Below are positions 1-64,000 of a DNA stretch of 64,000 bases, piece after piece. A program made the position numbers and the translations under genes. The first letter of the stretch is position 1. Each line of letters begins with the position of its first letter. Source of the DNA: Verrucomicrobiia bacterium (lineage in GTDB: Bacteria; Verrucomicrobiota; Verrucomicrobiia; Palsa-1439); contig JBGQCJ010000002.1 in NCBI GenBank assembly GCA_041495285.1, forward strand, positions 13,541-77,540, read 5' to 3'. Below the pieces are notes generated by a model, which saw nothing but the letters and a program-made list of their open reading frames with translations, had not been told where the DNA came from and did not search any database.

Positions 1-156
1 GCGACCGCCGGCATCGGTGATTTGCTTGCGATCAGCGGGATCGGAAACCTGAACTTTGTGGCGATGCGGAGTTGGCGATTGGGCGACAGCCTGAAGGATG
101 AGTGTCAGTAGGACGGCGAGAACCAGTGGCGCTACGTGGCGCCGCGCGCGAATCAC
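1..156 (-). CDS. partial CDS (N-terminus only, continues past the left edge): exported hypothetical protein
   Basis: Minus-strand reading from GTG at 156 (alternative GTG at 162) gives VIRARRHVAPLVLAVLLTLILQAVAQSPTPHRHKVQVSDPADRKQITDAGGR. This is a basic n-region plus hydrophobic h-region like a signal peptide. The frame stays open to nt 1. It is absent from the ORF track because it is <60 aa in the window. Confidence 0.35.
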   Translation of the reverse strand, partial: MIRARRHVAPLVLAVLLTLILQAVAQSPTPHRHKVQVSDPADRKQITDAGGR

Positions 157-203
157 ATTCACGTTGAATCGTGTACCGCTAGCACGAACGCAGCCATTTG
201 CCA

Positions 204-237
204 ATAAAAAACTGAGCGCCCCTGACCGGGACGCTCG
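204..237 (-). terminator. Rho-independent terminator downstream of gap
   Basis: Stem GAGCG(214-218)/CGCTC(232-236). On the minus strand it is followed by a U-run (plus-strand AAAAAA at 205-211), about 20 nt after the gap stop codon. Confidence 0.55.
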
Positions 238-256
238 GCTTTTCAAGGATTTCAGG

Positions 257-1312
<1,056 letters not shown>

Positions 1313-1476
1313 TCATGCTTGCGGGGTAAAACTACAAGATACCGGGGACACTCGCAAACGCCGGCGCATGTTAAGCAAACCGCGCACAAGCGTCAAACGG
1401 AAAACATCTCACCGCGTTCTTGCGTGCGGCGGAGGCCCGGTGATACTGTCGGCACCCTCAACAGAGGATACTGCCC

Positions 1477-2340
1477 ATGAAAGAAACCGCACTCCTGCTC
1501 GCCGCCCTGCTTGGAATCTGCGCCAATATCCGGGGCGTTGAGCCGCTGAAGAGTGCGGACGAGATATTCGATTTCTCCAACGCCAAGATGACGAATTGCA
1601 CAACGTGGTCGGCCGATTTTTCGCAGACGATGAACATGTTTGGCGGTCACATCGCCTCCAAGGGACAAATCACCCACAAGTCGCCGATGCAGATGCGGAT
1701 GTCTATGGAGATGCCGATGATCGGCCAGGACATGAAGATGTTAATGACGACGGTGCTAGGCCGTGACGGCATTATGTGGCAGGAGGCGGACATGGGCGGG
1801 ACGAAACGGGTCACCAAGATCGACATGAACCAAGCCATGAGCAATCTGGTGACACAATTAGGCCTGAAGACCGATCCCCTGAAGGCGCTGGATCCCAGCC
1901 AGCAATGGGAACGAAACAGGGAGATGTTCGATTACACCGTCACCGGCACCGGGCAACTGCATGGACAGCCGGTCTACGTGCTGGAGGGCACGTGGAAAGC
2001 CGCAGCCCGTACCAATCGCCAAGTGGCGATGATTGCCGCCTTCACCGGCAAGACGCGACTTTACATCGGACAACAAGACGGATTTGTCCATAAGATGGAG
2101 CAGTTTGATCGGAGCAACGCCAATCTCTTCATGACCATGGAGATGTCGAACCTCAAATTCAACGAGGATCTACTCGACAAGATGTTCACCTACCACCCTC
2201 CCCCGGAAGTGCAGATCATGGACATGACGCAGATGGCCGGCGCAATTCTCGGCGGACAATCAATATCAGCCGGCAGTCCGCCGCCGCCTTCTCCGGCACC
2301 TGCGGAGGAGAAGTCTAACCGTCCAACTCCCGCTCAATAA
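1477..2340 (+). CDS. secreted Met-rich protein, possibly LolA-like fold (outer-membrane lipoprotein-sorting family)
   Basis: 287 aa with signal peptide MKETALLLAALLGICANIRG. Overall layout resembles LolA/RseB-like proteins. It has striking MxM runs (MQMRMSMEMPMIGQDMKMLM, FMTMEMS, IMDMTQM) and a Pro-rich tail. The function is uncertain. Confidence 0.55.
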   Translation: MKETALLLAALLGICANIRGVEPLKSADEIFDFSNAKMTNCTTWSADFSQTMNMFGGHIASKGQITHKSPMQMRMSMEMPMIGQDMKMLMTTVLGRDGIMWQEADMGGTKRVTKIDMNQAMSNLVTQLGLKTDPLKALDPSQQWERNREMFDYTVTGTGQLHGQPVYVLEGTWKAAARTNRQVAMIAAFTGKTRLYIGQQDGFVHKMEQFDRSNANLFMTMEMSNLKFNEDLLDKMFTYHPPPEVQIMDMTQMAGAILGGQSISAGSPPPPSPAPAEEKSNRPTPAQ

Positions 2341-2917
2341 CTTCCAGCAACGCATGCAGCAGCAGCGTGTGCGCTTCTTGGATGCGCGCCGTGTCGGAAC
2401 TGGCGACGATTAGCTCCAGATCAGCCTTGCCCTTGGCCTTGCCGCCGCCTTTACCGAGGAACGTGACGGACTTGACACCCACACTCCGAGCCGTCTCCAG
2501 CGCGCGGAGAATGTTACCGGAGTTGCCGCTGGTCGTGAAGCAGACCAACAGATCGTTCTTGCCGCCTAATCCCTCCACTTGCCGTGCAAACACTTCGTCG
2601 AACCCAAAATCGTTGCCGATGCACGTCAGCAGTGTCGGATCGGCATTGAGGCAGACCGCGGCAAGGGGTCGGCGATCGCCTTTGTAGCGCCCCAGTAATT
2701 CTTCCGCCAAATGCAACGCATCCGCCGCGCTGCCGCCGTTTCCGCAAGTGAGAATCTTGCCACCGGACCTCAGTGCGCCTACGGCTTCGCGAGCGACTCG
2801 TGTGAATGTATCTTGTTGGGCGGTGAGAGATTGCAGCGTCTCGCAGGCGTCCGCTATCAGTCTCGGAAGTACCGGTTCCACGCCCGCGATTATACCGGTA
2901 AGTCGAGGAGTTGCCAA
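2315..2917 (-). CDS. gmhA: D-sedoheptulose-7-phosphate isomerase (SIS domain)
   Basis: 200 aa with GGKILTCGNGGSAADALHLAEEL and FTTSGNSGNILRA, typical of GmhA/SIS phosphoheptose isomerases. Confidence 0.85.
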   Translation of the reverse strand: MATPRLTGIIAGVEPVLPRLIADACETLQSLTAQQDTFTRVAREAVGALRSGGKILTCGNGGSAADALHLAEELLGRYKGDRRPLAAVCLNADPTLLTCIGNDFGFDEVFARQVEGLGGKNDLLVCFTTSGNSGNILRALETARSVGVKSVTFLGKGGGKAKGKADLELIVASSDTARIQEAHTLLLHALLEVIERELDG

Positions 2918-3052
2918 CCGAAAACCGGGTCAACGACGAAGGCGACAAGAATTCTCTTGAACTGGGCCTTGCTTTTGGATGTTATACCACCCGTAGGGCA
3001 ACGGAACGGGTCGGATACCAGCAGTAGAGCTTCGGCGGAAACACGCTAGCTC

Positions 3053-4108
3053 GTGAAAGCATTCCAACAACAGGCTTTGTCGAGAACGCAGATTGACCAG
3101 TGGCCGGTCGCGGTTTCTGGACTCAGTTCTCGCGTGATTCATTGTGTCGAGTGCGCCGGCGTGAAGACCATCGGCGAACTGCGACGTTGGAAAGACAAGC
3201 AGTTGCTCGAACTCGATAATTTCGGGACGATGTCCCTGAAAAATGTCCGGTGGTTCTTCCGTTGGGCCGAGCGACTGGAGAACGACAACGGCCACCTCGA
3301 CAATTTTCGCGCATTGCTGCGCGAGTTTCTGAGTCGTCACGAGCTTTTTGTGATCGAGCAACGATACGGGCTGACCGACCCGCTGTTTCGTCCGCAGATG
3401 AAGCGCCGCACGCTCCAGGAAATCGCCGACATGCGCGGCGGCGTGACGCGCGAACGTGTCCGGCAAGTCGAGGAGAGCGCGTTGGCGGCTTTGCGCTCGA
3501 AGCTTTGCCGGGCGGTCGCCCAGAGACAGGAACTCTACTGGGCCAATCGCATTCAGGAGACCGGTTGTGTGGCCAGCTCCGCCGAGTTGGGAAATTGGTC
3601 GGACGACCCGATGCTGGGCGGCTACCAGCCGTGGGGCGTGCTCCTGTTGTTGAGTGAGGCGATGGAGCGGATCAATTTCCGCTACGATTACTTCTGCTGC
3701 CTGCCGCAGCAGGTGCTCCATCAAGTCGAAAAGCAGATTCTCCAACTGCTGCACGAGACGCGCGAGCCGGTGCCGTTCGAGAAAATTCTGGCGACCGTGT
3801 CTGGCGATCTGAACTTCCTCAACGGCCAGCGGCCGCGACTGGTGACGGTGTTGCTCGATCATCATCCCGAAATCAGCGGGACCGTGGATCGGCGCTACTT
3901 CGTGCCGGCAGTGGGCGCGCCGTTGGTGATCACCGACATCATGCGCGGCGAATCGCGACCGCTGCACTTCCATGAACTCACGCGCTTGTACAACGAGCGG
4001 ATGCTGCCGCACAGCCGCAGAGGCACCGGCTACATTCTGCGCATGTTGAACCTGATGCCGGAAGCGCAACGCGTTTCTCGCGCGGTCTACGATTTGAAAC
4101 GGGGCTGA
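3053..4108 (+). CDS. DNA-binding protein with RpoA-CTD-like HhH, sigma-70 region-4-like HTH and C-terminal HARE-HTH-like modules
   Basis: 351 aa. LSSRVIHCVECAGVKTIGELRRWKDKQLLELDNFGTMSLKNV resembles the RNA polymerase alpha CTD. TLQEIADMRGGVTRERVRQVEESALAALR is a sigma-70 r4-type HTH. The C-terminal segments (PVPFEKILATV..., PLHFHELTRLYNERM...GYILRML...VYDLK) look HARE-HTH-like. Confidence 0.7.
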   Translation: MKAFQQQALSRTQIDQWPVAVSGLSSRVIHCVECAGVKTIGELRRWKDKQLLELDNFGTMSLKNVRWFFRWAERLENDNGHLDNFRALLREFLSRHELFVIEQRYGLTDPLFRPQMKRRTLQEIADMRGGVTRERVRQVEESALAALRSKLCRAVAQRQELYWANRIQETGCVASSAELGNWSDDPMLGGYQPWGVLLLLSEAMERINFRYDYFCCLPQQVLHQVEKQILQLLHETREPVPFEKILATVSGDLNFLNGQRPRLVTVLLDHHPEISGTVDRRYFVPAVGAPLVITDIMRGESRPLHFHELTRLYNERMLPHSRRGTGYILRMLNLMPEAQRVSRAVYDLKRG

Positions 4109-4173
4109 GCGCGCGTTGCGCCAGCGCCGATTTTTCTAGCCGACCGCGCCGCCGTTCTCCTAAGCTGCCGGAC

Positions 4174-5229
4174 GTGCGCATTCTGGACAAATACCTGTTG
4201 CGCGAGTTCGCGTGGCCGCTGCTGTATTGCTTCGACGCGTTTGCGATGCTGTGGGTGGTCATGGATTTGTTCGACAATCTTTCTGATTTCCTCCAGGCGC
4301 ACGCGGGCCTCGGCCAGGTGCTGCACTACTACCTCATTGTCTTCCCCGACGCTTTCGTCTTGATCATGCCGATGTCGCTGCTGCTCGGGTTGCTGTTCTG
4401 CCTGACCGGTCTGGGCCGGCACAACGAGCTGACCGCCATGCGCACCAGCGGCGTCAGCCTCGCCCGGCTCTCCACTCCGTTTTTGGCGATCGGGTTTGCG
4501 GCTACGCTCCTCGTCTTCGGCGTCAACGAATTGTTCGTGCCTCGTTCCAAAGAACGGGCCGACGCGTTCATGAGCGTGCTGCGCGGCAAGGCTCCGAGCA
4601 GCGCGATCGAAAATTTCTTTTTTACCAACGCCGCCGAACGCCGGGACTGGTACGCCCGGCGGTTCAACACCCAAACCGGCGAGATGGAGGAACTCGTTCA
4701 GATTTACCAACGAAAACCCGACGGCACCGAGTTTCGCATTGATGCCGAAAGAGCGCGCTGGGACGGAAACGGCTGGCGCTTCTACGACGCCCGCATCAAC
4801 GGCGGCGCGGCTGTGGCCGAGACGAATTTTCCCTCGATCAACGAGCCGCCCCGGCGGCTCGCCGCGGAAAGCAAGAAACCCGACCAGATGACCTCGGCGG
4901 AACTCCGCCGGTACATCCGCGCACAAAAGCGCGCGGGTCGCACCAACCGTCTCGCCCTCTATCAGGTCACGCTGCACTACCGGTACGCGTTTCCGCTCAC
5001 GTGCCTGATGGTGGTCTGGATCGGCATTCCGCTCGGCATCCACGTCAGCCGCAGCGGGCCGCTGCGCAGTGTTGGTCTGGCATTGCTGCTGGTGGTGGCC
5101 TTCTATTTCGCAAGAGAAATCAGCCTGCGGCTCGGCGATGGGGGCCGAATTTCGCCCGTGTTGGCGGCGTGGCTGGCAAATATAATCTTCGGAGTCGTCG
5201 GCGCCGCACTATTTGTGCGTGCCCGCTGA
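4174..5229 (+). CDS. LptF/LptG-family (YjgP/YjgQ) LPS export permease
   Basis: 351 aa. The N-terminus RILDKYLLREFAWPLLYCFDAFAMLWVVMDLFDNLSDFL is a typical LptF/G start. Topology is three TM segments, a periplasmic beta-jellyroll region, then three TM segments. Confidence 0.85.
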   Translation: MRILDKYLLREFAWPLLYCFDAFAMLWVVMDLFDNLSDFLQAHAGLGQVLHYYLIVFPDAFVLIMPMSLLLGLLFCLTGLGRHNELTAMRTSGVSLARLSTPFLAIGFAATLLVFGVNELFVPRSKERADAFMSVLRGKAPSSAIENFFFTNAAERRDWYARRFNTQTGEMEELVQIYQRKPDGTEFRIDAERARWDGNGWRFYDARINGGAAVAETNFPSINEPPRRLAAESKKPDQMTSAELRRYIRAQKRAGRTNRLALYQVTLHYRYAFPLTCLMVVWIGIPLGIHVSRSGPLRSVGLALLLVVAFYFAREISLRLGDGGRISPVLAAWLANIIFGVVGAALFVRAR

Positions 5230-5610
5230 ACCGGCCACGATCACCGCTTGTGCCGCCGCGTATTCCTTGCAGTGTGAGAGACTGACGAAAACCCCGGTCA
5301 CTCCGCGCGCCCGCGCCAATTCCTCGCCTTTGCCGTGCAACACTGCGTACGGCTCGCCGCTGTCGTGCTTGCAGATTTCCATGTCTTTCCAACCGAGTTG
5401 ATGGCCGATGCCGGTGCCGAACGCTTTCGAGATCGCTTCCTTCGCGGCAAACCGGGCCGCGAGATGCAGTTCAGGAAACTTCATGCTCCGACAATACGCG
5501 ACCTCGTCCGTCAGGAAACAGCGGTTGAGAAACCGGTCGCCGAATTTTTCCAATGAATCCCGGATACGCGCGGTTTCGACGATGTCAATGCCGGTACCGA
5601 TGACGTTCAT
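5209..5610 (-). CDS. acpS: holo-[acyl-carrier-protein] synthase
   Basis: 133 aa. MNVIGTGIDIVETARIRDSLEKFGDRFLNRCFLTDEVAYC and the later FAAKEAISKA are the classic AcpS pattern. Confidence 0.9.
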   Translation of the reverse strand: MNVIGTGIDIVETARIRDSLEKFGDRFLNRCFLTDEVAYCRSMKFPELHLAARFAAKEAISKAFGTGIGHQLGWKDMEICKHDSGEPYAVLHGKGEELARARGVTGVFVSLSHCKEYAAAQAVIVAGSAGTHK

Positions 5611-5612
5611 GT

Positions 5613-6320
5613 TCAGGGATTCATCAACGCCAGCATTTCGCGCACGGCTTGCCGGAGACCGACGGATACGGCGCGCGAAACAATCGCGTGGCCGGTATTG
5701 AGCGTCTCCAGATGCGGCACGACGCGGATGCCGGGCGTGTTTTCGTAGTTCAGCCCGTGCCCGGCATTGACGCGCAGCCCGAGTTCGTGCGCCAACTCGG
5801 CGGCGGCGACGAGTTTCTTGATCTCGCTCGCGTCCCGCGAATATGCGCCGGTATGAAGCTCGATGAACTGCGCGCCGGTATCCGCCGCAGCACGAATTTG
5901 TTTCGGATCAGGATCAATGAAGAGACTCACGACGATGCCGGACTTCTGCAGCCGCGTGATGGTGCGTGGCAGAGATTTGCCGGCGACGTTGAGGCCGCCT
6001 TCGGTGGTGACCTCCGCGCGCTTTTCGGGAACAAGGCAGACTTCGTCGGGTTTGATTTCCTCCGCGATGCCGACGATCTCCGGCACGTCGGCCATTTCCA
6101 GATTCAGTCGCGTACGGATTGTTTGCCGGAGCAAGCGCACGTCGCGATCTTGAATATGCCGGCGATCCTCGCGCAAGTGCACGGTGATACCCTGCGCGCC
6201 GGCCGCCTCGACTTCCTTCGCGGCGAGAATCGGATCCGGCTCCGCGCCCGGCAAGTCGCCCTTGTAGCGGGCTTGCCGGAGTGTGGCGACGTGGTCAATG
6301 TTGACGCCGAGTTTGAGCAC
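5613..6320 (-). CDS. pdxJ: pyridoxine 5'-phosphate synthase
   Basis: 235 aa. Contains [35 protein letters not shown] and LNAGHGLNY-type motifs. Confidence 0.95.
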
Positions 6321-6391
6321 GCGAACAGGTTACACACATCGCGGCCTGTCCGCAATCCTCCGTCACGGATGTGAGTCAAACCCGGTCGGGG

Positions 6392-6637
6392 TCAGTTCCG
6401 GCTGTCCTCGATGCTGTAGATTTCGTCCACGTTGTCGAGCGCATCCTGAACGGCGTTCTTCCAACTGTCGAGCTTCCAACCGGGGAAATGCTGTTGCAGC
6501 CATTCCCGTTCGGCGCGTTCCCAACCGATGTCCCGGCCAGCCTTCTGACTCTCGATCCACTTGTATTTTTTGATCTCCTCTTGCTGGGATCGAATCACGT
6601 CCGCAAGAGGGTTCTGTTTTCGGTGCCTCAGTGTCAT
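6392..6637 (-). CDS. small hypothetical protein (81 aa)
   Basis: The ORF has non-random composition and a charged helical motif, EEIKKYKWIESQKAGRDIGWERAEREWLQQHFPGWK. I did not recognise a family with confidence. Confidence 0.5.
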   Translation of the reverse strand: MTLRHRKQNPLADVIRSQQEEIKKYKWIESQKAGRDIGWERAEREWLQQHFPGWKLDSWKNAVQDALDNVDEIYSIEDSRN

Positions 6638-6807
6638 TCCAACCCCCTCCTTGAAGGGCTAAAACTCGCGGTCACAATAGCGTATCTCGCGCCAAAGTCA
6701 ACCCGCCAGCCATGACAAACGGGCAGCGTATTAGCCATTGTCAATCAATTGTTTACGAAAGGCATTTCATCTTGCGGGTGGCCGGATTTGGCCGTATTGT
6801 TGCCCGC

Positions 6808-9585
6808 ATGACCCAGCAGACCCACCTCGATAAAGTGCTGAAACATGCCGAGGAACGGCTCGTGTTGAAATCCGGCGCGAAGCCGGCCGAGATCCTGAAT
6901 CTGTACAAGAAGTTCCTGAAAGTGGAGGAGCACCGGCTGCGAATGCTTCACCGTGCGGGCGCAGATGGGCGTGAGAATGCGGCCGGCCGCGCCCAGGTCA
7001 TGGACGTGGTGCTGCGCCACATTTTCCAGGCCGCCGCCGAACACTACCGGCAGAATAACTCCGAGCCGGCGGTGCCGATTGCGCTGACGGCCATCGGCGG
7101 GTATGGCCGCGCCGAGCTTTGTCCGTACTCGGACATTGACATCATGTTTCTGCACGACTCATCCGCACGCGGCTCGAAACGTCATCCCTACATCGAGACG
7201 ATGGTTGAGCAGGTGTTGTACATGTTGTGGGACGTGGGCGTGAAGGTGGGTCACTCGACGCGCACGATCGGCGAGGCCGTCACGCAGGCCAACGCCGACA
7301 TGCAATCGAAGACTTCGCTCATTGAATCCCGGCTGCTCATCGGGGACGAGAAACTCTACGCGCGCTTTCGCGAGACGGTCGTGAAGGAATGCGTCCGGGG
7401 GCACGAAGACGAATACATTGCCGCGCGCATCGAGGACCAAAAATCGCGGCACGAGAAATTTGGCGACACGGTGTACCTGCAAGAGCCCAACGTCAAAGAC
7501 GGCTGCGGCGGCCTGCGCGATTTTCAGAATCTGATCTGGATGGCGTTCTTCAAGTACGGCGTCTTGAAGTTGCCGGACCTCCGCAAGCGCGGTTTCCTGG
7601 AAGTTCCCGAGCAGCGGCAACTGGAAAGCGCCTACGATTTTATCCTCCGCGTGCGCAACGCAATGCATTACATGACCAATCGCGCCTGTGACACGATCGG
7701 CATCGGGCTGCAACCGCAGATCGCCGCCGAGTTCGGCTACCGCCAGCACGATTTGCTGCGGCGCACCGAAGCATTCATGCGCGATTTCTACATGCACTCG
7801 CGTAACATCTTTCTACTGACCAACGCGCTGGCCGAACGCCTGGCGCTCAAGCCACCGAAAACGTCCCGGCTGGACGCGTTGCTCGGTCGTCGCTCGCGGA
7901 AGGAAGAGGAGTTCGACGGCTTCGTGGTTCGCGACGGACTCATCAGCGCCACGGCACCCGCCATCTTCCGGCAAGACCCGCTGCGGCTGATGCGCGTGTT
8001 CCGGTACGCGCAACGGCGCCAGATTGAGTTGAGTCCGGAACTGCGCACGCAAATTCGACAGAATCTCAAACTGGTCGATCGCGCGTTCCAACACTCTGCC
8101 GAAGCGCGCGACACGTTTCTGGCCATCCTCCAACAGAAGGGACAGGTGGCCCGGATTCTGCGGATGATGCACGAGGTCGAGTTTCTTGGAAAATTCGTCC
8201 CGGAGTTTGGGCGGCTGACCTGTCTCGTGCAGCACGAGTTTTTTCACCGCTACACGGCCGACGAGCATACGCTGCAAGTCATCGAGCACCTCGACCGCAT
8301 CATTGACGCAACCGGCCCGCCGCACGCCAGTTACCGGAGAATTTTTCAGCAAGTCGAGCAGCCGCATGTTCTCTACCTCGCACTTCTGCTGCACGATGTG
8401 GGCAAGGCGGCCAACGTCGAGCATCACGCCGAAGCCAGCAACGAAATGGCCCGCAAGGTCGCCGAGCGGTTGCGGCTCGGCGTCGATGAAACCGCGTTGC
8501 TGCTGTTTCTGGTGCGCGATCACCTCAAGCTCTCGATGCTCTCGCAACGGCGGGACCTCGACGATCATGCGACCATCACGGCCGCCGCGCGCATCGTCAA
8601 GAGCGAGGTCAACCTCGACATGCTGCATCTGCTCACGTTTGCCGACGCTGCCGGCACGAGCCTGAAAACGTGGTCGGAATGGAAGGAGGCGTTGCTCTGG
8701 GAATTGTACAATCGCACCAAGGCGGAGCTGACCGGCACCGAGCGCGCCAAGAACATCCTGTCTCGTCGCATCGAGCAACTTTATAAGGAAGTCAGCAAGA
8801 AACTCGAAGGCCAGTTGCCGCTGGAGGAAATCTACTCGCACTTCGAGTTGATGCCGGCCAGTTACTACATCAACACCAGCGCCGACGAGATTTCGCGGCA
8901 CCTCAAACTCATCCACGCGTTCCTCACCCGGCAACTCGAAGTCGAAGTGCCCGAAGACGCCCTCGCGCCGGTCGTACAATGGCAATCGTTTCCCGCGCAG
9001 AGCTACTCGCTGGTCTCGATCTGCACGTGGGACCGGCTCGGTCTGTTCTCCACCATCTGCGGCTCGCTCGCCTCGGCGGAACTGAACATCCTGCGCGCCC
9101 ACATCTACACACGCGGCGACCACGTCGTGCTCGACATCTTCGAAGTGTGCGACAAGAACCTCGCCGCCGTGACCGACCAACGCGCCATCCAATCGGCCGA
9201 ACGCACGCTCGAGCGCACGTTGACCAACCGCGAGCAAATCGATTTCCGCGAACTGCTCAATCGCATGCGCGCCACGCGCGGCGAATACCAAAAAATCCGG
9301 GAGGTCACCATCCCCACCACCATCGAGTTCGACAACGACATCAGCACGAGCCGCACAATCGTCGAGATCCAGACCGAAGACCGGCTCGGCCTGCTCTACA
9401 CGCTGACCGGCACGCTGACCGACCTCGGCCTCGACATCAGCTTCGCCAAAGTCTTCACCGAAAAGGGTGCCGCCATCGACACCTTCTACGTCCAAGACCA
9501 ACTCGGCAACAAGATCACCGACCCCGACCGCCTCGCCACCATCAAAGCCAAACTCCAATCCGCCATCGAATTGCTCGCAAGCTGA
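6808..9585 (+). CDS. glnD: [protein-PII] uridylyltransferase / uridylyl-removing enzyme
   Basis: Nucleotidyltransferase motif AIGGYGRAELCPYSDIDIMFLH, HD domain (LLLHDVGK) and two C-terminal ACT-like domains. The ORF is open from 6712, but ATG 6808 (MTQQTHLDKVL) is the more plausible start. Confidence 0.9.
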   Translation: MTQQTHLDKVLKHAEERLVLKSGAKPAEILNLYKKFLKVEEHRLRMLHRAGADGRENAAGRAQVMDVVLRHIFQAAAEHYRQNNSEPAVPIALTAIGGYGRAELCPYSDIDIMFLHDSSARGSKRHPYIETMVEQVLYMLWDVGVKVGHSTRTIGEAVTQANADMQSKTSLIESRLLIGDEKLYARFRETVVKECVRGHEDEYIAARIEDQKSRHEKFGDTVYLQEPNVKDGCGGLRDFQNLIWMAFFKYGVLKLPDLRKRGFLEVPEQRQLESAYDFILRVRNAMHYMTNRACDTIGIGLQPQIAAEFGYRQHDLLRRTEAFMRDFYMHSRNIFLLTNALAERLALKPPKTSRLDALLGRRSRKEEEFDGFVVRDGLISATAPAIFRQDPLRLMRVFRYAQRRQIELSPELRTQIRQNLKLVDRAFQHSAEARDTFLAILQQKGQVARILRMMHEVEFLGKFVPEFGRLTCLVQHEFFHRYTADEHTLQVIEHLDRIIDATGPPHASYRRIFQQVEQPHVLYLALLLHDVGKAANVEHHAEASNEMARKVAERLRLGVDETALLLFLVRDHLKLSMLSQRRDLDDHATITAAARIVKSEVNLDMLHLLTFADAAGTSLKTWSEWKEALLWELYNRTKAELTGTERAKNILSRRIEQLYKEVSKKLEGQLPLEEIYSHFELMPASYYINTSADEISRHLKLIHAFLTRQLEVEVPEDALAPVVQWQSFPAQSYSLVSICTWDRLGLFSTICGSLASAELNILRAHIYTRGDHVVLDIFEVCDKNLAAVTDQRAIQSAERTLERTLTNREQIDFRELLNRMRATRGEYQKIREVTIPTTIEFDNDISTSRTIVEIQTEDRLGLLYTLTGTLTDLGLDISFAKVFTEKGAAIDTFYVQDQLGNKITDPDRLATIKAKLQSAIELLAS

Positions 9586-9587
9586 CC

Positions 9588-10127
9588 ATGGCCAAGAATA
9601 TCTATTTTCATGCTACCAGGAATGATTTGCTGCCAATTCTCCATTTGGTAGAAAGCCGGACGAACATCAAGTATACCCGCGCCGATGTAATTTCGGCGAA
9701 GCAGGCAGACACGTTCTTCCGTGGCGAAGAAATACCGAACTTGGGGATAGCCTCCAGTGAATCTGCCATCAATTGTGATACGTTTCTTGTGAGCGAGAGG
9801 AATACTGAGATTTTGCCCCGTAAGCTTTCCCCTATTGGGGGAAATGTACGTTTTGCGTTTGATCAACTCCACAACCCACAGACTGTCACCTTCAGTGCCG
9901 GCGGTTGGTGGGGCAATGATGTCCTTCTTGAGGGTCGCATAGCAACTGCATCGGATCATCCAACGTCTTTGGAGCTAATGAAGTTATTCGCCAGTGCAGT
10001 CAGAAAGAACTTCTCAAAAATCAAAGCTTACTACGTGGGTTCGGAAGCAGAAAGCCATCTAAGGCAAGGTAAGCGTCTCGCTCAGGCAGCCCAATCACCG
10101 CGTGAATTCGACCTATCTTTAGACTAA
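9588..10127 (+). CDS. hypothetical protein, low-GC orphan directly downstream of glnD
   Basis: ATG at 9588 lies 2 nt after the glnD stop. 179 aa beginning MAKNIYFHATRNDLLPILHLVESRTNIKY. Codon usage is AT-rich relative to all neighbours. No family recognised. Confidence 0.65.
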   Translation: MAKNIYFHATRNDLLPILHLVESRTNIKYTRADVISAKQADTFFRGEEIPNLGIASSESAINCDTFLVSERNTEILPRKLSPIGGNVRFAFDQLHNPQTVTFSAGGWWGNDVLLEGRIATASDHPTSLELMKLFASAVRKNFSKIKAYYVGSEAESHLRQGKRLAQAAQSPREFDLSLD

Positions 10128-10228
10128 GCATCTGCGCCGAAGACTCGTGTTCTTCCTGTGCTGTGGACTCCGGTCTCCTTTTTTCTTTCCTCGACGTTTT
10201 TCCCGTGTAATCAATTGACCAATCGATT

Positions 10229-11932
10229 ATGCCGCGCAACGCCTCCAATCAAGCTGAGAAGCTCCGGCACTTTCAAGTGCTGGCGCGGGTCAGCAACGTC
10301 ATCAATTCTTCGCTCGAGCCGAAGAAGGTTCTTGAGCTTGTCCTCAGCGAGGCCGTCCGGGTGATGCAGGCCACCAGCGGCTCGATCGTGCTGATTGATC
10401 CGCACACGCAATTGCTGGAGATCGAAGTGGCCACCGGCTTGAGCGAGAAAGCCCGGCAACTCAAACTCGCCATCGGTCGCGGCGTGACCGGCTGGGTCGC
10501 CAAAACCGGCAAGCCATTGCGCGTGCCCGATGTGACGGCCGACCGGCGTTATGTGTCGGTGCGCAAAGACATTCGCAGCGAACTGGCCGTGCCGTTGCTC
10601 GTCGAAGGCACGCTCATCGGTGTGCTCAACGTGGATTCGACGCGCCGGGATGCGTTCAGTCCCGGGGATGAGGAATTGCTCGTCGCGCTCGCCAACCAAG
10701 CCGCGAAAGTCATCCACAATTCGTGGCTGTACGAAGCCGTGGCCTACAACATGCGCAAGCTCGAGGCGTTGTTCTCGGTCGCGCAATCCATCATCGCGTC
10801 GCTGAACCCCGAGGAGATTTTACGCCGCGTCACTCGCGAAGCCTGCGGGCTAATGGAGACGAAGGTTTGCTCGCTCATGTTGCTCAATCCGGCAAGCGAC
10901 CATCTCGAACTGGCCGCGTGCCACGGCGCGAGCCCGGCATACTTGCGCAAACCGCCGTTGCCGGTCGACGACAGTCTTGTCGGCGTCGTCGTGCGCCGCC
11001 GGAAACCGTTGCGCGTTCCCAACGTTCAAGAGCACGACGCTTACCGGCACATCGAGTTGGCGCGCAAAGAGGGATTGGTGTCGCTCCTCTCGGTGCCGAT
11101 GGTGTTCGGCGATGCGGTCATCGGCGTGCTCAACGTTTACACCGGCCAGCCGTATCATTATTCCAATCAAGACATTCACATCCTGTCCGCGCTGGCCAAT
11201 CTGGCCGCCATCGCCATTCAGAACGCCCGGCTGCACGAGAAGATCGTCGCGGTCGAGGAACAATTGCGCCGCAACGAACGGCTCAGCACGCTCGGACTTC
11301 TCGCCGCCGAAGTCGCTCACGAAATCCGCAATCCGCTGACCGTGATGAAAATGTTGTTCCACTCGCTCGATCTGAAGTTCCCGGCGGACGACCCGCGCAA
11401 CCGGGACGCCGAAGTCATGGCGACGAAGATGGATCACCTCAACAAGATCGTGGACCAGTTGCTCGGCTTCGCCCGCTCCACGGAACCGACGTTCAAGACG
11501 GTGGACCTCAACGAACTGCTCGATGACGTGCTGTTGTTGGTGCGACACAGACTCACGCAGCAGAATGTGACGTTGAAGAAGCAATTTGCGGCGAATCTGC
11601 CGGCAGTTCGCGCCGATCGCGGCCAGATCGAACAGGCTTCCCTGAACCTCGTGCTCAACGCCGCGGACGCGATGCCGCGCGGCGGCACACTCACCGTGGC
11701 AACGGTTGTGCAGGCGCCTTCATCGGTGGTGATCTCATTCAACGATACCGGCGTCGGCATGTCGCCGGGACAGCGGGACCAACTCTTCCAGCCGTTCCTG
11801 ACCACGAAAGCTCGCGGTACCGGGCTTGGCCTCGCCCTCGTCCAAAAAATCGTCGAAGCCCACCACGGCCATATTGAAGTCCAAAGCGCCCTCAAGAAAG
11901 GCACGACATTCCGCATTCTCCTGCCGGCGTGA
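10229..11932 (+). CDS. sensor histidine kinase with two GAF domains
   Basis: 567 aa. Two GAF-like repeats (GVTGWVAKTGKPLRVPDV..., LVGVVVRRRKPLRVPNV...), H-box AAEVAHEIRNPL, and HATPase N/G boxes (NLVLNAADAM, DTGVGM, GTGLGLALV). Confidence 0.9.
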   Translation: MPRNASNQAEKLRHFQVLARVSNVINSSLEPKKVLELVLSEAVRVMQATSGSIVLIDPHTQLLEIEVATGLSEKARQLKLAIGRGVTGWVAKTGKPLRVPDVTADRRYVSVRKDIRSELAVPLLVEGTLIGVLNVDSTRRDAFSPGDEELLVALANQAAKVIHNSWLYEAVAYNMRKLEALFSVAQSIIASLNPEEILRRVTREACGLMETKVCSLMLLNPASDHLELAACHGASPAYLRKPPLPVDDSLVGVVVRRRKPLRVPNVQEHDAYRHIELARKEGLVSLLSVPMVFGDAVIGVLNVYTGQPYHYSNQDIHILSALANLAAIAIQNARLHEKIVAVEEQLRRNERLSTLGLLAAEVAHEIRNPLTVMKMLFHSLDLKFPADDPRNRDAEVMATKMDHLNKIVDQLLGFARSTEPTFKTVDLNELLDDVLLLVRHRLTQQNVTLKKQFAANLPAVRADRGQIEQASLNLVLNAADAMPRGGTLTVATVVQAPSSVVISFNDTGVGMSPGQRDQLFQPFLTTKARGTGLGLALVQKIVEAHHGHIEVQSALKKGTTFRILLPA

Positions 11933-11939
11933 GCCGTGA

Positions 11940-13316
11940 TTACTGCAGGATTTCTTTCAGCGTGTGGCCGTCGGTGTTCTCGAGGCGGAGGCCGAGGAGT
12001 TCGGCGGCGGTGGGGGCGACGTCCACGAGGCGAATCGAATCGAGGACGACGCCTTTCTTGATGCCGCGGCCGGCGGCGATGAAGCCGGTTTGAAGTCCGG
12101 GTTTGTCGGGCCGGTAACCGTGGTTGCCTTTGAGCGGAGCCGGGCGGACGAATTCGCCGGTTGTTGCACCAGAGAACATGTAGCCCGGTTCGCCTTCCAG
12201 ATAAAACGCGGCATCGCGCGGGCCGCCGAGTTTGACGAGTTGCTCCTTGTCAATGATCTGGAAGAGGCGTTTGCCGGCGGCATCCGTCGCCTTGGCTTCC
12301 AACAGCGCGCGCACTTTGGTGGCTGTGTCAAGGTCTTTGGGATCGCGCAAGTACACGCCGGCCGAGCCGCCGGTATTCTGCACCATGGCTTTCCAATCCG
12401 TGACGCGTTTGCCTTCCAGCTTGATGAACCCATTTTCGGCCAGCAACACGTTCGGGGCGATTGCGTGCGACACGTCGGCAAAACCGTGGTCGCCGAGAAT
12501 GACGAACGTTGTCCGCTCGTAGATGCCCGCCTTCTTTGTGGCTTCGATGATGTCATAGACGTGGCTGTCCACGCGCCGCAATACCACTGGCAACTCCGGC
12601 GAGGAACGCCCGCCACGATGCTGTTCCTTGTCCGTCTCAATCAAATGGATGAGCATGAGGTTGGGCTTGTGCTGACGGATAATCTCGATCGCGCTGGCCG
12701 CCAGAAAATCATCGTGCTCTCTGCCGCCCTTCATACGCTCCGCCGTCAATGGCCCGGTGGAGCGTTCGATCTCCGCGAGCAACCCCGGCGTGGCATACCG
12801 GCGCGTCAACTCCAAATCGTTTCCCAGCGGCGTCGGGAACAATTCGGGAACGTCCCAGTTGATGGATTTCGATTCAACGGTGGTCGGCCACGAGACGGCG
12901 CCGACGGTCAGGCCGGCCTTGTGCGCGACATCCCAGAGCGCCGGCACTTTGATGTCGGAAGCAAAGAAAAATCCCCGGCCCTCTGACGCGAGCGGCTCGA
13001 AGACACTGTTGGCTGTCACACCGTGGCGGGCCGGAAAGACGCCGGTCACGATGGAGGCGTGTCCGCAGTATGTCATGGATGGGTACGGCGGAAAGGCGCC
13101 TTTCGCATAACTGCCGGAATCGCGCAGACTCATCAGCGTTTCGGCCACGGCAGATAGATCACCGGGCAGGTAGAACTCCGGTCGCATTCCGTCCAGCGAA
13201 ATGATGACGACGTGATTACTGCTCGCGGCGGCAGCAGTCTCGTCAGCTTGAACGGTTCCGGCAAGAAGGGTGAACGCGAGGAGCGCCAGCCACAATCCTG
13301 CCCGGCGCATTCTCAT
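11940..13316 (-). CDS. secreted nucleotide pyrophosphatase/phosphodiesterase (alkaline-phosphatase superfamily)
   Basis: 458 aa with a signal peptide. VVIISLDGMRPEFY, TYCGHASIVTG and ILGDHGF are NPP/type I phosphodiesterase hallmarks. Confidence 0.85.
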   Translation of the reverse strand: MRMRRAGLWLALLAFTLLAGTVQADETAAAASSNHVVIISLDGMRPEFYLPGDLSAVAETLMSLRDSGSYAKGAFPPYPSMTYCGHASIVTGVFPARHGVTANSVFEPLASEGRGFFFASDIKVPALWDVAHKAGLTVGAVSWPTTVESKSINWDVPELFPTPLGNDLELTRRYATPGLLAEIERSTGPLTAERMKGGREHDDFLAASAIEIIRQHKPNLMLIHLIETDKEQHRGGRSSPELPVVLRRVDSHVYDIIEATKKAGIYERTTFVILGDHGFADVSHAIAPNVLLAENGFIKLEGKRVTDWKAMVQNTGGSAGVYLRDPKDLDTATKVRALLEAKATDAAGKRLFQIIDKEQLVKLGGPRDAAFYLEGEPGYMFSGATTGEFVRPAPLKGNHGYRPDKPGLQTGFIAAGRGIKKGVVLDSIRLVDVAPTAAELLGLRLENTDGHTLKEILQ

Positions 13317-15469
13317 GGGTTGGGTGCTGCTGCGGCCGGTGTCGCTTCGGTTTTCGGCTCTTCGGTCTTCGGTTGTTCCACCGGAGCCGGCTCAGGTTTT
13401 TCGGATGGACCTTTGAGCATGGCCTCGATCTTTGGGTCAGGCTCGGCACCGAGGTCGAGCGCCTTCTGATAATGATACCGGGCCAGTTCGTAGCGCGGTT
13501 TCTTTCCGCGCGCGTAAAGCACGGCCATGTTGAAATGCGCGTCGGGATACTGCGGGTTTAACTCGATGGCTTTGCGAACTTCCTGCTCGGCGGAAGTGGC
13601 CCAGCCTTTTTCGCTGAGCGTGATGCCGAGGTAATTGTGCGCCTCGGCGTTGCGCGGGTCGAGCGTGACGGCGCGCGTCAATTCGCTGAACGCATCCTCG
13701 ACTCTGCCTTTGCGGAAATAGATCACGCCGAGCAGCGAACGGGTGGCGCTGTCGTTGGGCGCGAGCGCGGCCGCCTTGCGCAACAATCCTTCCGCTTCGT
13801 CCACGCGGCCCTGCTTGTAACGAACCACGCCGAGATTGGACAACGCCAGCAGGTTTTTCGGATCGGCCTCCAGCACCTTGTCGTACTTCGTCGCGGCGGT
13901 GTCCAAATCCTTCAATTGCGCCGCCGCGCGTGCTTCGTTCAGCAGCGTGCGGATTTCCGGCGACGCCTGGGGCGCGGCGTTCGCGGCGGCATTGGTCTGG
14001 GCTTTCGGCGGCTCAGCCGGTGGCGGTGTGGCTTTGGCTGTTTCGGCAACCGGTGCCGGGGCTGGCGCTGGTGCCGGCTTCGGGGCGGTTTTCTTCGGCG
14101 CGGCCGGTTCCTTCGTTCGGGCCGGTGGCTTGGAAACCTTTTCCGGCTCGGGTGGTTTGGGTGGCGGCGGCGCCGTTACCGTAGCGACGAGTTTGCCTTG
14201 CGCCGATTTTTCGGTTGTGGTGGCCGGCAACTGTTTGGCTTGTGCCGGTTCCGGTGTTTCCGGCGGGTGGCGGCGCGGACGCCAGCCTTTCAATTCGTGA
14301 ATCGTCGGCCCGGTCAGTTCTTCGGTGGGACGGGCCGAAACTGACTTGCGATCGGCGATGAGCCGCAGCAGCGCGTTTTCCTTGCGGAGTTGCCGGATAA
14401 TTTCGTCGTCCTTGCCGGTAACGGCTTGTGCGGCGACGAGTTTGCGGTTGGCGTCGGTGAGTTGGGTGACGATTTCGTCGTAGTTGCGGCGCAGGTCGCG
14501 ATTCTCCGACTGCGCGGTCTCGAGGTTCTTCTTGACGGCGCCCAGCTCTTGCCGGCTTTGTTCGAGTTCGCGTTTGGTTTGTTCGATCTCGGCGCGAGCT
14601 TGGGTCAATTCGGTGCGCAGTTGGGCGACTTCGGGTGATTCGCCGGCTACGGCGGGTGCTTTTTCGCGAAGTTGGGCGGCTTCGGTTTGCGCGGCGGCCA
14701 GTTGCGCGGCCAACTCGGTGTTTTTCTTCAGCAGCTCTTCAATTTGCGGCGTCGTCTCGGTGGGCGCAACTTTGCTCAAGGATTCCTGCAGCTTGGTGTT
14801 GATTTCGTCGCGCGCGGCTTCGAGTTGGTGAATCTGATTGCGGGCGCGTTGCAGTTCGCCGGCCAAGGATTCCATCGAAGCGACTTGTTTCAGCGCGTCC
14901 TGCAGTTTGGTGTTCAACTCGTCGCGGCTCGCCTCAAGTTGGCGGACGCGCTCGTCGGGAGGCGCAGCGGGTGCCCGACTGGCAAGAGCCTCCTGCAGTT
15001 TCGTGTTCAGTTCGTCGCGGCCGGCTTGCAGGTCGCGGACTTGCTGCGCCTGGCGCTGGAGTTCGGCGGTGAGTTGTTGGACGCGTTCGGTGTCGGTGGC
15101 CGCGGCCGGTGGTTCGGCCGGTGAAGGTGTTTCTGTTGCCGGGGTTGGGGTCGGTGCGGGGGCGGGCGCCGGCGGTGCCGATTTCGCTTTCAGTTCGGCG
15201 ACATGCGCGTTGCAGTACTTGATCCGGAATTGAACGATGTGCGGATTCCAATCGGGAGTGGCCGACTCGATCTGGCGGAGAATCTCCAACGCGCCGGTGT
15301 ACTTCGTCTCGGCCTTGACCCAATCGCTCTGGCGCTCGGCGGCATCGCCTTCTTGAATGAGGAAGTAGGCTTCGAGAAACTGGTCGGCGGGGTCGGGGGC
15401 CGCCCACAGGGGAGTTGCGCCGCGACCGCACAGCGCAAACAGGAAGCACAGCAGCAGGATTCTCTTCAT
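13313..15469 (-). CDS. secreted coiled-coil / Pro-rich / TPR-repeat protein
   Basis: The ORF is open to 15508, but MKRILLLCFLFALCG (ATG 15469) is a good signal peptide. It has a long coiled coil with a triplicated RDE[LI]NTKLQ module, PAPAP linkers and C-terminal TPRs (AEAHNYLGITL..., PDAHFNMAVLY). Confidence 0.85.
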   Translation of the reverse strand: MKRILLLCFLFALCGRGATPLWAAPDPADQFLEAYFLIQEGDAAERQSDWVKAETKYTGALEILRQIESATPDWNPHIVQFRIKYCNAHVAELKAKSAPPAPAPAPTPTPATETPSPAEPPAAATDTERVQQLTAELQRQAQQVRDLQAGRDELNTKLQEALASRAPAAPPDERVRQLEASRDELNTKLQDALKQVASMESLAGELQRARNQIHQLEAARDEINTKLQESLSKVAPTETTPQIEELLKKNTELAAQLAAAQTEAAQLREKAPAVAGESPEVAQLRTELTQARAEIEQTKRELEQSRQELGAVKKNLETAQSENRDLRRNYDEIVTQLTDANRKLVAAQAVTGKDDEIIRQLRKENALLRLIADRKSVSARPTEELTGPTIHELKGWRPRRHPPETPEPAQAKQLPATTTEKSAQGKLVATVTAPPPPKPPEPEKVSKPPARTKEPAAPKKTAPKPAPAPAPAPVAETAKATPPPAEPPKAQTNAAANAAPQASPEIRTLLNEARAAAQLKDLDTAATKYDKVLEADPKNLLALSNLGVVRYKQGRVDEAEGLLRKAAALAPNDSATRSLLGVIYFRKGRVEDAFSELTRAVTLDPRNAEAHNYLGITLSEKGWATSAEQEVRKAIELNPQYPDAHFNMAVLYARGKKPRYELARYHYQKALDLGAEPDPKIEAMLKGPSEKPEPAPVEQPKTEEPKTEATPAAAAPNP
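14786..15031. repeat. three ~40-nt intragenic direct repeats (coiled-coil module)
   Basis: Plus-strand copies are cctgcagcttggtgttgatttcgtcgcgcgcggcttcgag (14786), cctgcagtttggtgttcaactcgtcgcggctcgcctcaag (14899) and cctgcagtttcgtgttcagttcgtcgcggccggcttgcag (14992). They encode L[EQ]A.RDE[LI]NTKLQ[ED][AS]L. Confidence 0.7.
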
Positions 15470-15555
15470 TGGAGCGGGAACTCTAATGGAAAGCGACCGG
15501 GTTTGCAACGGTTTGCTTTCACCGACGTTTGGACACCGGCGCGTGCGCCCGGCGC

Positions 15556-17400
15556 TCAGAGGGCACGAACTTTTTCGGCAATGCGGGCGGCGCTCAGCCC
15601 GTAGTGATGAAGCAGTTCCTCGGGCTTGCCGCTGCGGGGAAGCTCGCGGACGGCCAGCTTGTGGACGCGCACGCCTTCCGGCGAGACGGCCGCCGCCACC
15701 GCGTCACCAAGGCCACCATCAATATAATGATCCTCGACGGTGATGATCGTGTTGTTCGTGCGTTTGGCGGATTCGACCAGTAGCGCCGCGTCAATGGGTT
15801 TGACGCTGAAAATGTCGATGACACGGATCATCGTGCCCTGCGCCTTGAGTTGGTCGTACGCCTTGAGCGCCTCGAAGACGGTCACGCCTGCGCCGACGAC
15901 CGTGACTTTGTCGTTGTCGCTGTGGCGAAGCAAGTTCGCCTTGCCGAGCGCGAACTCGTGATGATTGTCGTAGGTGACCGGCGTCTTCGGACGCGACGTG
16001 CGGATGAAGACCATGCCGAGATGGTTCGCCGCCAGCTCGACGGCGCGCTCGGTGCTGACCGCGTCACTCGGATATAACACGACGCAATCGGACATCGCCC
16101 GGAACATCGCGATATCTTCCAGCGCCATCTGCGACGGGCCATCCTCGCCGATGGAGATGCCGGCGTGCGAGCCGACCATCTTGATGTTCGCCTTTGAAAT
16201 CGCCGCCATGCGAATCTGGTCGCAGGCGCGTTCGAGGAAGCACGCGAACGTGGACGCAAACGGCACCTTGCCGCGCGAGGCCATGCCGGCAGCCACGCCG
16301 ATCATGTATTGCTCGGCGATGAATCCTTCGAACGACCGGTCGGGATACTTTTCAAAAAACTTCTCCGCAAACGTGGAATTCTTCGTGTCGCCGTCAATCG
16401 CGGTAATGCGCGGGTCAACCGCGCCGATTTTCACCAGCGCGGTGCCATAGGCTTCCCGGGTGGCCACCTGATCGCCGAGTTTGTAATTGGGCATTTCGAT
16501 GGGCACCGGCTTGTGGAGTTCGACCGGTTTCTCCCGCGGGACGCGTCGCACTTTCGCGCCGGTGGCGCCGGTCAGTTTCGCTTGCAGTTCCGCAATCGCC
16601 TTGTCGTGTTCTTCGCCCTTCTTCAGCGGGCGGCCGTGCCAGCCTTCCTTGTCTTCGACGAACGAGATGCCCCGGCCTTTGAATGTCTTGGCCAGGATCA
16701 CCGACGGCTGATCTTTGCTCCGGCGCGCCTTGCGCAACGCGCTCACGATTTGCGGCATGTCGTGTCCGTCAATCACCAGCGTCCGCCAGCCGAAGGACGC
16801 GAACCGTTTCTTGTACGTTTCGAGATCGTGCTGGAGCATCGTCGGCTGCGACTGGCCGAGCCGGTTAATGTCAATGATCGCGGTGAGGTTGCTGAGCTTG
16901 TAATAACTACCGGTCTCAACGGCTTCCCACACCGAACCCTCGGCGCTTTCGCCGTCGCCGAGCAAGGCCCACGTGTGATAATCGCGCTTGTCGATTCTGG
17001 CCGCAAACGCCATTCCCACGGCGCAGCTCAATCCTTGCCCCAGTGAGCCGGTCGCCACGTCCACGAAATCCAGCCGGGGCGTCGGATGACCTTCCAAGTC
17101 GCTGTCGAATCGCCGCAACGTTTTGAGATGTTCGACCGGTATGTGGCCGACTTCCGCCCACGCGGCGTACAGAATCGGTGCCGCGTGACCTTTCGAGAGA
17201 ACGAGCCGGTCGTTGCCGGGGTTCTTCGGATGCTTCGGGTCGAAGTGCATGCCGCCGAAAAACAACGCCGCCATGATGTCGGCGGCGGAGCAGCAGGTGC
17301 TCGGATGACCCGACCCGGCTTCGGTCGTCATGTTCACGGAATGGATGCGCAACCGGGTGGCAACATCTTTGAGCGCGGCGTACTTGTCGGCTGAAGTCAT
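15556..17400 (-). CDS. tkt: transketolase
   Basis: 614 aa. Contains GSGHPSTCCSAADIMAALFF, LSKGHAAP and the ThDP motif GDGESAEGSVWEA, plus pyrimidine-binding and C-terminal domains. Confidence 0.95.
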   Translation of the reverse strand: MTSADKYAALKDVATRLRIHSVNMTTEAGSGHPSTCCSAADIMAALFFGGMHFDPKHPKNPGNDRLVLSKGHAAPILYAAWAEVGHIPVEHLKTLRRFDSDLEGHPTPRLDFVDVATGSLGQGLSCAVGMAFAARIDKRDYHTWALLGDGESAEGSVWEAVETGSYYKLSNLTAIIDINRLGQSQPTMLQHDLETYKKRFASFGWRTLVIDGHDMPQIVSALRKARRSKDQPSVILAKTFKGRGISFVEDKEGWHGRPLKKGEEHDKAIAELQAKLTGATGAKVRRVPREKPVELHKPVPIEMPNYKLGDQVATREAYGTALVKIGAVDPRITAIDGDTKNSTFAEKFFEKYPDRSFEGFIAEQYMIGVAAGMASRGKVPFASTFACFLERACDQIRMAAISKANIKMVGSHAGISIGEDGPSQMALEDIAMFRAMSDCVVLYPSDAVSTERAVELAANHLGMVFIRTSRPKTPVTYDNHHEFALGKANLLRHSDNDKVTVVGAGVTVFEALKAYDQLKAQGTMIRVIDIFSVKPIDAALLVESAKRTNNTIITVEDHYIDGGLGDAVAAAVSPEGVRVHKLAVRELPRSGKPEELLHHYGLSAARIAEKVRAL

Positions 17401-17446
17401 GATGGATTTATCGTAGAGGAAGCCCGAATGAGTGTCAACGACCCGG

Positions 17447-18406
17447 TCACGCGTCGGCGGCTTCGGCGGCTTTCGCGACCACGACCGGCGCGGGTCTCTT
17501 CCCGGCTAGAACCGTCAGCGCGCCACCGGCCAGCAGGATCACGCCGGACACGAGCTGACCTGCCGTCAACGTCTCGCCGAAGAGCCACCGCGACAACAGC
17601 AACGTCCCGAGCGGCGTGAGCAACAACATCGTCGCGCAGACCGACACGCCGATCACCTTCAGCGCATAATAATATAGAGTGTGCCCCAACCCGATGCAGA
17701 GCATGCCGGACAAGATCAACACCATGTTGACGTGCCACGGCGCATGACGCCAACTGCCGATGTCGCTCCACAGCAGCACCGGCACCAGCAACCCGATTGT
17801 CGTGTACACGCTGACCACAGCAAATGAAGCGGTCGAACCAATCTCGGCGGCAACTTTCTTTACCGTCACGCTATACGTCGCCCACATCGCCGCGCTCCCG
17901 AGCACGAGGATGACCGCGAAGTTGATCTTCAATTCGCCAATGTCATGCCGCAGCAGCGACAATCCCGCCGTACCGGCAGTGCACAGAAACACGCCCGACA
18001 AAAATCGGCGTGACCGGAACAACCATCGTTCCTCCGGGAAGAACGCGTAGGCCATGACGGCCGCAAACAGGATGCTCGACTTGTTCAAGAACGAGGTGAA
18101 CGCCGGGTTCAGCCACTGCAATGCGAACACCCAGCCTGTTTGGTGCAAGACATTCGGTAACGTCGGCCACAGCAACCGGAGCAGTTGACGTTTACCGAGT
18201 GTGGCCGGCTTCTGTCGTTGTTGCCATGCCAACAACGGCAACATCAGCACGACCCCGCTGGAGTACCGGAGAAAATTCTGCGCGAACGGATCGTAGTGTG
18301 GCATCAGGAATTTCACGAACAACGTCGGCGTGCACCACAACACCAACACGACCGCCAACGCCACCCACGCTTTCTGCCGCTCCGTCATGACGCGACATCT
18401 TAACAA
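17447..18406 (-). CDS. DMT-superfamily (EamA-like) transporter
   Basis: 319 aa with about 10 hydrophobic segments in two EamA-like halves. An alternative start is M7 at 18388. Confidence 0.8.
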   Translation of the reverse strand: MLRCRVMTERQKAWVALAVVLVLWCTPTLFVKFLMPHYDPFAQNFLRYSSGVVLMLPLLAWQQRQKPATLGKRQLLRLLWPTLPNVLHQTGWVFALQWLNPAFTSFLNKSSILFAAVMAYAFFPEERWLFRSRRFLSGVFLCTAGTAGLSLLRHDIGELKINFAVILVLGSAAMWATYSVTVKKVAAEIGSTASFAVVSVYTTIGLLVPVLLWSDIGSWRHAPWHVNMVLILSGMLCIGLGHTLYYYALKVIGVSVCATMLLLTPLGTLLLSRWLFGETLTAGQLVSGVILLAGGALTVLAGKRPAPVVVAKAAEAADA

Positions 18407-18577
18407 AACGTCAGCACTCGTTCAGCCTTTGTCGGATTCATTGCGCCGCCGCGTTTGCGCTTAAGTGCTTGATTTTGCGCCAGAGAACGAGACAATTTCG
18501 CCAAGTCTACAGATTTACTACACGGAGAATATTCCGTATAATCGTAAGTTAGACGTCACGACGCGCCAGAGGTAAAC

Positions 18578-19054
18578 ATGTTTGTTTTTGTCCGTGCGGT
18601 CACTTACGCTGCGCTGTTTATCGGCCTCGTGCTCATCTACGTACCGGCCCGCCTCTTGTCTTGGTCCGGGATTGTCCGCCCCGCGGCGATTGAAGCACAG
18701 CAGGTTGCCGGGATGGTTAGCGGGGCTGCTGGTGCAGTGGTTGCTTTGTGGTGCATATTCACTTTCGCATCTATCGGAAGAGGTACTCCGGCGCCCTTCG
18801 ACCCGCCTCGCCGACTGGTGATTCAGGGGCCTTACCGCTTCGTGCGGAATCCCATGTACATTGGCGCAGGACTCGCCCTGGCCGGCGCGGCGCTCTTCTA
18901 TGAGTCGTTGCCGCTTCTGGGTTATACTGGCCTCTTCTTTCTCGCAACTCACCTCTTTGTGGTGGGCTACGAGGAGCCCACTCTACGACAGACCTTCGGG
19001 CAAGACTACGAAGCGTATTGCGGCCGGGTCCGGCGATGGTGGCCGCGCGTATGA
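18578..19054 (+). CDS. isoprenylcysteine carboxyl methyltransferase / phospholipid methyltransferase family membrane protein
   Basis: 158 aa with four TM segments. The GPYRFVRNPMYIGAGLALAGAALFYES motif is typical of the ICMT/PEMT family. Confidence 0.8.
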   Translation: MFVFVRAVTYAALFIGLVLIYVPARLLSWSGIVRPAAIEAQQVAGMVSGAAGAVVALWCIFTFASIGRGTPAPFDPPRRLVIQGPYRFVRNPMYIGAGLALAGAALFYESLPLLGYTGLFFLATHLFVVGYEEPTLRQTFGQDYEAYCGRVRRWWPRV

Positions 19055-19173
19055 GCCGCACGATTCTGATGCTGCCTAACAAGTGGGATGGAGCCGACCC
19101 GCTATCGCTCGCGGCTCATCCCTGACGTTCGCCGATCTTCCGTTGCGCTCGCTGCATTTGCTAGAATTGGACT

Positions 19174-19749
19174 GTGCTTGAGGCTGGATTGTTGCTCGAT
19201 GCGTACCGTCATGGGATTTTTCCGATGGCGATTGACAAGCGCGGCTCCATCGGCTGGTTCTCGCCCGACCCGCGTGCGGTCATTCCCCTCGACGACCGGT
19301 TTCACATTCCGCACGGTCTGCGCCGGGCATTGAAGCAGAGAAAATTTGAAGTCAGTTTCGACGCGGACTTCCCGGCAGTCATCCGTGAGTGCTCGAAGAG
19401 GAAGGGGGGCACATGGATTTCCAAACAGATCATCGAAAGCTACTGTAATCTTCATCGGCTCGGCCACGCGCACTCGGTCGAGACGCGACTGGACGGCAAA
19501 CTCGTCGGCGGGTTGTATGGTGTGCACGTTGGTGGAGCGTTTTTTGGGGAGAGCATGTTTCATCGGGTGCCGGATGCGTCGAAGGTGGCGCTGGTGGCGT
19601 TGGTGGAGCGACTCCGGCAGCGCGGTTTCTTATTATTGGACACGCAATGGCAGACTCCGCATCTCGCGCAGTTCGGAACGTACGAAATTCCCCGGGACGA
19701 ATACCTGCGGAAATTGCAGGACGCACTGGCGATGGGTTGCCGGTTTTAG
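19174..19749 (+). CDS. aat: leucyl/phenylalanyl-tRNA--protein transferase
   Basis: 191 aa with LLLDAYRHGIFPM, WFSPDPRAV, HSVE, GGLYGV.LGGAFFGESMF and LLDTQ motifs. Confidence 0.9.
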   Translation: MLEAGLLLDAYRHGIFPMAIDKRGSIGWFSPDPRAVIPLDDRFHIPHGLRRALKQRKFEVSFDADFPAVIRECSKRKGGTWISKQIIESYCNLHRLGHAHSVETRLDGKLVGGLYGVHVGGAFFGESMFHRVPDASKVALVALVERLRQRGFLLLDTQWQTPHLAQFGTYEIPRDEYLRKLQDALAMGCRF

Positions 19750-19900
19750 CGGTGTCCTAATTTGGAGGGCCATGCTCCGTCATGGCCGCATTCTGCAAAC
19801 GGACGCGACGGAGCGCGTCCCTCCCCTCGACAAATGGAGACACCACCCCGATTTTGAGCCGTTTGCATCGTGGCGGTGCCCGCGATAGAATGAAGCCGGC

Positions 19901-20350
19901 ATGAGAATCGCGGCTGGGATCATCGGTGTGATGATCGTCGCGGGCGTCGCGGCGATGGCGCGCGCGGATTGGACGGACGCGCACAGCGCGGCGGATACCG
20001 GCGATGTGGCCGGACTGTCCAAGCTGCTCAAGCGCCGGCCGGAGTTGGTCGAAGCGAAAGAGGTGGGCGATCATACGCCGTTGCATCTGGCGGCTTGGAG
20101 CGGTCATGCGGACGCGGCCGAGGTGTTGCTGGCCCACGGGGCGAAGATCGGCGCGCCGGACGTGTGCGGTTGGACGCCGCTGCACACGGCGGCCGTTCGC
20201 AATCACATCAACGTCGTCAAGCTGCTTCTCGCCAAGGGCGCGGAGGTCAACGCCAAGGATCGGACCGGGCAGACGCCTCTGCGTCTGGCCCTCAAGTACC
20301 GGCGACCGGACATTGCCGAATTGCTCCGCGCGCACGGCGGGCACGAGTAG
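19901..20350 (+). CDS. secreted ankyrin-repeat protein
   Basis: 149 aa. A signal-like N-terminus is followed by three ANK repeats (GDHTPLHLAAWSGHADAAEVLLAHGA, GWTPLHTAAVRNHINVVKLLLAKGA, GQTPLRLALKYRRPDIAELLRAHG). Confidence 0.85.
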   Translation: MRIAAGIIGVMIVAGVAAMARADWTDAHSAADTGDVAGLSKLLKRRPELVEAKEVGDHTPLHLAAWSGHADAAEVLLAHGAKIGAPDVCGWTPLHTAAVRNHINVVKLLLAKGAEVNAKDRTGQTPLRLALKYRRPDIAELLRAHGGHE

Positions 20351-20415
20351 CCGAGCCCGGCCAGTATCTTCTTGAGCGTCCGCGCGGCTTGAGGAATGAT
20401 GGTCAACGCGGCGCC

Positions 20416-20634
20416 ATGAATGACATGGGAAAAACTCTGGTGTTGATCGGGTTGGCGATTGCCATCGTCGGCGGCCTGATCTGGTGGGGCACGCAAAGCA
20501 ATCTTCCGCTGGGACGATTGCCCGGCGACATCCGCATCGAACGCGAGAATTTCAAATTCTACTTTCCGTTGACCACCGGCCTGCTCGTCAGCGCCTTGCT
20601 CACGCTGGTCATTTGGCTGCTGCGCAAATGGTAG
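20416..20634 (+). CDS. DUF2905-like small membrane protein
   Basis: 72 aa, MNDMGKTLVLIGLAIAIVGGLIWW...GRLPGDIRIERENFKFYFPLTTGLLVSALLTLVIWLL, matching my memory of the DUF2905 pattern. The upstream part of ORF 19969..20634 overlaps the ankyrin gene out of frame. Confidence 0.7.
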   Translation: MNDMGKTLVLIGLAIAIVGGLIWWGTQSNLPLGRLPGDIRIERENFKFYFPLTTGLLVSALLTLVIWLLRKW

Positions 20635-20640
20635 CCAACG

Positions 20641-21600
20641 GTGAAAACCTCCGAGTTTGATTATCATCTGCCGCCGGAGTTGATCGCGCAGCAACCGCTC
20701 GCCGACCGGGCCGCCTCGCGGATGATGGTCGTCAACCGCACGACCGGCGAAATTCACCACGACCAGTTTCGCAATCTCGGCGCGCACTTGCGTCCCGGCG
20801 ATTTGCTCGTGCTGAACGACACGAAGGTCGTCCCGGCCCGCATCTGGGCGCGCGAACCGGCAGTCGAACTGTTGTTGGTCGAGAATCTAGGCGGCCACCG
20901 CTGGTCGGCGCTGGTCAAACCCGGCAAGCGCGCGCGCATCGGGGCGACGCTGCAATTCGAGGCCGGCGTTTGCGCCGTGGTCGAAGGCGCAACGGATTTT
21001 GGCGGCCGCATCTTGCGATTTACCGGCGACGTCGAAAAGTATCTGCAGAAGTTCGGCGCGGCACCACTGCCGCCGTACATCAAGCGACCGGCACGCGAGG
21101 CGGCCGACCTGGAACGTTACCAAACTGTCTTCGCCAAGCGTGCCGGGGCAATCGCCGCGCCGACGGCCGGGCTGCATTTCACGCCGGAGATGCTGGCGCA
21201 GTTCCGGCATGCGTTCATCACGTTGCACGTGGGGATCGGCACGTTTCGGCCGGTAAAGGTGGAGAACGCCGAGGAGCACCAGATGCACGCGGAACGGTTT
21301 TCAGTACCGGCGGAGACAACGGCGGCGATCCGGCAAGCCAAACGAGTCGTCGCGGTCGGCACGACGGTGGTGCGTGCTCTGGAATCCACCAGCGAAGGAA
21401 GTACCGACATTTTCATTCGTCCGCCTTTTGAGTTCCGTGTCGTCGATGTCTTGCTGACGAATTTCCATTTGCCGAAGTCCACGTTGCTGATGCTGGTGTG
21501 CGCGTTTGCGTCGCGAGAGTTGATTCTACGGGCGTACGACGAGGCGGTGAAGGACCGGTACCGGTTCTTCAGCTACGGCGATTGCATGCTAGTTCTTTGA
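20641..21600 (+). CDS. queA: S-adenosylmethionine:tRNA ribosyltransferase-isomerase
   Basis: 319 aa starting FDYHLPPELIAQQPLADRAASRMMVV. Also has LPPYIKR, AAPTAGLHFT, HVGIGTF and RFFSYGD motifs. Confidence 0.95.
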   Translation: MKTSEFDYHLPPELIAQQPLADRAASRMMVVNRTTGEIHHDQFRNLGAHLRPGDLLVLNDTKVVPARIWAREPAVELLLVENLGGHRWSALVKPGKRARIGATLQFEAGVCAVVEGATDFGGRILRFTGDVEKYLQKFGAAPLPPYIKRPAREAADLERYQTVFAKRAGAIAAPTAGLHFTPEMLAQFRHAFITLHVGIGTFRPVKVENAEEHQMHAERFSVPAETTAAIRQAKRVVAVGTTVVRALESTSEGSTDIFIRPPFEFRVVDVLLTNFHLPKSTLLMLVCAFASRELILRAYDEAVKDRYRFFSYGDCMLVL

Positions 21601-22509
21601 TTTGCCTGGCAGGAGCAGCGAGGCGATCACGGAAACGATGAGAATCGCTGCCACCACACCGAGCGCGATGTGGGTCGGCACCTCGAAGTAGTGAGAACCA
21701 ACCATCTTGGCGCCGACGAAGACGAGGATGAGCGACAATCCGTAGTGCAGGAACTGAAACTTGTCCATAATCCCGGCGAGGGCGAAGTACAACGCGCGCA
21801 GACCGAGGATGGCGAACACGTTCGACGTGAACACGATAAACGGATCGCGCGTGATCGCCAGCACGGCGGGGATGGAATCCACCGCAAAAATCACATCGGT
21901 CGTTTCCACAACCAACAGCACCACCATCAGCGGCGTCGCGAAGAGCCGGCCATTCTGTTTCACCCAGAACTTGCTGCCGACGTACTGCCCGGTGACCGGG
22001 GCGACGCGGCGGAAGAGTCGGAGCACGGGATTTTTCTCGGGATGAATGTCCTTTTCACCCGGCAGGGCCATTTTGATGCCGCTGTAAATCAGGACCGCGC
22101 CGAAGACGTAGATGATCCATTCGAACCGGTGGATCAACGCCACACCGGCGAAGATGAAGATCGCCCGCATGATGAGCGCCCCGAGGATGCCCCAGAACAA
22201 CACCTCGTGCTGATACTCACCGGCCACGCGGAAGTACGAAAACAACAGCAGAAACACAAAGATGTTGTCCACGCTGAGCGCCTTCTCGATCAGATAGCCG
22301 GTCAGAAACTCCATCGCCTTGACGTGGCCGAGCCAGAAGTAAACCCCCACATTGTAGCTCAGTGCCAGCGCAATCCACATCGCGCTCCACGCCAGCGCTT
22401 CCTTCAACCGGATCAAATGCTTCTTGCGATGAAACACCCCGAGATCCAGCGCCAGCATCGCCAGCACAAACGCGTTAAAAATCACCCATTTCCAAATCGA
22501 GCCGGGCAT
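21589..22509 (-). CDS. TerC-family integral membrane protein
   Basis: 306 aa, polytopic. EKALSVDNIFVFLLLFSYF and TDVIFAVDSIPAVLAIT are the duplicated TerC motifs. Confidence 0.9.
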   Translation of the reverse strand: MPGSIWKWVIFNAFVLAMLALDLGVFHRKKHLIRLKEALAWSAMWIALALSYNVGVYFWLGHVKAMEFLTGYLIEKALSVDNIFVFLLLFSYFRVAGEYQHEVLFWGILGALIMRAIFIFAGVALIHRFEWIIYVFGAVLIYSGIKMALPGEKDIHPEKNPVLRLFRRVAPVTGQYVGSKFWVKQNGRLFATPLMVVLLVVETTDVIFAVDSIPAVLAITRDPFIVFTSNVFAILGLRALYFALAGIMDKFQFLHYGLSLILVFVGAKMVGSHYFEVPTHIALGVVAAILIVSVIASLLLPGKSKN

Positions 22510-22576
22510 GGGCGCGGATTCTGCGGTCGCTGCTCTACCGAGTCAACCGAAACTGGACAGCGCCCCGCCGTCTGCT

Positions 22577-23542
22577 ATGCTCGCGTCCACTGTGAAGAGC
22601 AGACGCACCCTTCTGGCAGTGGCCGGACTCCTCGCGCTGATCGCGTTGGCTGTGTGGTTGCTGGCCCAACGGCACCACGCCCGCAGCGTGTCGGGCACGA
22701 TTGAGACCGACGAAGTGCACGTCGCCTCACGCTACGGCGGCCGCGTCGAGAAGCTTCACGTGGATGAAGGCGATGTGCTGAAGGCGGGGCAACCCATCGT
22801 CGAACTGGAAGCCGGCGAGCTGCGCGCCCGCCGCCAGTACACCGCCGCGTTGCTGGAACAAATGGAGCACGGCCCGCGTCCCGACGAGATCGCCGCGGCG
22901 AAACATGATTGGGAATCGCTGGCCGCGCAACTGGAGTTCGCCGAGTCCGAGGCGAAACGCGCGCGCGAATTGTTTGCGCAGAAGGTTGTCTCGCAAACGG
23001 AACTCGACGACGCGGTCAGCCACGCCAACAGTCTCCGGCAAAGTGCCGACGCGGCGAAGAAGCGGTACGACCTGCTTGTCGAAGGCACGCGGCCGGAGCA
23101 GATCGCGCAGGCGCGGGCGCAACTGGCCGAGAGCGACGCACAGGTGCGCGAGATGACGATCACGGCACCAAGCGATTGCGTGTTGGAAGTACTCAATGTC
23201 AAAGTCGGCGATGTGTTGCCGGCCAACCGCGAAGTGGCCACGTTGATTCTGCCGCAACATCTTTGGGTACGCGTGTACGTGCCGGAAAACTGGCTTGGGT
23301 ACATCCAAATCGGTCAACAAGTGAACGTGCGCACCGACTCGCCGCAAGGCCGCGAGTTTACCGGCGTCGTCGAGCAAATCAACCGGCAAGCCGAGTTTAC
23401 GCCGCGCAACGTGCAGACCGTGGCGGATCGCATCCGGCAGGTCTTCGGCGTGAAGATCCGGTTGTCGAGCGATACCGGCGTGCTGCGCGCCGGCATGTCC
23501 GCCGATGTGTTCTTCCCCAACGTGCCGGCCCCGCCGAAATGA
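22577..23542 (+). CDS. HlyD-family periplasmic adaptor (membrane fusion protein)
   Basis: TM anchor, lipoyl-like half (GTIETDEVHVASRYGGRVEKLHVDEGDVLKAGQPIVELE), coiled-coil hairpin and beta-barrel (ITAPSDCVLEV..VKVGDVL). The ORF is open from 22508, but that start would abut the divergent terC start, so ATG 22577 is preferred. Confidence 0.85.
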   Translation: MLASTVKSRRTLLAVAGLLALIALAVWLLAQRHHARSVSGTIETDEVHVASRYGGRVEKLHVDEGDVLKAGQPIVELEAGELRARRQYTAALLEQMEHGPRPDEIAAAKHDWESLAAQLEFAESEAKRARELFAQKVVSQTELDDAVSHANSLRQSADAAKKRYDLLVEGTRPEQIAQARAQLAESDAQVREMTITAPSDCVLEVLNVKVGDVLPANREVATLILPQHLWVRVYVPENWLGYIQIGQQVNVRTDSPQGREFTGVVEQINRQAEFTPRNVQTVADRIRQVFGVKIRLSSDTGVLRAGMSADVFFPNVPAPPK

Positions 23543-25167
23543 AGAACGCGGCGAGATCGTTGGGCCTCGGCGCTGCTCTCATCATCTTCTTGACGTTTGC
23601 AGCCTACATTCCCGCGATGCGCGGCGGATTCTTGTGGGATGATATTCACCTGATCACCGGCAACCGTCTGGTCAAGGCGGACGACGGGCTTTGGCGATTT
23701 TGGTTTACGACGGAGGCACCGGATTACTATCCGCTGACGTGGAGCCTGTGGTGGTTGGAGTGGCGGGTGTGGGGCGAGGCGGCGACGGGTTATCATGTCG
23801 TCAATGTGTTGTTGCACGCCGTGAACGCGGTTTTGGTTTGGAGAGTTCTGCAACGCCTGAACGTGCCGGGAGCCTTGCTGGCCGCGCTCGTGTTTGCGGT
23901 TCATCCGGTCAACGTGGCGACGGTGGCTTGGATCAGCGAGCAGAAGAACACGCTGTCGATGCTGTTCTGCTTGGCGGCGATCCTGTTTTATTTGAAGTTC
24001 GACGAGCAGGGTCGGTGGAAATGGTACGGTTTTTCGTGGGCCGCGTTTCTGCTGGGGCTGCTCAGCAAGAGCGCAGTCGTCATGTTGCCGGTGGCGCTGC
24101 TGGGGTGCGTGTGGTGGCGGCGGGACCGGCTGCGGGGGCAGGATTTTTTGCACAGTATTCCATTCTTTATATTGTCGTTGGCGTTCGGACTGGTGACGGT
24201 CTGGTTTCAGCACCACAACGTATTAAGGGGGATGACGGTCCGTGCAGAGGGCTTTCTTGGCCGGCTGGCCGTTGCCGGTTGCACGCCGTGGTTCTACTTG
24301 TACAAAGCGCTCCTGCCCGTCAATCTGAGCGCGGTGTACCCGCGATGGGGCCGGGTTTCCTTTCTTCCCGGGGTGCTCCTCGTGGGTTGCTTCGCGCTTT
24401 TTTGGTGGAAGCGGAAAACGTGGGGACGCCCGCTGCTCTTCGCGCTCGGCAGCTTTGTCGCGATGCTTTTCCCGGTTCTTGGTTTCTTCGATCAGGATTT
24501 CTATCAGTACTCGTTCGTGGCCGATCCTTGGCAGTATTATTCGATCGTTGGCGTGATCGCCCTCGTGATCGCGGTCATCGGCCAATGGAAGCATATCAGA
24601 ATCGCGGCGGCCGTGGTGGTGGCGCTGCTCGCCGTGGCCACTTGGGAACGGAGCCGCGTCTACGCATCTGAAGAAACGCTGTGGCGAGACACTGTGAGCA
24701 AGAATCCGGATGGTTGGATGCCACACTACAATCTCGGCACGGCTCTGCTGCATGCCGGCAAACTGCAAGAGGCCATCGGGCAACTCGAATCGGCAGCTCG
24801 GATGAGACCCGACCTCGTCAAAGTGCACAGCAACCTGGGAATCGCGCTCGCCCAAGCCGGCACAATCGATGAAGCAATCACGGAACTCGAACGCGCATTG
24901 GGCATCGACTCCAGTCAGGCTGAAGTGCGTGGCAATCTTGCACACGCACTGATGCTTCGAGGCCGCATCAACGAGGCGATCGAGCAGTGGGAGCGGGCGC
25001 TGCAATTGAAACCCGGTTGGGCTGAGGTTCATTACGATCTGGGACTAGCCCTAGAGCAAACCGGCAAGATCGAGGAGGCAGCCGAACAGTTTCGATTGGC
25101 GTTAAGATTCGATCCCAAGATGATCGAGGCACAGAATGAGTTGGCGCGAGTGCAGGCGGCCCACTAA
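23539..25167 (+). CDS. polytopic GT-C-like (TMTC/DUF1736-type) membrane protein with C-terminal TPR repeats (paralog 1)
   Basis: ATG 23539 overlaps the hlyD stop (ATGA). 542 aa with N-terminal multi-TM domain (AAYIPAMRGGFLWDD..., HPVNVATVAWISEQKNTLSMLF) and a C-terminal TPR tail (PHYNLGTALLHAGKLQEAIGQLE...). The upstream part of ORF 22909..25167 is an out-of-frame overlap with hlyD. Confidence 0.85.
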   Translation: MKNAARSLGLGAALIIFLTFAAYIPAMRGGFLWDDIHLITGNRLVKADDGLWRFWFTTEAPDYYPLTWSLWWLEWRVWGEAATGYHVVNVLLHAVNAVLVWRVLQRLNVPGALLAALVFAVHPVNVATVAWISEQKNTLSMLFCLAAILFYLKFDEQGRWKWYGFSWAAFLLGLLSKSAVVMLPVALLGCVWWRRDRLRGQDFLHSIPFFILSLAFGLVTVWFQHHNVLRGMTVRAEGFLGRLAVAGCTPWFYLYKALLPVNLSAVYPRWGRVSFLPGVLLVGCFALFWWKRKTWGRPLLFALGSFVAMLFPVLGFFDQDFYQYSFVADPWQYYSIVGVIALVIAVIGQWKHIRIAAAVVVALLAVATWERSRVYASEETLWRDTVSKNPDGWMPHYNLGTALLHAGKLQEAIGQLESAARMRPDLVKVHSNLGIALAQAGTIDEAITELERALGIDSSQAEVRGNLAHALMLRGRINEAIEQWERALQLKPGWAEVHYDLGLALEQTGKIEEAAEQFRLALRFDPKMIEAQNELARVQAAH

Positions 25168-25287
25168 CCGGTTGCTCGTGAGATCCGAAAAGGTGAGATT
25201 TGGAGATCGTACACAGCACGGGCCAGACGGACTAAACATATGAGCTAGTCGCGGCTGTGGAGTTTCGGTAATCTCCGACCGTTGAAG

Positions 25288-27111
25288 ATGCAGAAGTTGA
25301 TTCCCTTGCTCGTGATCGCCGCTAGTCTCAGCGCGTATCAGAACAGCTTCGAAGGGGTGTTTCTTCTCGATGATTGGGGAAGCGTTGTTCGGAACCCGAC
25401 GATTCACCGTCTTTGGCCGGTGTGGCAAGCGCTGAGCCCGCCTCGTGGGAGTGGCACAACAGTCGCTGGTCGTCCCATGATCAATTGGTCGTTTGCAGTC
25501 AACTACGCGATCGGCGGAACCCGGGTCTTGGGTTATCACGTGCTGAACCTCGCCATACACACCTTGGCTGGCTTGACCCTGTTGGGGATTGTGCGGCGAA
25601 CATTGTTGCAGGAACCATTGCGCCAGCGCTTCGGCGCGGCAGCGCAGCCTTTGGCACTGGCCATTGCGATAATTTGGGTCGTCCATCCCTTGCAAACCGA
25701 GTCGGTGGCGTACGTCTCGCAGCGCGCGGAGTCGCTTATGGGGTTATTCTACCTGCTGACTCTCTATTGTGCCATCCGTGGGGCGGAGACGGATTCGTCG
25801 AATGCTTGGTACGTCTTGTCGGTCGCGTCGTGTCTGCTTGGGGTTGCCAGCAAAGAGGTGATCGGCTCTGCTCCATTGCTCGTGTTTCTTTATGATCGCA
25901 CGTTTCTTTCGGGCTCGTTTCGGGAGGCGTGGCGGCGTCGCTGGCGGCTGTACGTCGCGTTGGCCGCCACATGGATTCCGTTGAGCTACCTCGTGATTTC
26001 AGCCGGCAACCGAGGCGGCTCGGCAGGCTTTGGCGCCGGTGTCACCTGGCAAGCGTATGCACTTACGCAATTTCAAGCGATTGCTCATTACGTGCGCCTG
26101 TCCGTCTGGCCGCATCCGCTGGTATTCGACTATGGAATCGGTGTGGCGAGCAGCGTCGGTGAGGTTGTGCCTTGCGCGCTTGCCGTGATCGCCCTACTGA
26201 TCAGCACGGCGATCGCGCTTTGGCGGTGGCCAGCGGTGGGCTTCCTCGGCGCTTGGTTCTTTGGCATTCTCATTCCAACTTCCAGCGTGCTGCCGGTGGC
26301 AACGCAGACGATAGCCGAACATCGTATGTACCTATCGTTGGTGGCTTTGATCGCGATTGTCGTGCTCGGCGCTTTCGAGATCGGGAAACGGATATTCAGC
26401 GGGCAGCAAGGACGGGTGCTCGGATGCGCGGCCGGCGGGCTCGTGGTGGTGCTCCTCACAATCCAGACCGTCCACCGCAATCAGGATTACAACTCTGAGG
26501 TGGCGCTTTGGCGGGATACTGTGATGAAGTGCCCTAACAACCCGCGGGCGCACTACAACTTGGGAGTCGCTTTGGGGAGACTGGGAAAGTTCACGGAAGA
26601 AATTGGGCAGTACGAACAGGCGTTGCGAATCAACCCCGATTACGCGGATGCCCACTACAATCTTGGCGTCGCCCTAGGGCAGGCAGGCAAACTACAGGAG
26701 GCGACCGGGCACTTTAATGAGGCACTGCGGATCGCACCTGATTTCGCCGAGGCTCACAACAACCTCGGGGTCGTCCTGATTCAGATGGGCAGAGTTCAGG
26801 AGGCGATTGATCAGTGGGAGCAGGCGCTGCAGATCCAACCCGACAATGCCGAAGCACAGGACAACCTTGGTAATGCTTTTGCACAAGTGGGTAAACTCGA
26901 TAATGCGATTCGACACTACGAGCAAGCGGTGCGGCTCCAGCCTGATTACGCAATCGCGTACTATAATCTGGGAGGCGCACTGGCACGATTGGGAAGGGTT
27001 CAAGAGGCAATCGAACGGTACCAGCAGGCGTTGCGTCTCAAACCCGATTTTGTCGAGGCGCAAGACAGATTGGCGCGACTGCAACCGCGTAGGACCTCAG
27101 GCCAAAGATGA
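25288..27111 (+). CDS. polytopic GT-C-like (TMTC/DUF1736-type) membrane protein with C-terminal TPR repeats (paralog 2)
   Basis: About 607 aa starting MQKLIPLLVIAASLSAYQNSFEGVFLLDD. Contains GYHVLNLAIHTLAGL and HPLQTESVAYVSQRAESLMGLFYL, with seven or more TPRs in the tail (AHYNLGVALG..GK..EAI..YEQALRI.PD). Confidence 0.85.
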   Translation: MQKLIPLLVIAASLSAYQNSFEGVFLLDDWGSVVRNPTIHRLWPVWQALSPPRGSGTTVAGRPMINWSFAVNYAIGGTRVLGYHVLNLAIHTLAGLTLLGIVRRTLLQEPLRQRFGAAAQPLALAIAIIWVVHPLQTESVAYVSQRAESLMGLFYLLTLYCAIRGAETDSSNAWYVLSVASCLLGVASKEVIGSAPLLVFLYDRTFLSGSFREAWRRRWRLYVALAATWIPLSYLVISAGNRGGSAGFGAGVTWQAYALTQFQAIAHYVRLSVWPHPLVFDYGIGVASSVGEVVPCALAVIALLISTAIALWRWPAVGFLGAWFFGILIPTSSVLPVATQTIAEHRMYLSLVALIAIVVLGAFEIGKRIFSGQQGRVLGCAAGGLVVVLLTIQTVHRNQDYNSEVALWRDTVMKCPNNPRAHYNLGVALGRLGKFTEEIGQYEQALRINPDYADAHYNLGVALGQAGKLQEATGHFNEALRIAPDFAEAHNNLGVVLIQMGRVQEAIDQWEQALQIQPDNAEAQDNLGNAFAQVGKLDNAIRHYEQAVRLQPDYAIAYYNLGGALARLGRVQEAIERYQQALRLKPDFVEAQDRLARLQPRRTSGQR

Positions 27112-28892
27112 TCGACAGCAAGCCATATGGCCGGAAAGTTTACCTGCCGTGGGTCGCCGTTGCGTTGGTACTCGGAGTCGCGCTGGCGTTGATGTGGGGG
27201 CCGATGCACGAGGACAGCGCGACCATCGACGAAGCGAATTTTCTCGGTGCGGGATATACCTACTGGCAGGGGCAGCGTTATTTCCTCAACGCCGATCACC
27301 CGCCGTTGATGCAACTGTGGAGCGCGTTCCCGTTGTTGTTTCTCGATGTGAAGATGCCGCCCGAGACACAGGAATTCTTCGACGACATTTTCGCGTCGTA
27401 CGAGGAGCGATGGGATCACCGGTCGGTGGATCGTACGGTCAAGCCAGTGCCGGGCGAGCAGTTTTACCGGTATCCGCTGATCGAGACGGGATCGTTCGGC
27501 AACCGGCTGCTGTATGGCCGGCAGAACGACGCCGACGCGTTGTTGTTCTGGGGAAGATTCATGCAAGCGTTAGTGACGCTGGCGACCGGCTTGTTGGTGT
27601 TTCTTTGGGCCCGGTCGCTGAGCAACTTGACCGGCGGGCTACTGGCGATGATCGCGTGGTACTTCAATCCGTTGGCGCTGGCGTACGGTCATCTGGTCAT
27701 CACCGACCCCGGCATTGCCTTGATGTTGCCGCTGGCAGTCTGGATGTTCGCGCGCTTTCTCGAATCGCCGGGACCGCGAACGGCATCGTTTGCGGGATTG
27801 GCTTTCGGTGGCGCGTTGCTCACAAAGTTCACGGCAATCATTCTCGTTCCCATCTTCGGCGTGATGCTGGTGGCGGCTTGGTGGTGGGCGCGTTCTATTC
27901 GTGAGGTGCCGGTTCGAAAGCTTCTTGGGAATCTGTTTCTGGTGGCCGGTGTGGCTTGGGCAACGGTTCTGGTTTTGTATGCACCGCACTGGTTGCCGGC
28001 GCCTTCGCTCGCGGTCGAAGACGCGCAGCGGCTGCGGGTGCCGGAGTGGTTTGTACGGATGCGGTGGTTGCTGATTCCCCGGGAGTATTTCAAAGGGCTG
28101 ACCCTCGTGCTGATGCACGTGGAACGGGGACAAAACTCTTACTTTCTCGGTCAGTGGTCGGATCAGGGTTACTGGTACTACTATCCGGTCGCGATGTTAC
28201 TCAAGACACCGGTCGCACTGCTGGTGCTGATGGCGTCCACGAGCGCGCTGGCGCTTCGGCGTGTCCGCCAATGGCGCTTCGGCGAAGCCGTACCGGTGAT
28301 CGCCGCCGCAGTTTACTTGGGTTTTGCCATGACCAACAAGGCGACGATTGGGATCCGCCATATCCTGCCCATCTATCCGTTGTTGGCGGTGGTGGTCGGA
28401 ATCGAGTTCGGTCAAATGAAACTGCGGTCGCAAGTGATGGGGTGGCTGCTCACGGCGTGGCTCGTGATTGCGGCTTTTTTGGCGCGTGCCGATTACATTG
28501 CGTATTTCAGCGAGATCGTCGGTGGTTCATCTCACGGCCAAGACTACCTGGTGGATTCCAATTTCGACTGGGGCCAGAACCTCAAACGGGTGAAACGGTG
28601 GATGAAACAAAATCACATCAGCCACATTTACCTCGATTGCGTCCGAACTCCGGCGCAAGTTCAATACTTGGAGATCCCCTGTGACTTGGTGACGGCGGCG
28701 CAGGCAAGCAAACTTCGCGAGGGGTTGCTGGTTGTTTCCGCATCTCATTTGATGTCACCCGATTATTCTTGGCTAAGGGCGACACGCACCGTCATGATTC
28801 GGATTGATAGCACGCTGTTCGTGTACGCAATGTCCGAGTCGCTTCCTGAGTTTCATGGAGGGCGGATCGCCGGCGGCCAGAAAGGAATGTGA
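27108..28892 (+). CDS. GT39/ArnT-PMT-like glycosyltransferase (GT-C fold), no TPR tail
   Basis: ATGA overlap with the preceding gene. 594 aa. The first periplasmic loop carries the acidic DE motif, followed by DHPPL (SATIDEANFLGAGYTY...LNADHPPLMQLW), as in PMT_2/ArnT-type enzymes. About 12 TM segments. Confidence 0.8.
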   Translation: MIDSKPYGRKVYLPWVAVALVLGVALALMWGPMHEDSATIDEANFLGAGYTYWQGQRYFLNADHPPLMQLWSAFPLLFLDVKMPPETQEFFDDIFASYEERWDHRSVDRTVKPVPGEQFYRYPLIETGSFGNRLLYGRQNDADALLFWGRFMQALVTLATGLLVFLWARSLSNLTGGLLAMIAWYFNPLALAYGHLVITDPGIALMLPLAVWMFARFLESPGPRTASFAGLAFGGALLTKFTAIILVPIFGVMLVAAWWWARSIREVPVRKLLGNLFLVAGVAWATVLVLYAPHWLPAPSLAVEDAQRLRVPEWFVRMRWLLIPREYFKGLTLVLMHVERGQNSYFLGQWSDQGYWYYYPVAMLLKTPVALLVLMASTSALALRRVRQWRFGEAVPVIAAAVYLGFAMTNKATIGIRHILPIYPLLAVVVGIEFGQMKLRSQVMGWLLTAWLVIAAFLARADYIAYFSEIVGGSSHGQDYLVDSNFDWGQNLKRVKRWMKQNHISHIYLDCVRTPAQVQYLEIPCDLVTAAQASKLREGLLVVSASHLMSPDYSWLRATRTVMIRIDSTLFVYAMSESLPEFHGGRIAGGQKGM

Positions 28893-30733
28893 ACATCTCG
28901 GCAGCAAAGTTTAGATGGATACAATGCGGAGTCTTGACCGCGGTGTGCATGCTAGTCATCGGGGTTTGCGCGTATATGACCCAACCGGGCGCGTGGGAAT
29001 CGTCGGGCGGGGATGCGGCTGACGCTTGTTACAATCTATTGGTGCAGGGCTTTCGTGCCGGTCAGCTCAGCTTGAAAAAAGAGGTGCCGCCCGGGCTCGC
29101 ACGCCTCGCCGACCCGTACGATCCTGCGGCTAATGCTCCCTATCGGGCTCCGCCTTACTGGCTCCACGACTTGAGCTATTACAAGGGCAGGCTGTATCTG
29201 TACTTCGGAGTCACACCGGCCTTGGTTTTGTTTTGGCCGTACGTCGCGCTGACCGGCCACTACCTCTTTCAAAGTCAAACCGTGACGATCTTTTGTGGCA
29301 TGGGATTTCTGACAAGTGTCTGGCTACTGCACGCGTTGTGGCGGCGCTACTTTGCTGAAGTTAGCCTCGCAGTGCTGGCGGCCTGCGCTCTCGCACTCGG
29401 CTTGGCGACAGGCGTGCCGATGTTGTTATCGCGGTCGGATGTTTACGAAGTATCGATCAGTTGCGGGTACATGCTGACGACGCTGGCGCTGGCGGCGATC
29501 TGGTGCGCGCTGCATGAGCCTGAGCGGCGGTGGCGGTGGCTGGCGATGGCGAGCGTGGCATACGGGTTGGCGGTGGGGGCGCGGCCCTCTTTGCTGTTCG
29601 GTGCGATCATCTTGCTGGTGCCGGTGGCTCAAACGTGGCGTGAGCGACGGCCGATTGGGCCGACGGTGATGGCGGCGATCGGCCCGATTCTACTCATCGG
29701 TTTGGGGCTGATGCTCTACAACGCGATGCGATTCGATAATCCGCTGGAGTTTGGGCAGCACTACCAGTTGGCCGGAGAGCGGCAGGACACGATACAATTC
29801 TTCAGTTTGCATTATCTCTGGTTCAATTTCCGCGTCTATTTTCTGGAGCCAGCGCGCTGGAGGGACCGTTTCCCCTTCGTGCATGAAATCGCCGTGCCGG
29901 CTTTGCCAGCGGGGCATGGGCGGTTTGAATCTCCCTACGGTGTCCTGAGCAACATTCCACTAGTCTGGCTGGCGCTGGCCGTGCCGCTGGCTTGGCGAAG
30001 CAGGTCGGTGGAAACGCGCCCTATCCTACACGGGTTCTTCGCGGCGGTGGCCATGCTTTTTGGGATTTGCGCGTTGACCATTAGCTTCTTCTGGAGCACG
30101 TGCATCCGCTATGAAGTGGAGTTCCTGCCGCCACTAGTGTGGCTAGCCGTGGTTGGCATTCTCGGACTGGAGCGCGCGCTGTTGCACCGGGCGGCTTGGC
30201 GGCGTGCGGTGCGCTGGGGCTGGGGCTTGTTGCTGGGATTCTCGCTGGTGTTCAACCTGCTCGCAAGCGTTGAGTATTCCGTCAAGTTTCACAATGACTT
30301 GGGAGCTGTCTTGCAGCGATGGGGCAGAACTCAGGAGGCGATCGGACACTTCGAAAAGGCGCTCCGAATGGAGCCCGATTACGCCGAAGCGCACTGCAAT
30401 CTGGGGGCCGTCTTGGGGCAAGCCGGCAGGTTACAGGAGGCAATTGCGCATTATGAGCAGGCACTCCGCATCAAGCCGGATATCGCCGTGGCGCACAACA
30501 ATCTGGCGGGGGCTTTGCTCAAGGCTGGCAACGTTGAGGATGCGATCAGGCACTACAGGGAGGCGCTGCGCCTCATGCCGGATTCGGCTGTGGTGCACTA
30601 CAACTTGGGGAACACTTTACTCCAAGCGGGCCAAATCAAGGATGCGATGCAACAGTACGAGCAGGCGCTGCACCTCAATCCCGGTTACGCCGAAGCACAA
30701 GACGCGCTCGCGCGACTCCGAGCGAGTCAGTAA
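28889..30733 (+). CDS. polytopic membrane protein (possible GT-C fold) with C-terminal TPR repeats
   Basis: GTGA overlap with the preceding gene. 614 aa. The multi-TM N-domain (YYKGRLYLYFGVTPALVLFWPYVALTG...) differs from paralogs 1 and 2. The TPR tail has the same consensus (AEAHCNLGAVLGQAGRLQEAIAHYEQALRIKPD). Confidence 0.8.
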   Translation: MNISAAKFRWIQCGVLTAVCMLVIGVCAYMTQPGAWESSGGDAADACYNLLVQGFRAGQLSLKKEVPPGLARLADPYDPAANAPYRAPPYWLHDLSYYKGRLYLYFGVTPALVLFWPYVALTGHYLFQSQTVTIFCGMGFLTSVWLLHALWRRYFAEVSLAVLAACALALGLATGVPMLLSRSDVYEVSISCGYMLTTLALAAIWCALHEPERRWRWLAMASVAYGLAVGARPSLLFGAIILLVPVAQTWRERRPIGPTVMAAIGPILLIGLGLMLYNAMRFDNPLEFGQHYQLAGERQDTIQFFSLHYLWFNFRVYFLEPARWRDRFPFVHEIAVPALPAGHGRFESPYGVLSNIPLVWLALAVPLAWRSRSVETRPILHGFFAAVAMLFGICALTISFFWSTCIRYEVEFLPPLVWLAVVGILGLERALLHRAAWRRAVRWGWGLLLGFSLVFNLLASVEYSVKFHNDLGAVLQRWGRTQEAIGHFEKALRMEPDYAEAHCNLGAVLGQAGRLQEAIAHYEQALRIKPDIAVAHNNLAGALLKAGNVEDAIRHYREALRLMPDSAVVHYNLGNTLLQAGQIKDAMQQYEQALHLNPGYAEAQDALARLRASQ

Positions 30734-30739
30734 CATAGG

Positions 30740-31711
30740 ATGCAATTGGCCGCCATGCCCCGGGATGTGATGATCGAATGCGAGAACCTCACGAAGCGCT
30801 TCGGTGACTTCACCGCGGTGGATCACGTCAGTTTCGCCGTCGAGAAACGTTCCATCTTCGGTTTCCTCGGCCCGAACGGGTCCGGCAAGACGACGGTGAT
30901 TCGCATGTTGTGCGGCATTCTTGAACCGACGGAAGGCACGGGACGGATTGCCGGCCACGACGTGGCCCGGGAGACGGACGCGATCAAAGGGACAATCGGC
31001 TACATGTCGCAGAAGTTCTCGCTGTACGACGAGCTGACCGCGAATGAGAACTTGCTATTTTACGGGCGGCTCTATGGTTTGGACAAGATGGCGGCGAAAC
31101 GACGTCGCGACGAGCTTGTCGCACTGACGCATATCGAGCCGTATCTGGACAGGCGTGCAAGTTTGCTTTCAGGCGGCTGGCGGCAGCGGCTGGCGATGGC
31201 GTGCGCGCTCGTGCATAAACCGAGCGTGCTGTTTCTGGACGAACCGACGGCGGGCATCGACCCGGTGGCGCGCCGGGAGTTGTGGGATTTGCTCTTCGAA
31301 CTTTCCAGCGCGGGCGTGACGTTGTTTGTGACGACGCATTATATGGACGAAGCCGAGCGTTGCTCGCACATCGGTTACATTTTCATGTCCAAACTCATTA
31401 TTTGTGGTGCGCCAGATGACTTGAAATTGTTGCCGGAAGTCAACCCCACCGGCACGAAGCGGCTTGATATAACTTGCGAGCACGTGACCGTGGGGCTCCA
31501 AGCGGTGCGGAAACTGGCCGGCGTGAAGTCCGCCACGGTCTTCGGGCAGTCCATGCATCTACTGGTCGAAGAGGCGATGCCGGAGCGGCAAATTCGGGAC
31601 ACATTGGCCGGCGTAGGGATACATCAGATTGACGTCCGCCCCATCGCGCCATCGTTGGAAGACGTGTTCGTGGCGCTGACGGCACATCACTCAAACGGAG
31701 GTGATTCGTGA
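30740..31711 (+). CDS. ABC transporter ATP-binding protein (ABC-2/DrrA-like)
   Basis: Walker A GPNGSGKTT, Q-loop, signature LSGGWRQRLAMA, Walker B LFLDEPTAGIDP and H-loop TTHYMDEA. Confidence 0.9.
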   Translation: MQLAAMPRDVMIECENLTKRFGDFTAVDHVSFAVEKRSIFGFLGPNGSGKTTVIRMLCGILEPTEGTGRIAGHDVARETDAIKGTIGYMSQKFSLYDELTANENLLFYGRLYGLDKMAAKRRRDELVALTHIEPYLDRRASLLSGGWRQRLAMACALVHKPSVLFLDEPTAGIDPVARRELWDLLFELSSAGVTLFVTTHYMDEAERCSHIGYIFMSKLIICGAPDDLKLLPEVNPTGTKRLDITCEHVTVGLQAVRKLAGVKSATVFGQSMHLLVEEAMPERQIRDTLAGVGIHQIDVRPIAPSLEDVFVALTAHHSNGGDS

Positions 31712-32829
31712 ACGGGCCTTTTCGCGGTTTTGGAGCGATCCTCTACAAAGAGTTCATCGTCGTCTTGCGCGACCGCACCACGCTGTTTTTCATGTTCTTT
31801 CCGCCCTTACTGCAGATCATCGCGTTCGGCTTTGCGCTAGACAACGACGTGAAGCACATGGCGATGGTGGTGTACAACGAAGACCGCACGGTGGAGAGCC
31901 GGCAACTCATCGACGCGTTTGTGAACACGCAGACGTTTCGCGTGGTGCGCGAGGTGAGCAGCATCGAGAAGTTGTCAACCGCGGTGCGTCGCGGCAAGGC
32001 GTACGTGGGGCTGCAGATCCCACCGGATTTCACGCGCAATCTGCGCGCCGGCCACAAGGCAACCGTGCAGGTGCTCATTGACGGCTCGAACTCGACGACG
32101 GCGTTGCAGGCGTTGAACACGGCGCTCGGCGTGGCGTTTCGGCGTTCGGTGAACCTGTTGCTCGGCGAGACGGGGCGCAGCGACTTGCCCATCGAAGTGC
32201 GGCCGCAAGTGCTTTACAACCCGTCGATGCGCGCGCCGAACTTTTTTGTGCCGGGCGTGATCGGGACAGCGTTGCAGATCGCCACGGTGTTTGCGGCGGC
32301 CATGTCCATTGTGCGGGAGCGCGAGCGCGGGACGCTGGAGAACTTGCTCGTCAGCCCACTGTCGCGCTGGGGACTGATGCTGGGCAAACTGGTGCCGTAT
32401 CTGTGCATCTCGATGACGATGGCGCTCTTTCTGTTTGTGATTCTGCGGTGGGTTTTCCTCGTCCCGATTCACGGTAGCATCGTCACCCTGTTTCTGGCGG
32501 CGTTCTTGTACATCTTCGCGTTGCTCAGTTTGGGGCTGCTGGTGTCCACCAAGGCGCAGAACCAGAATCAGGCGTTTCAGATGGCAATGACGATACTGTT
32601 GCCGTCCATCTTCTTCTCGGGATTCATCTTTCCGCGTGAGACAATGCCGTGGATTTTTTACGCGATCAGCACGCTGTTGCCGGCGACGTACTTTATCGAA
32701 CTCATGCGCGCGATCATCCTGCGCGGTGCGGGACTGCTGGAGTACTGGTTTCATCTCACCGTGCTGGCGGCGATGGGCGCGATCCTGTTTTCGCTCTGCG
32801 CGCTGCGATTCCAGCGCAAGATCGCTTGA
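31708..32829 (+). CDS. ABC-2 type transporter permease
   Basis: GTGA overlap with the ATPase gene. 373 aa. An N-terminal TM is followed by an extracytoplasmic domain and five TM segments, typical of YbhS/YbhR-like ABC-2 permeases. Confidence 0.9.
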   Translation: MNGPFRGFGAILYKEFIVVLRDRTTLFFMFFPPLLQIIAFGFALDNDVKHMAMVVYNEDRTVESRQLIDAFVNTQTFRVVREVSSIEKLSTAVRRGKAYVGLQIPPDFTRNLRAGHKATVQVLIDGSNSTTALQALNTALGVAFRRSVNLLLGETGRSDLPIEVRPQVLYNPSMRAPNFFVPGVIGTALQIATVFAAAMSIVRERERGTLENLLVSPLSRWGLMLGKLVPYLCISMTMALFLFVILRWVFLVPIHGSIVTLFLAAFLYIFALLSLGLLVSTKAQNQNQAFQMAMTILLPSIFFSGFIFPRETMPWIFYAISTLLPATYFIELMRAIILRGAGLLEYWFHLTVLAAMGAILFSLCALRFQRKIA

Positions 32830-32947
32830 AAGCGGCGCGGATACTGAGTTTCGGCGCATCCTTGAAGCCGGTGAGTAGGCCGAATTCTTTTACTGGACAG
32901 AATTTCGGCTGTGTGCTAGCATGACCCGGATTGAGAGGAGAATCTTG

Positions 32948-33709
32948 ATGAAACGTATGTGGCGTTTAGGTGGCCGTTGCAAGGCGGGGTTTCGGGCGTT
33001 TACTCTGATCGAACTACTCGTTGTTATCGCCATCATCGCCATTCTTGCCGGAATGCTTTTGCCGGCGTTGAACAAGGCGAAGCAGAAGGCGAATGCCACC
33101 AGTTGTCTTGGTAATATGCGTCAATGGGGTCTCGCGGTGGGGATGTACGCGGATGATTGGCAGGATTATTTGCCTCCCGAAGGAAGCGGTACTACCGTGA
33201 GTGCGTCGCCGTATGCTTGGTATAACGTACTCCCGCCGTATATCAACGCGCCTTCGTTGATCACGCTCTATGCAGCAGGAAAACCACCGGTGGCTAGTGC
33301 AAAGTCGATCTATTCATGCCCCAGCGCCACCAAGTGTCCGTCTGCTGCGAACCTTAGCGATAGTAATCCTTACTATATGTATGGGATGAATAATCGGATG
33401 GATCCGAACGGCACCCCCTTATTCAAGCGCGGCGACTGTACTAAGCCTTCCGAGACGATAATGTTTTGTGAGAACGAAGGCACCTTCTCTGCCACGAATG
33501 GGAAGTACGCCCCCGCTCGTCATTCCGACGGTTCCAATCTCACTTTCGTAGACGGACATGCAAGTTGGGTCGCGTTTCAAGACTATTGCAGGGCCGCGAA
33601 CCCCGGGTGCAATAGCATAGTCGCCGAGGAAGACTCGACGAAACTCTCTGGCGACTGGAAGGTCGGTACGAAAATTCATTGGTTTCCTTATGCAGGTGCG
33701 CCGACTTGA
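32948..33709 (+). CDS. prepilin-type N-terminal cleavage/methylation domain protein with H-X9-DG motif (DUF1559-like pseudopilin)
   Basis: [24 protein letters not shown] class-III signal and C-terminal [13 protein letters not shown] (H-X9-DG). GGAG lies about 10 nt upstream of ATG 32948, although the ORF is open from 32921. Confidence 0.9.
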
Positions 33710-33786
33710 CACTTATGCGATAGGCAGTTTTCGTAAACTGGAAGTTGAATGTAACAAAAGATGTGGGGAATGGGAGAAATAGGAAA

Positions 33787-36687
33787 ATGAAGAAGATTCT
33801 CAGTTTGATGACGGCGTTCATTGCCTTGGCAACCGGGATGACGATGTTCGCGCTACAATTCACGGACGGTAACATCGTTGTCTATCGTGTCGGCGATGGG
33901 GTGGCAACTCTGACAAACAGGGGCAACGTTGTCTTCTTGGACGAGTACCAGACGAACGGAACATTCGTTCAGTCAGTCATGTTGCGGACCAACTATTTCG
34001 GCGCGCAAAGCCCGTTGATCGGCAGCGGTACCGCCTTCGGCAGCGGCTTGATCACTCGCTCGGTGGACGGCCGATTCATTCTGGTGAATGGGTACGGAAC
34101 GGACTTGGGAATATTCACAAATACCTCGGTACAAGGAAACTTTGCCTCCTCGGTGCCTCGCGTGACGGGCTTGGTGGACGGCCAAGGCAACAGCGACACC
34201 ACGACCACTCGCACCAACACCGACTTCGATAGTGTGGAAGTGCGCGCCGCGGTCAGTCCCGATGGAACCAATATTTGGACTGCCGGCGATAGCGGCGGCG
34301 TTCAATATGGGACTCGGGGGTCATTGGATTCCACACAAGTTCAGACGACTCTCGGCAACGTCCGGCAACTCCACATATTCAACAGTCAACTTTACTTTGA
34401 TATTAACAACCCGAGTAGCGTCACCCAAAGTGTCGTCATTTGTACGAATAACGTGCCGGGTCAGTTGCCCACCGCCACCAACGATGTCCTTAGTTCATTT
34501 CTCAAAGCCGTGAACGAACCGAGTCCGGAGGGCTTCCTCATGTTGAAGCTGAAAGCCGGTGGAGCGGATCCGCTCGACACGCTTTATGTCGCGGACGGCA
34601 CCTTGGGTCACGTGGCGAAGTATTCCTTGGTCAGCGGCACTTGGGTCAATGATGGAGCCATCGCGGGGGTTCAGGCAGCGGTCGGCTTGACCGGAGTGAG
34701 GAACATTATTGGCAACCAGACCAATGTGGTGCTCTACATCACCCAGGGTGGTACAACCCTCACCGGTGGCAATAATATCGCTCGCGTCACGGACACGACC
34801 GGCTACCATGTGGCTCCCGACGGCGGCGACCTCGCGCTCATCGTGAACGGAACCACCAAGAAAGCTCTCCGCGGCATCGTGTTGGCCCCAACCACCAACA
34901 GCGACCTAGCCCTTCCCAGCGGCGCGGGCCGGCTCTCGGTCGGACCGGCCATAGACGTCTTTGCAAAGGCGTTGACCAGCTGTCCGGATGTGACGGAAAC
35001 CGACGTTTTCTCACTGGCCAACCCGGGCACCTCCACCATACTTTGGACAGCGATGGTTGATGCCGCTTGGGTGAACTTGTCCGATAAGAACGGCACACTC
35101 GGCATCATGGGCAACGCCAATATCACCGTCACATTGGGGGACATCACCGGCTTGTCCGCCGCCACGAACCCGGCCACGATCACGTTCAGCAACAAAACCA
35201 GCGTTGTCGGCACCACCACACGGGCGGTGACGCTGTTCTTGGACCCGCAGACGATCAGCCCGTTGACTGACTATACCGCCTTGGGACCGCCCACCACCGG
35301 CCCGTTCACACCGTCCAACAAGGTTTACACGGTGAAGACCGGCCCGGCCATCACGTTGAACATAAGCAAGCTGAACAACTCAACGTGGCTGAATCTCGGC
35401 ACCACCACTGTCTCGTTGGGCGCCTGCGGCAGCACGATTATCACCGCCTCAATCAACCAGGCAGTGGCCAATACCCTCGCGGTAAGCAATTATACGGAGA
35501 CGATCGTCTTCAGCAACGGCACCAGCTCCGTGATTGACACGCGCTCCGTGCTCCTCGGCGTCGGCTTCCAGTTCTTCTGCGACGACTTCAGCACGTACAC
35601 CCAAAACGCCAACCTTCAGGGTCAGAATGGCTGGGCGGCGGTTGGAGGAAGCTTCAACGAGCCTTTTGTCCACGACGGCGCAGTCTGGGTTGCAGCGACC
35701 ACGGTACAGGCAGCGGGTGACGAACCCACCAAGAACTTCCCGCAACTCGTCGCAACCAACACGCCGACTCGCAGTATGTTCTGCGCAATGTCGATCACCG
35801 TCACCAGCGCCGCGCCGGCGAGTACGTTCAGCCCGTCGCGAATCTGGACGTTCTTCCAGAGCGCGAATGGTGTCGGTTACGCGCGCGACTCTCTCACTGT
35901 CAGGGATACCGGCACCGGCGGGTTCGTATTCGGCATCCGCAACAACGGCATAACCGCTAATACGAACGTATTCAGCGCGACTGCTCGCAGCTACGGCACG
36001 GCTTATAACATCATTGTCCAGGGCGAAGTTGGGAATACCAACAGCTACGTGTACGTCAATCCACCCAATGGGACACTGAACACGGCCAATGCCGACGTGA
36101 AGATGACCCTCGTGAGCGGGTCCGATTTCAACGTCGGGAGCGCCCAAATCGGCAACACGTTCGATAATGCCGCCTTTAACTACCAGGCGGGCATCGCCAT
36201 CTCCAAGATGTGCGTCACGACCAACTATACCGACGCCTTCAATGACCTCCCTACCGGAGGTCCATCGGATCCGTTCACCACATGGCAGACGTTCTACTTC
36301 CCCGCTGATGGCCCGAATGCGGCACCGAATGCCGACCCGGATCATGACGGGATGAGTAACACGAACGAGTTCTTGGCGGGCTTCAACCCGACCAACAACG
36401 CGGCGCGCCTGAAGATCACTAGCATCGTGAGGACGGACGGCACTAACGTAACGATAACGTATCTGGGTGCCAGCGGTGACAGCGCATCCGGCAGGCCGTC
36501 GAGCTACGCCAACGTTCTTTATTCCACGACGGGCACGCCGCCCAGCTACACGAATAACTTCGTGAGCACCGGTCAGACCAACGTCCTCAGTGGCGGGACC
36601 GGCCTCGGCCAGACGGCCACCTTCGTGCACACGAACGGGGCGACCGGCCCGGCTCGGTACTATCGCGTCCGTGTGCTGATACCATAA
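33787..36687 (+). CDS. large secreted beta-rich protein with BACON-like/Ig-like modules, LamG-like region and a TSP3-type Ca-binding motif
   Basis: 966 aa from MKKILSLMTAFIALATGMTMFA (signal peptide). Thr/Asn/Gly-rich beta repeats. Two BACON-like segments (NPGTSTILWTAMVDAAWVNLSDKNGTLG...). C-terminal DPDHDGMSNTNEFLAGFNPTNNAARLKITSI, common in PVC surface proteins. Confidence 0.8.
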   Translation: MKKILSLMTAFIALATGMTMFALQFTDGNIVVYRVGDGVATLTNRGNVVFLDEYQTNGTFVQSVMLRTNYFGAQSPLIGSGTAFGSGLITRSVDGRFILVNGYGTDLGIFTNTSVQGNFASSVPRVTGLVDGQGNSDTTTTRTNTDFDSVEVRAAVSPDGTNIWTAGDSGGVQYGTRGSLDSTQVQTTLGNVRQLHIFNSQLYFDINNPSSVTQSVVICTNNVPGQLPTATNDVLSSFLKAVNEPSPEGFLMLKLKAGGADPLDTLYVADGTLGHVAKYSLVSGTWVNDGAIAGVQAAVGLTGVRNIIGNQTNVVLYITQGGTTLTGGNNIARVTDTTGYHVAPDGGDLALIVNGTTKKALRGIVLAPTTNSDLALPSGAGRLSVGPAIDVFAKALTSCPDVTETDVFSLANPGTSTILWTAMVDAAWVNLSDKNGTLGIMGNANITVTLGDITGLSAATNPATITFSNKTSVVGTTTRAVTLFLDPQTISPLTDYTALGPPTTGPFTPSNKVYTVKTGPAITLNISKLNNSTWLNLGTTTVSLGACGSTIITASINQAVANTLAVSNYTETIVFSNGTSSVIDTRSVLLGVGFQFFCDDFSTYTQNANLQGQNGWAAVGGSFNEPFVHDGAVWVAATTVQAAGDEPTKNFPQLVATNTPTRSMFCAMSITVTSAAPASTFSPSRIWTFFQSANGVGYARDSLTVRDTGTGGFVFGIRNNGITANTNVFSATARSYGTAYNIIVQGEVGNTNSYVYVNPPNGTLNTANADVKMTLVSGSDFNVGSAQIGNTFDNAAFNYQAGIAISKMCVTTNYTDAFNDLPTGGPSDPFTTWQTFYFPADGPNAAPNADPDHDGMSNTNEFLAGFNPTNNAARLKITSIVRTDGTNVTITYLGASGDSASGRPSSYANVLYSTTGTPPSYTNNFVSTGQTNVLSGGTGLGQTATFVHTNGATGPARYYRVRVLIP

Positions 36688-36704
36688 CGGCAGCTGACGA
36701 ATCC

Positions 36705-36757
36705 GAAGCGCTGGTGTGTCTCAACACCCGGTTGAGGCCACCAGCGCTTCCGTTTTC
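36705..36757 (+). terminator. Rho-independent terminator after the 966-aa protein gene
   Basis: Perfect 12-bp stem GAAGCGCTGGTG (36705-36716) / CACCAGCGCTTC (36739-36750) with inner stem CTCAAC/GTTGAG, followed by CGTTTTCC. Confidence 0.7.
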
Positions 36758-36822
36758 CGTCTGGACCGGGCACGCGAGCCAGCCGAATGCCAGCCGTCGA
36801 GCGAACCGTCTGAGAATAGCCG

Positions 36823-36852
36823 TTGACATTCGGGTCGCACGGCAGGTGAAAT
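36823..36852 (+). promoter_or_regulatory. candidate sigma70-type promoter for paralog 3
   Basis: Perfect -35 TTGACA (36823-36828), an 18-nt spacer, then TGAAAT (36847-36852). It is very close to ATG 36862, so the leader would be very short. Speculative. Confidence 0.3.
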
Positions 36853-36861
36853 AGCGGCCTA

Positions 36862-38634
36862 ATGAATGGCGACTGGAAACTGCAAGGTCGGCCCGCGGCG
36901 CTCATCGTGTTGCTGACGATTGTGGCGTATCTGCCCGCGATGCGCGGCGGATTCGTCTTCGATGACGCGCTTCTTATCACCCACAACCGGCTGATTAGAG
37001 CTGGCGACGGACTCTATCGGTTCTGGTTCACGACGGAAGCACCCGATTATTATCCGCTAACGTCGAGTTTATGGTGGCTGGAGTGGCGGCTCTGGGGTGC
37101 CAACCCGATGGGTTACCACGTGGTCAACGTGCTATTGCACGCCGTCAATGCGGTGTTGGTGTGGATTATCTTGCGAAGGCTGAAGGTTCCGGCAGCTTGG
37201 CTGGCGGGGCTGGTGTTTGCAATTCACCCCGTGAACGTTGCGACAGCGGCTTGGATCAGCGAACTGAAGAATACGCTCTCGATGCTCTTCTTCGCGACGG
37301 CGATTCTTCTGTATCTGAGGTTCGACGAAGAAGATAGACGAGGCTGGTATGGCTTATCATTGGCGGCGTTTGTGCTCGCCTTGCTGAGCAAGGCTGCGGT
37401 GGTCATGCTCCCCGTGGTGCTGCTCGGCTGCGCGTGGTGGTCGTACGGCAGAGTGCGAAGGAAGGACCTCCTGCGCGCCGTGCCGTTCATTGCCCTTTCA
37501 CTTGCCTTCGGATTGGTGACGATCTGGTTTCAATACAATCGGGCCTTGGGAGGGGGCACCGTCCGTACTGATAGTTTCCTTTGTCGCGTCGTTGCGGCCG
37601 GATGGGTGCCGTGGTTCTATCTGTCCAAGGCGATCCTGCCGTTGGATCTGACCGTGGTGTATCCTCGCTGGAACATCAATGCCTCTCAGTGGCTGGCCTA
37701 CCTACCGGGAGTGATCCTCGTGGGCTGCTTCATGGTTGTTTGGCGGAAACGCAACACGTGGGGACGACCGCTCTTATTTGGGCTTGGGTATTTTGCGGTG
37801 ATGCTCATTCCGGTGTTGGGATTCTTCGATATAGCTTTCTATGCATTCTCGTTGGTGGCCGACCACTGGCAGTACTACTCAATCGCCGGGGTGATTGCTT
37901 TGGCGGTGGCCGGCGGGGAGACGATTTGCCGGCGCATGGGTGCGCGTGGCCGTTATGTTGGGCTCTCGGTGGGCGCGGTCGTATTGATAGTGCTGGGAGT
38001 GGCTACCTGGAAACGGGGGGGTGTTTATGCAGACTCCCAAACACTCTGGCGAGACACCATCGCAAAGAATCCGAATGCTTGGGTGGCGCACAACTACCTA
38101 GGTTGTGACCTATCGCGGGCCGGTGAAGTTCATGAGGCAATAGCACAGTACGAACAGGCGTTGCGGATCAAACCTGACTACGTTGACGCACACAACAACT
38201 TGGGCAACGCCCTTTTGCAAGTCGGCAGAATCCAGGCTGCGATGGAACACTACGAGCAGGCGTTGCGGATCAACCCGGACTCTGCCGTGACGCATTACAA
38301 CCTGGGAGTCGCCTTGGCGCAGGTGGGCAAGCTTCAGGGTGCAATCGTGAATTTTGAGCAGGCGGTGCAGATCGACCCTGACTATGCCGAGGCGCACAAC
38401 AACTTGGGGAGCGCACTGTCAATCGCAGGCAGGTTTCAGGACGCGATCAATCACTACGAGCAGGCGCTTCGTCTGATGCCGGATTCTCCAGAAGTTCACT
38501 GCAATCTAGCGATGGCCTTGGAGCAAGCGGGCCATGTCAGCGAGGCCCGCGCTCAGTACGAGAAGGCGTTACAGATTAAGCCCGATTATGTCGAGGCGCA
38601 GCACGGGCTGGCGCAATTGCGGGCCGTTCAGTAA
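36862..38634 (+). CDS. polytopic GT-C-like (TMTC/DUF1736-type) membrane protein with C-terminal TPR repeats (paralog 3, close copy of paralog 1)
   Basis: 590 aa. It shares long identical strings with the 23539 gene (PAMRGGF, RFWFTTEAPDYYPLT, LWWLEWR, GYHVVNVLLHAVNAVLVW, HPVNVAT.AWISE.KNTLSMLF, AVVMLPV.LLGC.WW), followed by a TPR tail. Confidence 0.85.
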   Translation: MNGDWKLQGRPAALIVLLTIVAYLPAMRGGFVFDDALLITHNRLIRAGDGLYRFWFTTEAPDYYPLTSSLWWLEWRLWGANPMGYHVVNVLLHAVNAVLVWIILRRLKVPAAWLAGLVFAIHPVNVATAAWISELKNTLSMLFFATAILLYLRFDEEDRRGWYGLSLAAFVLALLSKAAVVMLPVVLLGCAWWSYGRVRRKDLLRAVPFIALSLAFGLVTIWFQYNRALGGGTVRTDSFLCRVVAAGWVPWFYLSKAILPLDLTVVYPRWNINASQWLAYLPGVILVGCFMVVWRKRNTWGRPLLFGLGYFAVMLIPVLGFFDIAFYAFSLVADHWQYYSIAGVIALAVAGGETICRRMGARGRYVGLSVGAVVLIVLGVATWKRGGVYADSQTLWRDTIAKNPNAWVAHNYLGCDLSRAGEVHEAIAQYEQALRIKPDYVDAHNNLGNALLQVGRIQAAMEHYEQALRINPDSAVTHYNLGVALAQVGKLQGAIVNFEQAVQIDPDYAEAHNNLGSALSIAGRFQDAINHYEQALRLMPDSPEVHCNLAMALEQAGHVSEARAQYEKALQIKPDYVEAQHGLAQLRAVQ

Positions 38635-38785
38635 CTATTGCGGCTGCATGAGCCGGCGTATCCAAGGTGTTTTCAGTAGCTCAGCAGAATCCGGTTGGCT
38701 TTAGCGGTGTCGTCAACAAGCGGGATGACCGGTCTAACCGTCTGGGAGTATCCTCTGCGCTGTCGGTTTTTTACGACCGCACTGC

Positions 38786-39319
38786 CTACCACTTCACCTT
38801 CACGGTTCGCTTCTGGCCAAGTCGATCGATGTAGAAGACTTCGCCGTGCTGTTGGCCGAATTCGTGGAGTTCCTTGGTAATTTTCACGTCGAAGCAACAG
38901 TATTCGGCGATTTCCAGCAGCTTGCCTTCCTTCCACCAACGCAACGCCTGCATGCCGTCCGCGACCTTCGGCGCCGCCAAAGTCGCCTTCGCGAGCGAAT
39001 CCAGCGACAGCCGGTGACCAAGCTTGGCTTCGAGGTCCGTCATCAAATCGAGGGTCGGCACCGTGCGCAAATCCAGCGGCGAGTAGCCGGCCAGCACTTC
39101 GTAATCGAAATTGATAATGTTGAAACCGACCACAAGGTCGGCGCGCATGAGATCTCTGATGAGATCGTTGACCTGTGTCTCGTGAAAAATCTTGTACTGG
39201 CCGTCGCGCGTGCTGAAGGTGACGCCGACCGACATTTTCATGTCCTGTTTCTTGCTCCAGCCGCCGACTTCGGCCGCGCTCTTCTGCGTCTCCAGATCGA
39301 AGTAAACGATGTTCGGCAT
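38786..39319 (-). CDS. DEDDy-type 3'-5' exonuclease-like protein (RNase H-like superfamily)
   Basis: 177 aa. Exo I is YFDLET (DxE), Exo II is NIINFDYEVL (Nx2-3[FY]D) and Exo III is EYCCFDV (Yx3D). The start lies 1 nt after the stop of the upstream oxidoreductase gene. Confidence 0.7.
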   Translation of the reverse strand: MPNIVYFDLETQKSAAEVGGWSKKQDMKMSVGVTFSTRDGQYKIFHETQVNDLIRDLMRADLVVGFNIINFDYEVLAGYSPLDLRTVPTLDLMTDLEAKLGHRLSLDSLAKATLAAPKVADGMQALRWWKEGKLLEIAEYCCFDVKITKELHEFGQQHGEVFYIDRLGQKRTVKVKW

Positions 39320-39320
39320 G

Positions 39321-40322
39321 TCAGGCGGTCACTCGCGGCAAGCCGAGCGTGCGCATCGTGTGCAACCCCGCCCGGCACTCGACGAGTCGGGCCAGCGTGT
39401 TCACCAGAATGGCCGGCGTCGCAATATCACCGGGCACGCCACCCTCGATGACCAGCCGCAACGGCGGCTCGCCGACAATCTCGATCGTGTCGCGTGAGTT
39501 CGGTGCGCCAGCGTACATTTGCAGCTCGAGCGTCAGGACTTCCTTGCCGGCGCGGACGCCGCGCGCGAACTGACGCACGCCCGCCACGGCCCCCTTCTCG
39601 ACAGTGAGAAACTCGGTCCTGATCGCCTTTTCGGCAATCACCGGAGCGACGCTCTCATTGAGTTCGTCGAGAGTCCAACCGAGACCATCCGCCAAAAACA
39701 CAAGTGATTCCGCCAGACCGATGTGGCCGACTTTGCGCTGTTGGTTCAGGGAGTTGAATTGCGCCTCGGTCAAACCGGCGCCCACTTTGCGCTGCAACGC
39801 TTCGCGGCGCGTACCGGCATCCACGACGCGCAACGCGCGCACTGCCTCGATTCGTTGACAGGCCATCGTCAACAGCAGCGCCAGCGTGTCCATGACGAGG
39901 CCGGGATTCACCCCGGTGCCGACCACCGCCACCGCCTTCAGGATGCAAAGGTCATCCAGCTTCCCGGCCAGCACCTTGTGCCGGTAATAGGGGTACATCG
40001 CTTCCTCACAGGAGGTGACGCAATGCAGTCCCGCACGCACGATCTCGGTAAGCTGCTCGTAGGCTTCAAGAAAACTCGACGTCGTGCAATGAATCACCGC
40101 ATCGGCCGGCGTTTGCGCGAAGAGAACGACCGGCTTGTCGTTCACCGCGATGCCGAGTTTGCGCCCGACGCCGAGCGCTTCTCCGAGATCGTGCCCGGCC
40201 AGTTTCGGATCGCGGTCCACCGCGCCGACGAGTTGTAGGCCCGGTCGTTCCAGAACCAACCGCGCCGCCGCGCGGCCAATCGCGCCGAGGCCATATTGAA
40301 TGACGCGAATCGGTTTGCTCAT
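39321..40322 (-). CDS. NAD(P)-binding oxidoreductase, DapB-N-like / amine-dehydrogenase-like family
   Basis: 333 aa from MSKPIRVIQYGLGAIGRAAARLVLERPGLQLVGAVD (Rossmann GxGxxG). Layout resembles dihydrodipicolinate reductase-like / 2,4-diaminopentanoate dehydrogenase-like proteins. The ATG overlaps the MFS stop (ATGA). The remainder of ORF 39321..41405 is an out-of-frame read through the MFS gene. Confidence 0.7.
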   Translation of the reverse strand: MSKPIRVIQYGLGAIGRAAARLVLERPGLQLVGAVDRDPKLAGHDLGEALGVGRKLGIAVNDKPVVLFAQTPADAVIHCTTSSFLEAYEQLTEIVRAGLHCVTSCEEAMYPYYRHKVLAGKLDDLCILKAVAVVGTGVNPGLVMDTLALLLTMACQRIEAVRALRVVDAGTRREALQRKVGAGLTEAQFNSLNQQRKVGHIGLAESLVFLADGLGWTLDELNESVAPVIAEKAIRTEFLTVEKGAVAGVRQFARGVRAGKEVLTLELQMYAGAPNSRDTIEIVGEPPLRLVIEGGVPGDIATPAILVNTLARLVECRAGLHTMRTLGLPRVTA

Positions 40323-41482
40323 CGCCAACGCCATATTACCACAGCCCCGGCCACAAAGAGAATCGTCGCATAACCGAACCCGACCGCCGGCGAAAACGCC
40401 GTCCACAACACACCGACCACCGCGCTGGAAACGAAATCGCCCACGCCATTCGCCGTCGCCAGCATCCCGAATCCCATGCCGTGATGTTGCTGCTCCACCA
40501 ACTCCGCCGCCAACGAATCCTCCAGCGCCTCTTCCGTCGCCACGTAGATACCGGCCAACGCGAACACCGCGACCATCACCGGCAACGTCATCGGCGCCAA
40601 CACCAACACCAGCCCCGTCGCCGCCGCCAGCGCGTAGCCGCCGGCCAGCAACGCCCGCTTGTTGAAATGATCCGCCAGCCAGCCGGCCACGAACGCGAAC
40701 CCGGCATAGAACACGTTGTGCAGCACGTACAGCGACACGGCCACTTTCGCGCCGAGCCGCTGCGTCGCCAGCAGAATCAACATCGTATGCGCGAAATCCC
40801 CGGCGCCAAACAAGCCGACCCCGACCAGAAACCTGCGGAACGACTTTGGCAGCGCCGCCAGCCGTTCGCCGAACGAGATGTACGGCACGTGAACGCGCTC
40901 CGTTTCCTTCACCAAAACCGCAATCACAACGGCCGCCGCCAGTCCGGGAATCAACGTCAGAAAAAACACGCGCGAATAATTGTAATGCAGCGCCGTCAGC
41001 AACAGCACCCCGGTGGCCGGGCCGACAATCGCCCCGCACGTATCCATCATCCGCTCGAACCCGAACGCCCGGCCATACGTTTGCGGCGTGACGGCGGCGG
41101 CCAGCAATGCTTTCCTGACCGGCGTGCGCACGCCGCGCCCGAGCCACGCGCCCGCGCGACACAACAACACGTGCCACGCCTGCGTGGCCAATCCGAAACA
41201 CGCCGTGCCGGTCGCCGTAACGACGTAACCGGCCACCGCGATGGGTTTGCGCCGCCGCACCTGATCGGTGAAGTAGCCGGACCCCATCTTGGCGAAACTC
41301 GACAAACCATCGGACACGCCTTCGATGACGCCGAGCCACGCCGCCGCCGCGCCCATCGTCGCCAGAAATGCCGGCAGGATCGTCGTGGCCACTTCGTGCG
41401 ACCAATCGCTCAGCAAACTCGCCAGCCCGATGCCGAGCACCGTGCGATTGAGCCAGTGTGGGCGTTGGCCGTTGCGGGTCAC
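40319..41482 (-). CDS. MFS transporter
   Basis: 387 aa from GTG 41482 (the GTGA overlaps the DUF190 stop). About 12 TM segments, with an MFS loop 2-3-like motif (GYFTDQVRRRKP). Confidence 0.85.
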   Translation of the reverse strand: MTRNGQRPHWLNRTVLGIGLASLLSDWSHEVATTILPAFLATMGAAAAWLGVIEGVSDGLSSFAKMGSGYFTDQVRRRKPIAVAGYVVTATGTACFGLATQAWHVLLCRAGAWLGRGVRTPVRKALLAAAVTPQTYGRAFGFERMMDTCGAIVGPATGVLLLTALHYNYSRVFFLTLIPGLAAAVVIAVLVKETERVHVPYISFGERLAALPKSFRRFLVGVGLFGAGDFAHTMLILLATQRLGAKVAVSLYVLHNVFYAGFAFVAGWLADHFNKRALLAGGYALAAATGLVLVLAPMTLPVMVAVFALAGIYVATEEALEDSLAAELVEQQHHGMGFGMLATANGVGDFVSSAVVGVLWTAFSPAVGFGYATILFVAGAVVIWRWR

Positions 41483-41820
41483 GATTTCTTGGCTGCGCGG
41501 TAGGTGAGGATGTGGACTTTTTCGAGCGTGACGAGGCCGTCGCCGAGCATTTTGTCCAACTCCGGAATGAACGCGTTGATTTTGTCTTCTTTGTCTACGA
41601 TTTCGATCAGCACCGGGAGGTCTTCGCTGAGGCGCAGGATTTTGGCGGTGTGCAAGTGCGAGTGCGCGCCGAAACCCATCGGCCCGCGCAGGACGGTGGC
41701 GCCGGCCAGACCCATTTCCCGGGCCTTGAGCACGATGGCTTCGTAGAGCGGTGCGTGATGCCACTTGTCTTGTTCTCCGAGATAAACCCGCAACAGGAAA
41801 CCTTCGCCCTCGAGTTTCAC
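41479..41820 (-). CDS. DUF190-family protein (PII-like fold, commonly linked to crcB)
   Basis: 113 aa from GTG 41820 (the GTGA overlaps the crcB stop; GGAGG lies upstream). LLRVYLGEQDKWHHAPLYEAIVLKAREMGLAGATVLRGPMGFG...LPVLIEIVD is the DUF190 pattern. Confidence 0.8.
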   Translation of the reverse strand: MKLEGEGFLLRVYLGEQDKWHHAPLYEAIVLKAREMGLAGATVLRGPMGFGAHSHLHTAKILRLSEDLPVLIEIVDKEDKINAFIPELDKMLGDGLVTLEKVHILTYRAAKKS

Positions 41821-42224
41821 AATGCACCTCCGTGGAATTTCGCTTGCAGGAAGCGGCCCAGCACCCAACCGAGATAAACGGCGACGAGGCCGAGCAGGTT
41901 CGAGCCGATGATGTTGAGCGCGACGAACAGCCATTCGCCGTCACGCGCAAGATTCAGCGTCTGAATGCCGTAGCTGGAAAACGTCGTGTAGCCGCCGCAG
42001 AAGCCGACCATGAGAAAATCGCGCCATCCCGTTTTCAACCACGTGCGTCCGAACGAAGGATCGGAGATGGCCGCGAGGAAGCCGATGGCGAAACAGCCCA
42101 AGACGTTGATGACCATTGTGCCAAGCGGGAAGGTGGCGACGCGGGCGGAAATCACGCCGTTCAACCCGTAGCGGGCGAGGGTGCCGAGTGCTCCGCCGAT
42201 TGCCAGAAACAACACTGTCCACAT
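41817..42224 (-). CDS. crcB: fluoride ion channel CrcB/Fluc
   Basis: 135 aa with four TM segments. GGALGTLARY, GTMVINVLGCFAIGF and GFCGGYTTFSSY are CrcB hallmarks. Confidence 0.95.
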   Translation of the reverse strand: MWTVLFLAIGGALGTLARYGLNGVISARVATFPLGTMVINVLGCFAIGFLAAISDPSFGRTWLKTGWRDFLMVGFCGGYTTFSSYGIQTLNLARDGEWLFVALNIIGSNLLGLVAVYLGWVLGRFLQAKFHGGAL

Positions 42225-42240
42225 AAAGTCGTCTCCGCGT

Positions 42241-42304
42241 TGGTAGGAGTTATCAGCGCCCTGAAGTTCAGGGGCAGTTGCAGGCGAACCCCATCGCCAT
42301 CCGC
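42241..42304 (-). promoter_or_regulatory. fluoride riboswitch (crcB RNA motif)
   Basis: The minus strand reads GCGGAUGGCGAUGGGGUUCGCCUGCAACUGCCCCUGAACUUCAGGGCGCUGAUAACUCCUACCA. Features are P1 GGCG/CGCC, conserved GAUGG, AAC, P3 GCCCC/GGGGC-type stem, CUGAU and CUCCUAC, with pseudoknot pairing GGGGUU/AACUCC. It lies 17 nt upstream of the crcB AUG. Confidence 0.9.
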
Positions 42305-42469
42305 AGTTTGCCTCATGCGCGCGTCGAACTCCACAAGAAAGTCTGCTCGACCGACTGTCGCGATTTGACCACGTTGGTTAGCAATCGGCTGAAAAGTACG
42401 CCCGGTGACACAGGTGGATTTCATACAAGCTATTGCGGAGTGGGCGGTTGTGACGACATGTCGTTCGCG

Positions 42470-42485
42470 TGGCATAACGGCTGCA
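42470..42485 (+). promoter_or_regulatory. sigma54 (-24/-12) promoter for the mini-barrel/amtB/glnK operon
   Basis: TGGCAT-AACGG-CTGCA. GG (42471-72) and GC (42483-84) have the canonical 12-nt register of TGGCAC-N5-TTGCA. A possible enhancer palindrome, ACCACGTTGGT, lies at 42368-42378, about 100 nt upstream. Confidence 0.65.
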
Positions 42486-42552
42486 TAATCCCTCGCGAGC
42501 GTTGTTGGAGAAGCGAGGGTTGAGAACGAATACAACAAAAGCAGAGGGCCTT

Positions 42553-42999
42553 GTGAGAAGTCATCACCATCGAGAGCGAGTGTTGGGTGTGTGTTTGGCG
42601 GCGTTGCTGGCGACGCAAGTAACTGTGCGGGCCGACGAGCAGGAGTTGATGGAGCACATCAAGCAGTTGGAGAAACGCATTGCCAAACTCGAAAACAGAA
42701 GCGCGCAGGAAGTCAGCTTGCCGAGCGCGGAGTTGCCGCAGAAGACGCTGGATTTTCTCGGCCAAACTGAGATCAGCGGTTTCGCATCCACGTCGTTCTT
42801 CGCAGGTCCTCCCGCTGTTGACCCCGGCAACACGGAACTCACCAGCTTGACGGGCACCGTGAACTTCACGCCGATCACGAACCTGCAGATTCGTCCTGAG
42901 ATTCGTTACGATCACGCCTCCGAGTACATCTTCGCGGACGGCGCCGGTGCGAAGAAAGACCAGTTCACCATCGGTGTCGGCGTGGCCTATTTGTACTGA
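42553..42999 (+). CDS. small secreted coiled-coil plus 4-strand beta protein (OmpL/porin-2-like C-terminal fragment-sized)
   Basis: The ORF is open from 42502, but the sigma54 promoter places the TSS near 42495. GTG 42553 gives MRSHHHRERVLGVCLAALLATQVTVRA (signal peptide), then the coiled coil ELMEHIKQLEKRIAKLENR and about four amphipathic beta strands. It ends in VGVAYLY, an aromatic OMP-type terminus. Confidence 0.6.
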   Translation: MRSHHHRERVLGVCLAALLATQVTVRADEQELMEHIKQLEKRIAKLENRSAQEVSLPSAELPQKTLDFLGQTEISGFASTSFFAGPPAVDPGNTELTSLTGTVNFTPITNLQIRPEIRYDHASEYIFADGAGAKKDQFTIGVGVAYLY

Positions 43000-43036
43000 A
43001 ATCAAACAACCAAGACCCCAACAGGAGAAGCACAGA

Positions 43037-44791
43037 ATGAAGTCAAAGAATCGAACAATGAAATGGCTCGGCATTATGCTGCTGGCCTTTGTCGTGACGC
43101 TGGGGCTGGCGCGGGGCGTCCGGGCTGACGACGCGCCGAAGCCCGACCCGGCCGGCACGGCGACCGGCAACGCAGGCGACGTTCAGGATGCCGGCGGCAC
43201 GCACTTTGTCGCGAGTGCGCCGGCAGATCTCAGCGACGAGGACAAGAAGGACGCCGGCAAGGTCAAATCGTACGAGGAAGCCAAGAAGGCGTACGACGAG
43301 TATCTGGCGCAGGCGAAAATCGAGCCGCTGGCGGTCAAGCTCGCCGATGGCATCGGGCACAACCGCGTCGCCATTAACTTCATGTGGACGCTCATTACGG
43401 GCTTCCTCGTGATGTTCATGCAAGCGGGCTTTGCGCTGGTGGAAACGGGCTTGTGTCGCGCGAAAAACGCGGCGCACACGATGTCCATGAACCTGCTGAT
43501 CTATCCGCTGGGCATGCTCGGCTTCTATGTCTGCGGGTTTGCGTTCATGTTCGGCGGCCTCGGGCCGATCGGAACGATGGGCGGCTACGGCGGACTGAAT
43601 CATGAGTTCACCATCAACCTCTTCGGCAAACCGTTCGGCCTCTGTGGTCTGAATGGCTTTTTCTTGAAGGGCGGCGCGTATGACGCCTCGGTGTTCGCGT
43701 TGTTCCTGTTCCAGATGGTGTTTATGGACACGACGGCCACGATCCCGACCGGCGCGTGCGCTGAACGCTGGAAGTTTTCGTCGTTCTGCCTCTACGGCTG
43801 CTTTGTCGGCAGCGTGATGTATCCGTTCTTCGGCAACTGGGTCTGGGGCGGCGGCTGGCTGGCCATGCTCGGTCAGAACTTCGGTCTTGGTCACGGTCAC
43901 GTGGACTTCGCCGGCAGCTCCGTGGTGCATATGACGGGCGGCGTGATTGGACTGTTTTGGGCGTGGATGCTCGGGCCGCGCTACGGCAAATACAACAAGG
44001 ACGGCAGCGTCAACCCGATGCCGGCCCACAACATTGTTTACGCCATCCTCGGTACGTTCATCCTCGCGTTCGGCTGGTTCGGATTCAACCCCGGCTCGAC
44101 GCTCGCCGGCACCGACCTGCGCATCGCCGTGGTTGCCACGAACACGATGCTCGCTTCAGCAACAGGCGCGATGGCGTCCTGCCTGTGGATGTGGTGGTTC
44201 CGTACCAAGAAACCCGATCCGTCTATGATGTGCAACGGCATGCTGGCCGGTCTGGTGGCTATTACGGCACCGTGCGCATTCGTCAGCTCTGCCGGTGCCT
44301 GCATCATCGGTTTGGTCGCCGGCATCCTCGTCGTCGAATCTGTGTACTTCTGGGACAAGATGCGGATCGACGATCCCGTCGGCGCGATCTCGGTGCACGG
44401 AGTCAACGGCGCGTGGGGCTGCTTGTCCATCGGCTTGTTCGCGGACGGCACCTACGGCGACGGCTGGAACGGCGTCGCGGGCACGGTCAAAGGCCTATTT
44501 TACGGCGGTGGCATCAGTCAGTTCTGGGCCGAGGTAGTCGGCGTGACGACCAACGTCATCGTGATCGGTCTGACGACGGTCATCGTCTTCAAGATTGTGA
44601 CGCTGCTGTCCGGCGGCACACAACGTCCAGAGGAAGCCATCGAAATTGAAGGCGTGGACATTCCCGAAATGGGCGTCCACGGCTATCACGGCTTCGTGAT
44701 GGATAGGGACTCGGAAACGCCGCACCCGCGTGAGCATGCTCACGGTCGCGCGACGTCCTCGGAAAAACCGCTCGCAGCAAACACACACTAA
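43037..44791 (+). CDS. amtB: ammonium transporter (Amt family) with long N-terminal periplasmic extension
   Basis: ATG 43037 follows AGGAGAAG. Signal peptide, then about 100 aa of acidic/Lys-rich extension, then the Amt core (FMQAGFALVETG, DFAGSSVVHMTGG, GFNPGS, VHGVNGAWG). Confidence 0.95.
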   Translation: MKSKNRTMKWLGIMLLAFVVTLGLARGVRADDAPKPDPAGTATGNAGDVQDAGGTHFVASAPADLSDEDKKDAGKVKSYEEAKKAYDEYLAQAKIEPLAVKLADGIGHNRVAINFMWTLITGFLVMFMQAGFALVETGLCRAKNAAHTMSMNLLIYPLGMLGFYVCGFAFMFGGLGPIGTMGGYGGLNHEFTINLFGKPFGLCGLNGFFLKGGAYDASVFALFLFQMVFMDTTATIPTGACAERWKFSSFCLYGCFVGSVMYPFFGNWVWGGGWLAMLGQNFGLGHGHVDFAGSSVVHMTGGVIGLFWAWMLGPRYGKYNKDGSVNPMPAHNIVYAILGTFILAFGWFGFNPGSTLAGTDLRIAVVATNTMLASATGAMASCLWMWWFRTKKPDPSMMCNGMLAGLVAITAPCAFVSSAGACIIGLVAGILVVESVYFWDKMRIDDPVGAISVHGVNGAWGCLSIGLFADGTYGDGWNGVAGTVKGLFYGGGISQFWAEVVGVTTNVIVIGLTTVIVFKIVTLLSGGTQRPEEAIEIEGVDIPEMGVHGYHGFVMDRDSETPHPREHAHGRATSSEKPLAANTH

Positions 44792-45145
<354 letters not shown>

Positions 45146-45237
45146 CGGAAACGACAGAAACAGAACAAGTAACTCCAAGCAAGCTGCGCGGGACGTGGAA
45201 ACGTCCCGCACAGCCACAATTTGCAAAGGCGGCAAGC

Positions 45238-45537
45238 ATGGAAACATCAATTTGGCTGGGGCTGATCCTGGGCATGGTAATTGGCAGCGCGTTCGCCTGG
45301 CTACAGATGCTGGCCTTGCGCCGAAACGAGATGCTGGAGAAACAGCAGCAGTTGCCGGGACTGTTCAAACTCATACCGGGCTCGATGGGTCGCGTGGCTT
45401 TTTTATTGATGGCACTCGTGTTGGTGCAGGTGCTGTTCCCCGGCGTGAACCTGTGGTGGCTGACCGGCGGCCTCGTCGTGACTTACGCCATCCCGTTCAT
45501 CTGGCAGATGAAAAACAGATTCTCGCGCGTCCTCTAG
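45238..45537 (+). CDS. small membrane protein (2-3 TM), function unknown
   Basis: 99 aa with hydrophobic segments WLGLILGMVIGSAFAWL, VAFLLMALVLVQVLF and WWLTGGLVVTYAIPF. Faintly AtpI-like. Confidence 0.55.
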   Translation: METSIWLGLILGMVIGSAFAWLQMLALRRNEMLEKQQQLPGLFKLIPGSMGRVAFLLMALVLVQVLFPGVNLWWLTGGLVVTYAIPFIWQMKNRFSRVL

Positions 45538-45561
45538 ACTGGCAGTAAAAATCCTGGCCGG

Positions 45562-47076
45562 TCATTCCCGCTTCAGCGCCTTGACCGGGTCAACGTTGGC
45601 GGCGCGGTTGGCCGGCAGCAGACCGGCGAGCAGAGAAACGATCGCCGCGCCGGCCAGCAGCAGGAAGCAAAACTGCAGATTGTACGAGAAGATCGAATCG
45701 GGAATCAGCAACGCTTCCTCGGGATCGAACGCCGCCTTGCGCGCAAACCCGATCACCCAACGGCTGATACCGGCTGCCAGCGCCCAACCGAGCAACAGGC
45801 CGGTCAGCGTTCCCAACACGCCGAGCAACACCGATTCGCCGAGGAACAATCGCCGGATGTCGCGCTTCGTCGCGCCCAGCGCGCGGAACAAACCGATATC
45901 GGCCCGGCTGTCGGACACGATCTTCGAGGTCGTGCTCCACATCAACCCGCACGCCAGACCGAGAATGATCGCGCCGAACGCGAACGCGATCTTTTTCACG
46001 ACCCGCAGGCCATTGTCGAACGCCCGCGCCTGATTCTCGAATGTCCGGGCGCGTGTGGCCGCGTAGAATCCCAACTCATCAATCTTCTTGGCCACCGCTT
46101 CGATGTTCGCGCCTTGTTTGACCAGCACCACGCCTTCGCTGAACTCACCGGCGCGTGGCGTCTGCCGGCCTTGTGAACCGTACACCGCTTCGTCGGTCTC
46201 GCGCATGGGCCGGAGCGCGGCGAGTTGATTTCGTTGCCTGATCCATTTCTCGCAGAGCACCGCCGCGTCCAATGGCATCAACACCTCGTTGCCGGGACAA
46301 ATCCCGACGACGCGGGCCTTCAACGGCAACGTCGTGCTGAAAATCGTGCCGTCGTACAGCGACCGGTAATTGCGCTCCAGCGCTTCCCGTTGCGCCGCGA
46401 GGTCTTGCTCGTCCACCGCGCGGAACTCCCGCTTTGGGTAGTCGAAACGAAATCGCGGCAGGCTTGCGTAATTGTCGCCGAGCGTGATCGTGACCTCGCG
46501 TCCCATCCACGCCTCGTGTTCGACGACCGGCGCCAGCTCGAGCTTCTTGGTCTTCTCGTTCATGCGCAATCGCACGTTGCGCTCGCCGATCACCAACGGG
46601 ATCGCGTTACTGCACGCCGCCAGCAACGCCGGATTGCTCACGTACCGGCGCAGCATCGTCTCCGGCACGCCGCGCACCTGCGTCACCGGTCGCGGACGGC
46701 TCGCGAACGCATCGATGCTCAGCGTCTGCACCGTTACCGGGTGGTCGGCTGCTTCCACGTCCGACCACCCGCGCATCGTCTCGAAATCCGACTCGGTCAG
46801 GAACCGGAACCGTTTCTTCGCCTTCTGCTTGTTCTCCTCTTCACTGAGCGCGTAATCGTACGGATTCTCTCTCGCGTACATTTTAATCACGTCCTTGTCG
46901 ATCTCCTCGGTCCAAGTCGTGTTGACCACCATGTCGCGCACGCCTTTCATGAGCGAGTTGACCGTCACCACCACGATCACACCAAGCGCGACGGATACAA
47001 TGGCGAACGCCGCACGCTTTTTGCGCAGGCCGATCTTCTGCACGCTCAACCGCACCTGGTCGCGCCGTCGGATCAC
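45562..47076 (-). CDS. ABC transporter permease, FtsX/MacB-type (type VII) with large periplasmic domain
   Basis: 504 aa. TM1, then a periplasmic domain of about 300 aa, then the C-terminal FtsX three-TM bundle (FRALGATKRDIRRLFLGESVLLGVLG...). Confidence 0.9.
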   Translation of the reverse strand: MIRRRDQVRLSVQKIGLRKKRAAFAIVSVALGVIVVVTVNSLMKGVRDMVVNTTWTEEIDKDVIKMYARENPYDYALSEEENKQKAKKRFRFLTESDFETMRGWSDVEAADHPVTVQTLSIDAFASRPRPVTQVRGVPETMLRRYVSNPALLAACSNAIPLVIGERNVRLRMNEKTKKLELAPVVEHEAWMGREVTITLGDNYASLPRFRFDYPKREFRAVDEQDLAAQREALERNYRSLYDGTIFSTTLPLKARVVGICPGNEVLMPLDAAVLCEKWIRQRNQLAALRPMRETDEAVYGSQGRQTPRAGEFSEGVVLVKQGANIEAVAKKIDELGFYAATRARTFENQARAFDNGLRVVKKIAFAFGAIILGLACGLMWSTTSKIVSDSRADIGLFRALGATKRDIRRLFLGESVLLGVLGTLTGLLLGWALAAGISRWVIGFARKAAFDPEEALLIPDSIFSYNLQFCFLLLAGAAIVSLLAGLLPANRAANVDPVKALKRE

Positions 47077-47735
47077 GCCAACTCCCCCTTCTCGATGCGG
47101 ATGATGCGTTGCGCGAACGCGGCGGCCTTTTCATCGTGCGTGACGAGCAACACCGTCACGCCGCGCTCGCGGTTGATCTTTTGCAGCAATTCCATCACGC
47201 GCAAGCCGGTCTCACGGTCGAGGTTGCCGGTCGGTTCGTCGGCGAGAATGATCTTCGGCCCGGTCACCAGCGCCCGCGCGATGGCGACGCGTTGCGCTTC
47301 GCCGCCGGAAAGCTGGTCGGGTTTGTGCATCACGCGCTCGGCAAGCCCGAACTCGTCCAGCAACGTGTGGGCGCGTGCGCGCCGTTCGTGTTCCGGGACG
47401 CCGGCGAACACCAGCGGCAACGCCACGTTGTCGAGAGCGGTGTAGTAGCTTGGCAGATTGAAGAACTGAAAGACGAACCCGATGGTGTGGTTGCGGAAGG
47501 CAGATATTTGTTGGTCGTCAAGCTCACGGAGGTTTTCCCCCGAGACAATCACATCGCCAGCGGTGGGTGTGAGCAGGCCGGCAATAAGTTGGATGAGCGT
47601 CGTCTTGCCGGAGCCGCTCGGGCCCATGATCGCCTCGAAGCCGCCTTCCCGGATGTGGAGATTCAGGTTGCGCAGCGCTTGCACGCGCTCGCTTTTCAGC
47701 CGGTACTCGACGCTGACGTTTTCGAGATGGATCAC
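47073..47735 (-). CDS. ABC transporter ATP-binding protein (LolD/MacB/FtsE-like)
   Basis: Walker A GPSGSGKTT, FQFFNL, signature LSGGEAQRVAIARAL, Walker B ILADEPTGNLD and H-loop VTHD. 4-nt overlap with the permease gene. Confidence 0.95.
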   Translation of the reverse strand: MIHLENVSVEYRLKSERVQALRNLNLHIREGGFEAIMGPSGSGKTTLIQLIAGLLTPTAGDVIVSGENLRELDDQQISAFRNHTIGFVFQFFNLPSYYTALDNVALPLVFAGVPEHERRARAHTLLDEFGLAERVMHKPDQLSGGEAQRVAIARALVTGPKIILADEPTGNLDRETGLRVMELLQKINRERGVTVLLVTHDEKAAAFAQRIIRIEKGELA

Positions 47736-48949
47736 TTCACGCGCACGGTCGTCTTCTCCACGCCGACGTTGCCTTCGGCGTCGGTGGCGCGGACGGCGAT
47801 GTAATGCGGCCCGGCAGCCAGCGGCGGAACGAGCTTGACCTCGAAGGCTTCCTCCCGGTCGTCAAACACGCCGTCCTTCGGCGCGAAGAATTTCCAGTCG
47901 CCGCCGTCCACGGAGTATTCGAGAAAGCGGATCAAGCTCAGAGCGTCGCGGGCGATGCCGGTCAGCAGGGACTTGCCGGGGTCGAAGGACAACTGCAACA
48001 CTTGTGGTCGCGTGTTGTCCACTTTGACCGGGTCGCTGATTTTTTCGTCGGTCAACGCTTCGCCGGCGGGGTTGGATTCCTCATCGCTCGCGACGAGTTT
48101 GAGGCGATACCAGCCGTCCGGGATCGCTTCGGTTTCCCACGAGTAATCGGTGGTCTTGAGCGGTTTGTCCAACGGCACCGGCACCCAGAACTCGTCGCCT
48201 TGCGCTTGGTAATAGAGCCGGTAGACGAGCGTGTCGCCGTCCTTGTCGGTGGCGCGCCAGCTAATCTTTTTGATTGTGGAAGCCGGTTTCGGTCGGAAGT
48301 CCTCCGTCTTGCGCTCACCGGCTTGGCGCAGGGCTGCCGCGACGGCTGAATCGCCGGTGCCAGAATCGGTTGCGTCCGACTTGCTCTCTGTACCGGAATC
48401 GCGTTTTGGTTTCTCCGTGGCCGGCTTGCGTCCCTCGCCGATGTCGAGGGTGCTGATGTCGGGCTTCTGGTTCTGCATCTGGTAGTAGAGGCTGAGCGAG
48501 TCCAACTCGGGCGCGGAGTTGTTGGAAAGTTGCGCGCGCACTTGGATGAATCGTCCGCGCGGACTGGTGACTTTGCTGGGTGAGTTGCGCAGCGGCTCGG
48601 ACCAGTTCGACCATGTCGAGTCCGGCAAGGCGGTGTTGCCAGTCCGCGTCGCGACCGTCACGGTGCCGGTACCTTTCCATGATAAGTTGCCCCACGTGGT
48701 CAGAAACCGGCAATCGCGCACCTCGCTGGTGAACTCGCCGTCGTTCGCTTTCTTCGCGTCCACGAGATAGCCGCTGCCGACGTTGCCGGTGCCGACGAAC
48801 GCCAGCCGTCCGTCGCGCATCACCAGCGTCAATGCTTGTTGTTCGTCGAAATCGAAGAGCAATTCCCAGAGTTGGTTTCCGACCACGCGATAGACGCGAC
48901 CGGCGCCGGCCATCGCGGTAATCACGCCACCTTCGGCGTCGAGGCCCAT
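47732..48949 (-). CDS. C-terminal part of beta-propeller/FN3-Ig protein (or separate gene) downstream of an in-frame TAA
   Basis: 405 aa. It is in the same frame as ORF 48983..50014, separated only by TAA (48983-48985) plus 11 sense codons. It has an FN3/Ig-like C-terminus (ISWRATDKDGDTLVYRLYYQ..., HYIAVRATDAEGNVG). Confidence 0.7.
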   Translation of the reverse strand: MGLDAEGGVITAMAGAGRVYRVVGNQLWELLFDFDEQQALTLVMRDGRLAFVGTGNVGSGYLVDAKKANDGEFTSEVRDCRFLTTWGNLSWKGTGTVTVATRTGNTALPDSTWSNWSEPLRNSPSKVTSPRGRFIQVRAQLSNNSAPELDSLSLYYQMQNQKPDISTLDIGEGRKPATEKPKRDSGTESKSDATDSGTGDSAVAAALRQAGERKTEDFRPKPASTIKKISWRATDKDGDTLVYRLYYQAQGDEFWVPVPLDKPLKTTDYSWETEAIPDGWYRLKLVASDEESNPAGEALTDEKISDPVKVDNTRPQVLQLSFDPGKSLLTGIARDALSLIRFLEYSVDGGDWKFFAPKDGVFDDREEAFEVKLVPPLAAGPHYIAVRATDAEGNVGVEKTTVRVK

Positions 48950-48982
48950 GCTCAGAATCGCTTCGCTGTCCCAGTTGGCCAG

Positions 48983-50014
48983 TTAATCCACGCGGCCATC
49001 GGCGTTGCGGAGGTACAGCGCGCCTTGCAGCAGGTTCGTCAATCGCGCCGCCATCGGCGTTTCGCGCCCGCGCTCGCCGGCCTCGGCGGTCACGCGTCCG
49101 CCGAACTGGCTGCTGAGCCGCTGCGTCAAATCCTCAAACTCCGCCGCGCTGGGGCGACGCTGGCCCGGCAGTCGTGGACGTTTGATCTTCTGCTTGTTCG
49201 CGCCGACGTACACATCGCGACCGGACACCAGAATGGATTTCACTTCGTCTTCGCTGAATTCGTACAGGACGACGCCTTTGCCTTTCTCGGTGATCCGGTA
49301 GAGCAGGCCGCGGTCGCTGCCGCCGGCCAGCAGCGCGCCGTCGGCGTCGAGCGCGAGGCTCAGGATGTTCGACTCCTCGGCGGCGAACCATTCCTCGGCT
49401 TTGCCGTCGGGCTCGATGCGGTAAATTTTTCCGTCGGGGCCGGTGCCGGCAAAAAGCCGGTCTTGCTTGTCCACCGCCAGTGCCCAGACATACGGCGCGC
49501 GCAACCGGCAGAACTCCGCGCCTTCCTTGTCCTTGCCGGCGGGAATCTTGAAGATTTTTCCTTCCGCCATCGTGGCGGCGTAGAGGTTGCCGCGCGAGTC
49601 CAACGCGATGGCCGTCACCGCAATCGCTTCGGTCTCGAAAAGTTTTGTGGCCTGACCGTTCTTGCCGACGGCGTACACGTCGGCGGGCGAACCGGTACCG
49701 AAGTAGATGGTGCCGTCGCGGCCCACGGTCGAGCACCAGACTTCCTTCGCGAATTCACCGAGTTTCGCGCTGCCGTAGCCGAGATGGAGTTGGCCTTCGC
49801 TGGACACGGTCAGCCGTTGCAGTTTGCCGCGCATGAAGTCGGCCGGGTTGTTCAGTTCCCACCGTTCGGTCTTCACCGCAAAGGATGAGGGGTGAAGGAT
49901 GAAGGATGAAAGAAGCAGGAGACCTGCGGTCAAGCTGCGTGCGCGGTCGGGAGACCGGCGCACAACGGGGGATTTCGGGTTTCGGGTTTCGGGTTTCGGG
50001 TTTTCCATGGTCAT
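48983..50014 (-). CDS. N-terminal part: secreted beta-propeller repeat protein
   Basis: 343 aa with signal-like LTAGLLLLSSFILHPSSFA. Repeated blades (DGTIYFGTG, RGNLYAAT, DRLFAGTGPDGKIYRI, DGALLAGGSDRGLLYRI). ATG 50014 overlaps the S55 stop (ATGA). GTG 49963 is an alternative start just before the signal peptide. Confidence 0.7.
   Translation of the reverse strand: MTMENPKPETRNPKSPVVRRSPDRARSLTAGLLLLSSFILHPSSFAVKTERWELNNPADFMRGKLQRLTVSSEGQLHLGYGSAKLGEFAKEVWCSTVGRDGTIYFGTGSPADVYAVGKNGQATKLFETEAIAVTAIALDSRGNLYAATMAEGKIFKIPAGKDKEGAEFCRLRAPYVWALAVDKQDRLFAGTGPDGKIYRIEPDGKAEEWFAAEESNILSLALDADGALLAGGSDRGLLYRITEKGKGVVLYEFSEDEVKSILVSGRDVYVGANKQKIKRPRLPGQRRPSAAEFEDLTQRLSSQFGGRVTAEAGERGRETPMAARLTNLLQGALYLRNADGRVD
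49973..50000. repeat. perfect heptanucleotide tandem repeat (TTTCGGG)x4, which is (CCCGAAA)x4 (register GAAACCC) on the coding strand
   Basis: Read directly as tttcggg tttcggg tttcggg tttcggg at 49973-50000. A second, imperfect 7-mer repeat (gaaggat x2-3) lies at about 49881-49913 inside the signal-peptide coding region. Confidence 0.9.
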
Positions 50015-51711
50015 TCCTGTCGGATGGGGACGCGGGCCGATGCTTGGCCGGTCAGCACCCAGTCAGTCGGTAGAACGAGTTGCTGGATGTCGGCGGCGTT
50101 GATCACGTCGGTGCGGCTGGAATCGTCCAGCACAGCGAGGGCGCTGGCCGGCAACCGTTTCAGAAGTTTTCCCCGGTACTGCAAGCCTTGCGTCGGCGAT
50201 TGCACGAGCGCCACCAACTCCGTCGAGCGGTGCCGTTTCTGAATGGCGTCCAGAAAATCGTTCAGACTGTCCGGCGGCGCGATGTCGGCGGGGGCGTTGG
50301 CGCCGGCCAACACGCTGACGTTGAGTTCGCGCATCAAATCAGAGGCGGCCGGCACTTCGATCTCGATGGTCCTGGTGATCTCCGGCTGGCCGAACGGTTT
50401 GAGCACGACGCTGAGCGACACGTGCTCGCCGCGTTCGACTTGGGATTTGCTGAAATAGGCGCGTTTGATTTCGGCGGTCTGGCGCGTCAAGGTGGCCGCG
50501 ACGTTGACGCTGATGCGTTTGACGGTCGGATGCCCGAACGGCGTGCTGAAGATGCCGACGAGGGGCGCCAGCGAGTCGGGATCGAGCAGGCCGCCGGCGG
50601 GGTTGAAGAACGTGTCGGTGACGCGCACGGTGCGGTCGGAGAGTTCGGCCTCCAGCGCGACGCGCACGGTGGTTTCCTGCGACGAACCGGACGTGACGGC
50701 GATGGCTTCAGCGATGGCCATCTGCACCAGCAGCGGACTGAACGCTTCATTGTCGATCACTTCCATTGCATACCGCTCGCTGTCGCCGGTATCGGGGTTG
50801 ACGACTTGCACGGCCACCGGGATCATGGCCGCTTTCACTTTTGTGTCGGCGACGATGCAGCTTTGCCAATCGCCCACCATCGAGCCGACTTCCGCGATGC
50901 CGGTCGCCATCTTGAATGAAATGGCGAGGCTGGACATGATGGTGTGCACTTCGGCCAGCACGGCCGGCGCTTCGACGCGGCCGCCTTGGAAGAACGGATG
51001 ACCGAACGCGAGAATCTTGTTCTTGTCCACGTAGGTCGCCGTGCCGACGGCGGTGGCGTTGAGGTCGCCGCGAATGAGTTGGACGCCCAGCGCGCTGCCG
51101 GGCTCGATGCGCGCGAGCGGCTGCCGGAGTTCGGCGGAAGAATCACCGGAGCCGCCGCCCCCCGCGATGGGCAGCAGGCCGAAGCGCTGAAGTTTCTGCG
51201 AGACGAGTTCGATCGTGCGCGGGCTGAATCCTCCCAGCGACAGCGGCGTGAGCAGCGGACGGGGCGTGGTGAAGTCGTCGGGGAGCGTGGAGCGTGGAGC
51301 GGGGAGCGCGGAAGAAGAACTACCGGTTTTTTTGTCCAACTCGGCGAGCATGTTGTGAATGGGCGTGACGCCGGCCAGCGGGTCGTTCTCGAACGACCAG
51401 CCGTAGGCGAGCGCGCCGATGAGTTTGTCATTGATGTAAATGGGGCTGCCGCTCATGCCGGCGATGATCTTGGTTTTCTCCAGATTTGCGCCGCTCATGC
51501 GGATGAGAATCATGTCCTGCTTCGGGAAGGCGTTCTTGAGCACGCCGAGGACTTCGACCTCGAAGCGTTCCGGCTTTGTGCCGTTGAACACGGAGAGGCC
51601 GTAGCCTTTCATGCCGGGTTTGAGTTGCTCGGGGCGGAGGGTTTCGACGGCGCGCGCGGAAAGCGCGAAGGAAGCCAGCAGGGACAAGGAAAGAAGAAGA
51701 CGGTTCATCAC
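50011..51711 (-). CDS. secreted SpoIVB-like (S55) / trypsin-fold serine peptidase domain protein
   Basis: 566 aa with a signal peptide. The N-terminal domain, with GMKGYGLSVFNGTKPERFEVEVLGV...AGMSGSPIYINDKLIGALAYGW, resembles peptidase S55. The C-terminal domains are unknown. Confidence 0.7.
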   Translation of the reverse strand: MMNRLLLSLSLLASFALSARAVETLRPEQLKPGMKGYGLSVFNGTKPERFEVEVLGVLKNAFPKQDMILIRMSGANLEKTKIIAGMSGSPIYINDKLIGALAYGWSFENDPLAGVTPIHNMLAELDKKTGSSSSALPAPRSTLPDDFTTPRPLLTPLSLGGFSPRTIELVSQKLQRFGLLPIAGGGGSGDSSAELRQPLARIEPGSALGVQLIRGDLNATAVGTATYVDKNKILAFGHPFFQGGRVEAPAVLAEVHTIMSSLAISFKMATGIAEVGSMVGDWQSCIVADTKVKAAMIPVAVQVVNPDTGDSERYAMEVIDNEAFSPLLVQMAIAEAIAVTSGSSQETTVRVALEAELSDRTVRVTDTFFNPAGGLLDPDSLAPLVGIFSTPFGHPTVKRISVNVAATLTRQTAEIKRAYFSKSQVERGEHVSLSVVLKPFGQPEITRTIEIEVPAASDLMRELNVSVLAGANAPADIAPPDSLNDFLDAIQKRHRSTELVALVQSPTQGLQYRGKLLKRLPASALAVLDDSSRTDVINAADIQQLVLPTDWVLTGQASARVPIRQE

Positions 51712-52604
51712 TGTGTCTGACCCACGGAGCCGGTCGTGTGTTCAGCGGAGTTGGTGCCGGGTGCCGGCGGGCGGGTGTATTGCTCGACGAAGCTGGTGAC
51801 CTTGTCGCCGTAGGTGTCGAAGGAGTTGATGAAGCTCTCGCGGTGTGGGCCGCGCATCTTGAAAAGTTCCTTCGGCTCCTTTGCAGTGGCAAAGAGCTTT
51901 TGGGAATTGCTGAACGGGATGATCTCGTCGTCCACGCTGTGAATCAGCAGGACCGGCATGTTGATCTTGTTGATTTTACCCAGCGAATCATAATTGTCAC
52001 GCAGCAGCAAATCCCAGGGGATCACCGGCCACTTACGCGTCAGCCGGTCGGCGGTGGACGTGAACGGCGCTTCGAGGATCATGCCGGCGGCGCGCACTTG
52101 CGTCGCGAGGTCGATGGCCACCGCCGCGCCGAGCGATTCGCCGTAGAGGAACAATCGCTCGGCCGGTACGCCGCGCGTTTCGGTGAGGAAAAAATACGCG
52201 GCCAGCGCATCCAGTCCCAAACCGTGTTCACTGGGCGTGCCTTCGCTCTTGCCGTAGCCGCGATAGTCGATAATGAAGACGTCCAGCCCGGCATCGTGAA
52301 ACAGCCGCAGCCGGTCGAGGTTGTAGCTGACGTTGCCGGCGTTGCCGTGGAAAAAGAGCAACGTCGGATGCGTCGAGGCCGTCTCGTCCGCGTCCGCCGG
52401 CACGAACCAGCCGCTGATTTTGACGCCGCCGGAGTCGAGGCTGGCGTTCTTGAACGGCAGACGGATTTTGGCGGGCGTGTCCGTGACGAGCGGGTCGGGC
52501 GAGTAGATCGTGCGTTGCTCGAAATAGCGGAAGCCGAAATACAAGCCTGCGCCGAGCAATAACACGAGAAGGAATTTGGGCCAGCTTCTTCGTCGACGTT
52601 TCAT
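51708..52604 (-). CDS. alpha/beta hydrolase (BEM46/S33-like), membrane-anchored
   Basis: 298 aa with an N-terminal TM. Contains HGNAGN, the nucleophile elbow GESLGAAVA and a late D/H (HSVDDEIIP, GPH). Confidence 0.85.
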   Translation of the reverse strand: MKRRRRSWPKFLLVLLLGAGLYFGFRYFEQRTIYSPDPLVTDTPAKIRLPFKNASLDSGGVKISGWFVPADADETASTHPTLLFFHGNAGNVSYNLDRLRLFHDAGLDVFIIDYRGYGKSEGTPSEHGLGLDALAAYFFLTETRGVPAERLFLYGESLGAAVAIDLATQVRAAGMILEAPFTSTADRLTRKWPVIPWDLLLRDNYDSLGKINKINMPVLLIHSVDDEIIPFSNSQKLFATAKEPKELFKMRGPHRESFINSFDTYGDKVTSFVEQYTRPPAPGTNSAEHTTGSVGQTQ

Positions 52605-52704
52605 AGGTGGCGCGCCGTGAGAGGCGCCGGGTTGGCGTTGTTCATAATGTTATTCGGGGAGTCATGCAATCTGAAAATCCCGGCAACCGGCGGCGGGTCG
52701 CCAC

Positions 52705-52729
52705 CCGGCAGTACAAATTTGTCTGCCGG
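52705..52729. promoter_or_regulatory. near-perfect 25-nt palindrome in the 252-nt divergent intergenic region (candidate operator)
   Basis: CCGGCAG-T-ACAAATTTGT-CTGCCGG. The outer 7-nt arms are perfectly complementary and the core ACAAATTTGT is itself a perfect palindrome. Confidence 0.3.
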
Positions 52730-52856
52730 CGTTGTGGCGATTTGCCGAACCGGTGAATCTGCAGCGAAAGCCGTCGCAGAATTGCGTGTTTTCGCGCGAT
52801 TGCGACAGCGGCATATTCTCTGCTGATTATTGATTTGTTGCGCGGGGTGAACGGCC

Positions 52857-54785
52857 GTGAAACGCTCAGTCACAATACAACTCGGACCCCAGCAGTGGTC
52901 GCCGCGTGCCCGGCTCTACGGCGGGGCGCTGGTGATCACGTTGTCGTATTTGCTCATCGGCACCCTGAACAATGAAAACCGGTCCTGGGTCGAAGTCGAT
53001 CTTTCCACCAGCAGCGTTTCGATCTTGTTGCTGAGCATTGCGGCGGCGGAGGCCTACCTGTACGTGCAGCGGATGCAGAAGTATCAGGCGGAGATTCAGG
53101 CCGCGCGGGCACGTGAACTGGAACTGTCGCAGCGGTTGGCCTTCCAACGTCAGCGCATTCTCAGTCAGATTTCGGGCGTGCTGATTAACTCGCTCGATCT
53201 GAACCAAATGCCGCAGGAAGTCATGGAGAAGGTCGCGGAACTCTTCGAAGCCGATCTCGTGGCGACATGGGTGACCGATCCCAGCGCGCCCGGCAGCTTT
53301 GCGTTGAAAAGCGTGCATGGTCTGACCGGCCACAGCCGCGAACAACTCGAACCCGTCCGCTGGTCGTTCCCGCAGTTTCACACCGACTCGGAAGCGTTGC
53401 GCCAGCTTATTCTCGAAGAGGTCGCGCCGGATGTTTCGGCCACGCTCGCCACGTTTTGCCAGCGCGAGAAACTGGTCTCGGCGGTGCTCAGCCCGATCGT
53501 GAGCCGCAAGGAATTGGCCGGCATCGTCGGCGTGTTCTACCGGCAGCGTCTCTCAGTCTCGCTCTCGCTCGCCGCGGAGATGCAGACCGTCGCCAACGTC
53601 ATCGCCGGTGCGCTGCAAGCCGAGGAGCTTTACCGGGACTTGGTACAGGTCCAGAAGATCGAATCCATCGGCACGTTGACCAGCGGCATCGCCCACGATT
53701 TCAACAACGTACTGGCCGCGATTCTGGCGTGCACTACCTACGTCAAGCAACAGACGGACCCAAAGCATCCCACGTATCGCTATCTGGAGGCGGCCGAATC
53801 CAGCACGCATCGCGGAGCGGCGTTGACGAAGCAGTTGCTGGCGTTCGCGCGCCGCGAAGGTCCGCGTCTCGTCGTGGTGGACGCCAACGACTGCATTGAG
53901 CAGACCTTGAAGATGCTTGACCGCAGTTTCGAAAAGACGATTTTGATTCAACGCGAGATCGCCGGAGACCTGAAACCCGTCGAGGCCGATCCGTCCCAGC
54001 TCGAGCAAGTCATCCTCAATATCGCCGTGAACGCCCGCGACGCGATGGGCGAGAGCGGCATCTTCACCATCACGACGCGCAACGTGCGGCTCGCCCTCAA
54101 CGACCCGTACCGGCCCGATCTCGCGCTGGCCGATGGCGAGTACGTCGTGCTCGGTTTCCGCGACACCGGTCAGGGGATGGAGGCCGGCACGCTGAACCGG
54201 ATTTTTGAGCCGTTCTTTACCACCAAGAGAGTGGGCAAGGGCACCGGGCTTGGGTTGTCGCTGGTGCAAAGCATCGTGAAAAGTTTCCATGGCGAGATCC
54301 GTGTCGAGTCCGCCATCGGCAAGGGCACGTTGTTTGAAGTCTATTTGCCGGCCACCAACAAACCGCTGCCACCGGTGGAGAAGTCCGCGGCGCCGGCGGC
54401 GGCGCGCGGGGGCAAGGAGTTTTTGTTAATTGCGGAAGATGAAGAGGTGATTCGCGAGATGGCGCAGCTCAGCTTGGAGTCCAAAGGTTACAAAGTCATC
54501 GCCGCGTCCGACGGGGCCAGCGCGCTGGCGCGCTACCGCGAACAGTGGCGGGACATTGATCTGGTCATCGCCGACATGGTGATGCCGCGCATGAACGGTC
54601 CGGAGTTGTTCGCCCGCATGAAAGAGATCAATCCCAACGTGCGCGTCATCGTTTCCAGCGGTTACAGCCACGATCAGGAAGGCCGGCGCATGCTCAAGCA
54701 CGGATGCCTCGGCTTCATCCAGAAGCCCTACAATCCGGACGCGCTCAACCAACTCGTCCGTTCCGTCCTCGACTCAGGCCTGTAA
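52857..54785 (+). CDS. hybrid sensor histidine kinase / response regulator
   Basis: 642 aa with two TM segments and a GAF/PAS-like region. H-box GIAHDFNNVL, N/G boxes (NIAVNARDAM, DTGQGM, GTGLGLSLV) and a C-terminal receiver (LLIAEDEEVI...DLVIADMVMPRMNG...K). Confidence 0.9.
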   Translation: MKRSVTIQLGPQQWSPRARLYGGALVITLSYLLIGTLNNENRSWVEVDLSTSSVSILLLSIAAAEAYLYVQRMQKYQAEIQAARARELELSQRLAFQRQRILSQISGVLINSLDLNQMPQEVMEKVAELFEADLVATWVTDPSAPGSFALKSVHGLTGHSREQLEPVRWSFPQFHTDSEALRQLILEEVAPDVSATLATFCQREKLVSAVLSPIVSRKELAGIVGVFYRQRLSVSLSLAAEMQTVANVIAGALQAEELYRDLVQVQKIESIGTLTSGIAHDFNNVLAAILACTTYVKQQTDPKHPTYRYLEAAESSTHRGAALTKQLLAFARREGPRLVVVDANDCIEQTLKMLDRSFEKTILIQREIAGDLKPVEADPSQLEQVILNIAVNARDAMGESGIFTITTRNVRLALNDPYRPDLALADGEYVVLGFRDTGQGMEAGTLNRIFEPFFTTKRVGKGTGLGLSLVQSIVKSFHGEIRVESAIGKGTLFEVYLPATNKPLPPVEKSAAPAAARGGKEFLLIAEDEEVIREMAQLSLESKGYKVIAASDGASALARYREQWRDIDLVIADMVMPRMNGPELFARMKEINPNVRVIVSSGYSHDQEGRRMLKHGCLGFIQKPYNPDALNQLVRSVLDSGL

Positions 54786-56912
54786 CCGCCGGTACACCGC
54801 GCCCGCGCACCCGTACAACGCCGCCGCCGTCACCAGCACCGCCGTAAAGCCGAAATCCATCGCCAGCACGCTCGCCAGCACCGCGCCGATCACCGAGAAA
54901 CATCCGTTCACGCCCCACGCCCACGGTAGCAACGCCGGTGAGATTCTTGCCAGCCCGAGCGGAAACATCATCCCCATGAAAAATGCCGGCGGCGCCAGCA
55001 ACGCGGCCGTCAGCCCGGCCCGCACGAGTTCGTGCGCCGGCAAGAAGAAGTTGAATGCCGCTGACAAACCAACCGCATAAAACAGCGTGATGATGGCGAT
55101 GGCGGCGGCCGGCCCGCGCGCCGCGTTCACTCGCCTCCCGGCCTGCGTCGCGCCAAGTCCCGCGAATACGAGAACCGTCGCGATCACCACCGCTGCCGAG
55201 TACAACGGATTGCCCAGGAACAGCACACACTTCTGCATCAACGCGATCTCCAGAAACATGAAACCGAGTCCCAGACACCCGAAGTAGAGGAAGACGACGA
55301 ACCGCGAACCGCGAACCGCAAACCGTAACGGCACCCCAATCAACACCGCGCTGGCAACCACCGCCTGCGCGAGCGTCGCCACGAGCACGACGTAACCCCA
55401 CTCCACAAACGGCACCCACTGCCGGCCCATCGTCCGCAGCAAATGCGGCGCGGTCTTCCAGCGGAAGAAATGGAAGAAGTACGGCTTCTCATCCGTCGCC
55501 GGTCGCACGTTGAACAAATGGTCGCGGTAAAACTGCTCCCGGTCACCGAACAGAATCGTCTGCGCCGCCCGAAAATACACCGGCTCGTCCATCACATTGC
55601 GCTGATTCACATCCCGCTCGGTCGCGCCCGGAAAATAGTCCACGTCGAACGCCCGCTCGTCCGCCCAACGACGCACTCGGCCGATCTCGTCCGGTGAGAA
55701 CGGAGAGCGTTTCACCAGCAGCGTCCCCGTCGCCCAGCCGCGGATGAAGAGGAAATGTTTCGCCAGCTCGGCGATGCCGCTGCGCTCCAGCGCCTCCACG
55801 GCGGTTGCGAACATTTTCACGTTGTCACGCGCCGGCGTTTTCAGCCAGCGCGTGATGCACAGCACGCCGTTGTCGCCCAGATGCCCGATGAATTCCTGTA
55901 ACGCCTCGACCGTGTATAAGTAGCTCTCGTTGGCGGCACCCACGCCGGAGGCGCTCGTCGCCAGAGAATCGAGCAGACTGATTTGAATCAGATCGTAACG
56001 GTCGCGGCTGCGACGGATGAACGCCCGGCCTTCCGCGACGCGCACGCCCGGCGACAGTTCCGCAACGCGCGGATGCAACTCGACTCCGGTCACTTCCGTC
56101 GCACCGAACCGGCGGGCCTGCTGCAATTCTGCGCCACCGCCCACACCGATCACCAGCACGCGGTTCATGCGCCACACTTGGTACGGCGCAGCCGCCGGTA
56201 ACCAGTCGAGGTAATCGAGCGGCCCGGCACGATTGATCGCACTGCCGCCGTCGCCGTCCACGAACACGACCTGTTGCGTCGGCATCGGGCCGGTGTACGC
56301 CATGCTCAAACCCGGTGCGACGCGCAGCGCCGGACAGTCCACTACATCCACGCGTCCGAGTGGATGATGCGCTGTCCACGCGATGCGTGCCCCCGACATC
56401 GCCATCGCTTTCTCCAACCCCTTGTACTCGCTGAGTCTGACCGGCAACGGCAGAAAACAAAGCAGAAGCCCGGCAATCGCCCCGAGGCCGGAGCCGAAGA
56501 GATTGGCGGCGTACGTCACGCCCACGCGCCCGCGCTCGCGCGACCGAGCCAGCGCGAGGCCAATCGCCAACGCGCCGATCGTAAACGGCACGAGCAGCAA
56601 CAGGTAAACCGCGAACAAGAGGAGGAGTTGCCTTGGTTGCCAGACAATCAGCATCGGCGTGAACGGCACTTGTTGCGCCAGCCATGTGCATACCGGCATG
56701 GTCAACACAAAGCCCACAGTGCAGAGCACAAAGCCTCCTCGCAACCGTTCGCGCCACAGCGACAGCACGGTGCCGCTCAACCCGAAGCCGAGCAGCGCGA
56801 TGCTGATGATCATCGCGGCGAAGTGATGCCATTGCGCGATGGAGAACATCCGCATCAGCACCACCTCATAGGCGAGAATCGCTGCCGAGAGGAGAAACAC
56901 AACCGCATTCAT
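54774..56912 (-). CDS. polytopic membrane protein fused to a spermidine/spermine synthase-like (AdoMet MTase fold) domain
   Basis: 712 aa. About seven N-terminal TM segments, a central domain VLVIGVGGGAELQQARRFGATEVTGVELHPRV...YDLIQISLLDS (aminopropyltransferase-like), then more TM segments at the C-terminus. Confidence 0.8.
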   Translation of the reverse strand: MNAVVFLLSAAILAYEVVLMRMFSIAQWHHFAAMIISIALLGFGLSGTVLSLWRERLRGGFVLCTVGFVLTMPVCTWLAQQVPFTPMLIVWQPRQLLLLFAVYLLLLVPFTIGALAIGLALARSRERGRVGVTYAANLFGSGLGAIAGLLLCFLPLPVRLSEYKGLEKAMAMSGARIAWTAHHPLGRVDVVDCPALRVAPGLSMAYTGPMPTQQVVFVDGDGGSAINRAGPLDYLDWLPAAAPYQVWRMNRVLVIGVGGGAELQQARRFGATEVTGVELHPRVAELSPGVRVAEGRAFIRRSRDRYDLIQISLLDSLATSASGVGAANESYLYTVEALQEFIGHLGDNGVLCITRWLKTPARDNVKMFATAVEALERSGIAELAKHFLFIRGWATGTLLVKRSPFSPDEIGRVRRWADERAFDVDYFPGATERDVNQRNVMDEPVYFRAAQTILFGDREQFYRDHLFNVRPATDEKPYFFHFFRWKTAPHLLRTMGRQWVPFVEWGYVVLVATLAQAVVASAVLIGVPLRFAVRGSRFVVFLYFGCLGLGFMFLEIALMQKCVLFLGNPLYSAAVVIATVLVFAGLGATQAGRRVNAARGPAAAIAIITLFYAVGLSAAFNFFLPAHELVRAGLTAALLAPPAFFMGMMFPLGLARISPALLPWAWGVNGCFSVIGAVLASVLAMDFGFTAVLVTAAALYGCAGAVYRRLQA

Positions 56913-57604
56913 CGCTGCGACTGGCGGGTCAGCGGCACGAAGGCGACCGCCGCGACGCTGCGGGTGCGGATTTTACCGGCCTCGTCTTTCTCCACCACCA
57001 CGAGCCATTGCTGGAGGAACGGGCTGCCCAGCGGAATGACCATGCGGCCGCCCGGCTTGAGTTGTTCGATCAGCGGCGGCGGCACATGGTCGGCGGCGGC
57101 GGTCACGACGATCGCATCGAAGGGCGCGTGCTCTTTCCAGCCGAAATAACCGTCGCCGAATTTGACTTGGACTTTGTCGTAGCCGAGACGCTTGAGCCGG
57201 TCGGTCGCCGACTTCGCGAGCGGCTCGATGATCTCCATCGTCCAGACGTTGGTGGTGATTTCGGCGAGAACGGCGGCTTGATAGCCGGAGCCGGTGCCGA
57301 TCTCCAGCGCCTTGGCACCGGGTTTCAGCCCAGTCAACTCCGTCATCAGCGCGACGATGTACGGTTGCGAAATCGTTTGGCCGTAGCCGATGGGCAACGG
57401 GCCGTCGGAGTACGCGGCATCGCGCCAGCGTTCGGGCACGAACTCGTGGCGCGGCACCTTGCGCAGGGCGGCAAGCACGCGCGGGTCGGTCACGTCGCGC
57501 GCCTGAATTTGGGTTGCGACCATCCGTTCCCGCCGCGCGTCGAAATCGGCGGCGGCCGCATGGCTGACGATCAGGATGATCGCGATGGCAACGGTCCGCA
57601 GCAT
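56909..57604 (-). CDS. pcm: protein-L-isoaspartate O-methyltransferase (with signal peptide)
   Basis: 231 aa with GYGQTISQPYIVALMTELTGLKPGAKALEIGTGSGYQAAVLAEI and GGRMVIPLG. Confidence 0.95.
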   Translation of the reverse strand: MLRTVAIAIILIVSHAAAADFDARRERMVATQIQARDVTDPRVLAALRKVPRHEFVPERWRDAAYSDGPLPIGYGQTISQPYIVALMTELTGLKPGAKALEIGTGSGYQAAVLAEITTNVWTMEIIEPLAKSATDRLKRLGYDKVQVKFGDGYFGWKEHAPFDAIVVTAAADHVPPPLIEQLKPGGRMVIPLGSPFLQQWLVVVEKDEAGKIRTRSVAAVAFVPLTRQSQR

Positions 57605-57620
57605 TGGCGGCCCGCTCGAA

Positions 57621-58139
57621 TCAAGCCGTTTCTTCTTCGGTCACCGGCCTGTGACCGCCCTTGCGGGCGAGGTACTCTTCAACGCGAAGCAGATTCTTCT
57701 CACCGGCCCGCTGGATGACTTTGAGCAATTGATCCATCGAGGAAACTTCCTCGAGCTGCTCTTTCACGAACCACTGTAAAAACGCATCGGTGGTGTAGTC
57801 GGCTTCCTTCTTCGCCATCTCGACGAGCCGGTTGATTTGCCGGGTGACTTCCTTCTCCCAATCGAGCGACAGCTTCACCGCTTCTTCCGCGGTGGAGAAC
57901 TTCGATTTGGGGGAGGCGACGGCGGGAACGACCACTTGGCCGTCGGCATCCACGAGGTACTTCACGAATCGCATCGCATGGTCGCGCTCTTCTTGGGCTT
58001 GCTTGTAGAAGTGGGCGGCCAATTGCGGTAGGGCTTCGATGTCGAAGTGCGCGGCGATGGCCACGTACTGCAGCGAGGCGCCGAACTCGTTGCCGATTTG
58101 CTGGTTGATCGCGTCGTTGATCTTTTTGCTGATGAGCAT
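57621..58139 (-). CDS. ftn: ferritin (non-haem, Ftn-type)
   Basis: 172 aa with INQQIGNEFGASLQYVAIAAHF...EERDHAMRFVKYL...FLQWFVKEQLEE di-iron ligand patterns. Confidence 0.95.
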   Translation of the reverse strand: MLISKKINDAINQQIGNEFGASLQYVAIAAHFDIEALPQLAAHFYKQAQEERDHAMRFVKYLVDADGQVVVPAVASPKSKFSTAEEAVKLSLDWEKEVTRQINRLVEMAKKEADYTTDAFLQWFVKEQLEEVSSMDQLLKVIQRAGEKNLLRVEEYLARKGGHRPVTEEETA

Positions 58140-58179
58140 AGTGCCGGTAGAATGCGGCGGGTTACGCCCGATTGCAATT

Positions 58180-58533
58180 CTATAATTGGATGGGGGGCTT
58201 CAGGGATGCCGGGGAAGGAGCGACCTTGTCTTTGGCGTGGTTCATCGCCTGCCGAATCATCAGGGTGGCAAACTCCCGGAAACTCTCCCGCTGTCCCACT
58301 CGGTAGGCCTTGATGGCATCCCGCAACGCCTCTTGCCCGGCGGGATAGAGAAGCTGCGGATTGATCTCACGTCGCGAAACTTCCACGGCCTGCACGCGCA
58401 CGGTCTGATCCATGATCCGTAAAACGTCCCGCCGCGCCTGCCGGCCCAGAAATCCCTGAGCTTTCTTGACCAGCTCAGGGCTGACTTCCGCCGTCGGCCC
58501 GTCCTGAAGAGACTTGTAATTAATGCGAATCAT
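58180..58533 (-). CDS. small hypothetical protein with sigma-70 region-2-like segment
   Basis: 117 aa from ATG 58533 (the longer ORF to 58656 overlaps trpD). EALRDAIKAYRVGQRESFREFATLMIRQAMNHA resembles sigma-70 region 2.1/2.2 (F..YA..WIRQAI). Regions 3 and 4 are absent. Confidence 0.5.
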   Translation of the reverse strand: MIRINYKSLQDGPTAEVSPELVKKAQGFLGRQARRDVLRIMDQTVRVQAVEVSRREINPQLLYPAGQEALRDAIKAYRVGQRESFREFATLMIRQAMNHAKDKVAPSPASLKPPIQL

Positions 58534-58597
58534 GAATTCCTGCGCTCCGCGATCCAGCGCCCCCAACGAAAAGCAAATCCAGTGCCCGCCCGACTCG

Positions 58598-59647
58598 TTA
58601 CCGGTTCGTCGCCTCAACAAATCGCACCAACTTCTCCGTTGCGGCACCGCTGTCAATCAACTCCGCCGCCCGCTTCCAACCGGCGCCAAAATCGTTGACT
58701 ACGTCCGCCACTACCAACGCCGCCGCCGCGTTCAGCAACACGATGTCGCGCCGCGCACCACGGTCCCGGCCACCCAGAACGTCGCGCACGATACCGGCAT
58801 TGGTCGCGGGATCGCCGCCGGCCAGTTCGGCCAGCTTCACCTCGACACCGCGCCACTCGGTATGCGGCACCCGAAAGTCGCGCTCGGTTTGTTCGATGCG
58901 ACCGGCCCAAATCTCGGCCACAATATTTACACCCATCGTGGACAACTCGTCCAGCCCATCGCCGTGCACCACCATCGCGTGCTTCAACCCCAGCAAGCGC
59001 AGCACTTCGGCGTACTTGCTCACCAGTGCCGGCTCGAACACGCCGACCAGTTGATGCGTGGGTCGCGCCGGGTTGACGAGCGGACCGAGAATGTTGAACA
59101 CCGTCCGCTGTTTATGTTCCGCCAGCGTCTTGCGTACCGGCGCGATGGCTTTGAACGCGGGATGATACAGCGGCGCGAAAAAGAACGTTACGCCGGTCGT
59201 CTCCAAACAGCGCCGTGCCGCCTCGGGCGCGAGTTCGATCTTCGCGCCGAGCGCCGCCAGCACGTCGGCGCTGCCGCACTTGCTGGTGATGGCCCGGTTG
59301 CCGTGCTTGGCGACGGCGACACCGGCCGCCGCCGCGACGAACATTGTGCACGACGAAATGTTGAACGTGTGCGCCATATCGGCGCCGGTGCCGACGATGT
59401 CCAGCACCGCGCCGCCATATTTCGCGGGATCAATCTGCGGATCAACCGCGCGCGCCCGCAACTCAAGCGCAAACGACGCGATTTCACCGGCCGTCTCGCC
59501 TTTGCGGGCCAGCGCGGTGAGAAACTCGGCCTTCGCGTCGTCCGTTGCACTATCGTCCAGCAACGCGCGCACGGCGTCGGCCACCTCGTCGCGCGAAAGA
59601 GCGCAACTCCCGGACAACTTCAGTGTTAGATCCGGCAAACCCGTCAT
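58598..59647 (-). CDS. trpD: anthranilate phosphoribosyltransferase
   Basis: 349 aa with DIVGTGADMAHTFNISS, AKHGNRAITSKCGSADVL and NILGPLVNP motifs. Confidence 0.95.
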   Translation of the reverse strand: MTGLPDLTLKLSGSCALSRDEVADAVRALLDDSATDDAKAEFLTALARKGETAGEIASFALELRARAVDPQIDPAKYGGAVLDIVGTGADMAHTFNISSCTMFVAAAAGVAVAKHGNRAITSKCGSADVLAALGAKIELAPEAARRCLETTGVTFFFAPLYHPAFKAIAPVRKTLAEHKQRTVFNILGPLVNPARPTHQLVGVFEPALVSKYAEVLRLLGLKHAMVVHGDGLDELSTMGVNIVAEIWAGRIEQTERDFRVPHTEWRGVEVKLAELAGGDPATNAGIVRDVLGGRDRGARRDIVLLNAAAALVVADVVNDFGAGWKRAAELIDSGAATEKLVRFVEATNR

Positions 59648-59709
59648 GTCCTGAAAATGCTACCACAACCTGACGAAAAGTGTTAGGATGTGATGAAAGG
59701 TGCAACACT

Positions 59710-60642
59710 ATGAGCGCTAATAAGTTGTCCGTGCCCCGGGGCGCGATCGTCGTCGCGGCCCTCGTTTTTGCAACGCTGACCGGAGCCTCGGTTTACTCGA
59801 CGTGGCAGGCGCGAAGCAATGCAGAAAAACTTCTGCAGGCCGAGTCCCAGCTCGATCAATTCAAACAATCTCAGTCCCACGACGGCGGCGCAGACACCGC
59901 TTCGTTGCGCAAACTCTTGGACGAAAAAGATGCCGCGTACATCGAATTGGCGGACAAATACGACCAGTTGACGCGCCAAACGCAAACGCAACAAGTTGCC
60001 GCGGCCCGGATGCAACAAACTGCTGCATCTGCGTCGGGTGGCCCGGCCACCCGCGCCGCGAATCGAAATGCTTGGATGGAGCGATTGCGTCAACAAGACC
60101 CCCAGCGTTACCAGCAGATGGTGTCCGCGCGCCAGCAACGCCGACAACAAGCCGAGCAGGCGTATCAAGACCAGATGGATGATCTCGATGCACGCGTGGC
60201 GAACCCTGCCTCGCCCGGGGAGGCCGACCTGGTTGGCAAGATTTCCGACACCCTCGATCAGGTCAATCAGTTGCGCCAAAAGATGCAAGACCTCCGAAAT
60301 TCCAGCAACCCCGATGACCCCGCAACCCAGGCTCAAATGCAGCAAACCGGTGAGCAACTGCGCACAGCATTCCAGCAATTGAGTGATTTGCGCAATCAGG
60401 ACCGAACCATGCAGTACCAGCAACTCGCGACGTCGCTCGGCTTGACCGGCGACAAGGCGGAAACACTCGCCACATCCATTCCACAAATCCTGCAAAACAC
60501 CCAATACAGACCTCAAGGGGGAGGGGGCGGCGGTCCCGGTGGCTTCTTCGGCGGCGGGCCGGGCGGTGGCGGCACCGCGGGCAATACCGGCAGCAGTGGC
60601 ACTTCCCAGTCGTCCTCGCCGTCCACGACCACGACAAAGTGA
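59710..60642 (+). CDS. membrane-anchored Gln-rich coiled-coil protein with Gly-rich/Ser-Thr tail
   Basis: 310 aa from ATG 59710. TM anchor (AIVVAALVFATLTGASVY), long Q-rich helices, and a C-terminal GGGGGGPGGFFGGGPGGGGTAGNTGSSGTSQSSSPSTTTTK. Its stop overlaps the GTG of the next gene. Confidence 0.7.
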   Translation: MSANKLSVPRGAIVVAALVFATLTGASVYSTWQARSNAEKLLQAESQLDQFKQSQSHDGGADTASLRKLLDEKDAAYIELADKYDQLTRQTQTQQVAAARMQQTAASASGGPATRAANRNAWMERLRQQDPQRYQQMVSARQQRRQQAEQAYQDQMDDLDARVANPASPGEADLVGKISDTLDQVNQLRQKMQDLRNSSNPDDPATQAQMQQTGEQLRTAFQQLSDLRNQDRTMQYQQLATSLGLTGDKAETLATSIPQILQNTQYRPQGGGGGGPGGFFGGGPGGGGTAGNTGSSGTSQSSSPSTTTTK

Positions 60643-61883
60643 CGGACACGCCCCGGCATTTCTCCGCGCTGGCCCGGCGGTTGGGCGAACCGCCCATCAG
60701 TTGGCTGATGAAACTGGCGCTGGAACGTCGCCACCTGATTTCCTTCGCCGCCGGATTCACCGACAACGAAACTCTCCCCGTCGAAGAAGTCGCGGCGCTG
60801 ACTCGCGAAGTTCTCTCGCGCCCGAAGACCGCCCGTGCCGCGCTGCAATACGGCACCACGATCGGCCTGCCACAACTCCGGCACGAATTGCTGCGCCGGT
60901 GGCAGAAGCAGGACCGCGTGGCCAAAACGAAGTTCGCAGCCGACGATGTTGTCGTTACAAGCGGCTCTCAACAACTTCTTTACCTCGTCAGCGAAGTCCT
61001 CTGCGATCCCGGTGACGTCGTGCTCGTCGAAGACCCGACCTATTTCGTTTATCTCGGTATCGTCGAGGCGATGGGCATTCGCGCTGCCGGTTTTGGCTCA
61101 ATCGCTCACCTCAAATCCCGGTTCGACGAGTTAAAGCGCAGACGGCTGTTGTCTCGCCTCAAACTGCTCTACCTCGTCACGTACTTCCAGAACCCGACCG
61201 GCCACACGTGGTCGCTCGACGAGAAACGTGAAGCGTTGGCCATCGTGAAGCATTACGAGCGCGTCGCCGGTCATCCGATTTACATTGTTGAAGACGCGGC
61301 CTACCGGGATTTGCGCTTCGAGGGCAACGACGTGCCGTCGTTCAAGTCACTCGATCCGCGCAACGAACGCGTCGTATACACCAACACGCTGACCAAGCCG
61401 TTCGCCACTGGCATCAAGATCGGTTACGGCATCCTACCGACGCCGCTCATGCGCGCCGCACTGCGCAGCAAGGGCAACCACGACTTCGGCAGCTCGAACT
61501 TCCTGCAAACGATTCTTGCTCGCGCGCAGGCCGAAGGTTTGTACGAGCGTCATCTGCCGAAGATCGCCGCCGGTTACCGGCGCAAACGCGATGCAATGAT
61601 TGCCGGGCTTGATGCGAACTTCCCGACGTCCGCCCGGTACGAGAAGCCGCACGGAGGTTTGTACGTTTGGGTCGAGTTACCGGCGCGAATGAATACCGGG
61701 GCGAAGAGCCGTCTCTTCAAGCGTGCGCTGGATGCCGGTGTGTTCTACGTCCCGGGCGAGATGTGTTACTGCGCCGATCCCTCACGCCGCATTCCGCAGA
61801 ACTGCATGCGCCTCAGTTTCGGCGCGCCGACCATCCCGGAAATCAAGAAGGGCATCCGCTTGTTGGCAGATGCCCTTGGGTAA
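60639..61883 (+). CDS. PLP-dependent aminotransferase, class I/II (LysN/ARO8-like)
   Basis: 414 aa with ISFAAGFTDNETLP, QYGTTIGLPQLR, YLVTYFQNPTGHTWS, a PLP-Lys region TLTKPFATGIKIGYG, and MRLSF near the C-terminus. Confidence 0.85.
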   Translation: MTDTPRHFSALARRLGEPPISWLMKLALERRHLISFAAGFTDNETLPVEEVAALTREVLSRPKTARAALQYGTTIGLPQLRHELLRRWQKQDRVAKTKFAADDVVVTSGSQQLLYLVSEVLCDPGDVVLVEDPTYFVYLGIVEAMGIRAAGFGSIAHLKSRFDELKRRRLLSRLKLLYLVTYFQNPTGHTWSLDEKREALAIVKHYERVAGHPIYIVEDAAYRDLRFEGNDVPSFKSLDPRNERVVYTNTLTKPFATGIKIGYGILPTPLMRAALRSKGNHDFGSSNFLQTILARAQAEGLYERHLPKIAAGYRRKRDAMIAGLDANFPTSARYEKPHGGLYVWVELPARMNTGAKSRLFKRALDAGVFYVPGEMCYCADPSRRIPQNCMRLSFGAPTIPEIKKGIRLLADALG

Positions 61884-61897
61884 TTCGGTTGAGGTTC

Positions 61898-62164
61898 TTA
61901 CGACGCGGCGGCTTCGACGGCGGCCGGATCAATGTTGACGCGGCGGCCGTTCTTGTCGAAGCGAACTTTGCCGTCGGCCAGAGCGAAGAGTGTCCAATCG
62001 CGACCGGTGCCGACGTTGCTGCCGGCGACGAACTTCGCACCGCGCTGGCGGATGATGATGCTGCCAGCAGAAACCAGCTCGCCACCAAATCGTTTCACAC
62101 CCAGCCGCTTGCTGACCGAATCGCGTCCGTTGCGTGAACTGCCTTGTCCTTTTTTATGTGCCAT
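61898..62164 (-). CDS. rpmA: 50S ribosomal protein L27
   Basis: [45 protein letters not shown]... Confidence 0.97.
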
Positions 62165-62178
62165 GGCGAAACTCCTGA

Positions 62179-62496
62179 CTACTTTACAACAATCTCTTTG
62201 ATCTTCAACACGGTATGATGCGCGCGGATGCCGCGTTTGCGGTGATAGCCTTCACGGCGGCGGAATTTGAAGGCGATGACTTTCACGCCCTTCTTGTCCG
62301 GCTCGACAACTTCGGCGGTCACGCGCGCGCCTTTGACGGTCGGTTTACCCACGGTGATCTTCTCGCCGTCGGCCACCAGTAGCACGTCTTCCAGCGCGAT
62401 TTCCTTGCCCTTCTCGCCGTCGAGCAACTCGACTTCGAGCACGTCACCGGGCTGGACGCGGTATTGTTTTGCACCTGTTCGAACGATTGCGTACAT
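62179..62496 (-). CDS. rplU: 50S ribosomal protein L21
   Basis: [23 protein letters not shown]...[27 protein letters not shown]. The ORF is open to 62547, but the L21 homology starts at M18. Confidence 0.97.
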
Positions 62497-62621
62497 GGGA
62501 ATCAACTTTCTTTCTTCTCGCGAAGGCGGTGAAAAATAGCGGAACAACCGGCCTCCGTCAACGCTTATCTTTACCCTGAAACATTGACGAATCCCGCAAG
62601 CCGCGGCACACTTGTTGGGTC

Positions 62622-63890
62622 ATGAATATTGGGTTTCTCTCGACGCGGTTGGCCGGAACAGACGGGGTGACATTGGAGACAGCCAAATGGGCAAAGGTTT
62701 GCCGCGGGCTGGGGCATAACGTGTTCTTCTGCGCGGGCCAGCTCGATCCCGAACTGACGCCGTCCATGCTGATGCCCGAGGCCCATTTCACGCATCCCGA
62801 CATCATCGCTCTGCAGCAGAAATGTTTCGGCGTCCTGATACGCTCACCGGAAACCACCGAACAGATTCACGCGATGCGGCGCAAGCTGAAAGCTGCCATT
62901 GCGGAGTTTGTTCGCCAGTTTTCCATCGATGTGCTTGTACCGGAAAACGTGCTCACGATCCCGATGAACCTTCCCCTTGGACTCGCCGTCACGGAGTTCA
63001 TCGCCGAGACCGGCATTCACACCATTGCGCACCATCACGATTTCTACTGGGAACGGCAGCGCTTCAGTGTCAACGGTGTGCAAGACATTCTCGACGCGGC
63101 GTTCCCGCCTAGTTTGTCGAGCATCCGGCATGTCGTCATCAACACGCCCGCCCGCCGCGAACTTGCCCAGCGCAAAGGCGTCCCGGCGTCGCTCATCCCG
63201 AACGTGTTCGATTTCGACACGCCGCCGGCGCCCGCCGACGAATACGCCCGCGATGTGCGCGAACAACTCGGCTTGAAGTCTGACGACATTCTCATCCTGC
63301 AACCGACGCGCGTCGTCGCCCGCAAGGGCATCGAACACGCGATTGAATTTGTCCGCCGGCTCAAAGAACCGCGCGCCAAGCTCGTCATTTCGCACAGTGC
63401 CGGCGACGAAGGCATGGAGTATTACAAATGGCTCGGCGACTTGGCGCAACTCGAGGGCGTGGACGTTCGGTTCGTCGCCAACCGTTTCAGCGAAACGCGC
63501 AAAGCGGATGAGCACGGCCAGAAAATCTACACGCTCTGGGACATTTACCCGCACGCTGATCTCGTCACCTACCCCAGCGTATACGAAGGATTCGGCAACG
63601 CGCTGCTCGAAGCGATCTATTTCCGCAAGCCGGTCCTCGTCAACCGGTACTCCGTGTACATGCTCGACATCGAACCGCTCGGCCTCCAAACGATTGCGAT
63701 GGACGGTTATGTCACGGACGCTGTCGTCGAACAGGCGCGGAAAGTTCTCAACGACCCCGAACTCCGCGCGAAAATGGCCGAGCACAACTTCGCCGTTGCG
63801 AAAAAGCACTTCTCGCTCGCCGTCCTGCGTCGCCGACTGCACAACCTTCTCGAAACCGCCGGGTCAGACCCCAGGGGAGAATTCACGTAA
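62622..63890 (+). CDS. glycosyltransferase, GT-B fold (family 4-like)
   Basis: 422 aa. N-terminal MNIGFLSTRLAGTDGVTLET and a C-terminal donor-binding half with YPSVYEGFGNALLEAIYFRKPVLVN (the E-x7-E region). Confidence 0.85.
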   Translation: MNIGFLSTRLAGTDGVTLETAKWAKVCRGLGHNVFFCAGQLDPELTPSMLMPEAHFTHPDIIALQQKCFGVLIRSPETTEQIHAMRRKLKAAIAEFVRQFSIDVLVPENVLTIPMNLPLGLAVTEFIAETGIHTIAHHHDFYWERQRFSVNGVQDILDAAFPPSLSSIRHVVINTPARRELAQRKGVPASLIPNVFDFDTPPAPADEYARDVREQLGLKSDDILILQPTRVVARKGIEHAIEFVRRLKEPRAKLVISHSAGDEGMEYYKWLGDLAQLEGVDVRFVANRFSETRKADEHGQKIYTLWDIYPHADLVTYPSVYEGFGNALLEAIYFRKPVLVNRYSVYMLDIEPLGLQTIAMDGYVTDAVVEQARKVLNDPELRAKMAEHNFAVAKKHFSLAVLRRRLHNLLETAGSDPRGEFT

Positions 63891-64000
63891 CAGTTTCTCG
63901 TACCGCCGCGCGTACGCCCGCAGCGAATACTTCTGCAGCACCACGCGGCGGTTGTGGTCGATGAGCTGTTGTGGAGGGCGCGCGAGCAAGCGACGCATGA
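63864..64000 (-). CDS. partial CDS (C-terminus only; continues past the right edge), possibly another glycosyltransferase
   Basis: Minus-strand reading gives ...MRRLLARPPQQLIDHNRRVVLQKYSLRAYARRYEKLLREFSPGV*, with its stop at 63864-63866. The tail resembles GT4 C-termini. It overlaps the convergent GT gene by 27 nt. Too short for the ORF track. Confidence 0.35.
   Translation of the reverse strand, partial: MRRLLARPPQQLIDHNRRVVLQKYSLRAYARRYEKLLREFSPGV

What the first reader, a model, noticed from the sequence alone, without database searches (positions are those of the whole stretch)
22577..38634. HlyD adaptor and ABC-2 exporter split apart by four intercalated GT-C-like/TPR membrane proteins, followed by a pseudopilin, a 966-aa surface protein and a fifth paralog
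**Gene order seen directly.** All genes are on the plus strand.
- The HlyD adaptor overlaps paralog 1 (ATGA at 23539-23542).
- After a 120-nt gap, paralog 2 overlaps a GT39/ArnT-like gene (ATGA at 27108-27111).
- That gene overlaps a TPR membrane protein (GTGA at 28889-28892).
- After a 6-nt gap, the ABC-2 ATPase overlaps the ABC-2 permease (GTGA at 31708-31711).
- Then come an H-X9-DG pseudopilin, a 966-aa secreted beta-rich protein, a strong terminator, and a third TMTC-like paralog with its own candidate promoter.

**Why this is unusual.** In canonical YbhGFSR-type loci the adaptor sits directly next to the ABC-2 ATPase and permease. Here four polytopic proteins are wedged between them and translationally coupled to them.
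- One has the acidic-loop plus DHPPL signature of PMT/ArnT GT-C glycosyltransferases.
- Three carry TPR tails like eukaryotic TMTC O-mannosyltransferases.

**Hypothesis.** This may be a periplasmic lipid-linked-sugar glycosylation machine coupled to a tripartite exporter. Candidate substrates are the adjacent pseudopilin and the Thr/Asn-rich 966-aa protein. I am not aware of a described system with this architecture.
Basis: partly seen in the sequence, partly recalled or inferred. Interest (0 to 1): 0.7.

Follow-up and report, generated by a model that had tools for sequence, protein, structure and literature searches.

The report
Efflux operon colonised by glycosyltransferase paralogs
In a soil Verrucomicrobium, an ordinary three-gene efflux-pump operon has been split by a cluster of membrane glycosyltransferase-like genes with TPR tails. 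The same mixture recurs in relatives in shuffled orders, so it is a real but loosely linked mosaic rather than a demonstrated new machine.

Summary
**Observation:** it holds. Ten plus-strand genes lie at the stated coordinates with the stated 4-nt overlaps, and a strong hairpin follows the 966-aa gene.

**Gene identities**
- p1, p2, p5 and the TPR-less gene ("gt") are GT-C glycosyltransferases. Evidence: Pfam PMT_2, invariant DD/DE in loop 1, and an AlphaFold model of gt that matches Pmt4 and ArnT.
- The fourth intercalated gene (tprM) belongs to a very large family with no Pfam model. It has a TMTC-like 11-TM topology, but its GT-C status is only weakly supported.

**Comparative genomics**
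- Contiguous hlyD-abcA-abcP is the norm in about 40 related loci.
- In the sub-clade where the operon sits beside TerC, eight loci carry TPR-tailed paralogs at varying positions: hlyD|abcA, abcA|abcP, or downstream.
- Three loci in this sub-clade are canonical.
- The closest relative keeps GT-C, pilin and the big protein at this locus but has no pump.
- In other lineages, unrelated genes (toxin-antitoxin pairs, IS200-like genes, a cupin) occupy the same hlyD|abcA junction.

**Verdict:** this is a co-transcribed mosaic. The likelier functional unit is GT-C/TPR plus the pilin-like and large secreted proteins. Coupling to the exporter is unproven. It is a new variant of known kinds, of moderate interest.

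The parts
22577..23542 (+). hlyD: periplasmic membrane-fusion adaptor, YbhG-like (the ORF could start at 22508; gene calls and orthologs favour 22577)
   Evidence: Pfam HlyD_D23 1.7e-22 and HlyD_3 7.5e-19; NCBIfam PRK03598 at 178.7 bits, below the 393 cutoff. Orthologs at 65-80% identity sit next to TerC.
23539..25167 (+). p1: TMTC-like GT-C glycosyltransferase with a C-terminal TPR tail; its start overlaps the hlyD stop (ATGA)
   Evidence: PMT_2 at 46.4 bits (cutoff 26.1) plus TPR. 55% identical to p5. DD motif in FLWDD. L081 carries a truncated ortholog with the same overlap with hlyD.
25288..27111 (+). p2: divergent TMTC-like GT-C/TPR paralog
   Evidence: 33% identity to p5 over the full length, E 1e-84. 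No PMT_2 hit of its own. DD in VFLLDD, and KE in SKEVIG. Orthologs at 55-61% identity in L012, L027 and L087.
27108..28892 (+). gt: GT39/ArnT-like GT-C glycosyltransferase without TPR, with a C-terminal periplasmic alpha/beta domain
   Evidence: PMT_2 at 41.5 bits. D41 and E42 invariant in 16 of 16 sequences; DHPPL present. AlphaFold model pLDDT 82, pTM 0.87. Top Foldseek hits are Pmt4 9i5k, ArnT 5f15/5ezm, OST and Pmt1/2.
28889..30733 (+). tprM: 11-TM membrane protein of an uncharacterised family with a periplasmic TPR tail; probably a very divergent GT-C
   Evidence: No Pfam hit for the N-domain. 4513 representative clusters at E<=1e-3. 11 TM, with long loops after TM1 and after TM7. D78, D94, R232, N278 and R281 conserved. 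Distant members hit PMT_2 (2.5e-4) and PMT (1.9e-5). hhalign E 0.0015-0.008 only. AF2 membrane part is low confidence.
30740..31711 (+). abcA: ABC-2 type ATPase with a single nucleotide-binding domain
   Evidence: ABC_tran 1e-31; closest to the DrrA and RbbA N-terminal families, below their cutoffs. Orthologs at 70-84% identity directly follow hlyD in most related loci.
31708..32829 (+). abcP: ABC-2 permease with a large periplasmic loop; its start overlaps the abcA stop (GTGA)
   Evidence: ABC2_membrane_3 1e-55. 134-aa loop between TM1 and TM2. Orthologs at 67-86% identity.
32921..33709 (+). H-X9-DG / DUF1559 prepilin-like protein (probable start at Met10, 32948)
   Evidence: N_methyl 29.6 bits, SBP_bac_10 29.3 bits, TIGR04294 19.5 bits (cutoff 19). 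53%-identical orthologs lie next to GT-C genes in L009 and L166.
33787..36687 (+). 'big': 966-aa secreted Thr/Asn-rich protein, no curated family
   Evidence: Signal-peptide-like N-terminus. T 13.9%, N 8.3%. Only a weak BACON_2 hit. Orthologs at 36-56% identity follow the pilin in L009 and L166; the L166 copy carries PKD and BACON_2.
36704..36750 (+). Strong stem-loop followed by CGUUUUCC: likely intrinsic terminator ending the long transcription unit
   Evidence: MFE -44.4 kcal/mol; z -5.6 against 200 shuffles.
36862..38634 (+). p5: TMTC-like GT-C/TPR paralog downstream of the terminator
   Evidence: PMT_2 at 34.4 bits plus TPR. hhalign of the p5-type N-domain profile against the gt family: probability 97.5%, E 2.5e-11. 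D34, D35 and K177 invariant in 20 of 20 sequences.
21589..22509 (-). TerC-family membrane protein, divergent from hlyD; it anchors the conserved synteny block Leu/Phe-transferase, DUF2905, QueA, TerC
   Evidence: Pfam TerC 2.9e-52. The same block lies upstream of hlyD in L081, L083, L084, L166, L167, L170 and L171, and upstream of the GT-C cluster in L009.

Best explanation
**What it is.** The locus is a mosaic of three modules that lie downstream of a conserved TerC gene in one lineage of soil/peat Verrucomicrobiia.

- **Module A** is an ordinary HlyD-adaptor / ABC-2 ATPase / ABC-2 permease efflux pump. In most relatives it is a contiguous three-gene operon.
- **Module B** is a set of paralogous polytopic inner-membrane proteins from a strongly lineage-expanded group. 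Four are GT-C glycosyltransferases (PMT_2/ArnT/TMTC-like) and one is a probable, very divergent relative. Four of the five carry periplasmic TPR tails.
- **Module C** is an H-X9-DG pilin-like protein plus a large Thr/Asn-rich secreted protein.

**How it arose (inferred).** In this genome, module B genes were inserted between hlyD and abcA. They became translationally coupled through 4-nt overlaps. The whole block from hlyD to the 966-aa gene is therefore probably one transcript that ends at the hairpin at 36.7 kb. p5 is separate.

**How it most likely works (inferred).**
- By analogy with PMT, TMTC, ArnT and the streptococcal GT-C enzymes, these enzymes take a sugar from a polyprenyl-phosphate carrier on the periplasmic face.
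- They would then transfer it to Ser/Thr of exported proteins that their TPR tails select.
- The neighbouring pilin-like and large secreted proteins are the best candidate acceptors.
- The pump most likely keeps its own efflux role. It shares only regulation with the glycosyltransferases.
- Its junctions tolerate inserted genes, and the TPR-tailed family tends to accumulate there.

**Shown versus inferred.**
- Shown: gene identities, the fold of gt, the operon layout, and the comparative pattern.
- Inferred: co-transcription, donor, acceptors, and the independence of the pump.
For: **Canonical state**
- hlyD-abcA-abcP is contiguous in about 40 related metagenomic loci.
- It is also contiguous in the TerC-linked L086, L170 and L171 and in L172.

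**Recurrent but positionally variable mixing in the TerC-linked sub-clade**
- L087: hlyD, p5-type, abcA, abcP.
- L088, L167/L168 and the P0129 contig: hlyD, tprM, abcA, abcP.
- L084: hlyD, abcA, p5-type, tprM, abcP, p5-type, p5-type.
- L166: hlyD, abcA, p5-type, abcP, p5-type, pilin, big.
- L081: hlyD overlapped by a truncated p1.
- Sources.

**Modules are separable**
- L009 is the closest gt ortholog (74%). Its order is QueA, TerC, p5-type, tprM, gt, pilin, big, with no hlyD or ABC genes.
- Pilin plus big stay next to GT-C/TPR genes in all three genomes that have them: the window, L009 and L166.

**The junction tolerates unrelated insertions**
- Toxin-antitoxin pairs and IS200/RAYT-like genes in L108, L117, L124 and L128. 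These were identified by eye from the translations, not by a family search.
- A cupin in L173.

**GT-C identity:**

**Operon layout:** 4-nt overlaps, and the only strong hairpin comes after 'big'.

**Precedent:** bacterial GT-C enzymes O-glycosylate exported proteins using Und-P-sugar made by a GT-A enzyme (PMC12041528). TMTCs are GT-C enzymes with lumenal TPR tails (PMC7801869).
Against: - Eight of about thirteen informative TerC-linked loci carry TPR-tailed paralogs inside or next to the pump operon. The flanks and the rest of the window carry almost none. This enrichment, together with tight translational coupling, could reflect a real functional link that I cannot exclude.
- None of the 30 window ORFs scanned (not every ORF in the window was scanned) matched a polyprenyl-phosphate-sugar synthase or a flippase, so the donor pathway is undefined.
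- The GT-C nature of tprM, the most widely conserved intercalated gene, is unproven.
- There is no transcript, glycan or acceptor evidence.
- The sample of long contigs is small, and all of it comes from metagenome-assembled genomes.
Confidence: 0.55

Rival explanations
1. **Integrated machine.** The HlyD/ABC-2 exporter and the GT-C/TPR enzymes work together. Either the ABC-2 transporter flips or supplies the polyprenyl-phosphate-sugar donor, or it exports the glycosylated pilin-like or large protein (or a glycoconjugate) across the envelope while the TPR tails dock onto the adaptor.
For: - TPR-tailed paralogs recur inside the operon in eight related loci, with insertions between different pump genes.
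- Translational coupling by 4-nt overlaps on both sides.
- L166 repeats the complete gene set in a different order.
- tprM directly precedes abcA in four independent loci and in the window.
- None of the 30 flanking window ORFs scanned matched a flippase-type family, so that role is unassigned.
Against: - L009 keeps GT-C, pilin and big at the same locus with no hlyD or ABC genes.
- L086, L170 and L171 keep the pump with no GT-C gene.
- gt orthologs in more than 20 other Verrucomicrobial loci have no pump nearby.
- Most tprM homologs lie on contigs without the pump. Only 4 of the top 120 share a longest-contig length with a HlyD ortholog (a proxy for co-location); two of these four were confirmed by locus look-ups and the L084 pairing rests on matching gene length.
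- The same junction hosts toxin-antitoxin, IS200-like and cupin genes elsewhere.
- ABC-2 pumps with HlyD adaptors are not known to export folded proteins (own knowledge).
Confidence: 0.17
2. **Envelope lipid or polysaccharide modification.** The GT-C enzymes act, like ArnT, on lipid A, LPS core or another envelope glycolipid or polymer rather than on proteins. The pump exports or maintains the same envelope component. The pilin-like and large proteins are bystanders.
For: - The gt model matches ArnT about as well as it matches Pmt4.
- Sources name homologs 'ArnT family' or '4-amino-4-deoxy-L-arabinose transferase-like'.
- ABC-2 transporters commonly move envelope glycoconjugates (own knowledge).
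Against: - TPR tails are protein-binding modules. In the characterised TPR-tailed GT-C enzymes (TMTCs) the acceptors are proteins (PMC7801869).
- Pilin plus big co-travel with the GT-C genes in three genomes.
- None of the 30 window ORFs scanned matched an Ara4N, LPS-modification or sugar-activation family.
Confidence: 0.1
3. **Pure hitchhiking.** None of the modules is functionally related. The TPR-tailed family is a rapidly duplicating, recombining paralog family that piles up in a permissive, well-expressed region downstream of TerC. The adjacency to both the pump and pilin/big is historical accident.
For: - The family is very large. tprM has 2153 word-index hits and 4513 representative clusters.
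- Multi-paralog arrays occur elsewhere without a pump or pilin (L012, L017, L027).
- Gene order varies between genomes.
- There is a strain-level TPR-unit indel and an identity break inside tprM.
- Unrelated insertions occupy the same junction in other lineages.
Against: - Pilin plus big are found next to GT-C/TPR genes in all three genomes that have them, despite different orders.
- The overlapping start and stop codons imply long-standing integration.
- TPR DNA repeats are only 60-74% identical, so there is no sign of recent gene conversion.
Confidence: 0.18

Closest known systems
E. coli YbhG-YbhFSR (HlyD-type adaptor plus ABC-2 exporter) and related DrrAB/YadGH-type ABC-2 pumps
   Same: - A single-TM HlyD/MFP adaptor whose best NCBIfam match is YbhG.
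- An ABC_tran ATPase.
- An ABC2_membrane_3 permease with a large periplasmic loop.
- In most relatives the three genes are contiguous.
   Different: - All scores are below the NCBIfam equivalog cutoffs.
- There is one single-domain ATPase and one permease, whereas E. coli has a fused double ATPase YbhF and two permeases YbhS/YbhR (own knowledge).
- No TetR-type regulator lies directly upstream of hlyD, where the divergent gene is TerC. No TolC-like family matched among the ORFs scanned.
- Here the genes are separated by 7.2 kb of unrelated membrane-protein genes.
Eukaryotic TMTC1-4 protein O-mannosyltransferases (CAZy GT105)
   Same: - A polytopic GT-C N-domain followed by a TPR tail on the non-cytoplasmic side.
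[quoted passage not shown]
- A conserved Lys in the SK(E) motif.
- Closest structural relative of the TMTC family is ArnT (PMC7801869; window data).
   Different: - No DUF1736 (loop EL4) Pfam hit, even at E<=10.
- Motifs SHKSYRP, DW and ERxxY are absent or only partly recognisable.
- The proteins are bacterial, multi-copy and clustered.
- Donor lipid, sugar and acceptors are unknown.
ArnT (GT83) and bacterial/fungal PMT (GT39) GT-C enzymes
   Same: - gt, p1 and p5 pass the Pfam PMT_2 gathering score.
- gt has the DE pair and DHPPL in loop 1.
- The predicted fold of gt matches Pmt4, ArnT and Pmt1/2.
   Different: - No sequence-level hit to any solved structure.
- No MIR domain as in PMTs. gt instead has a small C-terminal alpha/beta domain.
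- None of the 30 window ORFs scanned matched an arn-type donor-synthesis family.
Streptococcal Pgf / GtrB-PgtC protein O-glycosylation and P. aeruginosa TfpW pilin arabinosylation
   Same: - Bacterial GT-C enzymes transfer a sugar from an undecaprenyl-phosphate carrier to Ser/Thr-rich exported proteins (PMC12041528).
- TfpW is encoded next to its pilin substrate (own knowledge).
   Different: - Those systems include a linked GT-A synthase for the lipid-sugar donor.
- They lack TPR tails.
- None is embedded in an efflux-pump operon.

Membership tests
GT-C glycosyltransferases (PMT_2 / ArnT / PMT clan) | Significant match to a GT-C family model (Pfam PMT_2 or PMT above the gathering score) | tested here: met
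   p1 46.4 bits, gt 41.5 bits and p5 34.4 bits against a cutoff of 26.1. p2 has no direct hit but is 33% identical to p5 over its full length. The p5-type profile against the gt profile gives hhalign probability 97.5%. Not met for tprM.
GT-C glycosyltransferases (PMT_2 / ArnT / PMT clan) | GT-C fold | tested here: met
   Tested for gt only: model pLDDT 82, pTM 0.87. The best Foldseek PDB hits are Pmt4 9i5k (E 6e-8), ArnT 5f15/5ezm, OST STT3, AglB and Pmt1/2.
GT-C glycosyltransferases (PMT_2 / ArnT / PMT clan) | Conserved acidic residue(s) in the first extracytoplasmic loop | tested here: met
   gt D41-E42 invariant in 16 of 16 sequences. p1/p2/p5-type D34-D35 invariant in 20 of 20. tprM has D78 (105 of 115) and D94 (110 of 115) in its 79-aa loop 1.
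GT-C glycosyltransferases (PMT_2 / ArnT / PMT clan) | tprM N-domain belongs to the clan | tested here: inconclusive
   - No Pfam hit.
- The AF2 membrane part is below pLDDT 50 in the loops, and Foldseek returns only TPR hits.
- hhalign E 0.0015 against p5N and 0.008 against gt, with probabilities of 17% and 5%.
- Two distant relatives hit PMT_2 (2.5e-4) and PMT (1.9e-5, above cutoff) in the collinear region.
- The 11-TM topology with long loops after TM1 and TM7 fits.
GT-C glycosyltransferases (PMT_2 / ArnT / PMT clan) | Use of a polyprenyl-phosphate-linked sugar donor; transferase activity | not testable with these tools
   None of the 30 window ORFs scanned matched a GT2/GtrB/Ppm1-type synthase family. 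The rest of the genome was not available.
TMTC family (GT105) | GT-C N-domain followed by a TPR tail on the non-cytoplasmic side | tested here: met
   TPR Pfam hits in the C-terminal 150-200 residues of p1, p2, p5 and tprM. An odd TM count for tprM places the tail in the periplasm. Crude hydropathy undercounts the TMs of p1, p2 and p5, so their exact number is not established.
TMTC family (GT105) | DUF1736 segment (loop between TM7 and TM8) and motifs M2-M7 (PMC7801869) | tested here: not met
   No DUF1736 hit at E<=10 for any N-domain. Only M1 (DD) and the Lys of M4 are clearly conserved, and the KE and EHRxY-like motifs appear only in p2. The proteins are therefore TMTC-like in architecture but not filed as TMTC members.
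YbhG-YbhFSR type tripartite ABC-2 exporter | HlyD-family adaptor equivalent to YbhG | tested here: not met
   Pfam HlyD_D23 and HlyD_3 are met, but NCBIfam PRK03598 scores 178.7 bits against a 393 cutoff. This is a family-level relative only.
YbhG-YbhFSR type tripartite ABC-2 exporter | ABC-2 ATPase and ABC-2 permease adjacent to the adaptor | tested here: not met
   Both genes are present (ABC_tran 1e-31; ABC2_membrane_3 1e-55) but lie 7.2 kb from hlyD in the window. They are adjacent in most relatives.
YbhG-YbhFSR type tripartite ABC-2 exporter | Outer-membrane channel partner (TolC-like) | not tested
   No TolC-like family matched among the window ORFs scanned. No genome-wide search was possible.
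H-X9-DG / DUF1559 prepilin-like proteins of the PVC group | N-terminal prepilin methylation motif, DUF1559 body and H-X9-DG C-terminal motif | tested here: met
   N_methyl 29.6 bits (cutoff 21.2); SBP_bac_10 29.3 bits (cutoff 23.3); TIGR04294 19.5 bits (cutoff 19). [12 protein letters not shown] was read in the sequence.

The most novel reading that the evidence does not exclude
The recurrent embedding of TPR-tailed GT-C-like proteins, tprM above all, in this HlyD/ABC-2 operon reflects a true functional partnership. In this reading the ABC-2 transporter delivers or flips the polyprenyl-phosphate-sugar donor, or removes the spent carrier or product. It would do this for a periplasmic, TMTC-like protein O-glycosylation system that decorates pilin-like and Ig-like-domain surface proteins. 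That would make this a bacterial counterpart of the eukaryotic TMTC pathway with a dedicated transporter.
Probability: 0.12. Interest if true: 0.8.

Novelty: new variant of a known kind. Interest (0 to 1): 0.45.

Why it matters
- **Bacterial model for TMTC-type enzymes.** If the GT-C/TPR proteins glycosylate the neighbouring pilin-like and large secreted proteins, this lineage would offer a bacterial system for studying them. In animals, TMTC-type O-glycosyltransferases modify cadherins. It would also give a first functional handle on the enigmatic, hugely expanded DUF1559/H-X9-DG pilin-like family of PVC bacteria.
- **An unmodelled family.** The tprM N-domain family has thousands of sequence clusters and no Pfam model. 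It deserves a family definition and a fold determination.
- **A caution for guilt-by-association.** Tight operon embedding with overlapping codons can arise in an insertion-tolerant junction. It does not by itself prove a shared mechanism.

Tried and rejected
- **Single-sequence phmmer against PDB sequences.** gt, the p5 N-domain and the tprM N-domain gave nothing.
- **Profile search against PDB sequences.** The gt profile gave only spurious haemoglobin hits.
- **AlphaFold and Foldseek for tprM.** The AlphaFold model had a poorly predicted membrane part, and Foldseek returned only TPR/OGT matches. This was uninformative about the fold.
- **hhalign, low-diversity and global runs.** The low-diversity tprM profile and the global-mode runs gave no signal.
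- **hhalign, diverse profile.** This gave only weak collinear matches.
- **gt-anchored scan of genome contigs.** I expected to find the pump nearby but found none. This first suggested that the adjacency was unique, and the HlyD-anchored searches reversed that conclusion.
- **Consensus promoter and terminator scans.** Results were at chance level.
- **The p1-p2 gap.** It has no significant structure.
- **DNA repeat search for recent gene conversion among TPR tails.** Copies are only 60-74% identical.
- **Literature searches.** They found no description of bacterial TPR-tailed GT-C genes in ABC-2 operons, and no functional work on Verrucomicrobial homologs.
- **Possible deletion footprint in L081.** The match of the L081 remnant tail to the pilin C-terminus (PGCNSI, pairwise E 8e-4) is too weak to rely on.

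Full report
**1. The observation**

I read the junctions directly from the sequence:
- ATGA at 23539 (hlyD/p1)
- ATGA at 27108 (p2/gt)
- GTGA at 28889 (gt/tprM)
- GTGA at 31708 (abcA/abcP)
- a 120-nt gap between p1 and p2
- a 6-nt gap between tprM and abcA

The block is bounded by a divergent TerC gene (21589-22509, minus strand) and a minus-strand exonuclease-like gene (38786-39319). A 21-bp stem-loop follows the 966-aa gene (-44 kcal/mol, z -5.6). The p1-p2 gap has no significant structure. Consensus promoter and terminator hits are at chance level. tBLASTn of the five polytopic proteins finds every paralog inside this block and none in the other 48 kb of the window.

**2. What the genes are**

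| Gene | Evidence |
|---|---|
| hlyD | HlyD_D23 and HlyD_3; closest NCBIfam is YbhG, well below the equivalog cutoff |
| abcA | single-domain ABC ATPase |
| abcP | ABC2_membrane_3 permease (1e-55) with a 134-aa periplasmic loop |
| p1, p5 | pass the Pfam PMT_2 gathering score, carry TPR tails, 55% identical to each other |
| p2 | 33% identical to p5 over its full length |
| pilin | N_methyl, DUF1559 and H-X9-DG models all passed |
| 966-aa protein | signal peptide; 13.9% Thr, 8.3% Asn; only a weak BACON_2 hit |

- A profile of p5-type N-domains matches the gt family (hhalign probability 97.5%, E 2.5e-11).
- The DD pair in loop 1 and a Lys (K177) are invariant in 20 of 20 p5-type sequences. These correspond to TMTC motifs M1 and M4 (PMC7801869).
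- gt passes PMT_2, has an invariant D41-E42 and DHPPL, and lacks TPR.
- The AlphaFold model of gt is confident (pLDDT 82, pTM 0.87). Its best PDB matches are Pmt4, ArnT, OST/STT3, AglB and Pmt1/2. The GT-C fold is therefore confirmed for gt.

**3. The fourth intercalated gene (tprM)**

- Its 455-residue N-domain hits no Pfam family, even at E<=10.
- It belongs to a very large family: 2153 word-index hits and 4513 representative clusters at E<=1e-3. Several paralogs often appear to share one contig, judging by identical longest-contig lengths.
- Crude hydropathy gives 11 TM segments. There is a 79-residue loop after TM1 and a 73-residue loop after TM7, and the TPR tail is placed in the periplasm. 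This is the TMTC/ArnT layout described in PMC7801869.
- D78, D94, R232, N278 and R281 are conserved across 115 diverse members.
- Two distant members hit PMT_2 (2.5e-4) and PMT (1.9e-5) in the collinear region.
- hhalign with a diverse profile gives only weak collinear matches (E 0.0015 and 0.008).
- The AlphaFold membrane domain is low confidence.

I call tprM a probable, very divergent GT-C. This is not proven.

**4. Comparative genomics**

The nearest public record is a Verrucomicrobiia MAG (GCA_041488115.1).

*Anchoring on gt.* I collected 77 loci. None had hlyD or this ABC-2 pair nearby. On its own this would have suggested a one-off arrangement.

*Anchoring on HlyD changed the picture.*
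- Orthologs at 65-80% identity are common.
- In about 40 metagenomic loci, hlyD-abcA-abcP is contiguous. That is the canonical, presumably ancestral state.
- In the sub-clade where hlyD sits beside TerC (synteny: Leu/Phe-transferase, DUF2905, QueA, TerC), the operon is often mixed with TPR-tailed paralogs.

| Locus | Gene order downstream of TerC |
|---|---|
| L087 | hlyD, p5-type, abcA, abcP |
| L088, L167/L168, P0129 contig | hlyD, tprM, abcA, abcP |
| L084 | hlyD, abcA, p5-type, tprM, abcP, p5-type, p5-type |
| L166 | hlyD, abcA, p5-type, abcP, p5-type, pilin (53%), big (36-56%; PKD/BACON) |
| L081 | hlyD overlapped by a truncated p1 ortholog |
| L086, L170, L171 | canonical pump, no paralog |
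| L009 (closest gt ortholog, 74%) | p5-type, tprM, gt, pilin, big; no hlyD, abcA or abcP |

TerC linkage is unverified for L087 and L088. L087 shows QueA upstream but no TerC match, and the L088 contig starts at hlyD.

*Other insertions at the same junction.* In other lineages the hlyD|abcA junction holds toxin-antitoxin pairs and IS200/RAYT-like genes (L108, L117, L124, L128, identified by eye from the translations rather than by a family search). It also holds a cupin (L173).

**5. Interpretation**

The pattern is a mosaic of three modules: the pump, the TPR-tailed GT-C-like paralogs, and pilin plus the big protein.
- The pump and the paralogs are clearly separable in both directions.
- The pump's internal junctions tolerate foreign genes.
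- Pilin plus big always travel with GT-C/TPR genes in the three genomes that have them.

The best-supported functional unit is therefore GT-C/TPR enzymes acting on exported proteins. The pilin-like and large Thr-rich proteins are the prime candidate acceptors. This rests on analogy with TMTC and PMT enzymes and with streptococcal GT-C protein glycosylation from Und-P-sugars (PMC12041528).

In the window the whole block from hlyD to 'big' is probably one transcript. The evidence is the overlaps and the single strong hairpin. Co-transcription, donor and acceptors are all inferences.

The enrichment of the paralogs at this locus, and the recurrence of tprM immediately before abcA, keep a true pump-glycosyltransferase partnership alive as a minority hypothesis. 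I put it at about 0.15. None of the 30 window ORFs scanned matched a donor-synthase or flippase family.

**6. Comparison with known systems and novelty**

- **The pump.** It is a family-level relative of YbhG/YbhFSR but fails the equivalog thresholds. It has a single-domain ATPase and one permease.
- **p1, p2 and p5.** They are TMTC-like in architecture and in the DD motif. They lack DUF1736 and most TMTC motifs, so I do not file them as TMTC members.
- **gt.** It is a GT39/GT83-like GT-C enzyme.
- **Literature.** I found no description of TPR-tailed GT-C genes embedded in a HlyD/ABC-2 operon, and no functional work on these Verrucomicrobial families.

This is a new variant built from known kinds. 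Interest is moderate, because the striking 'machine' reading is weakened by the comparative data. The expanded TMTC-like and tprM families and their link to pilin-like proteins are worth following up.

**7. Incidental**

- The sister assembly L001 differs from the window by one extra 34-residue TPR unit in tprM.
- Identity between the two is 98.7% upstream of that point and 99.99% downstream. This suggests strain-level recombination at the TPR repeats.

Noticed in passing
window 30290-30400 (tprM TPR region) versus L001 6520-6720: The near-identical public assembly (GCA_041488115.1) has one extra 102-nt TPR unit (34 aa) in tprM. Identity to the window is 98.7% upstream of this point (78 mismatches, 12 gaps over 6.9 kb) and 99.99% downstream. 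This looks like a strain-level recombination or repeat-slippage breakpoint inside the TPR array.
   Followed up: partly
L108 10471-13297; L117 1604-2470; L124 4205-5106; L128 10912-11673; L173 10960-11298: In other lineages the hlyD|abcA junction of the same pump operon holds unrelated small genes. These are Phd/YoeB-like and RHH/PIN-like toxin-antitoxin pairs, IS200/RAYT-like transposase genes and a cupin. The junction seems to be a general insertion-tolerant site. The toxin-antitoxin and transposase labels come from reading the translations, not from a family search.
   Followed up: partly
L081 10948-11292: A 114-aa ORF overlaps the hlyD stop. It is a truncated p1 ortholog, 67% identical over the first 89 residues. 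Its tail weakly resembles the pilin C-terminus (PGCNSI), which may be a deletion footprint of a window-like arrangement.
   Followed up: partly
window 28889-30253 (tprM N-domain): This 11-TM domain defines a very large family: 4513 clusters at 50% identity with E<=1e-3, and 888 with E<=1e-30. It has no Pfam or NCBIfam model and is usually annotated only as 'tetratricopeptide repeat protein'.
   Followed up: partly
L012 5800-21690; L027 1-11023; L017 1-2850: Other Verrucomicrobial loci carry arrays of 4-6 TPR-tailed paralogs (p2-type, p5-type, tprM-type, gt-type) on both strands with no pump. One of them (L012) has a pilin-like gene nearby.
   Followed up: no
L009 12988-16201: The ortholog of the 966-aa protein in the closest relative is split into two overlapping ORFs (12988-14538 and 14414-16201). 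This is either a frameshift pseudogene or a long-read assembly error.
   Followed up: no
window 11940-15508 (minus strand): A 731-aa protein with C-terminal TPRs (13313-15508) overlaps the start of a type I phosphodiesterase/nucleotide pyrophosphatase gene (11940-13316). It is not a paralog of the GT-C set beyond the TPRs.
   Followed up: no
window 98-5043: Four consecutive long ORFs have no Pfam match at E<=1e-5: 98-1480 (+), 1477-2340 (+), 2930-4069 (-) and 4087-5043 (-). Each has an equally long ORF on the opposite strand, so the coding strand is uncertain.
   Followed up: no
window 45562-48949 (minus strand): A second ABC system: an FtsX-type permease (45562-47076), an ABC ATPase (47073-47735) and an upstream 405-aa protein without a family (47732-48949). 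This could be a MacB/LolCDE-like unit with an unrecognised adaptor.
   Followed up: no
window 19174-22509 and L081, L084, L166, L167, L170, L171, L009: The block Leu/Phe-tRNA-protein transferase, DUF2905, QueA, TerC(-) is conserved across this Verrucomicrobial clade. It serves as a fixed landmark immediately upstream of the variable region.
   Followed up: yes
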